Source: an uncultured Planctomycetia bacterium | GTDB taxonomy: Bacteria; Omnitrophota; Gorgyraeia; 2-02-FULL-51-18 | NCBI GenBank assembly: GCA_964489945.1 | Contig: CAZBAY010000003.1 | Span: 1 to 33,820 of the forward strand | Reading direction: 5' to 3' | Length of the DNA stretch: 33,820 nt | Part shown: positions 1-33,820 of the stretch, piece after piece | Numbering within the stretch: position 1 is the stretch's first letter | Layout of the letters: each line of letters begins with the position of its first letter | Position numbers and translations under genes: made by a program | Notes under the pieces: model-generated | Databases searched by the model: none | What the model was told of the DNA's origin: nothing | What the model saw: only the letters and a program-made list of their open reading frames with translations

Positions 1-1265
1 AAGCGCTCGAGGCGCTGGGCTACAAGATAGACGTCTACCACCTCAACGAGGGGCACGCGGCGCTCGCCTTCACCGAGAAAGCAAAAATGACGCCGGAGGC
101 TGAAATAGGCGCGCTGAAAAACCGTTTCGCCTACACTTGCCACACGCCGGTCGCCGCGGGACATGACCGTTTTTACAAAAAAGCCCTGCAGGAGATCCTC
201 CCGGATGAGGAAATGAGCCTCCTCAAAAAATACGGCCAGGACCCTGACAACGCGGACCTCATCAATCTCACCCAGCACGCGATGAGCATGAGCGCGCACG
301 TCAACGCCGTAGCGCAGAAACACGGCGAAGTGACGCGTGCCCAATTCCCCCAATTTCGTGACAAGATCCAGGCCATTACGAATGGCATCCACACGCATAC
401 CTGGGTATCTGAGCCGATCGAGCGGCTTTTTGACAAATACGGCCATGAGTTCGGCGACTGGCGCAAACACCCGACGCGCCTCAAGAACGCGCTGTCGCTC
501 AAGGACAACGCCTCGTTCCGGACGGATCTGTGGAACGCGCATCAGGAGAACAAGAAAAAATTATGCGCGCTTCTGAAACCCTGGCGGATCGAGCCGGACG
601 TGTTCACGATCTGTTGGGCGCGGCGCATCGCGGCTTACAAACGGCCGAGCCTCATCCTGCAGGACATCGCCCGGCTCGTGGAACTCACCAAACGGATCGG
701 TCCCATTCAGATCATCCTCGCCGGAAAAGCCCATCCGAAGGACGACCTCGGCTTCACGCATGTGAATGACATGCTCACGGCGATCGACTCTCTCGAAATC
801 CACCGGGACACGCTGCGCGTCCTCATGCTTGAGAATTACGACACCTATTTCGGAAAGCTTCTAGCGGGAAGCGTCGACGTGTGGCTCAACAATCCCCTCC
901 CTCCCTTCGAAGCGTCGGGGACGAGCGGCATGAAAGCGATCCTGAACGGCGTCTTACAGCTTTCGACGCTCGACGGATGGGTCGTCGAGGCGGCGGACAA
1001 GAACATCGGCTGGATCTTCGGGTGGGAGCATCATACGCAGGAGATCGGCGAGGAGCACAATCTGCGCCTGATGGAGGACTCGGCGCGCCTCTACGAAATG
1101 CTGGAAAAAGTCGTCGGGCTTTATTACGCCACGAACGATAAAGGAAAGTTCAACGCGGGATCGGACTGGGTCACCAAAATGATCCACGCGATCTCCGAAG
1201 CGGGATTCTTCAACACCGACCGCATGGTCGCCGAATACCAAGAGAAAATCTGGGGTTTAAGATAA
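1..1265 (+). CDS. alpha-glucan (glycogen/maltodextrin) phosphorylase family protein (GT35), 5'-truncated by window edge
   Basis: The frame is open from base 3 (..YHLNEGHAALAF..), upstream of the listed ATG at 87. It carries the PLP-lysine type motif EASGTSGMKAILNG and ends with a TAATAA double stop at 1263-1268. Confidence 0.85.
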   Translation, partial: ALEALGYKIDVYHLNEGHAALAFTEKAKMTPEAEIGALKNRFAYTCHTPVAAGHDRFYKKALQEILPDEEMSLLKKYGQDPDNADLINLTQHAMSMSAHVNAVAQKHGEVTRAQFPQFRDKIQAITNGIHTHTWVSEPIERLFDKYGHEFGDWRKHPTRLKNALSLKDNASFRTDLWNAHQENKKKLCALLKPWRIEPDVFTICWARRIAAYKRPSLILQDIARLVELTKRIGPIQIILAGKAHPKDDLGFTHVNDMLTAIDSLEIHRDTLRVLMLENYDTYFGKLLAGSVDVWLNNPLPPFEASGTSGMKAILNGVLQLSTLDGWVVEAADKNIGWIFGWEHHTQEIGEEHNLRLMEDSARLYEMLEKVVGLYYATNDKGKFNAGSDWVTKMIHAISEAGFFNTDRMVAEYQEKIWGLR

Positions 1266-1271
1266 TAAATT

Positions 1272-1387
1272 TTCCTCATTAAGGGTTCAGATACGAGGCG
1301 CATAGGAGTGAGCGCGGAGACGCTATGGGAATAGCGTCGCACAAGCAAACGACTATGCAACGAAGTAGATGAACCTTTAATGAGGAA
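1272..1387. repeat. 116-nt nested inverted-repeat / rod-like structured element between the phosphorylase stop and the tRNA-Arg 3' end
   Basis: Outer arms TTCCTCATTAAGGGTTCA (1272-1289) and TGAACCTTTAATGAGGAA (1370-1387) pair at 17 of 18 positions. Nested inside are GCATAG (1300-1305)/CTATGC (1353-1358) and GACGCTA (1319-1325)/TAGCGTC (1332-1338), the last closing a TGGGAA hexaloop. Confidence 0.6.
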
Positions 1388-1393
1388 GATTAA

Positions 1394-1467
1394 TGTGCCC
1401 GGCAGGAGTTGAACCTGCAACCCTCTGATCCGTAGTCAGATACTCTATCCAGTTGAGCTACGGGCAC
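1394..1467 (-). tRNA. tRNA-Arg (anticodon ACG), CCA not encoded
   Basis: The reverse complement folds as a cloverleaf: acceptor GTGCCCG/CGGGCAC, D-arm GCTC..GAGT, anticodon stem TCTGA/TCAGA with loop CU-ACG-GA, 5-nt variable loop, T-arm GCAGG-TTCAACT-CCTGC, discriminator A. Length is 74 nt. Confidence 0.93.
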
Positions 1468-1473
1468 AAAACT

Positions 1474-2037
1474 TTAATCTTGGTGTCCGGGAGGAACGTC
1501 CCCGCCGCCCCAGCCGGTCTTCTTTCCGCGGTCCCATCCCGGCGGGCGGTGGTCTTCTTTGGATTTTTTATGCTTAGACTTATCCCAGCCGTCGTCATCG
1601 TCATCATGATCGTCGTCGTTTTCGTCTTCATTACCGGTCAGCTTTTCAACGACTTCACCTATTCCCCCGCCGTCACCGCTGTCTTTGCTCCCGTCGTCTT
1701 TGCCATCATCTTTGGCGAACTCCGCCGCGACGGCGCCGGTGATCGCGCCCTGCACCGCGCGCTTTAAAATGGTCTTCGTGGGGTCCTGCTGGACAGGCAC
1801 CTGCTGCCAGTAAAGCTGGCCGTCCGGGCCCTGCACTTGGACTTGCTGATACTGCGGCTGATTTGAACCGTCGAGGCTGTCTAAAACGGCTCCCCCAATG
1901 ACGTTCGTGCCGGCGCCCACCAAAGCTCCCTTGGCCATCGTGTTGTCGGAATTGTCATCTCCCGCCATCGCGGAAAAGGAAGACAAAAGGACCGCCGCGG
2001 CAAAAAGACCGAAAAAACTGCCTATTTTTAACCCCAT
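1474..2037 (-). CDS. secreted low-complexity acidic protein, function unknown
   Basis: The N-terminus MGLKIGSFFGLFAAAVLLSSFSAMA looks like a signal peptide. There is a Q/V-rich middle, an Asp-rich run (DEDENDDDHDDDDD) and a basic PPGWDRGKKTGWGGG tail. GGAG lies 7 nt upstream of the ATG and a strong sigma70-like promoter lies further upstream. Confidence 0.7.
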   Translation of the reverse strand: MGLKIGSFFGLFAAAVLLSSFSAMAGDDNSDNTMAKGALVGAGTNVIGGAVLDSLDGSNQPQYQQVQVQGPDGQLYWQQVPVQQDPTKTILKRAVQGAITGAVAAEFAKDDGKDDGSKDSGDGGGIGEVVEKLTGNEDENDDDHDDDDDGWDKSKHKKSKEDHRPPGWDRGKKTGWGGGDVPPGHQD

Positions 2038-2080
2038 TTTTTTGCTCCTTTGGAAGGAAAAACCACCAAAATTTCAAGTA

Positions 2081-2109
2081 ATTCTATGCCTCCAAACCGC
2101 TATCGTCAA
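2081..2109 (-). promoter_or_regulatory. sigma70-type promoter TTGACG-17 nt-TAGAAT for the 1474-2037 gene
   Basis: On the minus strand, TTGACG (2109-2104), a 17-nt spacer, and TAGAAT (2086-2081). This is followed by AAAGGAG and the ATG at 2037. Confidence 0.6.
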
Positions 2110-2122
2110 CACATTCTTCCTG

Positions 2123-2131
2123 TGCTATAAT
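2123..2131 (+). promoter_or_regulatory. extended -10 promoter element TGcTATAAT for the FecR-domain gene
   Basis: TG at 2123-2124 and TATAAT at 2126-2131, about 35 nt upstream of the GTG/ATG at 2166/2169. It sits back to back with the divergent promoter. Confidence 0.5.
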
Positions 2132-2151
2132 CGTCAAATTCTCATAATGTT

Positions 2152-2161
2152 GGGGGGGGGG
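2152..2161 (+). repeat. G10 homopolymer tract in the 5' leader / ribosome-binding region of the FecR-domain gene
   Basis: Ten consecutive G at 2152-2161, followed by ATTT and then GTGATG (2166/2169). Confidence 0.9.
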
Positions 2162-2165
2162 ATTT

Positions 2166-2801
2166 GTGATGAAAAAGAATTTAGGACCGGTTATTTTTTT
2201 AAGCCTTGTTTTGCTGTTTCAAAACGCTGCCGTCAGCGCGGCTGGAAGAAAAGCTATTGTATCAAACCTTCAGGGCAGCGCGACGATCCTTCGGGACGGG
2301 CAGTCTCTGCCGGTGAGCGCCGGCATGGCCTGCGAGAAAAAGGACGTCATTCAGACCGGCCCCAATTGCACGCTGGACCTGGCGATGAACGACGTAGCGG
2401 GCTGCCGGCTCCTGGCCTCGAGCGAATGCGCTCTGATGAGAGCTGGAAAACGCAACATGCACCTAAACATTACGAGCGGTAACGCGATCCTCAATCTAAA
2501 AAAGCTGTCACCCGCTTCGACATTCAAAGTGGAAACCCCCACGGCGGTGGCCGCGGTCCGCGGCACACAGTTCTGGGGCAGGGTCGACACCCAAACGGCG
2601 GCAAATCCCGTCACCACCTTCGCGGTCCGGTCGGGCGCGGTGGAAGTGCTGGCAAAAGCCTCCGGAACAAGCTTTACGTTAAAGCAGGGCCAGGCGCTCG
2701 ATATCCCGAAAGACGCCGCGACGCCCCCTTCTATAAGGCCGGCGCTGGCCGAAGAAATGGCCGCGATGGAGCAGGCCTCAGGCATCAAAACTTCAGCTTA
2801 A
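2166..2801 (+). CDS. FecR-domain protein with signal peptide
   Basis: N-terminal MKKNLGPVIFLSLVLLFQNAAVSA. The FecR-type core TFKVETPTAVAAVRGTQFW is present. The start is GTG 2166 or, more likely, ATG 2169. Confidence 0.7.
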   Translation: MMKKNLGPVIFLSLVLLFQNAAVSAAGRKAIVSNLQGSATILRDGQSLPVSAGMACEKKDVIQTGPNCTLDLAMNDVAGCRLLASSECALMRAGKRNMHLNITSGNAILNLKKLSPASTFKVETPTAVAAVRGTQFWGRVDTQTAANPVTTFAVRSGAVEVLAKASGTSFTLKQGQALDIPKDAATPPSIRPALAEEMAAMEQASGIKTSA

Positions 2802-2807
2802 ATTTTT

Positions 2808-2895
2808 GGAGAGATGGCAGAGTGGTCGAATGCGCGCGCCTCGAAAGCGTGTAAACCGCAAGGTTTCGGAGGTTCGAATCCTCCTCTCTCCGCCA
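2808..2895 (+). tRNA. tRNA-Ser (anticodon CGA), long variable arm, CCA encoded
   Basis: Acceptor GGAGAGA/TCTCTCC, anticodon stem CGCGC/GCGTG with loop CU-CGA-AA, long variable arm TAAACCGCAAGGTTTC, T-arm GGAGG-TTCGAAT-CCTCC, discriminator G, then CCA. Confidence 0.93.
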
Positions 2896-2898
2896 GTT

Positions 2899-3468
2899 TC
2901 AAGATCGACTGAGCGCTTCCAGGTCTTCTTTGCGGTTAACGTTCGAAAAAAAATGCGGCTTTCCCTGCCAATCGATCACTTGCTTCGAGGCGATCGCGTC
3001 CAGCAATCCCAAGAGCGATAATTCCTCCCGAAAGAGCCTTTCCTTCACCAATGGAAAAATGGACGCGGTGTAAACACCCGGAAAGGGCTGCACTGCCCCG
3101 TCCCCCATCCGGAAAACGGTCGTCAGGCGATGCTCATGGTAAGCCGATAAAAGCTCTGATAAAAGCGGCGGATCTAAAAGAGGCATATCGCAAGTCAAAA
3201 CGAGAAAATCCGTCCCGCTAAAAACGGACAGCGCGGTGTAAAGCCCTCCCAAGGGCCCCTTTTCGGGCAACTTATCTTTCACAACCGGCGATCTTAAAAA
3301 TGAATAATCGGCGTCGTCGCGTGTGACAACCACGGGCCGCAAATGCATCTGGTCGAGGAGACTCACCGCCCTCTCCACTAAGGGGACGCCCTGATAAGAC
3401 GCGAGGGCTTTATCCGTTCCGAAGCGCGTGCTCTTTCCTCCGGCGAGAACGAGGCCCCTGGCTGTCAT
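2899..3468 (-). CDS. mobA: molybdenum cofactor guanylyltransferase
   Basis: LVLAGGKSTRFGTDKA nucleotide-binding motif, then ..GPLGGLYTAL.. and LVLTCDMPLL. I chose the ATG at 3468 because it forms an ATGA overlap with the moaE stop. The listed ORF extends to 3504. Confidence 0.85.
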   Translation of the reverse strand: MTARGLVLAGGKSTRFGTDKALASYQGVPLVERAVSLLDQMHLRPVVVTRDDADYSFLRSPVVKDKLPEKGPLGGLYTALSVFSGTDFLVLTCDMPLLDPPLLSELLSAYHEHRLTTVFRMGDGAVQPFPGVYTASIFPLVKERLFREELSLLGLLDAIASKQVIDWQGKPHFFSNVNRKEDLEALSRS

Positions 3469-3893
3469 TGCGAAGCGACCTCCGCGTGTCCGCACAACAC
3501 CCACTCGCTCGTCCCGTCCTCAAAAAATTCATTCTTCCAGATGGGAACCGTATGCTTGATCTGATCGACAACGTGCTCGCAGGCGGCGAAGGCCTCGGCC
3601 CGGTGGGCGGAGCTCACCGCCACCGCGATCGCCGCCTCACCGATCCCCAGCCACCCCACGCGGTGCAAAACTTTTATCTCTTCAACGGGCCAACGGCTCT
3701 TTGTTTCCTCAATAATGGCCCCGATCCGCCTTTCGGCCATCGGCCGGTAACTTTCATAGTAAAGTTTCCAAACAACCTTCCCGTTATTGTGGTTTCTCAC
3801 GACTCCCACAAAGGACGCGACCGCCCCGCAGGACTCCGGTGGCGCGGCTGCCAAAAATTCGGATACGCGGATGGGTTCGTCGGTGATATGCAT
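3465..3893 (-). CDS. moaE: molybdopterin synthase catalytic subunit
   Basis: 142 aa with GAVASFVGVVRN..., ...HRVGWLGIGEAAIAVAVSSAHR.., ..VPIWKNEFFEDG, typical of MoaE. It directly abuts the moaD stop. Confidence 0.88.
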   Translation of the reverse strand: MHITDEPIRVSEFLAAAPPESCGAVASFVGVVRNHNNGKVVWKLYYESYRPMAERRIGAIIEETKSRWPVEEIKVLHRVGWLGIGEAAIAVAVSSAHRAEAFAACEHVVDQIKHTVPIWKNEFFEDGTSEWVLCGHAEVASQ

Positions 3894-4166
3894 TTAGCCT
3901 CCGGATACCGGCGTCATGAGCGCCAGCGTATCGCCGTCTTTTAAAACGTCTTCCGGCTCGACAAAATGTTCATTCACGGCGTAGAGAAGAGGGAACGTGC
4001 CGCTATCACCGTTCTCTGTCATTGCGAGCGAGGTCGCCGCGGCGACTGAGCGAAGCAATCTCCCGGCAAGTCTGCCGGCTGTCATTCCTTCCTCAACCAC
4101 AACGCTCGTTTCAGCTTCACCGAACGCTTCCCGAAGCTGAGCGAAAAAAAACACCTTAACTTTCAT
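3894..4166 (-). CDS. moaD: molybdopterin synthase sulfur-carrier subunit
   Basis: 90 aa with a ubiquitin-like MoaD/ThiS pattern: MKVKVFFFAQLRE.. and a C-terminal ..PVSGG. It forms an ATGA overlap with the moeA stop (4163-4166). Confidence 0.85.
   Translation of the reverse strand: MKVKVFFFAQLREAFGEAETSVVVEEGMTAGRLAGRLLRSVAAATSLAMTENGDSGTFPLLYAVNEHFVEPEDVLKDGDTLALMTPVSGG
4021..4059. repeat. palindromic REP-like element embedded in-frame in moaD
   Basis: ATTGC (4021-4025)/GCAAT (4055-4059) flank a perfect 14-nt palindrome GTCGCCGCGGCGAC (4033-4046). The segment encodes ..LLRSVAAATSLAMT.. in the variable middle of MoaD. Confidence 0.6.
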
Positions 4167-5392
4167 CGGCCGCTCTCCCAGACATAAGGAAGCGTGTGAA
4201 CCAGCCCCTTGTCCCCTTTCTCAAAAACTTTATTCGAAGGCGGCACCACCAAAATGGCGTTCGCCTGGCAGAGAGAGGAGATCATGTGAGAGGCCTGATG
4301 GCCCAGCGGCAATACTTCGGGAGGGCCGTTCAAAAGATCGATCCTGGCCTTGAGAAAAGTGGCCTTCTCGGGATCCGCTTTCACGGATTCCCGGAGGGGA
4401 AAAAATCCCGAGGGCAGGTGCGGGTTCTGAAAACCCATGGAGCGTCGGATGGCGGGATAAACGTACTCATAAAAGCAGGTGAAAACGCTCGCGGGATTCC
4501 CTGGGAGCCCGAAGACCAGCCGATCGCCCTTTTTGCCGAAATACATCGGTTTGCCCGGTTTTTGGCTCACTTTCCAGAAGATCGTCTCGACCCCCGCCTC
4601 GGCCAGGATGGTCTTCACGTGGTCATAATCACCGACCGAGACACCCCCCATGAGGATCACGATCTCGCTTTCTTTCAAAGCGTGGTTCACGACGCGTTTG
4701 ATACGGTTGGCGCTGTCATCCAGCCTTCTCACCAGAACGGGAGAAAGACCCATTTCCAACGCCGCCGCGTAGATCATCGAAGAATTGGAATCGTAAATTT
4801 TTCCCGGCCCAAGAGGCCTTCCAGGTGAAACAAGTTCCGAGCCGGTCGCGATGATGGAGAGCCTTGGTTTTTTAAAAACCTTCACGTCCTTTTTTCCGAG
4901 GCCCGACAAAAATCCGATCGTTCCGGGATTCACGACGGAATTTTTAGGAACTGCGATCTGTCCTTCTTTCAATTCCTCGCCCTTATAACGGATGTTCTTC
5001 CCTCTCGGCCAAGGTTGATCCACACAAAGGAAGTTTCCCTGAACAATGGCTTTCTCGACCGGGATGACCGTGTCCCCGCCGAAAGGCACGCAGGCGCCCG
5101 TCATGATGCGGTACGCTTCACCCGTCCCGACTTCCAGCGATCCGGCGTCTCCCGCTTTGATCGCCCCGCCGATCTTTAGGAGCACCGGCATTTCCGCCGA
5201 GGCGCTTTCAACGCTCTTCGACCGCAACACGAAACCGTCCATCGCTGAATTGTCAAAAACGGGCAAGGACAAAGGAGACAGAATGTCCTCGGCCACCACG
5301 CATCCCAACGCCTCAAAGAGCGGAAGGTTTTCCTCCTTAGCGGCAGGAACATTCTTCTGGATCAAACGTTGAGCTTCTTCGAAAGTGATCAC
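4163..5392 (-). CDS. moeA: molybdopterin molybdenumtransferase
   Basis: MoeA-like over its full length (..SPLSLPVFDNSAMDGFVL.., ..RIMTGACVP.., ..IILMGGVSVGDYDH.., ..GLPGNPAS..). I prefer the GTG start at 5392 (VITFEEAQRL..), 2 nt after the upstream stop. The listed ATG at 5464 would overlap the upstream gene by 70 nt. Confidence 0.85.
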   Translation of the reverse strand: MITFEEAQRLIQKNVPAAKEENLPLFEALGCVVAEDILSPLSLPVFDNSAMDGFVLRSKSVESASAEMPVLLKIGGAIKAGDAGSLEVGTGEAYRIMTGACVPFGGDTVIPVEKAIVQGNFLCVDQPWPRGKNIRYKGEELKEGQIAVPKNSVVNPGTIGFLSGLGKKDVKVFKKPRLSIIATGSELVSPGRPLGPGKIYDSNSSMIYAAALEMGLSPVLVRRLDDSANRIKRVVNHALKESEIVILMGGVSVGDYDHVKTILAEAGVETIFWKVSQKPGKPMYFGKKGDRLVFGLPGNPASVFTCFYEYVYPAIRRSMGFQNPHLPSGFFPLRESVKADPEKATFLKARIDLLNGPPEVLPLGHQASHMISSLCQANAILVVPPSNKVFEKGDKGLVHTLPYVWESGR

Positions 5393-5394
5393 GG

Positions 5395-6144
5395 CTAGAG
5401 CGCCTTGACGATCATATTCATGGATACAAAAAGCGTCAGCGCCGCCAGCACCCGGCGCAGCCATACTTCCTCAAACCGCTTCGCACCCAAGGTAGATCCA
5501 AAAATCCCGCCCATAAAAGCGGCCGCGCCCAGTGCCATGATGTCGGGACCGAATGAAAATCCGCTTGGCAAACGGCCCAAGAGTCCCGAGAGAGAGTTTA
5601 CGAAAATAAAAAAGGCCGCGGCGGCCGATGCCTCTTTGACGGTTGCCCATCTCATTAAGATCAAGATCGGACTTAAGAAAATACCTCCGCCGATCCCTAT
5701 GAGGCCCGAAAAAAATCCGACAAGCGCGCCTATCGGCAATCCATAGACCCACGCCTTCATTTGGGTCAAAGGGCGCCTTTGGCCCCGGTCCTTCCTTATA
5801 TATAGGATCCGCAGGCCCGCCAAAGCGAGCGAAATCCCCAAAAGCAGAGTGAACGCCTCTTTACCGATCGGCACTTGGGCACCGAGAAACGCCATCGGAA
5901 CGGAAAGCGCCGCGAAAGGCAGAACCTTCTTCGCGTCAAAATAGCCGGCCTTGTAAAAGTTCCAGAACCCGACGCTGGAAACGACCAGGTTGCAAAAAAG
6001 CGCGATCGGCTTGATCTCGCCGTAAGAAAAACCTGCCAGAAGAAGGACCGCCAGGTACGAAGAGCCCCCCGCAAAACCGACGGACGAATAGATAAAAGCC
6101 ACGGCAAAAAACGCGAGCGGGAGCCAGACAGCCATATCGTTCAT
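5395..6144 (-). CDS. TauE/SafE (DUF81) family anion permease
   Basis: 249 aa, polytopic. It has the family-typical glycine-rich segments (FIYSSVGFAGGSSYLAVLLL and FFSGLIGIGGGIFLSPILIL). It forms an ATGA overlap with the upstream moaC-mog stop. Confidence 0.75.
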   Translation of the reverse strand: MNDMAVWLPLAFFAVAFIYSSVGFAGGSSYLAVLLLAGFSYGEIKPIALFCNLVVSSVGFWNFYKAGYFDAKKVLPFAALSVPMAFLGAQVPIGKEAFTLLLGISLALAGLRILYIRKDRGQRRPLTQMKAWVYGLPIGALVGFFSGLIGIGGGIFLSPILILMRWATVKEASAAAAFFIFVNSLSGLLGRLPSGFSFGPDIMALGAAAFMGGIFGSTLGAKRFEEVWLRRVLAALTLFVSMNMIVKAL

Positions 6145-7067
6145 TTCAAAACTCCTTTCGGTTCAGTATGTCCGAGGCCCTTCATCATGCCGTAAGCATG
6201 GAGCATCGACGGAAAAAGGGCGTTCAAACCTTCCTCGGTGCCTTTCGAAGATCCCGGAAAATTAATAATGAGCGTATTTCCTTTTTGGCCTGCCAGACCG
6301 CGCGAAAGCATCGCGTAAGGTGTTCTGGCTTGACCATAGGCTCTTGCCGCTTCCATCACTCCCGGGATCTCGCGCTCGATCACTTCCCTCGTCGCTTCCA
6401 CTGTCACGTCTCTTGGGCCAAGACCCGTTCCGCCGGTCGTGACGATCAGATGAACTTTTTCCTCACAGAGTTTATTTAATACTTCCACTATCTTTTCCTT
6501 ATCATCCGGAAGAATGGTGTAACTGGGAGAGATCCCAAAACTCTCAAGTCTTTCTTTGATAATTTTTCCCGAACTGTCTTGGCGCGTGCCTTTGGAGGTG
6601 CTGTCCGATGTCACGATCACCGCCGCTTTGAAATTTTTTGGAAACTTTTGTTCAAAATCAGTTTTGCCTCCTTTTTTAGACAAGAGTTTTGTCGAAACAA
6701 TTTCAATTTCTTTGTCGATCGGCTTCAACATATCATAAATTGTAAGCGCGGCAGCCGAGGCAGCGGTCAGCGCCTCCATCTCCACCCCCGTTTTCCAAAT
6801 CGCCTCCACCGATGCCGTGATGTTGATCCTGTCAGCCAGCACTTCAAACTCGATCTCCACCGAATCGATCGGAATAGGGTGGCAATAAGGGATCAAATCC
6901 GGCGTCTTCTTCGCCGCCATCACCCCCGCCACCCTCGCTACGATCAGGATGTCTTTCTTAGGCACGTCATTAGCCTGAAGACGTTTGATCGTCTCAGTCT
7001 TCGCCAAAAGCGTGCTCGTCGCCGTTGCTTTCCTCAAAGTTGTTACTTTATCTGTTATTGATTTCAT
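6141..7067 (-). CDS. moaC: bifunctional cyclic pyranopterin monophosphate synthase (MoaC) / MogA-MoaB-type molybdopterin adenylyltransferase fusion
   Basis: The N-terminal half has MoaC motifs (ARVAGVMAAKKTPDLIPYCHP, KTGVEMEALTAASAAALTIYDM). The C-terminal half has MogA/MoaB motifs (VIVTSDSTSKGTRQDSSG, VTTGGTGLGPRDVT). Confidence 0.85.
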   Translation of the reverse strand: MKSITDKVTTLRKATATSTLLAKTETIKRLQANDVPKKDILIVARVAGVMAAKKTPDLIPYCHPIPIDSVEIEFEVLADRINITASVEAIWKTGVEMEALTAASAAALTIYDMLKPIDKEIEIVSTKLLSKKGGKTDFEQKFPKNFKAAVIVTSDSTSKGTRQDSSGKIIKERLESFGISPSYTILPDDKEKIVEVLNKLCEEKVHLIVTTGGTGLGPRDVTVEATREVIEREIPGVMEAARAYGQARTPYAMLSRGLAGQKGNTLIINFPGSSKGTEEGLNALFPSMLHAYGMMKGLGHTEPKGVLK

Positions 7068-8090
7068 TCAGCCCCCAATACTGTGGATCATCGGATTCGA
7101 CGCGAACACCAGATCCTTGTCCTCTTCAAATTTAAACGGCTTGTCGCGGAACCAGTTTCCTCGAGGCTTCAAGCTCACCGCAAGCCGGACCGCGCGGACT
7201 ATATCCTCATCCGGCGCGTTGTCTCTTAAAAGATTTTTCACCGAAACCTGCGAATCTGAAAAGAGACACGACTGAATTTTTCCGTCCGCCGAAATACGGA
7301 TCCGCGAGCACTGATCGCAAAAGGATTCCGTAAGTGAGGCGATGAAACCCACTTTTCCCTTCCCGCCTCGGATCTTAAAGGTCTGCGCCGGCTTATCCAA
7401 GCGCGGCTCGTCGTCTTCGATCAGATCAAAGTTTTCCATGACAATAGCCCGAACTTTTTCGATCGGCCATACAAGGTCCGGCCTCCAACCCGTGCCGCAT
7501 AGAGGCATAAACTCCAAAAATCTCACGTCGAGCGGATACTCGAAGGCCATTCGAACGTAATCCAGGATATCCTTCGCGGTAATTCCCCTTAAAACCACCA
7601 TGTTGAGCTTCACGGGGAAGCCCGCCTCGAGCGCCTCAAAAACGGAGCCAAGGACCTTGGCGTAGGTATCACTTAGTGTGATCTCCTCAAAACGTTTGGG
7701 ATCCAAGCTATCGAGACTGATATTGATCCTATCGAGGCCGGCCTCTTTTAAATCATGAACCATCGGCCCCAAACGGCTCCCATTGGTCGTGATCGAAAGG
7801 TCCTTCACGGTTTCGACACCTTTAAGCGCGCGAACAATATCTAAAATATCTTGGCGTAAAAGAGGCTCTCCGCCCGTGAGGCGGATCCGGTGAACGCCCA
7901 GGCTGCCCATAATTTTTACGAAACGGCCAATTTCTTGTTTTGTAAGGTACGAAGAAGGGGGGATAAGCATGGGCAGACCCTCGGGCGGCATGCAATAAAC
8001 ACACCGGAAATTGCAAAGGTCTGTCAGAGAAATTCTTAAATTAGAAACCCGCCGCCCCCAAGGGTCAGCGAGAATATTCTCCTGTGCCAC
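7068..8090 (-). CDS. moaA: GTP 3',8-cyclase (radical SAM)
   Basis: [10 protein letters not shown] radical-SAM cluster motif, ..[10 protein letters not shown].., a C-terminal second cluster [14 protein letters not shown], and terminal GG. Confidence 0.9.
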
Positions 8091-9123
8091 TTATCCGCTC
8101 CTTGATGAGACTCTTTACCAAATTTATGACCATCCCTATAAAAATGACAAGCCATGCTGCCAAAGCGACATAAATAAAAAAACGAGGTATCAAAAGTAAG
8201 AATTGCACATTTATCACTTGAGCCAGTCGAAACGTGCACACCGTGTACATTCCTAAAGGAAATACCATCGCCCAGTATTGGGGGTCATAGGAAAATGGAA
8301 ATTTTTTATAGAAATGACGCCAAATGCCCAAAGCTATGAGAACAGGGATCCATAAAGTCCCCACTGCCCAAAAAAATACAATGGAACCTTTAAGGAAAAT
8401 CCAAAATCCTTCCGTAAGGATCCCCGGCTGCGCGTTGAGAATGAGCGTGGCGCCCGCCAATGTCGTGATCGCCGCGGCACCCATCGTGATCCAATAAGAC
8501 GGCTTCACGGTTTCGGGTTCAAGATTTAATAAAAGGAGGCGATAAGAAATGAGCGTGATTAAAAAAAGATACAGCACCGCTCCTAACAAATACAATCCAA
8601 GGGACAAAAAAAGAAGCCCCGAAAACTCTTTTTGAAGCTCAGAAGAGAGAAGCGCGCCTAGAATTGAGAGAGACTGCGTACTCACGACCAACAAAAGCCA
8701 CCCCCCGTGGATGCTTTTTTCGAACCGCAATTTGATCTGCCAAAATGTTGCCGCGGTGAAAAACGCGCAGAGGATGATCCCCCAAAGCAGGATCCCAAGG
8801 ATCCACAAAAAAAGGGCCTTTGGAAAATCGGCGTTAAACACGAAATATTGAACCCCCAGAACACAGGAGCCGGCGACCAGCGTGAGAAAGCCTGGGCCCC
8901 GCATCGGATCCGCGAGATCCTGCAACACACGAGGAAAGTAGCCTACGAGACGGGCCAGCGTCAGTACCCAAAGAAGCACATAAGCGACTTGGTTTACTCC
9001 AAAAAGTACCCAAGCGATATTTCGCATCTCCAAAAGATAAGCGGCGATGGAAACAATCCCCGTTGCCATCACGAGCGCGAAATAACCGGGAAACAAATTC
9101 TCGATCTCTGATTTTAATTTCAT
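8065..9123 (-). CDS. TDT (TehA/SLAC1/Mae1/Ssu1) family anion transporter
   Basis: About 10 TM helices. The N-terminal signature [15 protein letters not shown] resembles TehA (PAGYFGIVLGT). I chose the ATG at 9123 because it forms an ATGA overlap with the nitrate reductase stop. The 3' end overlaps moaA by 26 nt. Confidence 0.72.
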
Positions 9124-11381
9124 TTCCTCAACTCCGCCTCGGTCGCGGCCGGCCATTCCTTTTTCGGGCGCTTCAAGAGCGGCACCTCCGAGCGCCCCAC
9201 CCGCACCGCGGCCTGTTTGTAGTTGGGTTCCCTTGAAAAGGGGTCGCAGTCGCTTACCGTAAGATTATTCGCGTTGGCTTCCGCGTAGTGAAACGGAATA
9301 AAAATCTGACCCGGAGGGATCGTCTCCGTCACACGCAGGACGACGCGCTCGATCGAGCCGCGGCGTGACTCCACACGTACATAATCGCCGTGATAAAGCT
9401 TAAGCTGCTTGGCATCGCGCGGATTCATTTCGACCCACGCTTCGGGAGACAGACGATTTAAAAGCGGGATCTGCCCTGTTTTTGTCCGTGTGTGCCAGTG
9501 CTCAACGGTGCGGCCGGTATTGAGCATAAAGGGATAGTCCTCATCCGGACTCTCCGGCGGCGCGTTATTCTCAACCACCCAAAGTTTCGCTCGTCCGTCT
9601 TCGGTTTGAAACACCCCGTCGGCGTAAAGCCGCGCGTTTTCCTCCGGATTACGAGGAGAATCCACCGAGAAGGGCCACTGGATTCCTCCGTGTTTTTCCA
9701 GCAATTCATACGTGAGACCTGAGTAGTCGCAGAGCCGCCCGCGCGATATTTTTTTCCACTCCTCGAAAGCGTCTTTCGGTTCCTTCCAACCCGGATAAAT
9801 TTGATCTGTGACGCCCAATTCTTTCGCGAGCATCAGGAAAATATCAAAATCAGACTTTGCTTCGCCCGGCGGCTCGACGGCCTTGTTGACTTTACTCACC
9901 GTTCGTTCGGAGTTGGTGTAGGTCCCCTCTTTTTCACCCCAGACCGCCGCCGGGAGTACGAGGTCCGCGACCTGGCTCGTGGGAATCGGGTGATAGCCAT
10001 CCTGCACCACCAGAAAATCGAGCCGGTCGAGGCAATCCAAAAGGAATTTTTGATTCGGGAATGAAACCAATGGGTTTGTCGCGATGATCCACAGGCCCTT
10101 AATGGTTCCGCGCAGTACCCCTTCAATAATATCGGGATACGCCAAACCGCGCGCCGTGGGGATCATCTCCTCTTTAACCCCCCAGAGCATGGCCAGCTCC
10201 TTCCGATGGGACGGGTCTTCATACTTCCGGTAGCCCGGCAGCGACGCGGTGAAGCCCGTCTCGCGCGTGCCCATCGCGTTGCACTGACCCGTGATGGAAA
10301 AAGGAGACGCCCCCACCTTCCCCACATTACCCGTGATGAGGGCCAGGTTACAAATCGCGTTCACCGTCTCGGTGCCTTGCGTGCTGTGATTGACACCCAT
10401 CGTCCATCCAATAAAAGGCGCTTTGGCATGGCCATACAAAAGGGCGGTATGCCGCACTTGGTCTACTGAAAGACCTGTTATCTCACTGACCTTCTCCGGC
10501 GTAAATTTTTCAACGTGTTTCTTAAGGTCCTCAAAACCGTTCGTGTGTTTTTGGATGTAATCCTTGTCGATTTTGTTTTCCTTGATCAAAACGTGCATCA
10601 TGCCATTCAAAAGCGCGATATCTGTTCGCGACTTTAAAGGCAGATAAACATCCGCCATCATCGCCGTTTTGGTGACGCGGGGGTCGGCGACGATGAGAAT
10701 TCTTTTTTGGTTCTTCTCAAGCCGATAACACAAAATCGGGTGATTGTCCGCGATGTTGGCGCCTATCAAAAAAACAAGATCCGCTTTTTCAAGATCTTCG
10801 TAAGAGCCCGGCGGCCCATCGCTTCCAAAGGATCGTTTATAGCCGGCTACGGCACTCGCCATGCAAAGGGTCGTGTTCCCATCGAAATGTTTAATTCCAA
10901 ATCCGAGCCGCGCAAGCTTGCCAAGCGTGTAAAACTCCTCCGTCACAAGCTGGCCCGTACTGATAACGCCAACCGCCTCCGGCCCATACTGGTTCTGGAT
11001 GGTTTGAAAACGGCCCACCATCTCACGGATCGCCCAATTCCAATCAATGCGGCGAAATTTGCCATTCACTTTTAAAAGGGGGTATTTCGCGCGGTTGGGC
11101 GCGGTGATCGCGTAGTGTTCGGAAAGCCCTTTGGGACAAAGTCTCCCCTCGTTCACAGGATGGTTGGGATTGCCGCGGACACTCACGGGTTTCCCCTTTT
11201 TTTCTCCGATAAACATGCCGCAACCGACGGAGCAGTAGCCGCAGGTCGTCGGGACCCAGCGATCGGGAATTTTGGCCTTCGACATGTAGCCAAACTGCTC
11301 ATCGACACCGTAGGCGTATTTCCCCATCTCGATATCGATGCCGAGCTGATGTTTAATTGCCTTAAAAAAATCTTTTTTCAT
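9120..11381 (-). CDS. nasA: NasA/NarB-type molybdopterin (bis-MGD) nitrate reductase catalytic subunit, no Tat signal
   Basis: N-terminal 4Fe-4S motif [12 protein letters not shown]...[12 protein letters not shown] and a full-length molybdopterin oxidoreductase architecture. I chose the ATG at 11381, which follows AAGGA and lies 7 nt after the upstream stop. No RR motif is present. Confidence 0.85.
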
Positions 11382-11388
11382 ACAATCC

Positions 11389-13050
11389 TTATTTGGTGCT
11401 AAAAAATCCACCCGGCATATTTTTCGGCACAATCGTCACAAAGAAAAGGTAACGCCCCAGTCCCTCGCCTAAAAGGGAAATAACAAAAGAAACCGCCGAA
11501 AGAGTCAGCAAATCCGTGCCGGAGGCTTTCCCGTGAACGGCGAAATAGAAAAGATAGATAAGAGGCAGAATAAAGCTCCCAAGCGTAAGAAGTCCAATGC
11601 GCACGAGAAAATGGTATCTGAAACGCCGTGTGAGTAAAATCGCGGAATCGTAGAGCTCAATATCCCTGTCCCTATCGAGATAAAAAAGCCTCGCGAAGAG
11701 CACCAAAAGCTGCATGAAAGCCGCCCCGCTTGAAACAGCGAGAAATCCAAAAATAGGGCCGCAATCAGCGAACGAAATGGGGCCCTGCATGCGACTCATG
11801 ATATAAATCGAATAGACAACAAAACTAAAGAGAGGCCCCAGGATAAACCCGGTCAAAAAGAAGCGTAGAGGCGTTCGGATCGTGTTCCACGCGGGCCGCG
11901 CCGGGACCATGTAGATCTTGGCGCTGGCGTAAACTCCCGCGACGCCTAGGAAGGCCACAGTCCCGCCAAAGGTAAACCGCGCCGCCACAGGAACCGAGAA
12001 ATTCAGGTAGTGGGACGCTAAGAGCAGGGCCGCATAAGAAGCTCCGAAGACGGAAAAAAGCGTAAAAAATAGGACCTCCCGACTGAGCCAGGAACGCTTC
12101 CACATCCTCAAAGCCTTATAAGCATGGAGAGGGCGCCCAAGATGAAACACGGAAGCCCCTAACGCAATGCCGGTTACCGCCAACATCCCAAACGCGCCAA
12201 AAGCCAAAAAATTTTGTAGGGGTTTTAAAAAATCAAAAATATAAGAAAAAAGATCCCCAAAACCAATGGTCACAAACCCTCCGGCAGCTAGCTGCGTCAA
12301 AACCGTCATGAAAATAAGAGACATGTGGGAATGCTCAGGCACAACCTTGTGGCGGTTTAATCGGAGCATCTCCTCAGGCATGTCTTTGGGAAGTGTGATG
12401 CGCGTCGTGGAAACTGTGATCCCGGAATCCGGCATTCCCGGCGCGTCCGCCTGGGCATGATTCCCGCGCCATTCGGTCCTATCTACTTTTTCGATCAAGA
12501 TCGCTTCCTCAGGACAGGCGGCTACGCAAGCCGGAGCCATCCCGTCCGCTATTCGGACATGACACATATCGCACTTAGTCACAATATTCCGCTCAGGGTT
12601 AAACTGCGGGACGCCGTACGGGCAATTCCAAGTACAGTACTGACAGCCAATGCACTCTTCGGCCTTGTGCTTCACAACGCCGGTCTTTTCATCTTTTTCA
12701 TAGGCATCCGTAGGGCACCCTGTGAGACACGAAGGATCCAGGCAGTGATTGCAAGCCATGGAAAGATGAAAACGCTTTGTATCGGGATAAACACCTCCCT
12801 CGATTTCCCCTACACGGCGCCAGGTAACGCTCGCGGGATTATTGTTTTGTTCATTACAGGCCACGACACAGCACTGACAGCCCACACAACGATCCATCCG
12901 AAAATGAAAACGGTACTGCTCGCCTTCTTTGAGAGGTTCTGAGGGAATAAGAGCGGGAGTGTAGCGGCCTTCCTTATTCACCCTGTTTTTCAGGGGAAGG
13001 CCGTAGGCGTCCATCACATCGATAAGGGAGATTTCCTCTGGCGGGGTCAT
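11389..13050 (-). CDS. fusion protein: four-[4Fe-4S] DmsB/NrfC-type ferredoxin domain + DmsC-like 8-TM membrane anchor
   Basis: Four Cys clusters are present: CVGCQCCVVAC, CNHCLDPSCLTGCP, CIGCQYCTWNCP, CDMCH...CVAACP. About eight hydrophobic helices follow. There is no signal or Tat peptide. It forms an ATGA overlap with the nirD stop. Confidence 0.8.
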   Translation of the reverse strand: MTPPEEISLIDVMDAYGLPLKNRVNKEGRYTPALIPSEPLKEGEQYRFHFRMDRCVGCQCCVVACNEQNNNPASVTWRRVGEIEGGVYPDTKRFHLSMACNHCLDPSCLTGCPTDAYEKDEKTGVVKHKAEECIGCQYCTWNCPYGVPQFNPERNIVTKCDMCHVRIADGMAPACVAACPEEAILIEKVDRTEWRGNHAQADAPGMPDSGITVSTTRITLPKDMPEEMLRLNRHKVVPEHSHMSLIFMTVLTQLAAGGFVTIGFGDLFSYIFDFLKPLQNFLAFGAFGMLAVTGIALGASVFHLGRPLHAYKALRMWKRSWLSREVLFFTLFSVFGASYAALLLASHYLNFSVPVAARFTFGGTVAFLGVAGVYASAKIYMVPARPAWNTIRTPLRFFLTGFILGPLFSFVVYSIYIMSRMQGPISFADCGPIFGFLAVSSGAAFMQLLVLFARLFYLDRDRDIELYDSAILLTRRFRYHFLVRIGLLTLGSFILPLIYLFYFAVHGKASGTDLLTLSAVSFVISLLGEGLGRYLFFVTIVPKNMPGGFFSTK

Positions 13051-13442
13051 TGATTTGCCATCTTCATATTATCTTCCGCGTTCACAGTGACCTCGGGCGC
13101 GCTTTCTTCCGGGTCGTTCAATTTTCCGTTGTTAAAGGCGACATAAATATCTTTTCCGACAGCCTTGACCGGATACGTTTTCACTTGGCCAGGACCGTAG
13201 GTCATGGCGCAACCGGTTTTCAAACTGATCTTCCAGTTGTGAAGGGGACAAAAAACAGCCTTGCCGGCGATGATACCGTCGGCAAGAGGGCCCTGCTTAT
13301 GGGGACAATGGCCGTCGAGGACCGAGAACTCCCCGTTCCCTAAATTAAAAAGGGCAAATTCCTGGCTCTGGAAGTAAACCCTTCTTCCCTCCTGCACGGG
13401 GATCGCGTCTATCTTCGCGACTTTGAACCACTTGGTTGGCAT
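13047..13442 (-). CDS. nirD: nitrite reductase small subunit (Rieske-like)
   Basis: CPHKQGPL...CPLHNWK Rieske-type motif. I chose the ATG at 13442, preceded by AAGGA and a 5-nt spacer. An alternative ATG at 13469 lies in the loop of an upstream hairpin. Confidence 0.85.
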   Translation of the reverse strand: MPTKWFKVAKIDAIPVQEGRRVYFQSQEFALFNLGNGEFSVLDGHCPHKQGPLADGIIAGKAVFCPLHNWKISLKTGCAMTYGPGQVKTYPVKAVGKDIYVAFNNGKLNDPEESAPEVTVNAEDNMKMANQ

Positions 13443-13458
13443 TTTTTTCCTTGTGTAA

Positions 13459-13479
13459 GGGCGACCCATCGGGTCGCCC
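13459..13479 (-). other. GC-rich 9-bp hairpin in the nirB-nirD intercistronic spacer
   Basis: GGGCGACCC (13459-13467), a 3-nt loop, then GGGTCGCCC (13471-13479). The pairing is perfect. Confidence 0.7.
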
Positions 13480-13488
13480 CTACGTTGA

Positions 13489-15921
13489 TTAATCCAAAAT
13501 CAACGCTTCGATTTCTTTTGGTAATACAAGATCGTTAAACTGAACCGGGTGAACCGGCTTCTTGGACTCCACCGCCCAAGGCTCCTGAGCGCGCTCCTTC
13601 GATTTTTTGAGCCGCTCAAGCAGTCCCATTTTCACTTCGTCCGAAGCGAGAATGGTTTCTCGCCGGATCGTCTCAAGCCCCAGACGCGGCACAAAATCAT
13701 AGGTCCTTTCCAGATATTCGCCGTTTTCACGATAATACTGGAAAAAAAGCGCCGCCGCTTCAAGCGCCTCTTCCGTCGTCTTCACCGTACATAAAATATC
13801 CGCCGCCCTCACGGATTTTCCCGCCGAGCCGCCGATCACGACCTGCCACCCGCCCTCGATCCCAACGAGGCCGATGTCTTTCACCGTCGCCTCGGCGCAG
13901 TTCCGCGGGCAACCGACACAACCCATTTTCACTTTTGCCGGCGTATAGAGATTTTCGAACATCCGTTCAAGCTCGATGCCGGTCTCGATAGAGTTCTGGG
14001 TGCCGAAACGGCAGAAATCCGTGCCGACGCAGCTTTTCACCATGCGCACGGCCTTCGCGTACGCGTGCCCAGAGGGCATGCCCAGCTCCGCCCAGATCTT
14101 GGGAAGGTCCTCTTTTTTGACCCCGAGGAGATCGAGCCGCTGGCTTCCCGTGACCTTCACCATCGGGACCTTGTATTTTTCCGCGACATCCGCGATCTTC
14201 CGGAGCTCCGCCGGCGAAGTGACCCCTCCGCGCATGCGCGGCACCACCGAAAAAGTGCCGTCCTTTTGGATATTCGCGTGCACGCGGTCATTGATGTAAC
14301 GCTTGGAACGGTCCTCCACATGATCGCCGAGCCACACTTCGTCCACCAGGAAACTCAAGGCCGGTTTGCAGGAGGAACAGCCCGTGCCGTTGCCGTAAAT
14401 GTCGAGAACGTCCTGAACTTTCCGGATCTCCTGCGAGCGGATGATGCCTCGAAGCTGGCTTTTGGCGAACGGCACGCAGGCGCAGAGAACGTCTTTCTTT
14501 TCCTCCTGGAATTCCGTGCCGCAAACCGCCTTGAGAATGCCTTCCACGAGCCCGCTGCAGGTTCCGCAGCCTGTCGACGCGCGCGTGCACTTCTTGACAT
14601 CGGAAAGCGTCTTTAAAGCTTTGTCTTTGATCGCGCCGACGATCGCGCCTTTTGAAACGCCGATACAGCCGCAGATGGTTTCCGAATCGGGCAGGGCCAT
14701 GACGTCCTTCGCGGAGCCGGTGACGTCCGGAGCTTCCTCAAACAAAAGGTTTTTTCTTTTGTCGCCTATCCTTTCCTCTTTCCGGATCATTTCAAGGAAT
14801 CGATTCGCGTCTCGGGCGTCTCCGATAAGAATACAGCCGACGATCTGTCCCTTCTGGACCACAAGCTTTTTGTACACGCCAAAGGCGTGGTCCTCATAGG
14901 CGACTCTCTCCTTGCCCTCCCCTTCATCCTTAAAGTCGCCCGCCGAGAATAGCTCAATCCCCATCACCTTGAGCTTTGTCGCGAGTGTCGAGCCCTTGTA
15001 TTCCGGGCCTTTGTTCCCCGTGATCGTCGCGGCCAGCACCTTCCCCTGATCATAAAGAGGCGCCACAAGACCGTAAACTTTTTCGCGGTGCTCCACGCAT
15101 TCGCCGATGGCGAAAATATCGGGGTCGCTTGTTTCCATGTGGTCATTCACCACAATGCCACGATTCACTTTGAGGCCCGCTTTTTTACCAAGCTCCACGT
15201 TAGGCCGGATCCCGCAGGCGATGACCACCATGTCCGCCTCAACGATCGAGCCGTCCTTGAACATCAGGCCCTCCACCCGGCCGTTTCCCATGAATTTCGT
15301 CGTGCTTTTGCTCAAAAGCACTTCGATGCCCATCTTCTCGATCTCTTTTTTCAAAAACTCGCCCCCGACGGGATCAAGCTGGACGTCCATGAGCCGGTCC
15401 ATGAGATGCACCACGGAGACCCTCACGCCCTGGTTGGCGATGCCGCGCGCGGCTTCCAGTCCCAAAAGCCCGCCGCCGATCACTACGGCTTTTTTAGATG
15501 TTTTGCAGAATTTCAGGATGTTGTTCGTGTCCGCCATGTTGCGAAAGGTGAACACGCCTTCTTTATTCACGCCTTCGATGGGAGGGATAAAGGGGTTGCT
15601 GCCCGTGGCCAAAAGGAGAAGATCATATTCGTGGACCATGCCGTCTGCGGTCGTGACGGTTTTATTTTTCGCGTCGACTTCAGCCGCCTTTGCCCCGAGA
15701 CAAAGGGTGATGTTGTTCTTCTCGTACCATTCCTGGGAATTGATATAAATATCATCGACCGACTTCTCGCCGGCAAGCACGGAGGACAAAAGGATCCGGT
15801 TATAATTGTAGTAGGCCTCTTCGCTCAGGACCGTGATCTGGAAATCCGGTTTTTGCTTCAGAATTTCGTCGACGCAGGCCATGCCGGCCATGCCGTTTCC
15901 CACTACAAGAAGTTTTTTCAC
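13489..15921 (-). CDS. nirB: NAD(P)H-dependent nitrite reductase large subunit (siroheme/[4Fe-4S])
   Basis: 810 aa. It has an N-terminal FAD/NAD fold (LLVVGNGMAGMA), BFD-like 2Fe-2S motifs (CGCIGVSKG.., CTRASTGCGTC) and a siroheme/FeS motif (SCVGTDFCRFG..CVGCPRNC). The start is GTG 15921, 8 nt after GGGAG. Confidence 0.92.
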   Translation of the reverse strand: MKKLLVVGNGMAGMACVDEILKQKPDFQITVLSEEAYYNYNRILLSSVLAGEKSVDDIYINSQEWYEKNNITLCLGAKAAEVDAKNKTVTTADGMVHEYDLLLLATGSNPFIPPIEGVNKEGVFTFRNMADTNNILKFCKTSKKAVVIGGGLLGLEAARGIANQGVRVSVVHLMDRLMDVQLDPVGGEFLKKEIEKMGIEVLLSKSTTKFMGNGRVEGLMFKDGSIVEADMVVIACGIRPNVELGKKAGLKVNRGIVVNDHMETSDPDIFAIGECVEHREKVYGLVAPLYDQGKVLAATITGNKGPEYKGSTLATKLKVMGIELFSAGDFKDEGEGKERVAYEDHAFGVYKKLVVQKGQIVGCILIGDARDANRFLEMIRKEERIGDKRKNLLFEEAPDVTGSAKDVMALPDSETICGCIGVSKGAIVGAIKDKALKTLSDVKKCTRASTGCGTCSGLVEGILKAVCGTEFQEEKKDVLCACVPFAKSQLRGIIRSQEIRKVQDVLDIYGNGTGCSSCKPALSFLVDEVWLGDHVEDRSKRYINDRVHANIQKDGTFSVVPRMRGGVTSPAELRKIADVAEKYKVPMVKVTGSQRLDLLGVKKEDLPKIWAELGMPSGHAYAKAVRMVKSCVGTDFCRFGTQNSIETGIELERMFENLYTPAKVKMGCVGCPRNCAEATVKDIGLVGIEGGWQVVIGGSAGKSVRAADILCTVKTTEEALEAAALFFQYYRENGEYLERTYDFVPRLGLETIRRETILASDEVKMGLLERLKKSKERAQEPWAVESKKPVHPVQFNDLVLPKEIEALILD

Positions 15922-15948
15922 TTTGAATACTCCCTTTACTAACGCCGC

Positions 15949-16001
15949 AAAAAAACATCCTTACGTTCACGGGCATGCTTTACCCGCTTACGGTAAGGAC
16001 G
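15949..16001 (-). terminator. intrinsic-terminator-like hairpin + U7 tract inside the nirB leader (candidate attenuator)
   Basis: On the minus strand, CGUCCUUAC (16001-15993) pairs with GUAAGGAUG (15964-15956), 9 bp including one G.U. The 28-nt interior contains its own CGGGU../..GCCCG helix. UUUUUUU (15955-15949) follows immediately, and the element ends 27 nt before the nirB GTG. Confidence 0.5.
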
Positions 16002-16142
16002 CCTTTATTCCTAATTATTTTTCCAGCTCGCCCAAACTTTTCTTGCCGACAAGCGCCCGGCTGATCTGAAAAAGAACCTCTAACTGTTTCTTCTCTTGCG
16101 TCCCTGAATCCCGTGTGATGACACTAATTTACGGGCGCGTGT

Positions 16143-16167
16143 TACGATCGTATTAACGAATCGTTAA
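16143..16167. promoter_or_regulatory. two abutting perfect palindromes (candidate operator) in the divergent control region
   Basis: TACGATCGTA (16143-16152) is immediately followed by TTAACGAATCGTTAA (16153-16167). They share the ACGA/TCGT half-site core. They lie between the nirB leader and the plus-strand GT2 gene. Confidence 0.55.
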
Positions 16168-16250
16168 CATTTCCCCGCTCCCTCTTTTAGTGTACAATCA
16201 GCAGCGGAATTAAGTTTTTTCAAACAACCGTCGCATCCAAAGGCGCCCGA

Positions 16251-16925
16251 TTGAAATACTCCGCGGTCATTCCGGTCCATAACGAAGAAGAGTCTGTCCT
16301 TCCTTTATATAAGCGCTTGAAGGCTGTTTTGGACAGTCTCGGCGAGTCCTACGAGATCCTCTTCGTGGATGACGCTTCGACGGATACGAGCCTGGCGACA
16401 CTCGAAAAGCTTCGTTCTGCCGCTCCCCAACTCGTGATCCTGCCTCACAAGACCCGCCGCGGCCAGTCGGCCGCCCTCCAGACGGGCTTTGACGCGGCGC
16501 GGGGCGAGCTCATCATCACGCTCGATGGAGACCTGCAAAACGATCCGGAAGATATCCCGAAACTTTTGGAAAAACTAAAAGAGGGCTATGACGTTGTCTG
16601 CGGCTGGAGAAAAAATCGAAACGATCCTTTCGTAAGAAAAATTTCATCAAGGGTCGCAAACACGGTTCGACAGCTCCTATTGGGAGAAACGATCCACGAC
16701 GTCGGATGCAGCCTCCGAGTGTTCAAACGCAAAGTGCTCGAAAAAGTCATCCTGGGGGGAGAAGATCACCGATTCTTCACGGCATTCGCCGCAAAATACG
16801 GATTCCGCGTCGGCGAGGTAGAGGTTCGCCACACTCCCCGACGGTACGGCCACTCCAAGTACGACACCTGGAAGCGAGCTTGGAAGGGATGTTCGGACCT
16901 TATAAGGATCAAACTCGCGAAATAA
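16251..16925 (+). CDS. GT2 polyprenyl-phosphate glycosyltransferase (ArnC/DPM1/GtrB-like)
   Basis: YSAVIPVHNEEESV, ILFVDDASTD, ITLDGDLQNDPEDIP are typical of ArnC/GtrB-type enzymes. The start is TTG at 16251, with AAAGG upstream. Confidence 0.8.
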   Translation: MKYSAVIPVHNEEESVLPLYKRLKAVLDSLGESYEILFVDDASTDTSLATLEKLRSAAPQLVILPHKTRRGQSAALQTGFDAARGELIITLDGDLQNDPEDIPKLLEKLKEGYDVVCGWRKNRNDPFVRKISSRVANTVRQLLLGETIHDVGCSLRVFKRKVLEKVILGGEDHRFFTAFAAKYGFRVGEVEVRHTPRRYGHSKYDTWKRAWKGCSDLIRIKLAK

Positions 16926-16937
16926 TACTGAGATTTC

Positions 16938-18386
16938 ATGAAACTCGGCCCGCTCATCGTTCTTGGTGTCTTGACCCTCGGCCTGCACGCCACGGGCGCA
17001 GGGACCCTTCCTTTGATCGACCGCGATGAGCCGCGTTTCGCCGAAGCCTCCCGCGAAATGCGGGAGCGCGGCGACTGGATCGTCCCCCATTTCAATAATG
17101 AACCACGCCTGGCGAAACCTCCGCTCATTTACTGGTGCCAGGCTCTTTCCTACCGGGTTTTCGGGGAAACAGATCTCGCGGCGCGGTTCCCCTCAGCACT
17201 CGCGGCCGCCCTCACGGCGCTTCTTGTCTTCGGGTTTGGCTCAAGATTGTACGATGAAAAGACCGGCCTTTGGGCAGCGGTTGTTTTTTCGACCTCGTTA
17301 CACGTTCTGGCCCTCGGAAAAGCGGCGACGGCCGACATGGTCATGATCTTTTTCTTCACGGCGGCGGCTTGGTCCGGCTGGGAACTGGCGGGCAACGGAG
17401 AGCCGCGGAAGAATGCTCTCTCCAGTCCCTGGTGGTGGGTATTCTATGTTTCGCTCGCGCTCGGCTTTCTCACAAAAGGCCCCGTCGCGTGGCTCCCGTT
17501 GGCCTGCCTTTTCGTCTTCTCGAAATTTTCCAAAAAAAATGGTCTTCGCCAAGCCATGCGTTTTCAATGGGGAATTCCGCTCACACTTTTCCTTGTGGGC
17601 CTTTGGGCCGTGCCGGCCCTTCTCCAGACCCAAGGGGAATATTTCACGGTTGGGCTTGAAAAAAATGTCCTTCAGCGTTCGCTGGGGGCCATGGAAGGGC
17701 ACGGGGCCAAAGACGCGCTCACGTACCTCCTCATGCTTCCCTACTATTTCCTGACCGTGTTCCCGAGTTTTTGGCCCTGGGCGCTCTTTCTTCCCGCGCT
17801 TTTTTCCCATTTTAAAAAACAAGAGAATCGGGGTCCGCGTGAAATTTATCTTCTAAGCTTTATCTTGCCCTTATTTTTCGTTTTCACTTTCGTCGCGACA
17901 AAGCTTCCTCACTACACGCTTCCCGCTTTTCCGCTCCTGGCTCTCCTGATGACCAATTTCTACTTTAGCTCAGGCCGTCCGCTGAAGCTCATGGCGCTCT
18001 TGTCCGCGGGAACGGCTGTCGTCACACTGGTATTTTCTCTCGCCGTCTTTCCATTTGCCGCCCGCGCTTTCCCGGCGGCTGAGCTGGCCCGGCAGAGCGC
18101 GCCGTGGCTCAAACCGGAGATGGAGTTCGCCTCCGTGGAATTCAACGAGCCTAGCCTCGTTTGGGCCTTCCGGAAATACGTCCGGGGCTGGCACCATCCG
18201 CTGTCCCCAGAGGAGACCGCGCGGTTCATGCGAAAACCGGGCCCCCGCTTTTGCGTGCTGCCTACGTCGTTGGTCGATCAGGTCTTTCCCGGCAAGGACC
18301 CCGATTGGAAAACGTTCCAACACACGGGAATAAATCCGGCGAAAGGAAAACGGGTCGATCTGACGATGCTGGTTAAAACGGATTGA
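16938..18386 (+). CDS. ArnT/PMT_2-like GT-C membrane glycosyltransferase (GT83/GT39-like)
   Basis: The N-terminal loop motif DRDEPRFAEASREM..., ..NNEPRLAKPPLIYW is characteristic of the ArnT/PMT family. There are about 11 TM helices and a C-terminal soluble domain. Confidence 0.78.
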   Translation: MKLGPLIVLGVLTLGLHATGAGTLPLIDRDEPRFAEASREMRERGDWIVPHFNNEPRLAKPPLIYWCQALSYRVFGETDLAARFPSALAAALTALLVFGFGSRLYDEKTGLWAAVVFSTSLHVLALGKAATADMVMIFFFTAAAWSGWELAGNGEPRKNALSSPWWWVFYVSLALGFLTKGPVAWLPLACLFVFSKFSKKNGLRQAMRFQWGIPLTLFLVGLWAVPALLQTQGEYFTVGLEKNVLQRSLGAMEGHGAKDALTYLLMLPYYFLTVFPSFWPWALFLPALFSHFKKQENRGPREIYLLSFILPLFFVFTFVATKLPHYTLPAFPLLALLMTNFYFSSGRPLKLMALLSAGTAVVTLVFSLAVFPFAARAFPAAELARQSAPWLKPEMEFASVEFNEPSLVWAFRKYVRGWHHPLSPEETARFMRKPGPRFCVLPTSLVDQVFPGKDPDWKTFQHTGINPAKGKRVDLTMLVKTD

Positions 18387-19376
18387 TCAGCGGGAAAGTC
18401 CGAGCGCCGAAGCGGGAGGTTCGCTCCGGAAAACAAGCTCGATGGTTTTTTTGGAAAGAAGGAGTTTGGTAAAACTTAAGGCCGCCTCGCGCCCCATCAG
18501 CCTCTCGGTCACGAAGGCCGCTCCCCACCGCGCGAAATTCAGCCCGTATTTGAGGAATAAAAGGCATTTCAGCGTGAAGAGCCCCGCGAAACCGTAATAT
18601 TTCCGCGCGAAATAAAGCTGGCTCCTCCGGTACTCGACAAGCACATTGAGAATATTTTTTTTCGCCGAGATCCCGCCGTAGTGAATGATCGTTATGTCCG
18701 AATTGTAGTGGATCTTGAAACCAAGCCGTTTGATCCGCTGGCACAGATCGATGTCCTCGAAGTACATGAAAAAACGCCCGTCCAAAAGGCCGGCGTCCAC
18801 AAGCGCGTCCTTCCGCGCCATGAGGCACGAGCCCGATACCCAGTCCACTTCCGTGTAGCCCGCGTATTTTTCCTCCAGATAGTCCCGGATCTTAAGATCG
18901 TTCAAAGACAGCCGGTGGTGCAGGAGCTTCCGGAACGCCTCGGAGATGAGCGTCGGGAAACTCCCCCAGGAAAGCTGGAGTTTGCCTTCCCCGTCGAGCT
19001 GGCGTGGACCGATCGCGCCGGTATTGGGATTCGCGATGAGATAATCCAGCATCCGGTCGAGGCAATTATCGAGGATCTTCGTGTCGCTGTTCAAAAGAAG
19101 GAGGTAAGCGCCTCGCGCGTTCGAGATGCCAAGATTATTGGCCCGGGAAAATCCCAGGTTCGCTCCCGTTTCGATACAAACGACCTCCGGGGCTTCCCGG
19201 CGGATCAGGTCGAGACTACCGTCCTTTGAGCCGTTGTCGATCAGGATGATCTCAAAACCGCACGCGGGAGGATTCGAGTAAATGGAACGGATGCACTGAA
19301 GGGTGTAATCGGGGGTCTCGAAATTGACGACGACGATACTTAAAGTGACGGGGTGATCGGCCTTGTTCTGCGCCAT
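18387..19376 (-). CDS. GT2 family glycosyltransferase
   Basis: LSIVVVNFETPDYTLQCIRSI, ILIDNGSKDGS, LLLNSDT and FMYFEDIDLC are typical of rhamnosyl/GalNAc-type GT2 enzymes. Confidence 0.82.
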   Translation of the reverse strand: MAQNKADHPVTLSIVVVNFETPDYTLQCIRSIYSNPPACGFEIILIDNGSKDGSLDLIRREAPEVVCIETGANLGFSRANNLGISNARGAYLLLLNSDTKILDNCLDRMLDYLIANPNTGAIGPRQLDGEGKLQLSWGSFPTLISEAFRKLLHHRLSLNDLKIRDYLEEKYAGYTEVDWVSGSCLMARKDALVDAGLLDGRFFMYFEDIDLCQRIKRLGFKIHYNSDITIIHYGGISAKKNILNVLVEYRRSQLYFARKYYGFAGLFTLKCLLFLKYGLNFARWGAAFVTERLMGREAALSFTKLLLSKKTIELVFRSEPPASALGLSR

Positions 19377-19386
19377 ATGTTTTTTG

Positions 19387-19395
19387 ATTATAACA
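19387..19395 (-). promoter_or_regulatory. perfect extended -10 element TGtTATAAT 10 nt upstream of the GT2 ATG (leaderless-type promoter candidate)
   Basis: The minus strand reads TGTTATAAT-CAAAAAACAT-ATG (TATAAT = 19392-19387, ATG = 19376-19374). No Shine-Dalgarno sequence lies in between. Confidence 0.45.
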
Positions 19396-19425
19396 CAGGT
19401 TTCAAAGGGCGTACGCCGGTTTTTG

Positions 19426-21597
19426 TCATCTGCCCGGCGCCGCGTAACGTTTTAACTTTTCCAGCCATTCCCCGGGCAGGCGCTTTTTGAGAGCTCCCTT
19501 GACGGCCGCGGTCAACCTACGCGGCATTCTCCACAAGGTCTCCCTCCGCATGACGTCTTTAAGCCGCGAAACGAGCTCATCGCCGCCGTTGCGGCCGCCG
19601 GACCGTTTGAGATGTTCCCCCATATGGGCTGAGATCCTGTCCTTGAACAAAAGTCCCTCGCGGTATTCATCAACGCTGCGGCTGTATATCAAATTGTAAC
19701 TCTGCGCGTGAACCCTCCATTTGAGGTGTGCCTCGGGCAGGTAAAAGAACCTCCCTTTCAGGCTCAACTGGGCCAAAAGCCACCAGTCAAACCAAGCATC
19801 GTGTTTGGCGGAAAAATCGATCCCGTCGAGCGACTTTTTCCGAGTCACGAACGAGGAGAAAGTCAGAATGAAATTGTAGTGGAGAAGGTACGGGAAAGCA
19901 TAAAAAGGTTTGTCAGCGATCTCCGAGTCCAAAAACTTCCTCCAATGGTATTGCTCGTTCAGCGAGCGGATGAGGCCGTCGTCTCCGAACATTTCGACGC
20001 CGCTGTGGACGACCGCTACGTCCGGATGGCGTTCCAGCACAGCGACCTTCTGGGCGAGGTTCTCCGGAAGCCAGACGTCATCCGCCTCAATGAACGCCAC
20101 ATAGTCGCTGGTACACTTTTCGAGGCCCAGCCGGTAGGTTTCAATGAGGCCTTTGTTCAGCCTGCCCTCATGGAAATAGACGCGTATCTTTCCGGGAAAT
20201 TCCCGCTCATACCGTTTAAGGATCTCCGGGGAGGCGTCGGATGAACCGTCATCCACAATGATAAGCTCCCACTTTTGATAGGTTTGTGCCAGGACGGAAT
20301 CCACAGCCTCCGAGATAAATTGCTGATAGTTATAACTGGGCAAAATAATGGAAACCTTCCCGGGCTCCATTTTGCGGCCCTCTTCATTTCTATTTCGCGC
20401 TGGAATACCCAGGTCTTCCTGAACTACCCTTTCCATCCGGTCCATGAAAGGGCCCCACGTCCACCGGCTCAAAACTTCGGAACGGCCCGCTTCTCCCATG
20501 CGGCGCATCGCGTCGGGATCGGCGAGGCACGCCTCGATCTTGCGAGCCCAGAGAGACTCGTCGCGCTCCAAAATGAAACCAGTCTTGCCGTCCACAATCG
20601 TTTCGAGGAAACCGCCCTCTTTGACGGCGAGCACCGGAACGGCGCACGCCATCGCTTCAAGCGGCACAAGGCCGAAAGGCTCGCGGACCGACGCGCATAA
20701 GACTAAAGCGCTTCCATGATAGGCGGCCTGCAATTCCTCCTCGCTGACACGGTGACGGACTTCGATCTCGACGCCCGTTCGGGAGGCCTCTTCTCCGCAT
20801 TTTTTCAAAAAACTGGGGCGGATAGCGTCACAGATAATGACAAGCTTCGGCCGGCGGCTCTCCGGAATAAGGGCCAGCGCGCGGATCAAAAAATCATGGC
20901 CTTTAAAAGGATCCATGCGGCCCACCGACAACACATGGGTTTTGGGTACGGAAGCTTCGCCCGGACTGAATCGCTCTGTGTCTACGCCTTGATAATTGAC
21001 CAGCGGTTCCACTCCGTAAACGCGTTTGATCCATGACGCCGTAAAACGGGAATTCGTCATCACCCGTTTCGCCGCCCACATGCTCCGCCTGTCTTCGCCT
21101 TTGATGTGAGCGCGGTCCGGCAAGCTTATGATCTTACGGATCTGCTGTCGGAGGGGTTGACGGAAAAATTCCAGCCATCCCGTTAAGTGTATGGCGGCAT
21201 TGCCGTTCGCCAAGGCTTCATACGGGCCGATGCGCAAAGGCTCCTGGGAATAAAAAATATGAGGCTTCTTTAAATAACGCAAAACGGGAGGAGAGCCGAA
21301 ATACCGACATTTGCCGATGAGAACCCATTCCGCGTCAGAGGCGTTGATCGCCTCGGCGATCCGGCGCGTCGCGCGGTCATAATTTTCAAACCGCGAGGGG
21401 CCTTCGAACCGCAGGGTTTCCACGACCACACGGTCGGCCCACGTTCCCAGCGGAAGAAAATCCTGTTCCGCGCTTGAAAAGGAATAGAGGGAGATTGTGT
21501 ATCCTCTCTCCTTCATCACCCGCATCTTGTCATGAAGGACCCTGAGGGCCCCGCCTGACGGCAGGTTATGAAAGACGGCTAGCTTCCGCATGCTCAT
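19426..21597 (-). CDS. two-domain glycosyltransferase: N-terminal GT4 (GT-B) + C-terminal GT2 (GT-A)
   Basis: The N-terminal half carries a GT4 C-domain signature (..SVREPFGLVPLEAMACAVPVLAVKEGGFLETIVDGKTG). The C-terminal half carries GT2 motifs (VSIILPSYNYQQFISEAVDSVLAQTY, LIIVDDGSSD, FIEADD). Confidence 0.82.
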   Translation of the reverse strand: MSMRKLAVFHNLPSGGALRVLHDKMRVMKERGYTISLYSFSSAEQDFLPLGTWADRVVVETLRFEGPSRFENYDRATRRIAEAINASDAEWVLIGKCRYFGSPPVLRYLKKPHIFYSQEPLRIGPYEALANGNAAIHLTGWLEFFRQPLRQQIRKIISLPDRAHIKGEDRRSMWAAKRVMTNSRFTASWIKRVYGVEPLVNYQGVDTERFSPGEASVPKTHVLSVGRMDPFKGHDFLIRALALIPESRRPKLVIICDAIRPSFLKKCGEEASRTGVEIEVRHRVSEEELQAAYHGSALVLCASVREPFGLVPLEAMACAVPVLAVKEGGFLETIVDGKTGFILERDESLWARKIEACLADPDAMRRMGEAGRSEVLSRWTWGPFMDRMERVVQEDLGIPARNRNEEGRKMEPGKVSIILPSYNYQQFISEAVDSVLAQTYQKWELIIVDDGSSDASPEILKRYEREFPGKIRVYFHEGRLNKGLIETYRLGLEKCTSDYVAFIEADDVWLPENLAQKVAVLERHPDVAVVHSGVEMFGDDGLIRSLNEQYHWRKFLDSEIADKPFYAFPYLLHYNFILTFSSFVTRKKSLDGIDFSAKHDAWFDWWLLAQLSLKGRFFYLPEAHLKWRVHAQSYNLIYSRSVDEYREGLLFKDRISAHMGEHLKRSGGRNGGDELVSRLKDVMRRETLWRMPRRLTAAVKGALKKRLPGEWLEKLKRYAAPGR

Positions 21598-22777
21598 GCA
21601 CTCCCTCTTTCGGCTCCGTTAAGCGGCCCGTTTCGGTGATCTTGTCGAGTGCCGCTTTCAGCCGCTTGGCATTTTCCGCCGCGCTGAATTTTAAAAGAAG
21701 ATGCTCGCGCGCATCCGTGTCGATGCGGTAACCGGGCTCAAGCACCTTACGGATCCCCCGTCCGATATCCTCGGCGGAAGACGGGTCGACAAATTCCGCG
21801 TACCCCTCGCCCGACTCAAGCATACCGCTGTTGTTCGAACACACGACGGGGATCCCGCAACCCACCGCTTCCAGGACCGGCAACCCGAACCCTTCATACC
21901 ACGAGGCGTAAACAAGCGCCCGCGCGCCGTGATACAGGCTGATAAGATCCTCTTTCGCCACTTTTTCGAGGATCCGGCAGCGCGGATCGCGGCCGATCGT
22001 ATCATAGACCGAGCGGTCACCCCACCCGTCGCCGCCCACAAAGATCAGATCCTCGGGGATCGAGGATTTGATCTTCAGAAAGGCGTTATAAATATTTTCC
22101 GCGTTTTTTCTGGGCTCAAAAGAACCGACGACGAGGAGATAGTTCCCTGTAGAAGGGCGGACCGAGCCGTCGCCCAAACAGAAATCGGGGTCATAGGTGT
22201 TGTACACGACGGAAATATTTTCCGCGGAGATCCCGTTCCGGAGCAGGTCGCGCCGCGTGTTTTCCGAAACCGCGATCACATGCCTCGCCTTCCGGTAGTT
22301 CGACAAAAAATCGATCTTCCAGTGAGGGGGAAAATCAAACCATTCACGGCGGATGACGGGACTCAGATCATGGCACAGCGCGACCCATTCCTCGGCAGGC
22401 GGTAGCGAACCCACGAGGTGGCGGAAAATGAACTGTTTGACGTCTCTGAGGCGGTGCCTGAAAGCGGGCGGCAGACAGCGGTATAGGTCCCGCACGGGCC
22501 GCCACACGCTTCTGCGGAGCCATTCCGTCGTGTAGTAGTAGAATTGTCCGTGGTCCCGGCCGTCCACCGAAATGTCGTAAGGAGGGGTCAAATTGAGGTA
22601 AAGGTCGTAACGCCCCTTGAGCTGTTTGGTATTTTCCAGCAGTGTGAACTCGTAACAGGGGACCAGCGGAAAAAGATCCCTGAATGACCTTTGGTGGACG
22701 GTTGTGCCGTTGCACCCTTTGGAATAGGCCAGCACTAAGACCCGGTTCACCAATGCCGCGCTCCCCTTCTTAGCCAC
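21566..22777 (-). CDS. GT4 family glycosyltransferase
   Basis: The C-terminal EX7E-type region YASWYEGFGLPVLEAVGCGIPVVCSNNSGMLE is present. It overlaps the downstream gene by 32 nt and the upstream gene by 8 nt. Confidence 0.8.
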   Translation of the reverse strand: MAKKGSAALVNRVLVLAYSKGCNGTTVHQRSFRDLFPLVPCYEFTLLENTKQLKGRYDLYLNLTPPYDISVDGRDHGQFYYYTTEWLRRSVWRPVRDLYRCLPPAFRHRLRDVKQFIFRHLVGSLPPAEEWVALCHDLSPVIRREWFDFPPHWKIDFLSNYRKARHVIAVSENTRRDLLRNGISAENISVVYNTYDPDFCLGDGSVRPSTGNYLLVVGSFEPRKNAENIYNAFLKIKSSIPEDLIFVGGDGWGDRSVYDTIGRDPRCRILEKVAKEDLISLYHGARALVYASWYEGFGLPVLEAVGCGIPVVCSNNSGMLESGEGYAEFVDPSSAEDIGRGIRKVLEPGYRIDTDAREHLLLKFSAAENAKRLKAALDKITETGRLTEPKEGVHEHAEASRLS

Positions 22778-23537
22778 AGGTTTCCACCACGCGCCCTTTG
22801 AACGCGGCCCATTCCCATCTCAACGCGCCGCGTGCCGTCGACAAAAGCGACTGGCCGCGCGCATAACCGAGCGCTTCCATGGCCCCGCCATGATGTTTCC
22901 AGAAAAGATGATGCAATTCCTCCGGCATCTCGTTCTTCCAGGCGCCGACCGCGCCGCGGCGGAAAAACGTCCGCCGCCGGAACGCCCTTTCCTCCGGTGA
23001 AAACCCGTGCTGAACGCCGCTGCCGTACGGCATGTCCTTCGTTCTAAGGTCGTCGAACGACGGCAGCTTCTCGCGCCGCGGCTCCGTCAGGTCCAGAAAG
23101 GGGCGCAGGCGTTCCGCGCAGGCGATCGGGTCCTGGATGAGATCCTCGAAACGGATCACAAGCGACGCGCGCCGGAGCCACTGCGAGACATTCGCGCTCC
23201 ACCCGCCAAAGTGGCTGCCATCATCGGCAAGGATCGCCTCGATGAGGTTCCGCCTGAAATCCGACCCCGGAGAGATGAGGTTCGATCGGTGGTGCGCGAT
23301 CGAGACCAGCGCGTCACGCCCGTCGCGCACGATATAGACCGCGGGGATCGCGGGGTCCGCGGGCACAAGCTCATTCGGAAGAAGGTGCGTCTTCACGACC
23401 GCATGCCGGCCGTAGTCCGGCTTCACGGGATACGCGGGCTCCTTGTGGAACGTGCTGGATTCGATGCCGTAGACTTCATGCAGTACGATACGGAAGAACG
23501 TATTGCCCGATCTCGGAAAGGACGCGAGCCAGATCAT
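22770..23537 (-). CDS. sulfotransferase, Sulfotransfer_1-like (PAPS-dependent)
   Basis: A 5'-phosphosulfate-binding-type loop sits at the extreme N-terminus (WLASFPRSGNTFF), and a 3'-phosphate-binding-type motif follows (YIVRDGRDALVS). It forms an ATGA overlap with the upstream gene's stop (23534-23537). Confidence 0.75.
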   Translation of the reverse strand: MIWLASFPRSGNTFFRIVLHEVYGIESSTFHKEPAYPVKPDYGRHAVVKTHLLPNELVPADPAIPAVYIVRDGRDALVSIAHHRSNLISPGSDFRRNLIEAILADDGSHFGGWSANVSQWLRRASLVIRFEDLIQDPIACAERLRPFLDLTEPRREKLPSFDDLRTKDMPYGSGVQHGFSPEERAFRRRTFFRRGAVGAWKNEMPEELHHLFWKHHGGAMEALGYARGQSLLSTARGALRWEWAAFKGRVVETCG

Positions 23538-24523
23538 CGCCGCGTAACCCCGATCAGGTCGAGAGCCTCGGCCGGCGTCGAGATCACGAACCGGCGCGCG
23601 TCACGATGTGACAATAACTGATCAATGTTCTTTTTTAAATGCTCGAAACGGTGCGGGTAAAGCGTCACGCAGGACCTCACCTCCAGCACGAGGAGAGGTT
23701 CTTCGGAAGAGCGCAGGATGCGCTCGATCCCCTGCGCGAACGCTTGCGGATTGATCGCAAGCCTCAGCGTGCGGAATTTGGGCCGCAGGCGTTTTCGGTC
23801 AAAAAGCGCGCAATAGGCGGTTTCAAACACGCCCCGTCGATCCGTGAAGGAGCCCGTGCTGACCGGGATCATCCACATGCCGTCCGTGCGTGACGGATCA
23901 GGTGTCCTGAAATCCTCGCGGCTCGGTCGGAACGGAAACAAAGGCACAGGCGTTAAATCCGGAACGGCTCCCGTCACGATCTCATTTTTCCTTTCCGCGC
24001 GACGCGGCTTCTTTCCTGCCTCGAGTGTCAGATCAAAATGCACGCCGAGAGTTTCCAAAAAGCGCGCAGTCTGATTGTTCAACCAGGCATCGCCAAAGCG
24101 GAACGAGCGGCACGGCCTCCCAAAGCTTTCAAGGAACGCGCGGAACGAGACATCCACGCAATGCTCGACCCACCGCTGGTCACCGTGGTCGACGATCCAC
24201 CGGCGCGCTTCGCGGTCCCAGCGCCAGGCATGCGTGTGCAAACCGATCTCGTCGCCGTTTTGCTCAAATTCATTGACGAGCTCCCGGTAGTTGCGGACAC
24301 CCCAGTCCGGCGCTCCCCACCCCACTTCGACCTGCGGATCCATGCGGAAAAACCACGAAAAATGGGGCGGTGAACCGGTCACCGACGCCAGACGCGGCCG
24401 CGCGCTCCTGAAAAAAACGGCTGTTTTCTCGAGGCCGCGCCAGGGCTCCAGACTTCCGGGCTCAAAAAGCCGCTTGTCGGGCTCAGCGTCCACGCAGACA
24501 ATGACCGGGATCTTTTTATTCAA
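23534..24523 (-). CDS. polysaccharide deacetylase-like (CE4-like) protein, putative
   Basis: VIVCVDAEPD and DEIGLHTHAW loosely resemble the CE4 Asp and His metal/catalytic motifs. I prefer the TTG start at 24523, which gives an 8-nt overlap with the upstream gene. The listed ATG at 24607 would overlap by 92 nt. The family call is weak. Confidence 0.45.
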   Translation of the reverse strand: MNKKIPVIVCVDAEPDKRLFEPGSLEPWRGLEKTAVFFRSARPRLASVTGSPPHFSWFFRMDPQVEVGWGAPDWGVRNYRELVNEFEQNGDEIGLHTHAWRWDREARRWIVDHGDQRWVEHCVDVSFRAFLESFGRPCRSFRFGDAWLNNQTARFLETLGVHFDLTLEAGKKPRRAERKNEIVTGAVPDLTPVPLFPFRPSREDFRTPDPSRTDGMWMIPVSTGSFTDRRGVFETAYCALFDRKRLRPKFRTLRLAINPQAFAQGIERILRSSEEPLLVLEVRSCVTLYPHRFEHLKKNIDQLLSHRDARRFVISTPAEALDLIGVTRR

Positions 24524-25496
24524 TCGACACCCCGCTCGGCTCCGGAACACCTTTGGTTTCACGATGGAACTCAACGATCGCCCGCGCGGCCGCGCGCACG
24601 TTCGCACGGATCTCCTCCGGCGCGGAAGGCGAATGCAAACTTAAGGGGCGTCCCTCCTCGAGTGAGACCAAGAGTTCCGTGAAATAACGCGAGACCGCTT
24701 CCTTGACCCTCAAGGACCGCAGGTTCCCCCAGTCGAGCAGTCTTGCGATCCTCTCGCGCAGTGTCGGCTCCGGCCGCGCGCCCTTGCTGGCCTTCGATAG
24801 ACCGCCGATATGCACAAGAGTGGGCGAATCTTTAAAAACGAGCTTTTCTCCCGCTGCCTGCAGCAGCAGGTTCAGCATCTTTCCGGTGTCATACGTTTCT
24901 TTTTTCAGGCCCGCCTGCACGAGCCACGGCCGGTGAGCCTGCGGCACGCGCTGCCAATAGCGGAAGCGGTCAAAGGCTATCCCCGTGCGCCGGATGCATT
25001 CGATAAGTTTCCGGTTGTCATAGACCGCAAAGAACGTGCTGCCTGCGCAGAAGCCGCCGGCCCGGCTGTGATTGCCCTTGATCTTCCTCGAATGGCGCAT
25101 AGGTGCCGCTTCGCCGGACGAGGCCCAGATCGCGCGGCCCGAGAACACGGCCGCATATTCACGCAGAAGCGGGACAAACTCCTGAAAAAAAGGGCCCGTA
25201 GCTAGAATGTCCGAATCCATGAAACAGAAATGGCTTGACGTCTCCTTCTCCTGGAGCCTGTTCAGGGCTTCCGCGTGCTTTAAAACCTCGCGCGGCGAAA
25301 GACGGAAAAACTGAAGCCGCGGACTTTCCGAACACAGCGTCTCCAGCAGCCTTTCTTCTTCGGGGAGACACCCGTTGGCGACAAGCCGGTAGGAGCAGTC
25401 CGACCATTTCAAAAGACTGCGCACGAAGAAGGCCAGATACCGGACCGTTCCGGGCGTATAGATGATGTTAAACGTGAAGTTCATGGTTCGAGGCAC
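24516..25496 (-). CDS. hypothetical protein, possible GT-A-fold transferase with DSD (DxD) motif
   Basis: 326 aa with no family I recognise. It has an N-terminal beta-strand-like FTFNIIYTPG and CFMDSDILATGPF. It sits in an operonic position between sulfotransferases. Confidence 0.5.
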   Translation of the reverse strand: MPRTMNFTFNIIYTPGTVRYLAFFVRSLLKWSDCSYRLVANGCLPEEERLLETLCSESPRLQFFRLSPREVLKHAEALNRLQEKETSSHFCFMDSDILATGPFFQEFVPLLREYAAVFSGRAIWASSGEAAPMRHSRKIKGNHSRAGGFCAGSTFFAVYDNRKLIECIRRTGIAFDRFRYWQRVPQAHRPWLVQAGLKKETYDTGKMLNLLLQAAGEKLVFKDSPTLVHIGGLSKASKGARPEPTLRERIARLLDWGNLRSLRVKEAVSRYFTELLVSLEEGRPLSLHSPSAPEEIRANVRAAARAIVEFHRETKGVPEPSGVSIE

Positions 25497-26130
25497 AGCG
25501 CAACTGCCTTAAGCGTACGCCCTCCCGGTACAATACCACGTCCTTTTCGTTCAACTGACGTATGGTTTCTTTGACCTCCTCGCCGACAGGAGGGAACTGG
25601 GCGCGAAATTCTTTGTTGATGTTCACATGGGCGGGCTCCACCCTTCCCCACCCCATCCGCTCTGCCAATTGCCGGAGGTCCTCGTCAAAATGTTCCATGA
25701 TGCCGACGAAGAAGAAATCCTTAAGCGCGGCTCCTTCGAGGAACCGCGACATACGGTTGCGGCTCGAGTCTTGGCGGACATAGTCCATCAGCGTTTCGTC
25801 CCGGCGGTGGTAGGCATGGGGCCGCTCGCCGCTGCCAGCCCTCTGGATGAAAAAATAATAATTGGACAGCACGCGCTCGACAGGTTCCCGGAGCCAGGTG
25901 ATCAAGGGCACCTCCGTTTCGTGATGGAGCTTTGAGATGTCCGAAAAGGTAAAATGGCCGTGCAAGACCTCTACGGAAGGAGGGATCGATCTCTCGAGAT
26001 CTTCGTTCCACTTTTTGCCGCTCACGCGCGTCACGTTGAAGACCTTTTTCTCGCCATAGACGCGCCTCAAGACGATACGGAACGACCGGCCCGCGGTTTT
26101 TGGGATATGGATAGATACTAACCGGATCAA
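25468..26130 (-). CDS. sulfotransferase, Sulfotransfer_2-like (paralog B)
   Basis: IHIPKTAGRSF PAPS-loop-type motif, LITWLREPVERVLSNYYF, and a clear paralog of the upstream gene. The TTG start at 26130 forms a TTGA overlap with the upstream stop. Confidence 0.72.
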   Translation of the reverse strand: MIRLVSIHIPKTAGRSFRIVLRRVYGEKKVFNVTRVSGKKWNEDLERSIPPSVEVLHGHFTFSDISKLHHETEVPLITWLREPVERVLSNYYFFIQRAGSGERPHAYHRRDETLMDYVRQDSSRNRMSRFLEGAALKDFFFVGIMEHFDEDLRQLAERMGWGRVEPAHVNINKEFRAQFPPVGEEVKETIRQLNEKDVVLYREGVRLRQLRCASNHELHV

Positions 26131-26828
26131 ACGTTGACCTCCTGATTTTCACGCCTTTTCTTTCTCAACGCGAGCGCCTCCTTATACAGGGCGATGTCCC
26201 GTTCGTTGAGGCTCCGGATCTCCTTCCGGATCTCCTCGGAAACGGGGGCTCTTTGAAGCTCACTGTCGTTATGATGAAGCGGCGGCGTCTTTTTCCAATG
26301 CAGCAAATGGGAAAGATCGGCGAGGTCTTCTTCAAAAAATTCCTGCACGCCAATGAAGAGAAAGTCCTCTGCTTTCATGCCGTCCAAAAACTTCGCGATG
26401 CGGTTCCGGGCGATCTCCGCCCTGGCATATTCCAGAAGCGTACGCTCCATTTTGTTCAAAAGAGCGACGTTCCGTTTTTGTTCCTCAAGGATGCCGCGCA
26501 GGACCTTTTGCAGATAAAAATAATTGGACAGGACCCTTTCCACGGGGTCCCTCACCCAGGTGATGAGCGGGATCCCCGCGTCGAGCCTGTAATGATGGGC
26601 CAGGTCCTTCACGCGAAAATGCCCGTGCAGCACCCGCGTCTCTCCCGGCAGACACGCGGGGCCCTGAACGGCTTTTTCGTGAGAGGCCTTTTCGTTCTCG
26701 AGAGGAATGTCCACACGCACAACGGCCTTCTCGCCGTACACGCTTTTCAGAATATTCCGGAAAGAGGTGCCGGCCGTTTTCGGGATATGAAGGGAGACGA
26801 GCTCAATTCTGGGCGGTGTCTGGAGCAT
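26127..26828 (-). CDS. sulfotransferase, Sulfotransfer_2-like (paralog A)
   Basis: LHIPKTAGTSFRNILKSVYGEK, VLHGHF, LITWVRDPVERVLSNYFY. These are the same motifs as in paralog B. Confidence 0.72.
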   Translation of the reverse strand: MLQTPPRIELVSLHIPKTAGTSFRNILKSVYGEKAVVRVDIPLENEKASHEKAVQGPACLPGETRVLHGHFRVKDLAHHYRLDAGIPLITWVRDPVERVLSNYFYLQKVLRGILEEQKRNVALLNKMERTLLEYARAEIARNRIAKFLDGMKAEDFLFIGVQEFFEEDLADLSHLLHWKKTPPLHHNDSELQRAPVSEEIRKEIRSLNERDIALYKEALALRKKRRENQEVNV

Positions 26829-28074
26829 GGGCCCAATCCGCCTGAAGATGGAACGCGGAGATCGTGGAAAATTTCCCGGTCACGATGAACCGGCTGATCG
26901 CGTGATGCCTGGCCAAGACCGTCCCCGCCTCGTCCCTCAACGCGACCGTCGTGAAGTAAACCCGGGGGCTGAGCTGAAGCTCCGGAAAGCGTACCCGGAC
27001 CCTCATTGTTTGCATCGTGTTCCGTATCTCAAAACCGCACAAGTTGGACCGGCAGTTCGAGACGGCATTTAGATCCTGATCGATAAAAATGACGTCCATG
27101 CGCGCCTTTTGGATCGCGGGGTCGAGATTAAAAGCGATCTCGAGCTCCAGATCATCGCGGTGAGCGATCGTGAAGACGCCGTCCCGGAAAGTCTGGCCGT
27201 TGCACGGAATAAAATCAGCGCCCTTGAAAACGGTCCCGCCCTTGGCCGTCGCGCTTCCGGTTTCATCGGCGAATTGCGCGTGATAATACTCGATGCCGGC
27301 CGAAATATCCTCCGACTCAAACACTTTCCTGCCTCCTTGGAGGACCATGAGCTCAGTGGCGATCCGTGTCATTTTGTCCCCCGATTGGGAAACCAGCACC
27401 GTCGCGCATTTTTTAGACAACTCATCGATCCGCTTGAAACATTTCGCTTTGAAGCCGCGGTCCCCTACCGCGAGAACCTCGTCGAGGAGCAGGATATCAG
27501 GCTCCGTCGCGACGACGATCGAAAAACCCAGACGCATCCGCATACCTGACGAATAAGTGGCGACCGGGGCGTCGATGAAACTCCCCAGTTCGGAAAAGTC
27601 GATAATAGAAGCGAGCTTCGCATCGATCATGCGGCGCGTCATCTTGAGAAGCGCGCCTTTCAAATAGATGTTCTCACGGCCGGACATAAGCGGGTGAAAG
27701 CCCGCCCCCAGCGAGATGAGGGAAGCCGTGCGGCCTTTCACCGCTATCTCCCCGGCATCCGGCGGCAGGATCCCGGCCAGAAGCCGCAGAAGCGTCGATT
27801 TTCCGCTGCCGTTCATCCCAACGATGCCCAAAACCTCCCCCCGGCGCAATTCGAAACTGACGTCCTGGAGGGCCCAGAACTCGTCCTTTCGAAGATCGCC
27901 GTTACGCGGCTTTATTCCCGCCAGGTTTTTTGAAAGATCGATGATGCCGTACCACATGCCCCGCTTCAAATCCTTGCAGAACTTCTTGTAAACGTTCTTT
28001 GCGGAAATGAGGACTTCCCCTTTTTCCGTCCGGGCCTCCGTATACCGGTCCTGCTCAAGGTGCGAATTTTTCAT
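26803..28074 (-). CDS. wzt: polysaccharide ABC exporter ATP-binding protein (Wzt/TagH-type) with C-terminal extension domain
   Basis: Walker A GMNGSGKST, signature YSSGMRMRLGF, Walker B ILLLDEVLAVGD, then about 165 extra C-terminal residues. I chose the ATG at 28074 because it forms an ATGA overlap with the Wzm stop. Confidence 0.85.
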   Translation of the reverse strand: MKNSHLEQDRYTEARTEKGEVLISAKNVYKKFCKDLKRGMWYGIIDLSKNLAGIKPRNGDLRKDEFWALQDVSFELRRGEVLGIVGMNGSGKSTLLRLLAGILPPDAGEIAVKGRTASLISLGAGFHPLMSGRENIYLKGALLKMTRRMIDAKLASIIDFSELGSFIDAPVATYSSGMRMRLGFSIVVATEPDILLLDEVLAVGDRGFKAKCFKRIDELSKKCATVLVSQSGDKMTRIATELMVLQGGRKVFESEDISAGIEYYHAQFADETGSATAKGGTVFKGADFIPCNGQTFRDGVFTIAHRDDLELEIAFNLDPAIQKARMDVIFIDQDLNAVSNCRSNLCGFEIRNTMQTMRVRVRFPELQLSPRVYFTTVALRDEAGTVLARHHAISRFIVTGKFSTISAFHLQADWAHAPDTAQN

Positions 28075-28943
28075 GTGTGTATTCTTTCGACGAGCTCGCT
28101 TTCGGAGACATAAAAAAGCCGTAAAGAAAGGAGAAAAACAGCCACCGCCAGAACAGCGGATACACCATAAGCCGCCGGATGGTAAAGCTTGCCGTGGAGA
28201 ATAATGTCCCGCGCCGAACAAACAAGATACGTCAGGGGATTCCAATGTATCACGGTTTGAAGAAACGGGTTTTGGATCTGGCCTGAATAGACTACCGGCA
28301 CCGACCAGATGAGAAGAGCCATGAAAGTGGCTATGGCTTTTTCTATATCAAAAGCCACTACTGAGATCATCGAGACGATAAGACCTAATCCCGCTCCCAG
28401 AAAAAAAAGCGGCAAAGCCACGAGCGGGAATAAGACAACGGCGGCGGTAGGAATGACGCCAAAAAAAACGAGCACCAGAAGATTGAGCGCCAGAGCGACA
28501 AAAAAATTGACGATCTGAAGGAGCGACTTTACGAACAAAAAAACTTCGTGAGGGTAATTGACCTGCAACATCAAATGCTGGCCCTCCTTGAGGGTCTGCG
28601 CGGCCGCGGTAAAAAAGCCCATGAAAAGACCCCATACGGATGAACCGATCAGAACATAAACAGGGTAAGGAACACCAACATCGCCTGGTTGAAGTACGCC
28701 GGAATGTTTGAGAAAGACCCAGACAAGAATGCCCGCCAGCGGCGTCAAGACAACCCAGGCCACCCCAATAAAGGATTTTTTGTAACTAACGAAGAAATCG
28801 CGCTTAAAAAGCTGCCAAATGAGTTCCCGTGAGTCGACGAGGCTCCGGATCATGACGACCCATGTGCCGAAATACCCCAATTCGTGGCGCTGATTGGGAC
28901 GGTAAACGGTGATCTTTTCGCCTTCTTGTGGATTGTTTTTCAT
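28071..28943 (-). CDS. wzm: polysaccharide ABC exporter permease (ABC-2 / Wzm-TagG type)
   Basis: 290 aa with 6 TM helices. The N-terminal ELIWQLFKRDFFVSYKKSFIGVAWVVLTPL is typical of ABC-2 permeases. Confidence 0.85.
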   Translation of the reverse strand: MKNNPQEGEKITVYRPNQRHELGYFGTWVVMIRSLVDSRELIWQLFKRDFFVSYKKSFIGVAWVVLTPLAGILVWVFLKHSGVLQPGDVGVPYPVYVLIGSSVWGLFMGFFTAAAQTLKEGQHLMLQVNYPHEVFLFVKSLLQIVNFFVALALNLLVLVFFGVIPTAAVVLFPLVALPLFFLGAGLGLIVSMISVVAFDIEKAIATFMALLIWSVPVVYSGQIQNPFLQTVIHWNPLTYLVCSARDIILHGKLYHPAAYGVSAVLAVAVFLLSLRLFYVSESELVERIHT

Positions 28944-28957
28944 CGCGAATTAAGGGC

Positions 28958-29716
28958 CTATTTTATACCATTCCGACGCCGGGTGACCATAAAAACCACT
29001 TCCCGATCTTTGGGGACCACGCGGACGTTTTTCCCGGAGATCATAAAAAGCCTGCGGCCCCGCGTGGCGTTGATCTCTCGGGCAAGCGCCGCCAAGTCGT
29101 GGTAACGGCGTCCATGAAGCACTTTCACCTCATCGCACACGTAGCCTCGGGAGCCCACACGGCAGTTGTATTCCGGCGCGAGTGTAGCCACCCGTAAAGA
29201 CGACAAAAAAAGCAGCCTACGAAAAGATGGCTGATCGTAGACACGGGAGACGGCACCGCGCGAATTTTCCTCATACACCTCAAGCCAGCGCCGCAGAAAA
29301 TCCCCGACCGCCGGTGATTTCCTGAATAAAATAACGCCCGCCTGAAATTCCGAAAAACTTTCCGGCACTTCGTCAGAACCATCGACTCGCCGGTTGGGCG
29401 AATGAGCCGCGGCGATATCAAATCGCGCCAGAAGCGGGAAAAGGTCCGAGAGATCCCCGCAGACATGAGTATCGGTATCCAGGTACAGCGTGTGCTCGTA
29501 GGGAGACAGCGGCAAATAGGCGATCTTGTCCCGGGAACTGCCGCGCGCGTCGGGGATCGGAATGACATTTTGAAAAAGCGCGTTCCTGACTTTTTGGTCC
29601 GAAAAAAGCGTGACCGGCAATCCGGGCATGTGTTCCTTGAGGCTCGCCGCCGAGCGGAGCGCCTCTTCGAGATACCTGGGTCCGGTCGCCACGTACACTG
29701 CGCCGCGGCGGCTCAC
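28958..29716 (-). CDS. GT8-like nucleotide-diphospho-sugar transferase
   Basis: AVYVATGPRYLEEA.., DxD motif YLDTDT and QAGVILFRK are GT8-like. I chose the GTG start at 29716, which forms a GTGA overlap with the upstream GT2 stop. The listed ORF start at 30088 lies 376 nt inside that GT2. Confidence 0.65.
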   Translation of the reverse strand: MSRRGAVYVATGPRYLEEALRSAASLKEHMPGLPVTLFSDQKVRNALFQNVIPIPDARGSSRDKIAYLPLSPYEHTLYLDTDTHVCGDLSDLFPLLARFDIAAAHSPNRRVDGSDEVPESFSEFQAGVILFRKSPAVGDFLRRWLEVYEENSRGAVSRVYDQPSFRRLLFLSSLRVATLAPEYNCRVGSRGYVCDEVKVLHGRRYHDLAALAREINATRGRRLFMISGKNVRVVPKDREVVFMVTRRRNGIK

Positions 29717-30651
29717 GAGGGCCACTTCGTGCGCCAGGATTGCGGAAAACGCCGAAACGTGTACCTCGGCGAGCCCTGCGTCAAAGAAACAAGGAACGAG
29801 CCCGCGCTCTTCCAATAGCGCCGGTTCCTGAAATAACGAACCGCGAACTTCGCGTACACCTCGGCGTAAACGGACCGCAGAGGGTCGATCGCGAAACTCC
29901 GCTGGATTAAAGGATAAAATTTCCGCACTCGCGCCACCCTGGCGGCATTGCGCTTGTCCAAATTGGACGGACCCGTCATTTGAGCATTGTGCTGCCGTCT
30001 CACAACGATCGGGGCCCTCGTAAAAACAGGATGAAACCCCGCGATGAGGCAGCGAAGATAAAAGTCGTAATCCTCCCCTATCGGACACTGCTCATCGAAA
30101 GATCCGGCTTTGTCGATCGCTTCCCTTGGGACGACCACCGACGAAGGGCAACGGATGAAGTTGGCCACGATCAGCTGGTGGGCAACAGAACGGTAGCGTT
30201 TGAGATCCGGCACCTGAACCGACGATCTTTTCTCTCCGCTTTTCATGTTCCAAATGGCCAGACCACTCACCGCGAACGTATTCTCCCGCCCTCTCAGGGC
30301 GGCTAGCTGGATCTTCAAATAATCCGGTTCCCACAGGTCATCATCGTCAAGAAAGGCGATGTATTTTCCCTTCGCTACCGCCAGCGCGCGGTTTCGCGCG
30401 CCGGTGGCCCCGCACCCGGTGCCCTCAGCGACCACATGAACCAGCGGAAAATCGTGCGCAATGACGGGACCCAGCTTCCCGCGGGGGCTGTCGTTCACGA
30501 CAAGGATCTCCGCGGAGCCGTCATAACTTTGAGCGTGAACGCTTCGGAGCGCTTCCTTCAGCATTTCGGGACGCTCAAACGTGGGGATCACCACCGAAAC
30601 ATCCGGCGCGCCGGAAGCCGCGTCCTGAGGAGATAATATTTTAATCGGCAT
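29713..30651 (-). CDS. GT2 family glycosyltransferase
   Basis: VSVVIPTFERPEMLKEALRSVHAQSY, ILVVNDS, IAFLDDDDLWEPDYL. I chose the ATG at 30651 (MPIKIL..). The listed ATG at 30723 is an alternative. Confidence 0.8.
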   Translation of the reverse strand: MPIKILSPQDAASGAPDVSVVIPTFERPEMLKEALRSVHAQSYDGSAEILVVNDSPRGKLGPVIAHDFPLVHVVAEGTGCGATGARNRALAVAKGKYIAFLDDDDLWEPDYLKIQLAALRGRENTFAVSGLAIWNMKSGEKRSSVQVPDLKRYRSVAHQLIVANFIRCPSSVVVPREAIDKAGSFDEQCPIGEDYDFYLRCLIAGFHPVFTRAPIVVRRQHNAQMTGPSNLDKRNAARVARVRKFYPLIQRSFAIDPLRSVYAEVYAKFAVRYFRNRRYWKSAGSFLVSLTQGSPRYTFRRFPQSWRTKWPS

Positions 30652-32071
30652 GGGAAACCGTGAGTTGGGACAACAAGGATTTTCCCTGCGCCGTTGGCAT
30701 GGACGCGCCGAGCCATTCCGCAAAAGTCGGGGCGAAATCCATCACCGATATGGGCTCCTTAAGCCGGCCAGCCGGAATTCCCGGGCCTTTCATGAAAAAA
30801 AGACCGTCCGGTTTGTGGTCACCGGTGCGGCATCCGTGATACTCGCCCTCGATCTCCCCCGTCTTGGGGGAAGTCACCGCGCGGATCGGCGCGCGGCGGT
30901 TCCACTCGACAATGAGATCCGGAAAGCGCGAGGTGTCCTCGCCTGGGTAGAGTTCTTCGATCCGATGTACTTTTTGAACAACAGGCTCCTTTGTTTCGAG
31001 ATTGATGAACTCGCCCAAGTCCCGGATCAGGCGATCGCGAAGCCTTTCATATCCGGCGCCGGGTTTCACGCGGCCATGCGGCTCGCGGCCAGCGAGGTTG
31101 ACCCGGATCCCGCCGTATACGGTGTTGTTGGGGACCTTGTAGCACAAGCGGTGGCCAAAACGGTCTCTCTTCGTCCTGAACCTCATCCAGAGATCATAAT
31201 GCCGCTCAAGACCCGCCAGCATCGCGTCCAAAACGGCGGTGCCGTCGTAGTGGGGCCCCATCCCGTGGCTTGCCAACACAAAAACCGCCGTCTCCGGACC
31301 CGCCTCTTCCAAAAGCCGGCCGATCTGGCTGTCTATTTCACGGTAAACATCCCGCAAGGGATCGCCGAGAGAAACAGTAAGCGCCGGATCGTGCTTGAAA
31401 TGCTGGCTATCGTGAATTCGCCAAAACTGGTGTCCGGCACAGTGGGATTCGGTAAAAACCGTGAGAAACAGATCCCATCCGCCCTTCCTTAAAAGATCGC
31501 GCGACAGTTCCCCTTTTCGCCGCACACGGTCCGTCAGGATATTCCGGAGTTCGCGGAACTCGTCCGGGGTTGTTCTCTCGCCGTCACAGCGGGGGATAGG
31601 ATTCAAACCGTATTTTTCTTTGACTTCTTCCGCCAGGCCTTCGGGCCAAGTGACGAACCCCTCCGGCTCGGGGTCGTGCGAAAACCAGTTGAAAAGCTGT
31701 ATACCGTTCAAATCCCGCGCAAGCCTCGTCCTCGGCACGTCAATGACGGCGATCCTTTTTCCCGCGCGGCTCAACGTTTCCCAGAAAAGGGGTTCCTTGA
31801 TCTCCGACGAGGGCAGTCTTTGGAATTCGTACGTGCCCGGCACCAACTGTTTGGGGCTGTAGCGCCCATGCCGCGTCGGCGACGTCCCTGTCGCAAAGGA
31901 CGGCCAGACGGCTCCGACAAAAAGAGCCGGAGGATTCTTTGTAATGCCCCAGGCCGCCTCCTCTAAAAGACGCCCGAACGTCGGCAGGATCCCTTCCCCG
32001 GCCCATTGCAAAATGAGGTCCTTGTCACCGGCATCCATCGCGATACAAAGAATCTTGGAAAGTGCGCTCAT
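30641..32071 (-). CDS. alkaline-phosphatase superfamily protein (type I phosphodiesterase/nucleotide pyrophosphatase-like), cytoplasmic
   Basis: ILCIAMDAGDKDLILQWAGEGILPTFGRL and ..VWPSFATGTSPTRHG.. resemble the NPP/Phosphodiest family N-terminus. VLASHGMGP lies in the distal metal-site region. No TM helix or signal peptide is present. Confidence 0.6.
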   Translation of the reverse strand: MSALSKILCIAMDAGDKDLILQWAGEGILPTFGRLLEEAAWGITKNPPALFVGAVWPSFATGTSPTRHGRYSPKQLVPGTYEFQRLPSSEIKEPLFWETLSRAGKRIAVIDVPRTRLARDLNGIQLFNWFSHDPEPEGFVTWPEGLAEEVKEKYGLNPIPRCDGERTTPDEFRELRNILTDRVRRKGELSRDLLRKGGWDLFLTVFTESHCAGHQFWRIHDSQHFKHDPALTVSLGDPLRDVYREIDSQIGRLLEEAGPETAVFVLASHGMGPHYDGTAVLDAMLAGLERHYDLWMRFRTKRDRFGHRLCYKVPNNTVYGGIRVNLAGREPHGRVKPGAGYERLRDRLIRDLGEFINLETKEPVVQKVHRIEELYPGEDTSRFPDLIVEWNRRAPIRAVTSPKTGEIEGEYHGCRTGDHKPDGLFFMKGPGIPAGRLKEPISVMDFAPTFAEWLGASMPTAQGKSLLSQLTVSHAD

Positions 32072-32091
32072 TTGATCATTTTAACCCAAAT

Positions 32092-33820
32092 TTAACTTGA
32101 ATAGCCACGTATTCGATTGCCGACGGAAAGGCGTAAACGCCGGACGATCAAAAGCAAACCGGCGGCGACGAAGAATGCCTGAGGAACCCACATCCAAACG
32201 ACAAAGGGCTTGAATTCAAAGCTCACCTCCTCCGTGCCGGGAGGCACGGTGACACCCAAATAAAAATCGTTGATCCGGACCGTTTTCAGGTCCACCCCTT
32301 TCGAACGCGCGCGCCAATGGGGGTGATACTGCTGGCTCACGAACAGAACGCTGTCGCGCTCGAGCGGCGACACACGGAAAACGATCTCATCGTCGAGCGA
32401 CACCGTACGAACAACGCGGAACGCCGCATGCGCTTCAAGCGGGCCCTTGAGCCGTATGCCGGAATCCGTTTCCGAGAAATCGGCCGTCTGCGCTTCAAGC
32501 CGCGCGCGCCACGCGGGCCGGTAAAATTTGTAGCCGTCCAGCTCGCCGATCCTTTTGAGGCGCTCCGCGGAAAGCTCATCGCGCGAAATGAACAAGCTGA
32601 TCCCCGTGTAGGTGAACGCATCGTCCCGGAGCCGCACGTCGGAGGAGATCTTATTGAAGATCCGTCCAAACGTGCTCGTGCCCACTTCGCTCAGCCGGCC
32701 AACGAGGTCCTGGTAATGCCGCGACGAGAGCGAGTCATAGGAATGGATACTGCGCAGGCCCGCGAGCGACTCCATGTTCGGCGGCAGAAGTTTCCCTTTT
32801 TCACTGATGAACGCATAGCGCGCGCCACCGGCCGTTTCGGATCGGATGAGATCCACGATCGCGGAACCTCTTTGGATCGCCCCAAGAGGCTGCGTTTTCA
32901 GCCTCACCTCGCCGAAGATCGCCGCAAAGACAAGCAACACAAGGAGGATGCGGCTTCGCGTGAGGAAAAAAAGATAAGCGGCGGCGATCATCAAACCATC
33001 CGTCAGCAGGGTCTCGACCGAGAAACCGTCCCCCTTTCCGCGTATCCAGAGCGGCACGACGATCCATTTCACAAGATAAAACGGCAGCACGCCTAACGCG
33101 AAGATCGCGTGGACGCGTCTGGCCGGGATGCCTTCGCGCAGGAGCCGGTCGGCCGCGCCGGCCGCGAGGACACAGGCGGGCACAAGCACCGGATAAAGCA
33201 GGAAATTGTTCCCGCGCGAGAGACCGAACCCGAGATGCTGCGCCGCGAAAAGCCTGACCGGCGGGACGAACATGAGTAGCATGACCGCCGCGATGCAGGC
33301 TTTCCAGTAGCGCCTTTCGGCCGATCCACGCTCCGCCAGCGCCAGGAAAAAGAGCGCGAGGAAAAGCGGCGTGAAGTCGGAAAAAAACCGCAGCGCTTTT
33401 GCGATCACCTGTCCCTCGATCTCCCCCGAGTGGAAATATTCGTCGGGCAGTGACCACCGGCCGGAAAACGCGGCGCGTGTATAAAGGTCCGCGAACACCG
33501 GCATCGCCGCAAGCACACCCGCGGCGGCCCAGGCTGCAAGGCCGGCACCGCGTCGCCATTTTTCGGCCGGACGCGCATCAAGCCGTGTGAGCTCAAGCCA
33601 CGTGAAGCCGGCGAGGAAATAAGTAAAGAGCACGACGAGCTGGGGATAGCCTGTCAAAAAAAGGCTGTGGGAGGCGAACGCGATCCCGACGCCTGCCGCG
33701 AGGGACGGTTTGCGCAGATAACGCGGCACGAGCCAGAAAAGCGCGACCGTCCAGCACACGGCGAACGACATCGGCAAATTCTTGTGGCGCGCAGCAAACC
33801 ACGAACCGAGCACAAAGAAT
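32092..33820 (-). CDS. large polytopic membrane protein, YfhO-like/GT-C-like (N-terminus beyond window edge)
   Basis: At least 10 N-terminal TM helices, a soluble domain of about 200 aa, then one terminal TM helix (VVWMWVPQAFFVAAGLLLIV). The frame is still open at base 33820. The family call rests on topology only. Confidence 0.5.
   Translation of the reverse strand, partial: FFVLGSWFAARHKNLPMSFAVCWTVALFWLVPRYLRKPSLAAGVGIAFASHSLFLTGYPQLVVLFTYFLAGFTWLELTRLDARPAEKWRRGAGLAAWAAAGVLAAMPVFADLYTRAAFSGRWSLPDEYFHSGEIEGQVIAKALRFFSDFTPLFLALFFLALAERGSAERRYWKACIAAVMLLMFVPPVRLFAAQHLGFGLSRGNNFLLYPVLVPACVLAAGAADRLLREGIPARRVHAIFALGVLPFYLVKWIVVPLWIRGKGDGFSVETLLTDGLMIAAAYLFFLTRSRILLVLLVFAAIFGEVRLKTQPLGAIQRGSAIVDLIRSETAGGARYAFISEKGKLLPPNMESLAGLRSIHSYDSLSSRHYQDLVGRLSEVGTSTFGRIFNKISSDVRLRDDAFTYTGISLFISRDELSAERLKRIGELDGYKFYRPAWRARLEAQTADFSETDSGIRLKGPLEAHAAFRVVRTVSLDDEIVFRVSPLERDSVLFVSQQYHPHWRARSKGVDLKTVRINDFYLGVTVPPGTEEVSFEFKPFVVWMWVPQAFFVAAGLLLIVRRLRLSVGNRIRGYSS

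Follow-up and report, generated by a model that had tools for sequence, protein, structure and literature searches.

The window, meaning the whole 33,820-nucleotide stretch of DNA analysed here, carries a 12-gene co-directional cluster (2899-15921) whose first gene is nirB (Table 1). NirB exceeds the TIGR02374 cutoff (909 bits against 578). The nirD stop and the start of the following gene, which encodes a fusion of a four-cluster ferredoxin with a DmsC-like membrane domain, overlap as ATGA ('caATGAcc'). Seven nucleotides (ggattgt) separate the TAA of the fusion gene from the nasA start, an ATG at 11381 located 3' of a Shine-Dalgarno-like AAGGA. A TTG at 11432, given as the nasA start in the ORF list, was rejected on account of its position inside the fusion gene. 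The 3' end of nasA is overlapped by 37 nt by a SLAC1/TehA gene, whose product is a candidate nitrate/nitrite transporter; an MFS transporter gene occupies the same place in the closest relative, and MFS or FNT transporters are found in other fusion loci. As judged from its gene content, the cluster would supply a putative anion transporter together with the full Mo-bisMGD pathway. The order moaA, moaCB, TauE, moeA 3' of nasA was also detected in four related loci (L001, L003, L014, and L021).

Table 1. Genes and features of the nitrate reductase cluster and the nirB leader.
Feature	Coordinates	Strand	Basis
Strong hairpin and U-run in nirB leader	15949..16003	(-)	Sequence and fold
NirB, NAD(P)H-dependent sirohaem nitrite reductase large subunit	13489..15921	(-)	TIGR02374, Pfam
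NirD, small subunit with intact Rieske [2Fe-2S] ligands	13047..13469	(-)	Pfam Rieske, TIGR02378
FeS-DmsC fusion protein, 553 aa	11389..13050	(-)	ORF; Pfam Fer4_11 + DmsC
Four-cluster ferredoxin domain, residues 45-190	12481..12918	(-)	Cys groups, TIGR02951
TM2-TM3 loop, putative quinol site	12076..12153	(-)	Alignment with E. coli DmsC
DmsC-family eight-helix membrane domain, residues 242-537	11440..12327	(-)	Pfam DmsC, TM segments, charge bias
NasA-type Mo-bisPGD catalytic subunit, 753 aa, Tat-less	9120..11381	(-)	Pfam, motifs, NJ tree
SLAC1/TehA (TDT) family anion channel/transporter	8065..9156	(-)	Pfam SLAC1, 3.6e-46
Co-directional Mo-bisMGD cofactor genes	2899..8090	(-)	Pfam, small ORFs
moaA	7068-8090	(-)	Pfam
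moaC-moaB/mog fusion	6141-7067	(-)	Pfam
TauE/SafE-family permease	5395-6144	(-)	Pfam
moeA	4163-5464	(-)	Pfam
moaD	3894-4166	(-)	Small-ORF scan; MoaD-like product, GG at end
moaE	3465-3893	(-)	Pfam/small ORFs
mobA	2899-3504	(-)	Pfam/small ORFs

The 189-nt nirB leader folds with a predicted energy of -53.5 kcal/mol (z = -2.46), and similar hairpin-plus-T-run elements are present 5' of nirB in three related loci (L003, L008, and L011). The hairpin may act as a transcription attenuator. In the closest relative, a GAF-ANTAR gene is located directly 5' of nirB.

Two Pfam models match the fusion above their gathering scores: Fer4_11 at residues 95-185 (2.7e-21) and DmsC (PF04976) at residues 242-537 (2.2e-21). 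The best NCBIfam match, DMSO_dmsB (TIGR02951), scores 157 bits over residues 45-190, under the equivalog cutoff of 214, and homologues of the protein carry the name 'DmsC/YnfH family molybdoenzyme membrane anchor subunit'. The ferredoxin domain contains 16 Cys in four complete DmsB-type groups (C55-x2-C-x2-C-x3-C65; C100-x2-C-x4-C-x3-C112-P; C133-x2-C-x2-C-x3-C143-P; C160-x2-C-x11-C-x3-C179-P). Its sequence matches in the PDB include PcrB, ArrB, FdnH, and PsrB; Foldseek returned 1kqf_B, 6cz7_B, and 2vpw_B, with FdnH as the best structural match. Eight TM segments were detected between residues 245 and 532 by a hydropathy scan, and the AlphaFold2 model has eight long helices in the TM domain with pLDDT above 90; this domain was matched by Foldseek to ActC and PsrC (2vpw_C, TMt 0.66). 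Neither an RR motif nor a hydrophobic stretch was found at the N-terminus (maximum 11-residue hydropathy 1.02 in the first 60 aa), and none of 57 fusion homologues has an RRxFL-like Tat motif. The initial annotation had described a 553-aa protein with four complete DmsB-type Cys motifs, about eight TM helices, and no signal or twin-arginine peptide, chained to nirD and nasA by an ATGA overlap and a 7-nt gap; this description is borne out, as is its reading of NasA as free of an RR motif.

NasA matches the Pfam models Molybdop_Fe4S4, Molybdopterin, and Molydop_binding. Its FS0 Cys motif lies at residues 47-82, the Mo-ligand Cys173 is encoded at 10863-10865, and neither an RR nor a hydrophobic h-region occurs near the N-terminus (first 46 residues). 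The active-site motif CMASAV is identical to that of NapA 2jim ('vdgnprlCMASAVggy'), whereas FdhF has 'lCHAPTV'; a second motif, 'sitGQ', has no Arg and resembles 'sltGQ' of NapA, whereas FdhF has 'plRGQ'. Both motifs are kept in all 34 fusion-linked NasA homologues, and by these residues the active site is of the Nap/Nas "Cys-Met" type, not of the formate dehydrogenase "Cys/Sec-His...Arg" type. In a small NJ tree (100 bootstraps), the fusion-linked NasAs were monophyletic in 100 replicates and fell inside the Nas group (Klebsiella NasA, S. meliloti NarB) in 79; grouping with NapA occurred in one replicate and with FdhF in none. NasA of the window shares 35-37% identity with these two proteins, Klebsiella NasA and S. 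meliloti NarB. The best plasmid-borne relatives are annotated as nitrate reductase (37-42% identity), with fdhF and napA at about 30-35%. Clustering with formate dehydrogenase, which the initial annotation had named as fatal to its nitrate reductase assignment, is thus opposed by both the tree and the motifs. Molydop_binding ends at residue 724 of 753, which leaves no extra C-terminal redox domain, so an external FeS donor would be needed.

The fusion-then-nasA pair was found in at least 566 reference genomes; a second clade with the pair, about 35% identical, includes cultured Planctomycetes. Among related loci with enough downstream sequence, nasA lies directly 3' of the fusion gene on the same strand in 72/74 genome loci and in 62/62 metagenome loci of the second clade. 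The two exceptions are L067, where nasA overlaps the fusion stop, and L029, with less than 1 kb of downstream sequence. The arrangement is not a matter of chance, since it recurs at these loci, and by this synteny the two genes appear as a conserved module and a dedicated partnership. Their junction is mostly a 4-nt overlap. The usual company of the module consists of nirBD, nitrate transporters (MFS, FNT), and Moco genes; in Turneriella the pair occurs without nearby nirBD, but with a NirA-type reductase and an MFS transporter.

Strong charge asymmetry was observed in the membrane domain. The fusion has 24 Lys+Arg on the side of the FeS domain against 3 on the other side, and 57 homologues average 21.7 against 3.3 (minimum ratio 3.7); the same bias is seen in all clade-2 and distant members with eight TMs detected. 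E. coli DmsC, used as a control, has the opposite bias (4 against 8), as expected from its periplasmic termini. The positive-inside rule and the lack of signal peptides predict a cytoplasmic location for the FeS domain, all Lys/Arg-rich loops, and the conserved TM2-TM3 loop, with the DmsC-like domain inserted the opposite way to E. coli DmsC. The earlier proposal that the catalytic and FeS modules face the cytoplasm, which an FeS domain outside the cell would contradict, agrees with this charge bias and with the absence of Tat/Sec signals from both proteins. Its general statement that DmsABC-type enzymes place their FeS and catalytic subunits in the periplasm overlooked SoeABC, which has been proposed to face the cytoplasm.

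The quinone-binding site of E. coli DmsC includes residues S62, H65, S82, and E87 (PMC8076601). Residues S300, H303 (HLGRP), S320, and E325 (SWLSRE) of the fusion align with them. H303, S320, and E325 are invariant across 57 sequences, and both motifs are present in 16/16 sampled members of the two clades, which are only ~35% identical overall; no other positions in the membrane domain are conserved as strongly as these quinol-site residues. Conservation of all four DmsC positions strengthens the suggested link to the quinol pool, with a quinol as the presumed donor.

The fusion shares with E. coli DmsABC the four Cys groups of DmsB, the eight-helix Pfam DmsC domain, and the quinone-site residues, and its nearest annotated plasmid matches are adjacent dmsB and dmsC genes (33-38% identity). 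In contrast to DmsABC, B and C are fused here, no Tat-dependent export is involved, the membrane domain is predicted to insert the other way round so that its FeS side lies in the cytoplasm, and the partner belongs to the Nas and not the DmsA clade. NarGHI provides a functional precedent, being quinol-dependent and membrane-bound with a cytoplasmic active site. Mycobacterial NarGHI also serves assimilation together with NirBD. However, NarGHI has an Asp-ligated type II catalytic subunit (NarG), a far larger NarH, and a di-haem cytochrome b (NarI), which oxidises quinol on the periplasmic side and makes the reaction electrogenic. The fusion scores a weak 46 bits with the narH model, whose cutoff is 524, and no cytochrome b gene was found in the cluster. 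Classical Nas enzymes (NarB, NasC, Klebsiella NasA; Paracoccus NasC with NasB/NasG) form the clade of the catalytic subunit and are likewise cytoplasmic; they have FS0 and Cys as the Mo ligand, and their genes lie near those for NirBD, nitrate transporters, and a Rieske-type NirD/NasG. Their known donors are soluble ferredoxin/flavodoxin or NADH-flavoprotein subunits, whereas the present cluster has FeS and membrane subunits that are fused and syntenic. FdnGHI and the proposed FqoABC formate:quinone oxidoreductases, the latter with an NrfD-like eight-helix anchor (PMC8076601), also combine a catalytic subunit of the Fdh/Nas/Nap radiation with a four-cluster ferredoxin; unlike the present pair, they oxidise formate, are Tat-exported and periplasm-facing, and have separate subunits, and FdnI is a cytochrome b. 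The topological precedent, compared by published description, is the sulfite:quinone oxidoreductase SoeABC of Allochromatium vinosum and Aquifex aeolicus, in which the membrane subunit is inverted and N-side-facing and quinone is bound at the cytoplasmic face; it was the only NrfD/DmsC-type complex described as N-side-facing in a 2021 review (PMC8076601). SoeABC differs in that it oxidises sulfite and reduces quinone, which reverses the electron flow, in that SoeB and SoeC are separate proteins, and in that SoeA belongs to another Mo-enzyme lineage, bSreA/SoeA (PMC10100899).

The best reading is an inverted DmsBC module that carries a Nas catalytic subunit, with the fusion proposed as the electron-transfer, quinol-oxidising membrane subunit of the nitrate reductase. 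We hold with moderate confidence, from sequence comparison, that the fusion and NasA form a membrane-anchored, cytoplasm-facing quinol:nitrate oxidoreductase feeding NirBD.

The same quinol-linked cytoplasmic enzyme could instead be mainly dissimilatory, serving as an electron sink or in respiration and feeding NirBD for redox balancing or cytoplasmic DNRA; energy would then be conserved earlier in the chain, at NADH dehydrogenase. An enzyme that draws on the quinone pool is by its design coupled to the respiratory chain, NirBD is able to serve nitrite ammonification, and many Omnitrophota, the lineage from which the window appears to come by its closest homologues, are groundwater MAGs. In Mycobacterium tuberculosis, NarGHI is used with NirBD in a comparable way. 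We nevertheless consider this role unlikely: the clusters are of the classic assimilation type with MFS nitrate transporters, the regulator in the nearest relative is of the ANTAR (NasT-like) kind, and no respiratory regulators were found within the window. The module is, moreover, common in Acidobacteriota and in cultured Planctomycetes (Gimesia, Symmachiella), which are mostly aerobic heterotrophs.

The main rival to the quinol link itself is an NADH route via the Rieske-type NirD, in which electrons would pass from NADH through NirB (FAD, 2Fe-2S) and NirD to the four-cluster domain and NasA in a supercomplex. In some lineages an FNR-like flavoprotein could be the entry point, and the DmsC-like domain would be mainly a tether, for example beside a nitrate transporter, or a secondary/overflow quinone link. 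By its ligands (CPH...CPLH), NirD is here a NasG-like, intact Rieske protein, and the CxH...CxxH pattern is kept in 60/60 neighbouring homologues. The homologous NasG of Paracoccus has reportedly been proposed, in work by Gates and colleagues in 2011, to carry NADH-derived electrons from NasB to NasC, which offers a precedent. The overlap of nirD with the fusion start would provide translational coupling, and nirB or nirD occurs in 45/51 long clade-1 loci. An FNR-like gene (FAD_binding_6 + NAD_binding_1) directly 5' of the fusion gene in 13/80 clade-2 loci, including Gimesia alba, hints that some members of the family, at least, receive electrons from pyridine nucleotides. On the other hand, this gene is absent from the window and from 80/80 clade-1 loci, the pair exists without nirBD or a Rieske gene within ±8 kb at three loci (L020, L037, and L041), and the ordinary role of NirD is as part of NirBD. 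A pure anchor would have no need of the DmsC quinol-site residues, yet these are the best conserved, and the NADH route appears rather doubtful to us.

A different substrate for the enzyme (formate, chlorate, or some other oxyanion) is very improbable, and so is a conventional DmsABC-like reductase that faces the periplasm after export by a route not recognised here. NasA does fall short of every NCBIfam equivalog cutoff; its top raw score, 605, is for the broad Fdh-alpha model (cutoff 666), its top PDB match by E-value is an FdhF, and Nas enzymes have been reported to reduce chlorate in vitro (PMC9751292). The Cys-Met, no-Arg motifs, the tree, and the conserved nirBD and nitrate-transporter context speak against another substrate, and the missing export signals and extreme positive-inside bias against a periplasmic reductase.

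In the preferred quinol-linked assimilatory enzyme, NasA would dock onto the FeS domain through its FS0 cluster, the arrangement common to all complex iron-sulfur molybdoenzymes. A quinol, probably menaquinol, would be oxidised at the His303/Glu325 site on the cytoplasmic face of the membrane domain, and two electrons would pass through the four clusters and FS0 to Mo, where nitrate is reduced to nitrite; NirBD would then convert nitrite to ammonium with NADH. Because quinol would release its protons, and nitrate reduction take protons up, both in the cytoplasm, the nitrate step would be non-electrogenic by itself; outward proton conduction by the NrfD-type domain would change this. We found no description of a fusion-anchored Nas pairing in the literature, and this widespread pairing seems to have gone undescribed so far. 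Through it, membrane quinols probably supply electrons for nitrate assimilation; if so, NAD(P)H or ferredoxin would be spared and nitrate assimilation would be tied to the respiratory quinone pool.

Twelve co-directional genes, overlapping for the most part, occupy the minus strand from nirB to the far end of a complete Mo-bisMGD cofactor set (see table). They include nirB, nirD, a gene for a protein in which a DmsB-type four-cluster ferredoxin domain is joined to a DmsC-type membrane domain (the fusion), and a gene for a NasA-like molybdoenzyme. The junctions are as tight as described in the initial annotation: the nirD stop and the fusion start share an ATGA, and the TAA of the fusion is followed by 7 nt and then by the ATG of nasA at 11381, which is preceded by an AAGGA Shine-Dalgarno-like sequence. 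A TTG at 11432, proposed as the nasA start in a mechanical ORF list, was rejected; this position falls within the fusion gene.

Features of the gene cluster, its surroundings and the compared loci (positions are those of the window unless a numbered locus is named)
Feature	Location	Strand	Remarks
Co-directional gene cluster	2899-15921	-	
Hairpin and U-run closing the nirB leader	15949-16003	-	about 25 nt 5' of the start codon
nirB	13489-15921	-	TIGR02374, 909 bits
nirD	13047-13469	-	Rieske [2Fe-2S] ligands CPH...CPLH
FeS-DmsC fusion, 553 aa	11389-13050	-	
N-terminal extension of the fusion, residues 1-30	12960-13050	-	LPLKNRV..GYY.P
NasA-like molybdoenzyme, 753 aa	9120-11381	-	
N-terminal extension of NasA, residues 1-45	11247-11381	-	conserved motif LG[LI]...
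SLAC1/TehA (TDT) family anion channel	8065-9156	-	37-nt overlap with nasA 3' end
Complete Mo-bisMGD cofactor set	within 2899-15921	-	moaA, moaC-moaB, TauE/SafE permease, moeA, moaD, moaE, mobA
TauE/SafE (TSUP) permease	5395-6144	-	between moaC-moaB and moeA
tRNA gene	2808-2892	+	past the mobA end of the cluster
FecR-domain protein	2166-2801	+	past the mobA end of the cluster
tRNA gene	1394-1467	-	past the mobA end of the cluster
Large cell-envelope glycan cluster	16251-33813		several GT2 and GT4 glycosyltransferases, PMT/ArnT-like mannosyltransferase, three sulfotransferases, ABC-2/Wzt-type exporter, type I phosphodiesterase
GAF-ANTAR gene	L171:5294-5983		directly upstream of nirB
"Nitrate reductase", Deinococcus taeanensis plasmid	L082:5917-8836		sister clade
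"Nitrate reductase", Streptomyces plasmid	L087:5980-8954		sister clade
FNR-like flavoprotein, Gimesia alba CP036269.1	L170:8224-8994		256 aa; FAD_binding_6 and NAD_binding_1
FNR-like flavoprotein, other clade-2 loci	L090, L091, L097, L102, L106, L110, L111, L122, L125, L127 and others		

Databases label the fusion protein by its domains alone. Pfam Fer4_11 was found at residues 95-185, with a score well over the gathering threshold, and PF04976 (DmsC) at residues 242-537 (76.9 bits, cutoff 22.3; 7-273 of the 275 profile positions). The best curated model was DMSO_dmsB at residues 45-190, which scored 157 bits, under the equivalog cutoff of 214. The four complete cysteine groups and about eight transmembrane helices first read from the sequence were both recovered: 16 cysteines form the DmsB-type groups I-IV and are invariant in an alignment of 57 homologues, and a hydropathy scan gave eight segments between residues 245 and 532. 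An AlphaFold2 model based on the same alignment had a pTM of 0.79, with eight long helices at pLDDT >90 and with the FeS domain, modelled without cofactors, at lower confidence than the membrane helices. In Foldseek searches the N-terminal half resembled FdnH, ArrB and PsrB and the membrane half resembled ActC and PsrC; the profile match and the eight-helix bundle of NrfD/PsrC fold place the latter in the PF04976 family. No signal peptide is present, as had been noted earlier: the N-terminus is acidic, hydrophilic and free of a twin-arginine motif, which is likewise absent from all 57 homologues. The N-terminal extension of the fusion is conserved.

NasA contains the Molybdop_Fe4S4, Molybdopterin and Molydop_binding domains (Pfam; all over the gathering score), an FS0 [4Fe-4S] motif (C47-x2-C-x3-C...C82) and a Mo-ligand Cys at residue 173, a domain content of the Nas type. 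The protein ends 29 residues after the Molydop_binding domain and thus has no redox domain of its own beyond FS0. It is Tat-less, as claimed in the initial annotation; the first 46 residues contain neither RR nor a hydrophobic h-region (maximum hydropathy 1.37). Scores stayed below the equivalog cutoffs for NasC (NF047855; 557 bits vs. 1100) and haloarchaeal NasA (NF041323; 524 vs. 1000), and also below that for the formate dehydrogenase alpha subunit (TIGR01591; 605 vs. 666). The top PDB matches were an FdhF and the NapA of D. desulfuricans. These scores leave the identity of NasA ambiguous, and it was the alignment of individual residues that decided it. Around the Mo ligand NasA is identical to this NapA (lCMASAVggy), where FdhF reads lCHAPTVag; ahead of the GQ motif NasA has "sit" and NapA "slt", while FdhF has "plR" with the catalytic Arg. 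A Cys-Met context with no His after the ligand and no Arg before GQ is of the nitrate reductase type, and the CMASAV-type and Arg-free GQ motifs are kept in 34/34 NasA homologues encoded beside fusion genes (fusion-linked NasAs). Among annotated plasmids and chromids, the best matches are labelled "nitrate reductase" (Deinococcus, 41.6%; Streptomyces, 37.5%; S. meliloti pSymB, 37%), and they outrank fdhF and napA.

A bootstrapped neighbor-joining tree was built with Klebsiella NasA, S. meliloti NarB, Citrobacter NapA and B. licheniformis FdhF as references and E. coli DmsA as the outgroup. In this small tree (20 sequences, 724 columns), obtained by a simple method, the fusion-linked NasAs were monophyletic in 100/100 bootstraps, had the Deinococcus and Streptomyces enzymes as their sister group (bootstrap 91), and fell within the Nas group of Klebsiella NasA and S. 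meliloti NarB in 79/100, compared with 0 for a grouping with FdhF and 1 for NapA. The assignment of the catalytic subunit to Nas, and not to formate dehydrogenase, was thereby upheld. With 35-43% identity to other Nas proteins, NasA represents a distinct subfamily. The gene context, which includes nirBD, MFS and FNT transporters and an ANTAR regulator, also points to nitrate use, and nitrate reductase activity is predicted for the enzyme.

The N-terminal extension of NasA, of about 40 residues, is conserved across phyla; some homologues have RR in it, and none has a hydrophobic h-region. The extensions of NasA and the fusion may be vestigial Tat or chaperone-binding peptides, or may provide inter-subunit contacts. 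The plasmid-borne sister-clade genes encode proteins of about 820 aa (40-43% identical) and are each followed by an overlapping hypothetical gene of about 155-165 aa, where the FeS-DmsC fusion would be. This gene may encode a further uncharacterised Nas partner.

Relatives of the fusion were found in at least 566 genomes in a scan of one genome per GTDB species. Hosts among the best 80 of these genomes include Omnitrophota, MAGs labelled Planctomycetia, Chlamydiae, Actinomycetes, Turneriella and Nitrospira, together with many Acidobacteriota, Burkholderiales and Dormibacterota. Directly 3' of the fusion, and on its strand, a nasA homologue (62-81% identical) is encoded in 72 of the 74 loci, from the same best 80, that have at least 800 nt past the fusion; in the two exceptions nasA overlaps the fusion stop (L067) or less than 1 kb of downstream sequence is available (L029). 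Where the junction could be parsed, it is as a rule a 4-nt overlap. nirB or nirD is present in 45/51 loci of at least 12 kb. Since nirBD precedes the pair in Omnitrophota and follows it in Acidobacteriota, the invariant feature is the order of fusion and then nasA. In other loci, such as that of Turneriella (with genes for a NirA-type reductase and for an MFS transporter), the pair stands without nirBD.

When 1.84 billion cluster representatives were searched exhaustively with HMMER, 783 clusters (50% identity) were recovered at E <= 1e-30, with the full-length fused architecture retained down to 34% identity. Apart from the close relatives (clade 1), there is a second group of fusions, about 35% identical overall (clade 2). 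For P0152, a representative of clade 2, a molybdoenzyme gene is next in 62/62 metagenome loci with room for it; the best reference match of these enzymes is the NasA of the window (40-46%), and nirBD is often close by. Clade 2 is found in cultured Planctomycetes (Gimesia alba, G. fumaroli, G. aquarii, G. panareensis, G. chilikensis and Symmachiella dynata), where it is annotated as "anaerobic dimethyl sulfoxide reductase chain B" or "DmsC/YnfH family anchor". The gene order in G. alba is MFS transporter, NirB-NirD fusion, FNR-like flavoprotein, fusion, NasA; NirB and NirD are joined in one 992-aa protein in Gimesia. In the plasmid collection (plasmids and chromids), no record matched the fusion over at least 80% of its length; the matches were to dmsB and dmsC as separate genes. 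The Rhodobacter record H14 was rejected as a carrier, as it holds an unrelated periplasmic-type Mo enzyme cluster; the Proteus record H1 is unannotated.

The nearest relative of the window is L171, a locus from an Omnitrophota MAG; its fusion is 80% identical, and its flanking glycosyltransferase genes are the same. The glycosyltransferase and PMT genes of the glycan cluster are syntenic between the two. The order in L171 is GAF-ANTAR regulator, nirB, nirD, fusion, nasA, MFS, Alginate_exp-type porin, moaA, moaCB. In the window, the SLAC1/TehA gene fills the slot held by the MFS transporter in L171 and by MFS or FNT nitrate/nitrite transporters elsewhere. Among the best 80 of at least 566 genome loci, a SLAC1/TehA homologue near the fusion was seen only in L072. 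Possibly, a bacterial SLAC1 homologue has here been recruited to transport nitrate or nitrite. The position of the TauE/SafE permease gene is kept in the loci L001, L003, L014 and L021, and an oxyanion such as molybdate is a conceivable substrate.

A strong hairpin with a U-run closes the nirB leader of the window, and similar elements lie upstream of nirB in the related Omnitrophota loci L003, L008 and L011. The GAF-ANTAR gene of L171 is absent from that place in the window. These observations suggest NasT/NasR-like antitermination control of the nirB leader. An Rfam scan of the window returned the two tRNAs only, with no known riboswitch or leader, and a sigma-70 promoter scan was at background level.

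The orientation of the fusion in the membrane was predicted from loop charges. The loops contain 24 Lys and Arg on the side of the FeS domain vs. 3 on the opposite side. For the 57 homologues, with loop boundaries carried over via the alignment, the means were 21.7 vs. 3.3 and the lowest ratio was 3.7. E. coli DmsC, whose termini are established as periplasmic, served as a control and showed the reversed sense (4 on the N-terminal side vs. 8 opposite). Charges in clade 2 were counted only in sequences with eight detected transmembrane segments; the crude hydropathy predictor saw 6-7 in some others, in which loop parity is lost and counts are meaningless. Based on a bias opposite to that of E. 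coli DmsC, the FeS domain, the C-terminus and the even-numbered loops of the fusion are predicted to be cytoplasmic, as the initial annotation had proposed for the FeS module, and the DmsC-like domain would lie upside-down relative to E. coli DmsC. This agrees with the missing Tat signal, since to our knowledge cofactor-loaded FeS domains reach the periplasm via Tat only. Tat co-export of catalytic and FeS subunits to the periplasmic face is known for Dms, Psr, Ttr, Nrf and Fdn; here neither the fusion nor NasA carries a Tat signal, and the FeS domain is N-terminal to TM1 on the Lys/Arg-rich side. Unlike in the DmsC family, the termini and the quinol site are not predicted to be periplasmic.

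The quinone site of DmsC has been assigned to S62, H65, S82 and E87 in a review of the NrfD family (PMC8076601). Pairwise alignment of the E. coli DmsC stretch ASMLHLGSPMRAFNSLNRVGASALSNE with the fusion stretch ASVFHLGRPLHAYKALRMWKRSWLSRE matches these residues to S300, H303, S320 and E325 of the fusion. Of the four, H303, S320 and E325 do not vary among the 57 aligned sequences, and the motifs HLGRP and SWLSRE are present in every sampled member of clade 2 despite the low overall identity. Conservation this strict would be predicted for a working quinone site and not for a mere anchor. The TM2-TM3 loop, which bears these residues, is the richest in Lys/Arg of the fusion loops and is thus placed on the cytoplasmic side, beside the FeS domain.

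Nas-clade placement, charge bias, conserved quinol-site residues and synteny lend sequence support to the earlier interpretation of the pair as a quinol-linked cytoplasmic nitrate reductase. The Tat-less Nas enzyme and the cytoplasm-facing fusion most likely constitute a quinol:nitrate oxidoreductase. By analogy with the architecture of complex iron-sulfur molybdoenzymes, NasA would dock through FS0 onto the FeS domain of the fusion, quinol would be oxidised in the H303/E325 pocket at the cytoplasmic face of the membrane, and electrons would pass via the four clusters to the Mo of NasA. The nitrite formed would be reduced by NirBD with NADH. The donor is probably menaquinol, for which E. coli DmsC is specific and whose oxidised form, menaquinone, is used by most host phyla of the module. 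With the nitrate/nitrite couple at about +420 mV, oxidation of quinol by nitrate would be strongly exergonic. Since the release of protons from quinol and their uptake with the substrate would both take place on one side of the membrane, the step would be non-electrogenic, unlike that of NarGHI, unless the NrfD-type domain conducts protons across. The cell would gain by reducing nitrate with cheap quinol electrons, sparing NAD(P)H and reduced ferredoxin, and the reaction would be tied to the redox state of its respiratory chain. We consider it rather improbable that the inverted NrfD/DmsC-type domain sends quinol protons to the periplasm by an NrfD-style pathway, or otherwise couples to the proton-motive force, so that nitrate assimilation conserves energy. 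If it did, the module would be functionally analogous to NarGHI but free of haem, and would add a fourth architectural class, widespread among soil and aquatic phyla, to the prokaryotic nitrate reductases.

Chief among the rival explanations is an NADH route into the nitrate reductase, via the Rieske-type NirD or an FNR-like flavoprotein. The Rieske ligands are intact in the NirD of the window, as in 60/60 NirD homologues adjoining a fusion, and nirD is translationally coupled to the fusion gene. E. coli NirD is not known to have these ligands, and the NirD homologue of Paracoccus, NasG, is considered to pass electrons from NasB to NasC. Because all four [2Fe-2S] ligands are kept, the NirD of the window is NasG-like and possibly a second electron entry point. 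The fusion-nasA pair, however, is also found with no nirBD or Rieske gene nearby. The gene for the FNR-like NAD(P)H flavoprotein lies directly 5' of the fusion in 13/80 clade-2 loci but is absent from the window and from 80/80 clade-1 loci, and a membrane domain that was only a tether would not keep the quinol-site residues. Quinol and NADH inputs could also operate side by side. A physiological rival, compatible with the quinol link, is a dissimilatory role for the module, as an electron sink that would feed DNRA in the cytoplasm; the MFS nitrate transporters, the ANTAR regulator and the aerobic heterotrophic hosts favour assimilation. A substrate other than nitrate or a periplasmic orientation is unlikely: formate dehydrogenase identity, raised by the top NCBIfam and PDB scores, was rejected on active-site motifs, tree placement and gene context, and against the periplasmic orientation stand the missing Tat/Sec signals and a positive-inside bias that is extreme and opposite to that of the E. 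coli DmsC control.

The textbook prokaryotic nitrate reductases are soluble Nas, periplasmic Nap and membrane-bound Nar. NarGHI combines NarG, which has an Asp ligand, with NarH and the di-haem cytochrome b NarI. The quinol:nitrate oxidoreductase predicted here is unlike it: the fusion scored 46.6 bits with the narH model (cutoff 524), NasA gave a weak match to the DMSO_red_II alpha model, and no cytochrome b gene is present in the cluster of the window. A 2021 review of NrfD-like subunits covers Nrf, Psr, ACIII, Dms, Ttr, Sre, Soe, Qrc, Nhc, Hyd-2, Dsr, Arr, Mcc and Fqo; among these only SoeABC is described as facing the N-side, and none is a nitrate reductase (PMC8076601). As in SoeABC, the catalytic and FeS subunits would be on the N-side with an inverted NrfD/DmsC-type anchor, in our case as predicted from charge bias and missing signals. 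In contrast to SoeABC, the catalytic subunit is not SoeA, given its placement in the Nas clade of the neighbor-joining tree. The module would thus be SoeABC-like in topology, Nar-like in function (quinol to cytoplasmic nitrate) and Nas in catalysis. It has been concluded from a phylogenetic survey that the Fdh/Nas/Aio/Nap clade never pairs with canonical four-cluster and membrane-anchor subunits (PMC7331816). A Nas-clade enzyme encoded right after a fused DmsB-DmsC protein contradicts this generalisation at the level of sequence. Searches of openly accessible full-text literature turned up no account of a Nas enzyme partnered by a DmsBC-type protein. While a Nas-clade catalytic subunit, a DmsB-type ferredoxin and a DmsC-type anchor are each familiar parts, the way in which they are combined and oriented here is not.

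Far from rare, the pairing is found in dominant phyla of soils and waters (Acidobacteriota, Planctomycetota, Omnitrophota and Actinomycetota). We infer the quinol donor and the bioenergetic consequence of the module from its genes, and cultured carriers such as Gimesia and Symmachiella make the quinol-linked reading directly testable. The module would be a second, independent case of an inverted NrfD/DmsC-type domain after SoeABC, useful for understanding proton coupling in this family. If quinol is the donor, metagenomic calls of "nasA" as a soluble enzyme would need revision, as would the labels "DMSO reductase" and "formate dehydrogenase iron-sulfur subunit" given to its neighbour. Nitrate assimilation in these bacteria would then be wired to the respiratory chain and not to NAD(P)H or ferredoxin, which would alter both the energetic cost and the redox control of nitrate use.

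Follow-up and report, generated by a model that had tools for sequence, protein, structure and literature searches.

ABC-exported sulfated capsules made with several sulfotransferases have been chemically documented in Vibrio sp. KMM 8419 and Cobetia marina KMM 1449 (PMC11641403, PMC11766843). These capsule loci use PAPS as sulfate donor, the sulfated products were verified by NMR, and the Vibrio locus contains three sulfotransferase genes (PMC11641403, PMC11766843). The synechan (xss) locus of Synechocystis PCC 6803 encodes, besides several glycosyltransferases, two sulfotransferases from different subfamilies, and sulfotransferase genes have also been noted in ABC-type clusters of other cyanobacteria (PMC8205485). 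PAPS-dependent carbohydrate sulfation in the cytoplasm before export is known for the rhizobial enzymes NodH/NoeE, LpsS and KpsS and for mycobacterial Stf0 (PMC11625862). In the PVC group, Pontiella sulfatireligans F21 forms a sulfated exopolymer in culture, and a sulfated-GAG cluster, its putative source, has been predicted (PMC7356697).

Organization of the glycan locus

The window analyzed here is one whole NCBI contig of 33,820 bp. A glycan locus of 14 minus-strand ORFs (18387-33820) was identified, in which Wzm/Wzt are accompanied by seven glycosyltransferase domains and three sulfotransferases (Table 1). The first-pass annotation had described these genes as co-directional with overlapping or abutting boundaries; all ORFs are present at the claimed positions and, with refined starts, neighboring genes share 4-32 nt or leave gaps of no more than 49 nt. 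The cluster is confirmed as a real operon. Its YfhO-like first gene runs off the contig end, with no stop codon between the first start and the window end upstream, and the operon is thus cut upstream. Domains were called with Pfam curated cut-offs (22 bits each for Sulfotransfer_1 and Sulfotransfer_2), transmembrane segments were searched as hydrophobic 19-residue windows on the Kyte-Doolittle scale, and AlphaFold2 models with Foldseek were used for the deacetylase-like and DxD proteins.

Table 1. Features of the glycan locus and the adjacent convergent gene pair.
Feature	Coordinates	Strand	Evidence
YfhO-like multi-pass membrane protein, putative GT-C, 5' end cut	32092..33820	-	Pfam YfhO 14.2 bits
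Alkaline-phosphatase-superfamily (type I phosphodiesterase/NPP-like) enzyme, cytoplasmic	30641..32071	-	Pfam Phosphodiest 75 bits
GT2a, partner of NPP-like gene	29713..30651	-	Pfam Glycos_transf_2 83.6 bits; start refined to ATG 30651
GT8-like putative glycosyltransferase, DxD motif	28958..29725	-	Glyco_transf_8 12.9 bits, weak
Wzm, ABC-2 permease	28071..28943	-	Pfam ABC2_membrane 40 bits; multiple TM segments
Wzt, ABC ATPase with C-terminal extension	26803..28074	-	Pfam ABC_tran 79 bits
ST2a, HS2ST-like PAPS sulfotransferase	26127..26828	-	Pfam Sulfotransfer_2 38.6 bits
ST2b, ST2a paralog	25468..26130	-	Pfam Sulfotransfer_2 35.1 bits
Divergent GT-A (GT2-fold) glycosyltransferase (DxD protein), from model	24516..25484	-	AlphaFold2 pLDDT 92.6; Foldseek
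Cytoplasmic deacetylase-fold enzyme (ArnD/CE4-like)	23534..24523	-	AlphaFold2 pLDDT 95.1; Foldseek
ST1, SULT-like PAPS sulfotransferase	22770..23537	-	Pfam Sulfotransfer_1 65.3 bits
GT4 glycosyltransferase	21566..22777	-	Pfam Glycos_transf_1 76 bits
GT4-GT2 two-domain glycosyltransferase	19426..21597	-	Glycos_transf_1 106.9 bits; Glycos_transf_2 112 bits
GT2b, last operon gene	18387..19376	-	Pfam Glycos_transf_2 82.2 bits
PMT_2/ArnT-like GT-C membrane glycosyltransferase	16938..18386	+	Pfam PMT_2 66 bits, PMT 55.5 bits
Short soluble GT2	16251..16925	+	Pfam Glycos_transf_2 122.5 bits

The labels previously given to the GT2, GT4, GT4-GT2, Wzm, Wzt and AlkP/NPP-like proteins agree with the Pfam assignments. 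Those of the GT8-like and YfhO-like proteins are kept tentatively, with weak sequence scores. The YfhO match lies below the cut-off and covers the C-terminal part only of a protein with approximately eight hydrophobic segments. The DTD region of the GT8-like protein aligns weakly to GlyE 5gvv (E 0.9), and a homolog with 48% identity adjoins the deacetylase-like gene in related locus L086. The DxD protein, left unassigned in the first pass, is by its predicted structure a glycosyltransferase of GT-A/GT2 fold. Its Foldseek matches are SpsA, TarP, GtrB and RmlT (E ~1e-7), and residues D90, D92 and H225 are invariant. The GT4-GT2 protein contains Glycos_transf_1 (residues 218-373) and Glycos_transf_2 (residues 416-583) domains and is a candidate polymerase; a homologous fusion is found in L086. 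GT2b shares a 90%-identity protein cluster with protein P0246 of sister contig L003. The NPP-like enzyme has no detected transmembrane or signal segment and no sequence relative found in the PDB, and in 126 metagenome loci its family accompanies a GT2, not sulfotransferases.

A convergent pair of short GT2 and PMT_2/ArnT-like genes, also paired in sister contig L003, lies just beyond the operon (16251-18386) and probably belongs to the same glycan system. The short GT2 is probably a polyprenyl-phosphate sugar synthase supplying the GT-C enzymes. No initiating phosphoglycosyltransferase, WaaL ligase or outer-membrane export component was found in the 33.8-kb window.

Sulfotransferases and their recurrence beside Wzm/Wzt

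Three sulfotransferases of two families without transmembrane segments had been proposed from the motifs HIPKTAG, FPRSGNT and RDGRD. All three proteins pass the Pfam curated cut-offs, the quoted motifs occur in the sequences, and the 5'-PSB, 3'-PB and catalytic His are retained. None has a 19-residue window above 1.1, and by this measure ST1, ST2a and ST2b are soluble and cytoplasmic. In ST1, PRSGNT (5'-PSB), VKTH (catalytic), RDGRDxxxS (3'-PB) and FFRRG are invariant or near-invariant among 32 homologs. The ST1 motifs align to estrogen sulfotransferase, and the ST1 profile matches cytosolic SULTs (E 4.5e-16). ST2a and ST2b share 42% identity and represent separate ortholog classes across related loci. 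PKTAGTS, HGH and RDPVERVLS in ST2a, and HGH and REPVERVLS in ST2b, align with the HS 2-O-sulfotransferase 3f5f, in which the corresponding segments are PKTASTS, HGH and RDPIERLVS. K17, H68-G69-H70, R93 and S101 are invariant among 50 sequences of the ST2 family, and a search of its profile against the whole PDB matched only HS2ST (6.7e-9) and HS6ST3 (2.1e-8).

The ST1 family is encoded in 281 species-representative genomes, and the 80 best ST1 loci were compared. ST1 is fused to GT4 in 62 of these loci and adjacent to a separate GT4 in six; one fusion was verified by Pfam (Sulfotransfer_1 plus Glycos_transf_1). In the window, the GT4 and ST1 genes overlap by 8 nt and represent the split form of this fusion. 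At least one ST2 is present in 56 of the 80 loci and at least two in 41, Wzt in 44, and at least three sulfotransferase ORFs in 43. The accessory set of L086 matches that of the window (Wzm, Wzt, DxD glycosyltransferase, deacetylase-like, GT8-like, ST2 and ST1). PAPS-synthesis (sat/cysDN, cysC), CysQ and sulfate-uptake genes were not found in the 33.8-kb window. Some homologous loci do contain PAPS-synthesis genes: an APS kinase gene lies within 10 kb in 5 of the 80, one of them with cysC-cysD-cysN immediately upstream, and the gene order of L071 is cysC-cysD-cysN-methyltransferase-Wzm-Wzt-ST1::GT4-ST2a-ST1::GT4.

The sulfotransferase trio adjoining Wzm/Wzt recurs in many phyla as a Wzm-Wzt-ST2-ST2-ST1/GT4 core, and this cross-phylum recurrence is new here. 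Carriers of the cassette that are in culture include Phaeodactylibacter xiamenensis KD52 and Planktosalinus lacus. A literature search found no paper describing the arrangement and no characterized product for any member of this cassette family. The first-pass interpretation is partly supported: HMM cut-offs, motifs, solubility, operon context and related loci favor its functional core. Its framing of such sulfation as rare, and of this degree of complexity as otherwise associated with animal glycosaminoglycans, was overstated, because the trio with Wzm/Wzt occurs in many phyla and the ABC-exported sulfated capsules of Vibrio and Cobetia, made with several sulfotransferases, have been characterized chemically. 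With its core for sulfation and export present in hundreds of bacterial species, the locus is a useful lead, not a rarity.

Proposed pathway and alternative readings

We estimate a probability of about 65% that the operon product is a lipid-linked glycan that undergoes PAPS-dependent sulfation in the cytoplasm and is then exported by the ABC transporter. It would be an O-antigen- or capsule-like surface glycan made by the ABC-transporter-dependent route, presumably a long polymer. The GT2, GT4, GT-A and GT8-like enzymes and the GT4-GT2 candidate polymerase would assemble the chain at the cytoplasmic face. Soluble ST2a, ST2b and ST1, the last acting together with the GT4 encoded immediately downstream, would place sulfate esters while the chain grows or soon afterwards; their substrate, the timing of this step, and how many positions carry sulfate and with what chemistry are inferred. 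The deacetylase-fold enzyme may free an amine. Wzm/Wzt would export the finished sulfated chain, its presumed fate, and the YfhO-like and PMT_2-like GT-C enzymes could add side sugars after export, drawing on a polyprenyl-phosphate donor from the short GT2.

It is unlikely that the conserved core makes a small sulfated glycolipid or oligosaccharide for export, and no long polysaccharide, by analogy with NodH-sulfated Nod factors, which use the ABC-2 pair NodIJ, and with mycobacterial sulfoglycolipids. Wzt does score 86 bits against NodI models (NCBIfam), the nearest solved relatives of ST1 are the small-molecule sulfotransferases SULT1E1, Teg12 and StaL and not glycan sulfotransferases, the core is compact in some genomes with just two GT4 domains, and related loci often have MBOAT, acyltransferase-like and adenylation genes nearby. 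However, Wzt is far nearer to O-antigen and teichoic-acid exporters. Its top NCBIfam matches are TagH (179 bits) and galactan Wzt/RfbE, and in the PDB it is closest to the 6amx/6oih/7k2t group (titled 'ABC transporter', which we take to be Aquifex aeolicus Wzt; E 8e-52), followed by TarH/TagH. Moreover, seven cytoplasmic glycosyltransferase domains including GT4-GT2, plus GT-C enzymes, are typical of polymer loci.

Quite unlikely, too, is a role of the sulfotransferases as chain terminators, in which sulfate capping of the non-reducing end would halt polymerization and the cap would be read by a carbohydrate-binding domain at the C-terminus of Wzt. A parallel is the methyl/phosphate cap that WbdD makes in E. 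coli O8/O9a. The sulfotransferase genes come right after wzm-wzt, where terminator genes usually stand, and Wzm-Wzt-ST is constant among related loci while the glycosyltransferase set varies. The window Wzt also carries a C-terminal extension, possibly a Wzt_C domain (26.2 bits, E 9e-6, below the cut-off of 30.4). Among 45 cassette-linked Wzt proteins, however, just 6 have such an extension, and the others, bare ATPases of ~260 aa, keep the same sulfotransferases. Three to five sulfotransferases per locus are too many for one cap, and the separate methyltransferase encoded directly upstream of wzm at several related loci is a more conventional terminator.

Very unlikely is a bacterial, split version of animal NDST, in which the deacetylase-fold enzyme would de-N-acetylate and the abutting ST1 would N-sulfate the amine, giving a heparan-like N-sulfated glycan. 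The deacetylase-like gene overlaps the ST1 start by 4 nt, and N-sulfated exopolymers have been reported from Pontiella (PMC7356697). The deacetylase label itself stands: despite a weak sequence score (13 bits), the model adopts a glycoside-hydrolase/deacetylase barrel with best Foldseek matches to 3lm3, ArnD 8t0j and CE4 deacetylases, and the family's invariant residues include E14, D62, D91, H96 and H98. WbmS and the NDST1 deacetylase domain (E 9e-5) are further matches, but NDST1 is outranked by ArnD, CE4 deacetylases, PuuE and GH57 enzymes, and ST1 resembles O-sulfating SULTs more closely than NST domains. ST1 is independent of the deacetylase-like gene, because the gene is found in none of the best 80 ST1-bearing genome loci. 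The deacetylase family adjoins Wzm/Wzt in L086 and L087, and in L087 no sulfotransferase was called in the remaining 6.7 kb of contig downstream.

That the sulfotransferases are non-functional in this organism, as relics or for want of PAPS, and leave the glycan unsulfated is highly improbable: the contig lacks PAPS genes and the host is probably of an uncultured lineage with uncharacterized metabolism, but all three genes keep every catalytic and cofactor-binding residue, their frames are uninterrupted and translationally coupled, and the 87%-identical ST1 ortholog on sister contig L003 indicates purifying selection.

Comparison with known systems

As a proposed locus for a lipid-linked, sulfated and ABC-exported glycan, the operon shares features with several systems. 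The animal HS 2-O- and 6-O-sulfotransferases (3f5f, 5t03), the only solved structures matching the ST2a/ST2b family profile, share with this family the PKTAxTS 5'-PSB loop, the catalytic HGH and the 3'-PB motif RDPxxRxxS. They are type-II membrane proteins of the Golgi and act on completed proteoglycan chains, whereas ST2a and ST2b are soluble cytoplasmic proteins of 220-233 aa with low sequence identity to them.

The Wzm/Wzt O-antigen pathway (E. coli O8/O9a WbdD; Aquifex Wzm-Wzt structures) uses the same transporter family and shares modification genes after wzm-wzt, multidomain GT4-type glycosyltransferases and possibly a Wzt CBM. Its known caps are methyl, phosphomethyl or Kdo, and we know of no sulfate cap; unlike the capped systems, most cassette relatives have no Wzt CBM.

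NodH/NoeE, LpsS, KpsS and Stf0 each provide one sulfotransferase per substrate (lipo-oligosaccharide, LPS, K-antigen or trehalose), and none has the conserved three-enzyme set or a sulfotransferase-glycosyltransferase fusion. Synechan resembles the present locus in combining glycosyltransferases with sulfotransferases of distinct subfamilies in one bacterial polysaccharide locus. It follows the Wzx/Wzy route, in which repeat units are flipped before being polymerized outside (PMC8205485), whereas the chain here would be completed, and presumably sulfated, ahead of ABC export. The putative Pontiella cluster likewise encodes GT2/GT4 enzymes, a YfhO-like protein and a polyprenyl-phosphate glycosyltransferase, with one sulfotransferase gene and no ABC transporter named in the figure legend (PMC7356697). 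The Vibrio and Cobetia loci have KpsMT/KpsDE machinery, Kdo priming and cysNDC in the locus (PMC11641403, PMC11766843), whereas the window, from an unrelated lineage, has an O-antigen-type Wzm/Wzt exporter and no PAPS genes in view. Their likeness to it, by locus description, lies in the presence of several sulfotransferase genes and in a glycan that is assembled in the cytoplasm, undergoes modification by sulfotransferases and leaves through an ABC transporter, as proposed here.

Operon organization and neighboring genes

The 14 co-directional minus-strand ORFs reported at 18387-33820 by the first-pass annotation are all present. With refined starts, adjacent genes share 4-32 nt or lie no more than 49 nt apart, and the set is one translationally coupled operon. 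The operon is truncated upstream, because its first gene, encoding a YfhO-like protein, runs off the end of the window, which spans one whole 33,820-bp NCBI contig. Promoter and terminator scans gave results at chance level. Most of the earlier gene labels are backed by Pfam, including one Sulfotransfer_1 and two Sulfotransfer_2 proteins, Wzm, Wzt, a Phosphodiest protein, three GT2s, one GT4, and one GT4-GT2 fusion. Pfam scores were only sub-threshold for the labels GT8-like (12.9 bits), deacetylase-like (13 bits), and YfhO-like (14.2 bits). Among these, the deacetylase fold was supported by AF2 modeling and Foldseek, and the GT8-like and YfhO-like assignments are weak. The best match of the GT8-like protein in a PDB sequence search had an E-value of only 0.9, and no relative of the YfhO-like protein was retrieved in the metagenome scan. 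Apart from Wzt, no gene had an NCBIfam match.

The DxD protein, previously left unassigned, is predicted from its AF2 model (pLDDT 92.6) to be another glycosyltransferase. Foldseek matched it to the GT-A/GT2 enzymes SpsA, TarP, GtrB, and RmlT, and its residues D90, D92, and H225 are invariant. The operon encodes seven cytoplasmic glycosyltransferase domains together with Wzm/Wzt. The NPP-like protein is cytoplasmic and had no match in a PDB sequence search. A role for it as a sulfation accessory, e.g., in PAP/PAPS turnover, was rejected. Since its family accompanies GT2 and never sulfotransferases in 80 metagenome loci, the NPP-like and GT2a genes are treated as a separate module. The window is a mosaic of a common sulfation/export core and lineage-specific glycosyltransferase and modification modules.

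Features of the window and their supporting matches
Feature	Coordinates	Strand	Match or remark
392-aa ORF	87-1265	+	glycogen phosphorylase model, middle only (299-643 of 713)
tRNA-Arg(ACG)	1393-1468	-	Rfam
tRNA-Ser(CGA)	2808-2895	+	Rfam
Nitrate/nitrite reduction and molybdenum-cofactor cluster	4163-15921	-	unrelated to the operon
Short soluble GT2	16251-16925	+	Pfam, 122 bits; convergent with the operon and outside it
PMT_2/ArnT-like GT-C membrane glycosyltransferase	16938-18386	+	follows the short GT2; convergent with the operon
GT2b	18387-19376	-	
GT4-GT2	19426-21597	-	
GT4	21566-22777	-	
ST1	22770-23537	-	Sulfotransfer_1 (PF00685), 65.3 bits (cut-off 22)
Deacetylase-like	23534-24523	-	
DxD glycosyltransferase (predicted)	24516-25484	-	
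ST2b	25468-26130	-	Sulfotransfer_2 (PF03567), 35.1 bits (cut-off 22)
ST2a	26127-26828	-	Sulfotransfer_2 (PF03567), 38.6 bits (cut-off 22)
Wzt	26803-28074	-	ABC_tran, 79 bits
Wzm	28071-28943	-	ABC2_membrane, 40 bits
GT8-like (weak)	28958-29725	-	
GT2a	29713-30651	-	
NPP-like	30641-32071	-	Phosphodiest, 75 bits
YfhO-like (weak)	32092-33820	-	

The convergent short GT2 and PMT_2 pair also flanks the homologous operon in a sister contig (L003). This pair probably serves the same system by glycosylating the product after export, perhaps jointly with the YfhO-like protein. The nitrate/nitrite reduction cluster encodes MoeA, a TauE-like permease, a MoaC-MoaB fusion, MoaA, a SLAC1/TehA-like channel, a molybdopterin oxidoreductase, NirD, NirB, and a 553-aa protein in which a 4Fe-4S dicluster protein is fused to a DmsC-like membrane anchor. 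The Rfam search of the window retrieved the two tRNAs and nothing else.

The three sulfotransferases and their PAPS supply

All three proposed sulfotransferases score above the curated Pfam cut-offs. A profile of 32 ST1 homologs matched SULT1E1 and other cytosolic SULTs (E 4.5e-16), as well as Teg12 and StaL. In these homologs, the 5'-PSB PRSGNT, the catalytic VKTH51, the 3'-PB RDGRDxxxS (R71...S79), and FFRRGxxGxWK are invariant or near-invariant, and the ST1 motif segments align with the matching segments of estrogen sulfotransferase. The PRSGNT loop carries Arg where Lys is usual (PKxGTT-like). ST1 is a member of a tight sequence family, and its only named close homolog is a partial, 81% identical protein from a Candidatus Omnitrophota MAG.

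ST2a and ST2b share 42% identity and fall into separate ortholog classes. Residues K17, H68-G69-H70, R93, P95, R98, and S101 are invariant in a 50-sequence alignment of the ST2 family. Both proteins align residue-by-residue to HS 2-O-sulfotransferase (3f5f) in the PKTASTS, HGH, and RDPIERLVS segments, which correspond to the 5'-PSB loop, the catalytic histidines, and the 3'-PB motif. HS2ST (6.7e-9) and HS6ST3 (2.1e-8) were the sole matches of the family profile in the whole PDB.

As claimed earlier, none of the three proteins contains a hydrophobic segment. The nucleotide-binding loop begins inside the first 15 residues of each, so there is no space for a signal peptide. Together with the conserved motifs, these features identify ST1, ST2a, and ST2b, at the level of sequence, as intact, soluble PAPS-type sulfotransferases of two families, predicted to act in the cytoplasm.

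No PAPS-synthesis genes (cysD/cysN/cysC or sat/APS kinase) were found in the window. Among related loci, APS kinase lies within 10 kb of the cassette in five (L071, L006, L046, L074, and L082), as detected with an E. coli CysC probe, with one match confirmed by Pfam. In L071, from a Bacteroidia MAG (JAGPCK010000024.1, 4361-15030), the order on one strand is cysC-cysD-cysN-methyltransferase-Wzm-Wzt-ST1::GT4-ST2a-ST1::GT4-unknown gene-MBOAT, where ST1::GT4 is a single-protein fusion and the cysC product matches APS_kinase at 220 bits. PAPS synthesis is therefore built into the cassette at this locus. Because of the APS kinase near five loci and the cysC-cysD-cysN genes in the L071 string, there is strong guilt by association that the cassette consumes PAPS.

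Recurrence of the sulfation/export cassette

The ST1 family comprises at least 861 clusters at 90% identity and occurs in 281 GTDB species-representative genomes. Its carriers include Planctomycetota, Saprospiraceae and other Bacteroidota, Lentisphaerales, Acidobacteriota, and Chloroflexota. Cultured carriers include Phaeodactylibacter xiamenensis, Planktosalinus lacus, Neolewinella aurantiaca, Mangrovimicrobium sediminis, and Halieaceae GM1-29. The rarity that the first-pass annotation had attached to bacterial sulfation does not hold for this arrangement at the genomic level.

The 14 window proteins were compared with six-frame ORFs of the best 80 loci, and the resulting counts are lower bounds because several contigs are short. 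In 62 of the 80 loci, ST1 is the N-terminal part of an ST1::GT4 fusion protein roughly 690 aa long, and in six more it is directly followed by a separate GT4. At least one ST2 lies within 10 kb in 56 loci, and 41 have two or more. Wzt was found in 44 loci, Wzt, ST2, and ST1 were all present in 39, and at least three sulfotransferase ORFs of the two families occur in 43. One ST1::GT4 fusion was confirmed by Pfam to contain Sulfotransfer_1 and Glycos_transf_1; Planktosalinus lacus (L063, 9992-12043) is among the 62 loci with a fusion. We know of no characterised natural sulfotransferase-glycosyltransferase fusion. The window has the split form of this fusion, with an 8-nt overlap of the ST1 and GT4 genes, and its DxD glycosyltransferase and deacetylase-like genes sit between ST2b and ST1.

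In the sister contig L003, ST1 is 87% identical and the ST1-GT4...GT2b-PMT_2 order is kept. This contig encodes a 1008-aa protein (3485-6511), a sulfotransferase-GT2 fusion in place of the GT2 half of GT4-GT2. Its N-terminus is Sulfotransfer_1-like (41 bits), its GT2 domain shares 64% identity with that of the window GT4-GT2, and about 420 more residues have no family match. It would be a fourth sulfotransferase, joined to a different glycosyltransferase family. In L086, a more distant contig, genes for Wzm, Wzt, DxD glycosyltransferase, deacetylase-like, GT8-like, ST2, and ST1 proteins occur together.

Tandem ST2-ST2 proteins (P0370, 472 aa; P0371, 747 aa; P0379, 490 aa) correspond to a fused ST2a/ST2b pair. 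In Bacteroidota loci (L022, L037, L056, L063, and others), the cassette is often flanked by a ~836-aa ORF family, a ~600-aa adenylation-carrier protein, an LpxL-like acyltransferase, ~1050-aa polytopic membrane proteins, and, in 20 loci, a third sulfotransferase family that has a GVPRSGTT loop. By inspection, members of the ~836-aa family look like polytopic membrane proteins with an SGNH-like C-terminus; the L063 member has no Pfam match. These flanking genes hint at more acylation and sulfation of the product. Full-text literature searches retrieved no description of a Wzm/Wzt-linked ST2-ST2-ST1/GT4 cassette or a sulfotransferase-glycosyltransferase fusion, and no characterised product for any cassette member.

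Proposed pathway, alternatives and known systems

We favor, with a probability of about 0.65, cytoplasmic sulfation of a lipid-linked glycan followed by Wzm/Wzt export. The firm ground for this reading is the operon that joins PAPS-type sulfotransferases with Wzm/Wzt, the ST1-glycosyltransferase fusions, and the PAPS genes in relatives. Polymerisation of the lipid-linked glycan would take place on the inner side of the membrane, and sulfate would be added there to as many as three distinct positions, with ST1 working in step with its GT4 partner. De-N-acetylation may also occur. Export through Wzm/Wzt would come next, and GT-C enzymes may decorate the product afterwards. No Wzx or Wzy family match was found by Pfam among the locus genes, and the two-domain GT4-GT2 enzyme is in line with a chain built by cytoplasmic glycosyltransferases. 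An initiating phosphoglycosyltransferase, a ligase, and an outer-membrane export partner were not found in the 33.8-kb contig; these genes may be located elsewhere, as the contig ends inside the operon.

The wzm and wzt genes overlap by 4 nt. The nearest solved structures of the window Wzt are the 6amx/6oih/7k2t group (E 8e-52), titled only 'ABC transporter', which we take to be the Aquifex aeolicus O-antigen Wzt, followed by TarH/TagH. Wzt_C scored 26.2 bits (E 9e-6), under the cut-off of 30.4. The C-terminal carbohydrate-binding domain of Wzt is found only in cap-dependent systems, and the C-terminal extension of the window Wzt makes it attractive here that sulfate serves as a cap or terminator recognized by this domain. 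We gave this less weight: only 6 of 45 cassette-linked Wzt proteins have the extension, the sulfotransferases being kept regardless, and the presence of three to five sulfotransferases in a locus speaks against a single cap. Compact cassettes could make a small sulfated glycolipid or oligosaccharide, but such a product fits poorly with the glycosyltransferase-rich operon of the window.

The deacetylase-like protein is modeled as a (beta/alpha) barrel deacetylase fold (AF2 pLDDT 95). Foldseek matched a Parabacteroides glycoside hydrolase/deacetylase (3lm3, 2.3e-9), ArnD (1.1e-8), and CE4 enzymes (probability 1.0, TM about 0.5), with the NDST1 deacetylase domain and WbmS lower in the list. Its family has invariant acidic residues and H96xH98, which could form a metal triad/catalytic base. 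The spacing is unlike the canonical CE4 motif, H(S/T)xxH, and Polysacc_deac_1 scored only 13 bits. An NDST-like pairing, with ST1 acting as N-sulfotransferase beside this protein, is weakened by the absence of the deacetylase-fold protein from all 80 ST1 genome loci. The family adjoins Wzm/Wzt in other loci. In L087 (8663-12336) and L086 (1977-6949), which are other glycan loci, it lies between or just after wzm and wzt, and no called sulfotransferase lies downstream of it in L087. This placement suggests that the family is concerned with export or lipid-linked intermediates, as is ArnD, rather than with sulfation. Finally, sulfotransferases that are non-functional in the host are unlikely, as their motifs are intact and conserved in the sister lineage.

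Sulfated polysaccharides have value as biomaterials and as drug leads, and, to our knowledge, characterised polysaccharide sulfotransferases from bacteria are very few. The cassette supplies compact soluble HS2ST-like and SULT-like enzymes and natural sulfotransferase-glycosyltransferase fusions. Because it is present in cultured strains, the prediction of cytoplasmic sulfation before export is directly testable by genetics and glycan chemistry. The module is present in hundreds of species, which belong to Bacteroidota, Planctomycetota, Acidobacteriota, Chloroflexota, and probably Omnitrophota, and many carrier MAG isolate names suggest an activated-sludge origin. A wider proposal is speculative, and we hold it to be doubtful: that the core is an unrecognised, horizontally spread 'sulfoglycan' module, in which a sulfotransferase physically joined to a glycosyltransferase would sulfate the growing chain and yield a defined, multiply sulfated GAG-like surface polymer, and which, in view of this occurrence and these names, could be the genetic source of such polymers in sludge granules and biofilms. 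The question of which organisms produce the sulfated GAG-like polymers found in wastewater granules and biofilms has been called open (PMC7356697), and the cassette may help explain it.

Cytoplasmic sulfation before ABC export is chemically documented for the KpsMT-type capsules of Vibrio sp. KMM 8419 and Cobetia marina, and the Vibrio locus contains three sulfotransferase genes and cysNDC (PMC11641403, PMC11766843). Bacterial sulfated-polysaccharide loci have been defined by sulfotransferases plus in-cluster PAPS synthesis genes (PMC11641403); the window differs from this definition in having no PAPS synthesis genes, whereas homologous loci such as L071 have them. The synechan locus encodes two sulfotransferases of different subfamilies, and sulfotransferase genes have been noted in ABC-type cyanobacterial clusters (PMC8205485). 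A putative Pontiella cluster combines a sulfotransferase with a YfhO-like gene (PMC7356697). Given the Vibrio, Cobetia, synechan, and Pontiella precedents, the earlier view that such sulfation complexity is otherwise a trait of animal glycosaminoglycans was overstated.

Follow-up and report, generated by a model that had tools for sequence, protein, structure and literature searches.

A deacetylase-fold protein in a predicted sulfated-glycan operon has a glycosyltransferase, and not a sulfotransferase, as its conserved genetic partner

ORF-A and ORF-B are adjacent genes in the window, the whole stretch of 33,820 nucleotides that was analyzed, and encode a predicted deacetylase-fold protein and a predicted sulfotransferase. 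Across related loci the two genes are not a conserved pair and their adjacency is incidental, while the conserved genetic partner of ORF-A is a glycosyltransferase and not a sulfotransferase. The explanation that we prefer, and regard as reasonably probable, is that ORF-A is a deacylase paired with a glycosyltransferase, that ORF-B is a SULT-type enzyme that likely O-sulfates, and that the junction between them has no further meaning. The original prediction had read the two genes as a possible split bacterial analogue of N-deacetylase/N-sulfotransferase (NDST). Its gene identifications stand and its split-NDST inference is not supported; N-sulfation by ORF-B is likewise unsupported, although not disproved.

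Both genes lie in a single long, densely packed operon on the minus strand, at about 18.4-30.7 kb of the window. Its domain content shows an ABC-transporter (Wzm/Wzt)-dependent pathway for a predicted sulfated cell-surface glycan, with glycosyltransferases of the GT4, GT4-GT2, GT2, GT2-like and GT8-like types and three PAPS-dependent sulfotransferases (two Sulfotransfer_2 enzymes and ORF-B). The features are the following:

18387..19376, minus strand: GT2 glycosyltransferase at the distal operon end (PF00535, E 5e-23)
19426..21597, minus strand: bifunctional GT4-GT2 glycosyltransferase, 723 aa (PF00534 and PF00535)
21566..22777, minus strand: GT4 glycosyltransferase (PF00534, E 3e-21); its start overlaps the ORF-B stop by 8 nt
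22770..23537, minus strand: ORF-B, predicted cytosolic-SULT-type PAPS-dependent sulfotransferase (Sulfotransfer_1), 255 aa (PF00685, E 7e-18, 65.3 bits)
23534..23537, minus strand: ATGA stop/start overlap of ORF-A and ORF-B, read directly from the sequence
23534..24523, minus strand: ORF-A, 329 aa from a likely TTG start, predicted CE4/GH57-superfamily (beta/alpha)7 barrel (AF2 model and Foldseek)
24516..25496, minus strand: GT2w, GT2-like protein, 326 aa (weak PF00535, E 0.0028); its stop overlaps the ORF-A start
25468..26130, minus strand: ST2a, Sulfotransfer_2 enzyme, 220 aa (PF03567, E 2e-8)
26127..26828, minus strand: ST2b, Sulfotransfer_2 enzyme, 233 aa (PF03567, E 1.8e-9)
26803..28245, minus strand: Wzt-type ABC transporter ATPase with a C-terminal Wzt_C-like domain (PF00005, E 5e-22)
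28071..28943, minus strand: Wzm-type ABC-2 permease (PF01061, E 4e-10)
28958..30088, minus strand: GT8-like protein (homologue of L082:6946-7764, E 1e-66)

The C-terminal domain of the Wzt protein scores below threshold (PF14524, 26.2 bits against a cut-off of 30.4), and its true start is probably near 28077; the homologue in the related locus L082 has 429 aa. No Pfam match of its own was found for the GT8-like protein, whose homologue in L082 has a weak PF01501 match and whose longest ORF is probably over-extended at the 5' end. Homologues of ST2a are present in L082 and L169, as well as in 29 of 80 B-family loci, and in L169 ST2b and a GT8-like domain form a single fusion protein.

The coordinates and the shared tetranucleotide had been described correctly, both ORFs lie on the minus strand, and none of these features stands out from the rest of the operon. 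The reading frame of ORF-A (23534..24607) encodes 357 aa from a GTG and 329 aa from the TTG at 24523. The TTG is the likely start because all 40 homologues compared begin with approximately M-x-K-I-P-V-I and the database copy has 329 aa; from this start, ORF-A and the preceding gene, which ends in TAA, overlap by 8 nt. ORF-B initiates with ATG, and at the junction (...ACG CGG CGA TGA TCT GG...) the TGA stop and the ATG start lie within ATGA. Among the overlaps in bacterial operons, the four-base ATGA class is the most frequent. When computed with the longest-ORF starts, all seven junctions in the order Wzt, ST2b, ST2a, GT2w, ORF-A, ORF-B, GT4 and GT4-GT2 overlap, by 26, 4, 29, 8, 4, 8 and 32 nt, respectively. 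Because every junction in this run overlaps, the one between ORF-A and ORF-B shows a common operon and no special relationship; it would be a by-product of operon compaction in the present genome.

The original prediction had named co-occurrence in related genomes as its own refutation test. We scored co-occurrence within +-8-10 kb in about 160 related loci and found it in neither direction: no B-family or Sulfotransfer_2 gene lies within +-8 kb of ORF-A homologues in 80 A-family genome loci, and no A-family gene lies near ORF-B homologues in 80 B-family metagenome loci (713 kb). Among 100 neighbours of the B family, no deacetylase family has two members. The gene directly downstream of ORF-A differs across the four members of the sulfated cluster (ORF-B, a 261-aa P-loop protein, a GT8-like protein and a GT8-like-ST2 fusion). 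A 261-aa gene lies between the two genes in the nearest relative, and in the three to four closest relatives ORF-A and ORF-B are either separated by other genes or ORF-B comes after a different gene, as in L087 and L088, where it is 87% identical and comes after the P-loop protein. B-family loci often contain Sulfotransfer_2 (29/80), Wzt (29/80) and GT4 (37/80) genes. ORF-B is part of a widespread module, made up of several sulfotransferases, GT4 enzymes and Wzm/Wzt, that works without an A-type gene.

GT2w or its homologue lies immediately upstream of ORF-A or its homologue, and overlaps it, in all four cluster members (the window, L081, L082 and L169). The same association is visible within single proteins: in nine of the ten longest A-family members the A domain is joined to a glycosyltransferase-type domain (GT2 in seven, GT4 in one and DUF707/GT-A-like in one), and in none of the ten to a sulfotransferase. 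In one protein from another organism (P0274, 663 aa), a GT2 domain with 44% identity over 297 aa to residues 415-707 of the GT4-GT2 protein of the window is joined to an A domain. Other homologues of ORF-A are embedded in non-sulfated polysaccharide clusters (L083, L084, L170 and L171), where they adjoin GT2 or GT4 genes.

The AF2 model of ORF-A (pLDDT 95.8, pTM 0.93) has a predicted (beta/alpha)7 glycoside-hydrolase/deacetylase barrel of the CE4/GH57 superfamily. Its best Foldseek matches in the PDB are 3rxz, ArnD (8t0j), HpPgdA (3qbu), 3lm3 and PuuE (3cl6), followed by GH57 proteins. The motifs CVDAEPD and GLHTHAW, on which the deacetylase-like assignment had been based, are found at residues 10-16 and 94-100 (329-aa numbering). 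The assignment holds in part: the fold belongs with the deacetylases, as the structure prediction proposed as a check indicates, and weak PF01522 matches spanning the motif-2 and motif-3 regions occur in 25 of 40 A-family members; however, ORF-A itself falls short of the Pfam CE4 cut-off (13.2 bits, where 23.1 are required), and it has DxE and HxH where CE4 has DD and HxxxH. The A family conserves neither the canonical HxxxH motif nor the MT5 His; it is large (1,276 representatives of clusters at 50% identity) and has no Pfam model. The near-invariant residues are D12, E14, R60, D62, D91, H96, H98 and E168, with Q64 also invariant; the putative acid, H306, is only approximately 83% conserved. 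The model places D12, E14, D62, D91, H96, H98 and E168 at the C-terminal end of one beta strand after another, and these residues, judging by strand position only, may form one metal site. No signal peptide is apparent, and beta strand 1 begins at residue 5. ORF-A is thus a probable cytoplasmic, metal-dependent deacetylase-type hydrolase, whose fold suggests N-acetyl hydrolysis as a putative activity.

The closest known structures are the barrels of about 300 aa in the ArnD/HpPgdA (HP0310)/PuuE subgroup of CE4-fold deacylases (8t0j, 3qbu, 3cl6, 3rxz, 3s6o and 1z7a; Foldseek E 5e-9 to 3e-7, probability 1.0), which share with ORF-A acidic residues after beta strand 1, His residues that follow a later strand and an Arg within an FRxG-type motif, and which the apparent lack of a signal peptide in ORF-A also recalls. 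ArnD works at the cytoplasmic face on a lipid-linked sugar, next to a GT2 (ArnC), an arrangement that resembles the coupling of the GT2-like gene and ORF-A. The likeness has limits: TM-scores are only approximately 0.5 and identity is 11-15%, profile comparison with Escherichia coli ArnD detected no similarity, and besides its divergent motifs and sub-threshold PF01522 score ORF-A has the additional invariant R60, D62, Q64, D91 and E168 and an extra beta-hairpin at 100-112.

The identification of the downstream protein as Sulfotransfer_1 was confirmed, as were its N-terminal PSB loop and its RDGRD motif. ORF-B carries FPRSGNTF (7-14), VKTH (48-51), VRDGRDALVS (70-79) and FFRRGAVGAWK (191-201), and the PSB loop, K49-T-H51, R71/D72/S79 and the FFRRG motif are invariant in its family. 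Its best PDB sequence matches are estrogen sulfotransferase (1aqu, 1e-9), SULT1A1, TEG12 and StaL, and the best 50 Foldseek matches of its model are all SULT-type. ORF-B is therefore a predicted PAPS-dependent, cytosolic-SULT-type sulfotransferase with a catalytic His. It shares with SULT1E1, SULT1A1 and TEG12/StaL the 5'-PSB loop, the catalytic His, the 3'-PB Arg/Ser and an RKG-like FFRRG motif (TM-score of approximately 0.65 to 1aqu). Unlike these enzymes it is short, lacks the first 40-60 residues and the substrate-gating loops of SULTs, and aligns well only at residues 46-220. Given its glycan-operon setting, the acceptor is presumably a carbohydrate and not a phenol or steroid. Glycan O-sulfation is its most likely role. 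The NST active site of NDST uses a Glu base, and this His-versus-Glu distinction (PMC11625862), together with the SULT-type structure, sets ORF-B apart from the NDST NST type.

A split NDST confined to a small clade, in which ORF-A de-N-acetylates an amino sugar of the nascent glycan and ORF-B or a Sulfotransfer_2 enzyme N-sulfates the amine, seems to us decidedly unlikely. As in NDST, a deacetylase-fold barrel and a PF00685 PAPS sulfotransferase are encoded together here, and the NDST1 deacetylase domain is a (beta/alpha)7 barrel of the same superfamily, in which Asp serves as base, His as acid and an Asp-His-His triad binds the metal (PMC10864358). One operon holds ORF-A and three sulfotransferases, sulfotransferases accompany ORF-A in all four cluster members, so that within this clade ORF-A may have a link to sulfation, and both proteins are predicted to be cytoplasmic, as PAPS chemistry needs. 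Colorimetric and nitrous-acid assays also suggest N-sulfated hexosamines in some bacterial exopolymers (PMC7356697). NDST, however, is one polypeptide and Agd3/CE18-like, whereas ORF-A and ORF-B are separate genes, and both NDST1 and Agd3 are absent from the best 50 structural matches of ORF-A. The reciprocal lack of co-occurrence, the adjacency broken even in the nearest relatives, the fusions of the A domain to glycosyltransferases, the lack of a recurrent deacetylase family beside ORF-B, and its His base in place of a Glu-type NST or 3-OST active site all argue against this reading.

It is unlikely, too, that ORF-A is no deacetylase and acts as a GH57-like glycoside hydrolase or transglycosylase, or another carboxylate-based enzyme, that trims or remodels the glycan of the partner glycosyltransferase. 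Deacetylases and amidohydrolases (3rxz, ArnD, HpPgdA, 3s6o, PuuE and a chitin deacetylase) are its best matches by E-value and target coverage, the recurrent weak Pfam match is to PF01522, and two invariant His beside invariant acidic residues suit a metal site better than the GH57 Glu/Asp pair. The GH57 matches are nonetheless significant (E 1e-6 to 1e-4), although to much larger proteins with target-relative TM-scores of approximately 0.3; two of 40 family members match PF03065 weakly, and the carboxylate-rich invariant set (D12, E14, D62, D91 and E168), the unconserved canonical CE4 histidines and the sub-threshold PF01522 score point the same way. We consider it highly improbable that ORF-A acts on a small or non-glycan molecule, as the allantoinase PuuE does, or on a nucleotide or lipid-linked precursor, and was merely recruited into the operon. 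Consistent with such a role are the matches to PuuE and to ArnD, whose substrate is a lipid-linked monosaccharide, and the highly mixed immediate neighbours of the family (144 Pfam families among 144 neighbours in 80 genomes, many of them housekeeping), with no neighbour cluster in more than 9 of 80 loci. The repeated fusions to GT2 or GT4 domains, the conserved overlap with the GT2-like gene and the polysaccharide-cluster locations speak against it. Were ORF-A to act on a lipid-linked sugar as ArnD does, this would remain glycan-pathway deacylation and would overlap with the preferred explanation. Since many genomic homologues of ORF-A adjoin housekeeping genes, the A family may not be uniformly glycan-related.

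According to the preferred explanation, the partner glycosyltransferase would add a sugar to a lipid-linked glycan, ORF-A, as a putative metal-dependent hydrolase, would deacylate the newly added sugar, most likely at an N-acetyl group, and ORF-B would most likely O-sulfate the glycan. Such coupling of a glycosyltransferase gene to a deacetylase-fold gene, as in GT2w and ORF-A, is familiar from PgaC/PgaB, NodC/NodB and the Acinetobacter baumannii LOS core pair 2900/2901, and in the A family fusions of both activities also exist. The deacetylases of the known pairs are canonical CE4 enzymes, one of which, PgaB, resides in the periplasm, whereas ORF-A belongs to a separate family. A precedent for a cytoplasmic pair is the A. 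baumannii LOS core, where a single GlcN residue requires both a glycosyltransferase and a predicted polysaccharide deacetylase (PMC10936431). The logic here would be the same, in that GlcNAc is added and then deacetylated.

The genes under study lie in a minus-strand operon whose content we read from Pfam scans of the window. The operon is an ABC-transporter-dependent (Wzm/Wzt) glycan cluster with three sulfotransferases, and it is composed of the following genes.

Genes of the glycan operon
28071..28943, minus strand: Wzm ABC-2 permease (PF01061)
26803..28245, minus strand: Wzt ATPase (PF00005; Wzt_C weak, 26.2 bits against a cut-off of 30.4)
26127..26828, minus strand: Sulfotransfer_2 gene, ST2b (Pfam scan)
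25468..26130, minus strand: Sulfotransfer_2 gene, ST2a (Pfam scan)
24516..25496, minus strand: GT2-like gene directly upstream of ORF-A, GT2w (Pfam scan)
23534..24523, minus strand: ORF-A, the deacetylase-fold protein (A)
22770..23537, minus strand: ORF-B, the sulfotransferase (B; PF00685)
21566..22777, minus strand: GT4 glycosyltransferase (Pfam scan)
19426..21597, minus strand: GT4-GT2 glycosyltransferase (Pfam scan)
18387..19376, minus strand: GT2 glycosyltransferase (Pfam scan)

The occurrence in one cluster of an ABC-2 permease, an ATPase with a weak Wzt_C domain and GT4, GT2 and GT4-GT2 enzymes identifies a Wzm/Wzt glycan pathway, and the same Wzm/Wzt architecture recurs in two of the homologous loci that we compared with the window, L082 and L169. 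Upstream of Wzm lie a GT8-like gene, a GT2 gene and a Phosphodiest-family gene. A search of NCBIfam returned nothing useful for A, B, GT2w, ST2a or ST2b.

Several features surround this core. The head of the cluster hosts a Phosphodiest/alkaline-phosphatase-superfamily protein (PF01663; 30641..32071) and a 573-aa protein without Pfam match (32092..33813); in the Pfam census of genes next to A homologues, PF01663 was counted two times. The longest Wzt ORF encodes 480 aa from a TTG at 28245 and overlaps the Wzm gene by 175 nt. Since its homologue in L082 is 429 aa long, the start is probably the ATG near 28077 that gives MKNSHLEQ... Similarly, the longest ORFs of the GT8-like gene (28958..30088) and of the upstream GT2 (29713..30723) overlap by approximately 375 nt; as the L082 homologue has 272 aa, the 376-aa GT8-like ORF probably starts too far upstream. 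Positions 2899..15921 of the window, unrelated to A and B, host molybdenum-cofactor genes (MobA, MoeA, MoaC/MoaB and MoaA), a TauE sulfite-exporter-family protein, a SLAC1/TehA-type channel, a molybdopterin oxidoreductase with a 4Fe-4S/DmsC-like subunit and a NirB-type nitrite/sulfite reductase, whose gene is syntenic with locus L087.

The original prediction read A and B, by virtue of their overlapping genes and their motifs, as a possible split bacterial analogue of N-deacetylase/N-sulfotransferase (NDST). The sequence features themselves were all recovered: ATGA at 23534-23537 is common to the TGA stop of A and the ATG of B (junction CGA TGA TCT), CVDAEPD and GLHTHAW are found in ORF-A, and the FPRSGNTF loop and VRDGRDALVS in ORF-B. 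ORF calling on the window gave ORF-B as 22770..23537 on the minus strand, with 255 aa and an ATG start, and the longest form of the upstream ORF as 23534..24607 on the same strand. The N-termini of 40 homologues coincide with the TTG at 24523, and A has 329 aa in the database, so we took ORF-A to be 329 aa long. The GTG start at 24607, which would give a 357-aa protein, was ruled out by the homologue N-termini. The TTG of A overlaps the stop codon (TAA) of the gene before it. When each gene is given its longest-ORF start, overlaps of 4-32 nt occur at all seven junctions from Wzt through ST2b, ST2a, GT2w, A, B and GT4 to GT4-GT2, so that the overlap between A and B is not distinctive and shows only that they share an operon. 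Plus-strand ORFs across the region, such as 23007..23621, were regarded as shadows of the minus-strand genes, which are conserved.

The Sulfotransfer_1 identity of ORF-B was confirmed by a PF00685 match well above threshold (E 7e-18, 65.3 bits, cut-off 22), the 5'-PSB loop, the 3'-PB motif, the catalytic His and the SULT fold. In a PDB sequence search, the solved relatives that match it best are estrogen sulfotransferase (1e-9), SULT1A1 and two bacterial enzymes, TEG12 and StaL. Invariant or near-invariant residues in the B family comprise the PSB loop PRSGNT (P8-R-S-G-N-T13), K49-T50-H51, R71-D-G-x-D...S79 (R71/D72/S79) and FFRRGxxG (R193/G195). When the AF2 model of B (pLDDT 85.4) was compared to known structures with Foldseek, the top 50 matches were all of SULT type (1aqu: E 1.5e-8, TM 0.65), with no NST or 3-OST structure among them. 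The catalytic base is His in SULTs, HS2ST and HS6ST, and Glu in the NST domain of NDST and in HS3ST (PMC11625862). Judged by its sequence, ORF-B is a His-type sulfotransferase, which removes the positive resemblance to the N-sulfotransferase of NDST without in itself proving O-specificity. Some relatives of B carry the label Omnitrophota.

For ORF-A, the predicted deacetylase assignment stood at the level of fold and superfamily, and it failed at the PF01522 threshold and at the HxxxH motif. ORF-A scores 13.2 bits against PF01522 (E 0.09), below the gathering cut-off of 23.1, and weak PF01522 matches are detectable in 25 of 40 family members (best E 2e-4). Searches of PDB sequences with the single A sequence and with the 40-sequence profile returned chance matches only. 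A word-indexed search retrieved 297 relatives, and an exhaustive profile search extended the family to 1276 cluster representatives at 50% identity, 593 of them with E <= 1e-30. Nearly all relatives are unnamed, and two carry the JGI label PgdA/CDA1. Many members, mostly from Acidobacteriota, are approximately 440 aa long (P0075, P0102, P0255 and P0262; loci L014, L018, L020, L022, L023 and others), and contain, past the equivalent of residue 226, an insert of some 110 aa in which the motif YEGYLDR-DC-I-GWAYD ... R-DL ... GKG-G-H-F is conserved. A family gene with 36% identity occurs in a thaumarchaeal MAG (Candidatus Nitrosocosmicus, L029).

The AlphaFold2 model of A, obtained from the 40-sequence alignment (pLDDT 95.8, pTM 0.93), has the (beta/alpha)7 deformed-barrel fold of CE4 enzymes according to Foldseek. 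The best matches are CE4-fold deacylases, namely 3rxz (4.6e-9) and ArnD 8t0j (1.2e-8), followed by HpPgdA 3qbu, 3s6o, an insect chitin deacetylase and the PuuE allantoinase; probability is 1.0 to many CE4 structures, with TM around 0.5 and identities of 8-15%. Over approximately 264 aligned members, D12, E14, R42, R60, D62, Q64, D91, H96, H98 and E168 are invariant or nearly so, and R142, D112 and R283 are conserved at 91-94%. In the model, D12/E14, R60/D62/Q64, H96/H98, R142, E168 and R283 lie within or just past the C-terminal ends of successive beta strands. These ends form the usual catalytic face of such barrels, where the model would place the conserved polar residues of A.

We compared these residues with the CE4 motifs. 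Motif 1 is TFDD, with a catalytic-base Asp and a metal-binding Asp, whereas the corresponding region of A, where beta strand 1 ends, reads C-V-D12-A-E14-P-D16 and presents an acidic DxE instead of DD (D12 99% and E14 100% conserved). Motif 2 is H(S/T)xxH, with two metal-binding His; A departs from it with an invariant H96-T-H98 (HxH) and W100 at i+4. The weak PF01522 alignment reaches this region (profile positions 44-71 against A residues 76-103). The candidate for motif 3 (RxPY) is R142 of F-R-F-G-D, conserved at 94%, and the PF01522 alignments of two family members, P0075 and P0361, run over its position. H306, conserved at about 83%, is the sole candidate for the catalytic acid of motif 5 (LxH). 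Alignment of the A-family profile with E. coli ArnD by hhalign gave a probability of 2.4%, which makes residue mapping onto ArnD impossible. We class ORF-A as a family of its own within the CE4/GH57 superfamily, and as a probable metal hydrolase; because of DxE/HxH, the limited conservation of H306 and the lack of profile similarity to ArnD, we filed it outside the demonstrated CE4 members. The model of A also matches 3lm3, a hypothetical glycoside hydrolase/deacetylase (TM 0.58), after which GH57 enzymes follow. A GH57-like, non-deacetylase activity would agree with these GH57 structures and with weak GH57 profile matches in 2 of the 40 members; with CE4-fold deacylases as the closest structures, we consider such an activity unlikely.

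The conserved functional partner of A is a glycosyltransferase, as indicated by gene overlap, fusions and neighbourhood. A GT2-like gene overlaps the start of A in all four clusters (window, L081, L082 and L169). Among the ten longest A-family proteins, seven contain a GT2 domain (N- or C-terminal), one a GT4 domain and one a DUF707/GT-A-like domain, and none of the ten is fused to a sulfotransferase. In one family member, P0274, the A domain is joined to a GT2 domain which shares 44% identity over 297 residues with the GT2 half of the window's GT4-GT2. Other A homologues have GT2 or GT4 neighbours in clusters that lack sulfotransferases. In P0300, A is fused to a DUF707-like domain; the likeness of GT2w to this domain was weak and not significant, and we discarded it. 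By analogy, the association with glycosyltransferases fits a sequence in which an N-acetylated sugar would be added and then deacylated. In the core synthesis of A. baumannii, a glycosyltransferase and a predicted deacetylase are both required for one GlcN residue (PMC10936431). Alongside so many glycosyltransferase partners, action of A on a non-polymer substrate appears highly unlikely. We infer that A would be a cytoplasmic metal-dependent de-N-acetylase (or deacylase) acting on a lipid-linked glycan after its partner glycosyltransferase; B, ST2a and ST2b would O-sulfate the glycan, which Wzm/Wzt would then export.

Three loci show further combinations. In L170 (L170:4071-4916), a single polysaccharide cluster includes both an A homologue and a PF01522 deacetylase of canonical type, a pairing that points to non-redundant roles. 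L169:4172-5722 encodes a 516-aa fusion of a GT8-like domain (homologue of window 28958..30088) and a Sulfotransfer_2 domain (homologue of ST2b), a Rosetta-stone arrangement hinting that ST2b may sulfate the sugar added by the GT8-like enzyme. In L087, a syntenic relative of the operon, positions 3485-6511 encode a 1008-aa protein with faint sulfotransferase matches and a GT2 domain, which adds a further fusion between a glycosyltransferase and a sulfotransferase.

The A and B families are independent. We scanned one genome per species under guidance of a profile and extracted 80 A loci with 8 kb of flank on each side (Acidobacteriota, Actinomycetota, Chloroflexota, Proteobacteria, Omnitrophota, one cyanobacterium and one archaeon); a scan of metagenome contigs gave 80 B loci, 713 kb in total. 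The collections consist mostly of metagenome-assembled genomes. Co-occurrence was scored within 8-10 kb of each gene, and neighbour genes were called by a longest-ORF heuristic. Neither B nor Sulfotransfer_2 relatives were detectable in the A loci (phmmer and B-family HMM, +-8 kb), nor A-family genes in the 713 kb of B loci (A-family HMM). The expected co-occurrence in related genomes was thus contradicted from both sides (0/80 A loci with B, 0/80 B loci with A). The B loci contain Sulfotransfer_2 homologues (29/80), Wzt (29/80) and GT4 (37/80), and a Pfam census of 100 B neighbours returned other sulfotransferases, GT4 enzymes and ABC transporter parts, with no deacetylase family having two members among the 100. 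A single-sequence search of low sensitivity found no match to canonical CE4/ArnD genes in B and A loci. The immediate neighbours of A are extremely heterogeneous, with 144 Pfam families for 144 proteins in the 80 genomes and, after all-against-all clustering, no family in more than 9 loci; a universal partner is therefore undefinable outside the fusions and the close clade, where gene order is as follows.

Gene order in homologous loci
L081 (A 62% identical): GT2w, A, 261-aa P-loop protein, B
L082 (A 48% identical): Wzm, Wzt, P-loop protein, GT2w, A, GT8-like, ST2, B
L169 (A 48% identical): Wzt, GT2w, A, GT8-like-ST2 fusion, ST2, ST2
L087 and L088 (B 87% identical): the gene ending at the start of B encodes the P-loop protein

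A and B are not adjacent in L081, L082, L169 or L087. The window contains no homologue of the P-loop gene, and the absence of this gene is the simplest explanation of the A-B junction there. The P-loop protein has 261-296 aa and no Pfam match (L081:1933-2718, L082:4039-4929 and, as a fragment, L087:2-445). Its motifs GPPRAGKT and IRHPL resemble the PSB and 3'-PB motifs of sulfotransferases, and it may represent an undescribed sulfotransferase-like family.

With co-occurrence at 0/80 and 0/80, adjacency lost and no A-sulfotransferase fusion in the ten longest members, the coupling on which a split NDST analogue depends is not conserved. The deacetylase domain of NDST1, an Agd3/CE18-like (beta/alpha)7 barrel, has Asp as its base, Asp-His-His as its triad and His as its acid, and it is fused to an NST of the Glu type (PMC10864358). 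Its triad follows HxxxH whereas A has HxH spacing, and NDST1 and Agd3 are absent from the top 50 Foldseek matches of A. The NST-type active site relies on a Glu base; B, in contrast, has the invariant K49-T50-H51 and cytosolic SULTs as nearest structures. None of the NDST-specific features, neither the Agd3/CE18-like triad nor the fusion to a Glu-type NST, is present here. An N-sulfation route confined to a small clade of clusters like the window is quite improbable. In that clade (window, L081, L082 and L169), whose clusters encode three to four sulfotransferases, it is distinctly unlikely that A exposes an amine on which B or a Sulfotransfer_2 makes a sulfamate. In the literature we found neither a bacterial deacetylase/N-sulfotransferase pair nor a sulfated Wzt-dependent O-antigen described.

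The present evidence does not support N-sulfation. If true, it would define genetically, for the first time, how a bacterial polysaccharide is N-sulfated, with parts that differ in detail from NDST. It would be relevant to bacterial exopolymers, in which there are chemical hints of N-sulfated hexosamines and reports of N-sulfated, glycosaminoglycan-like polymers whose enzymes are not known (PMC7356697), and to the production of heparin precursors in bacteria, which is limited by the need for an NDST compatible with prokaryotes (PMC13353177). Independently of this, ORF-A belongs to a large GT2/GT4-linked family of the CE4 superfamily without Pfam model, whose signature DxE / HxH / E168 merits family definition. 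The combination of several sulfotransferases, GT4 enzymes and Wzm/Wzt forms a recurrent sulfated surface-glycan module that is worth annotating.
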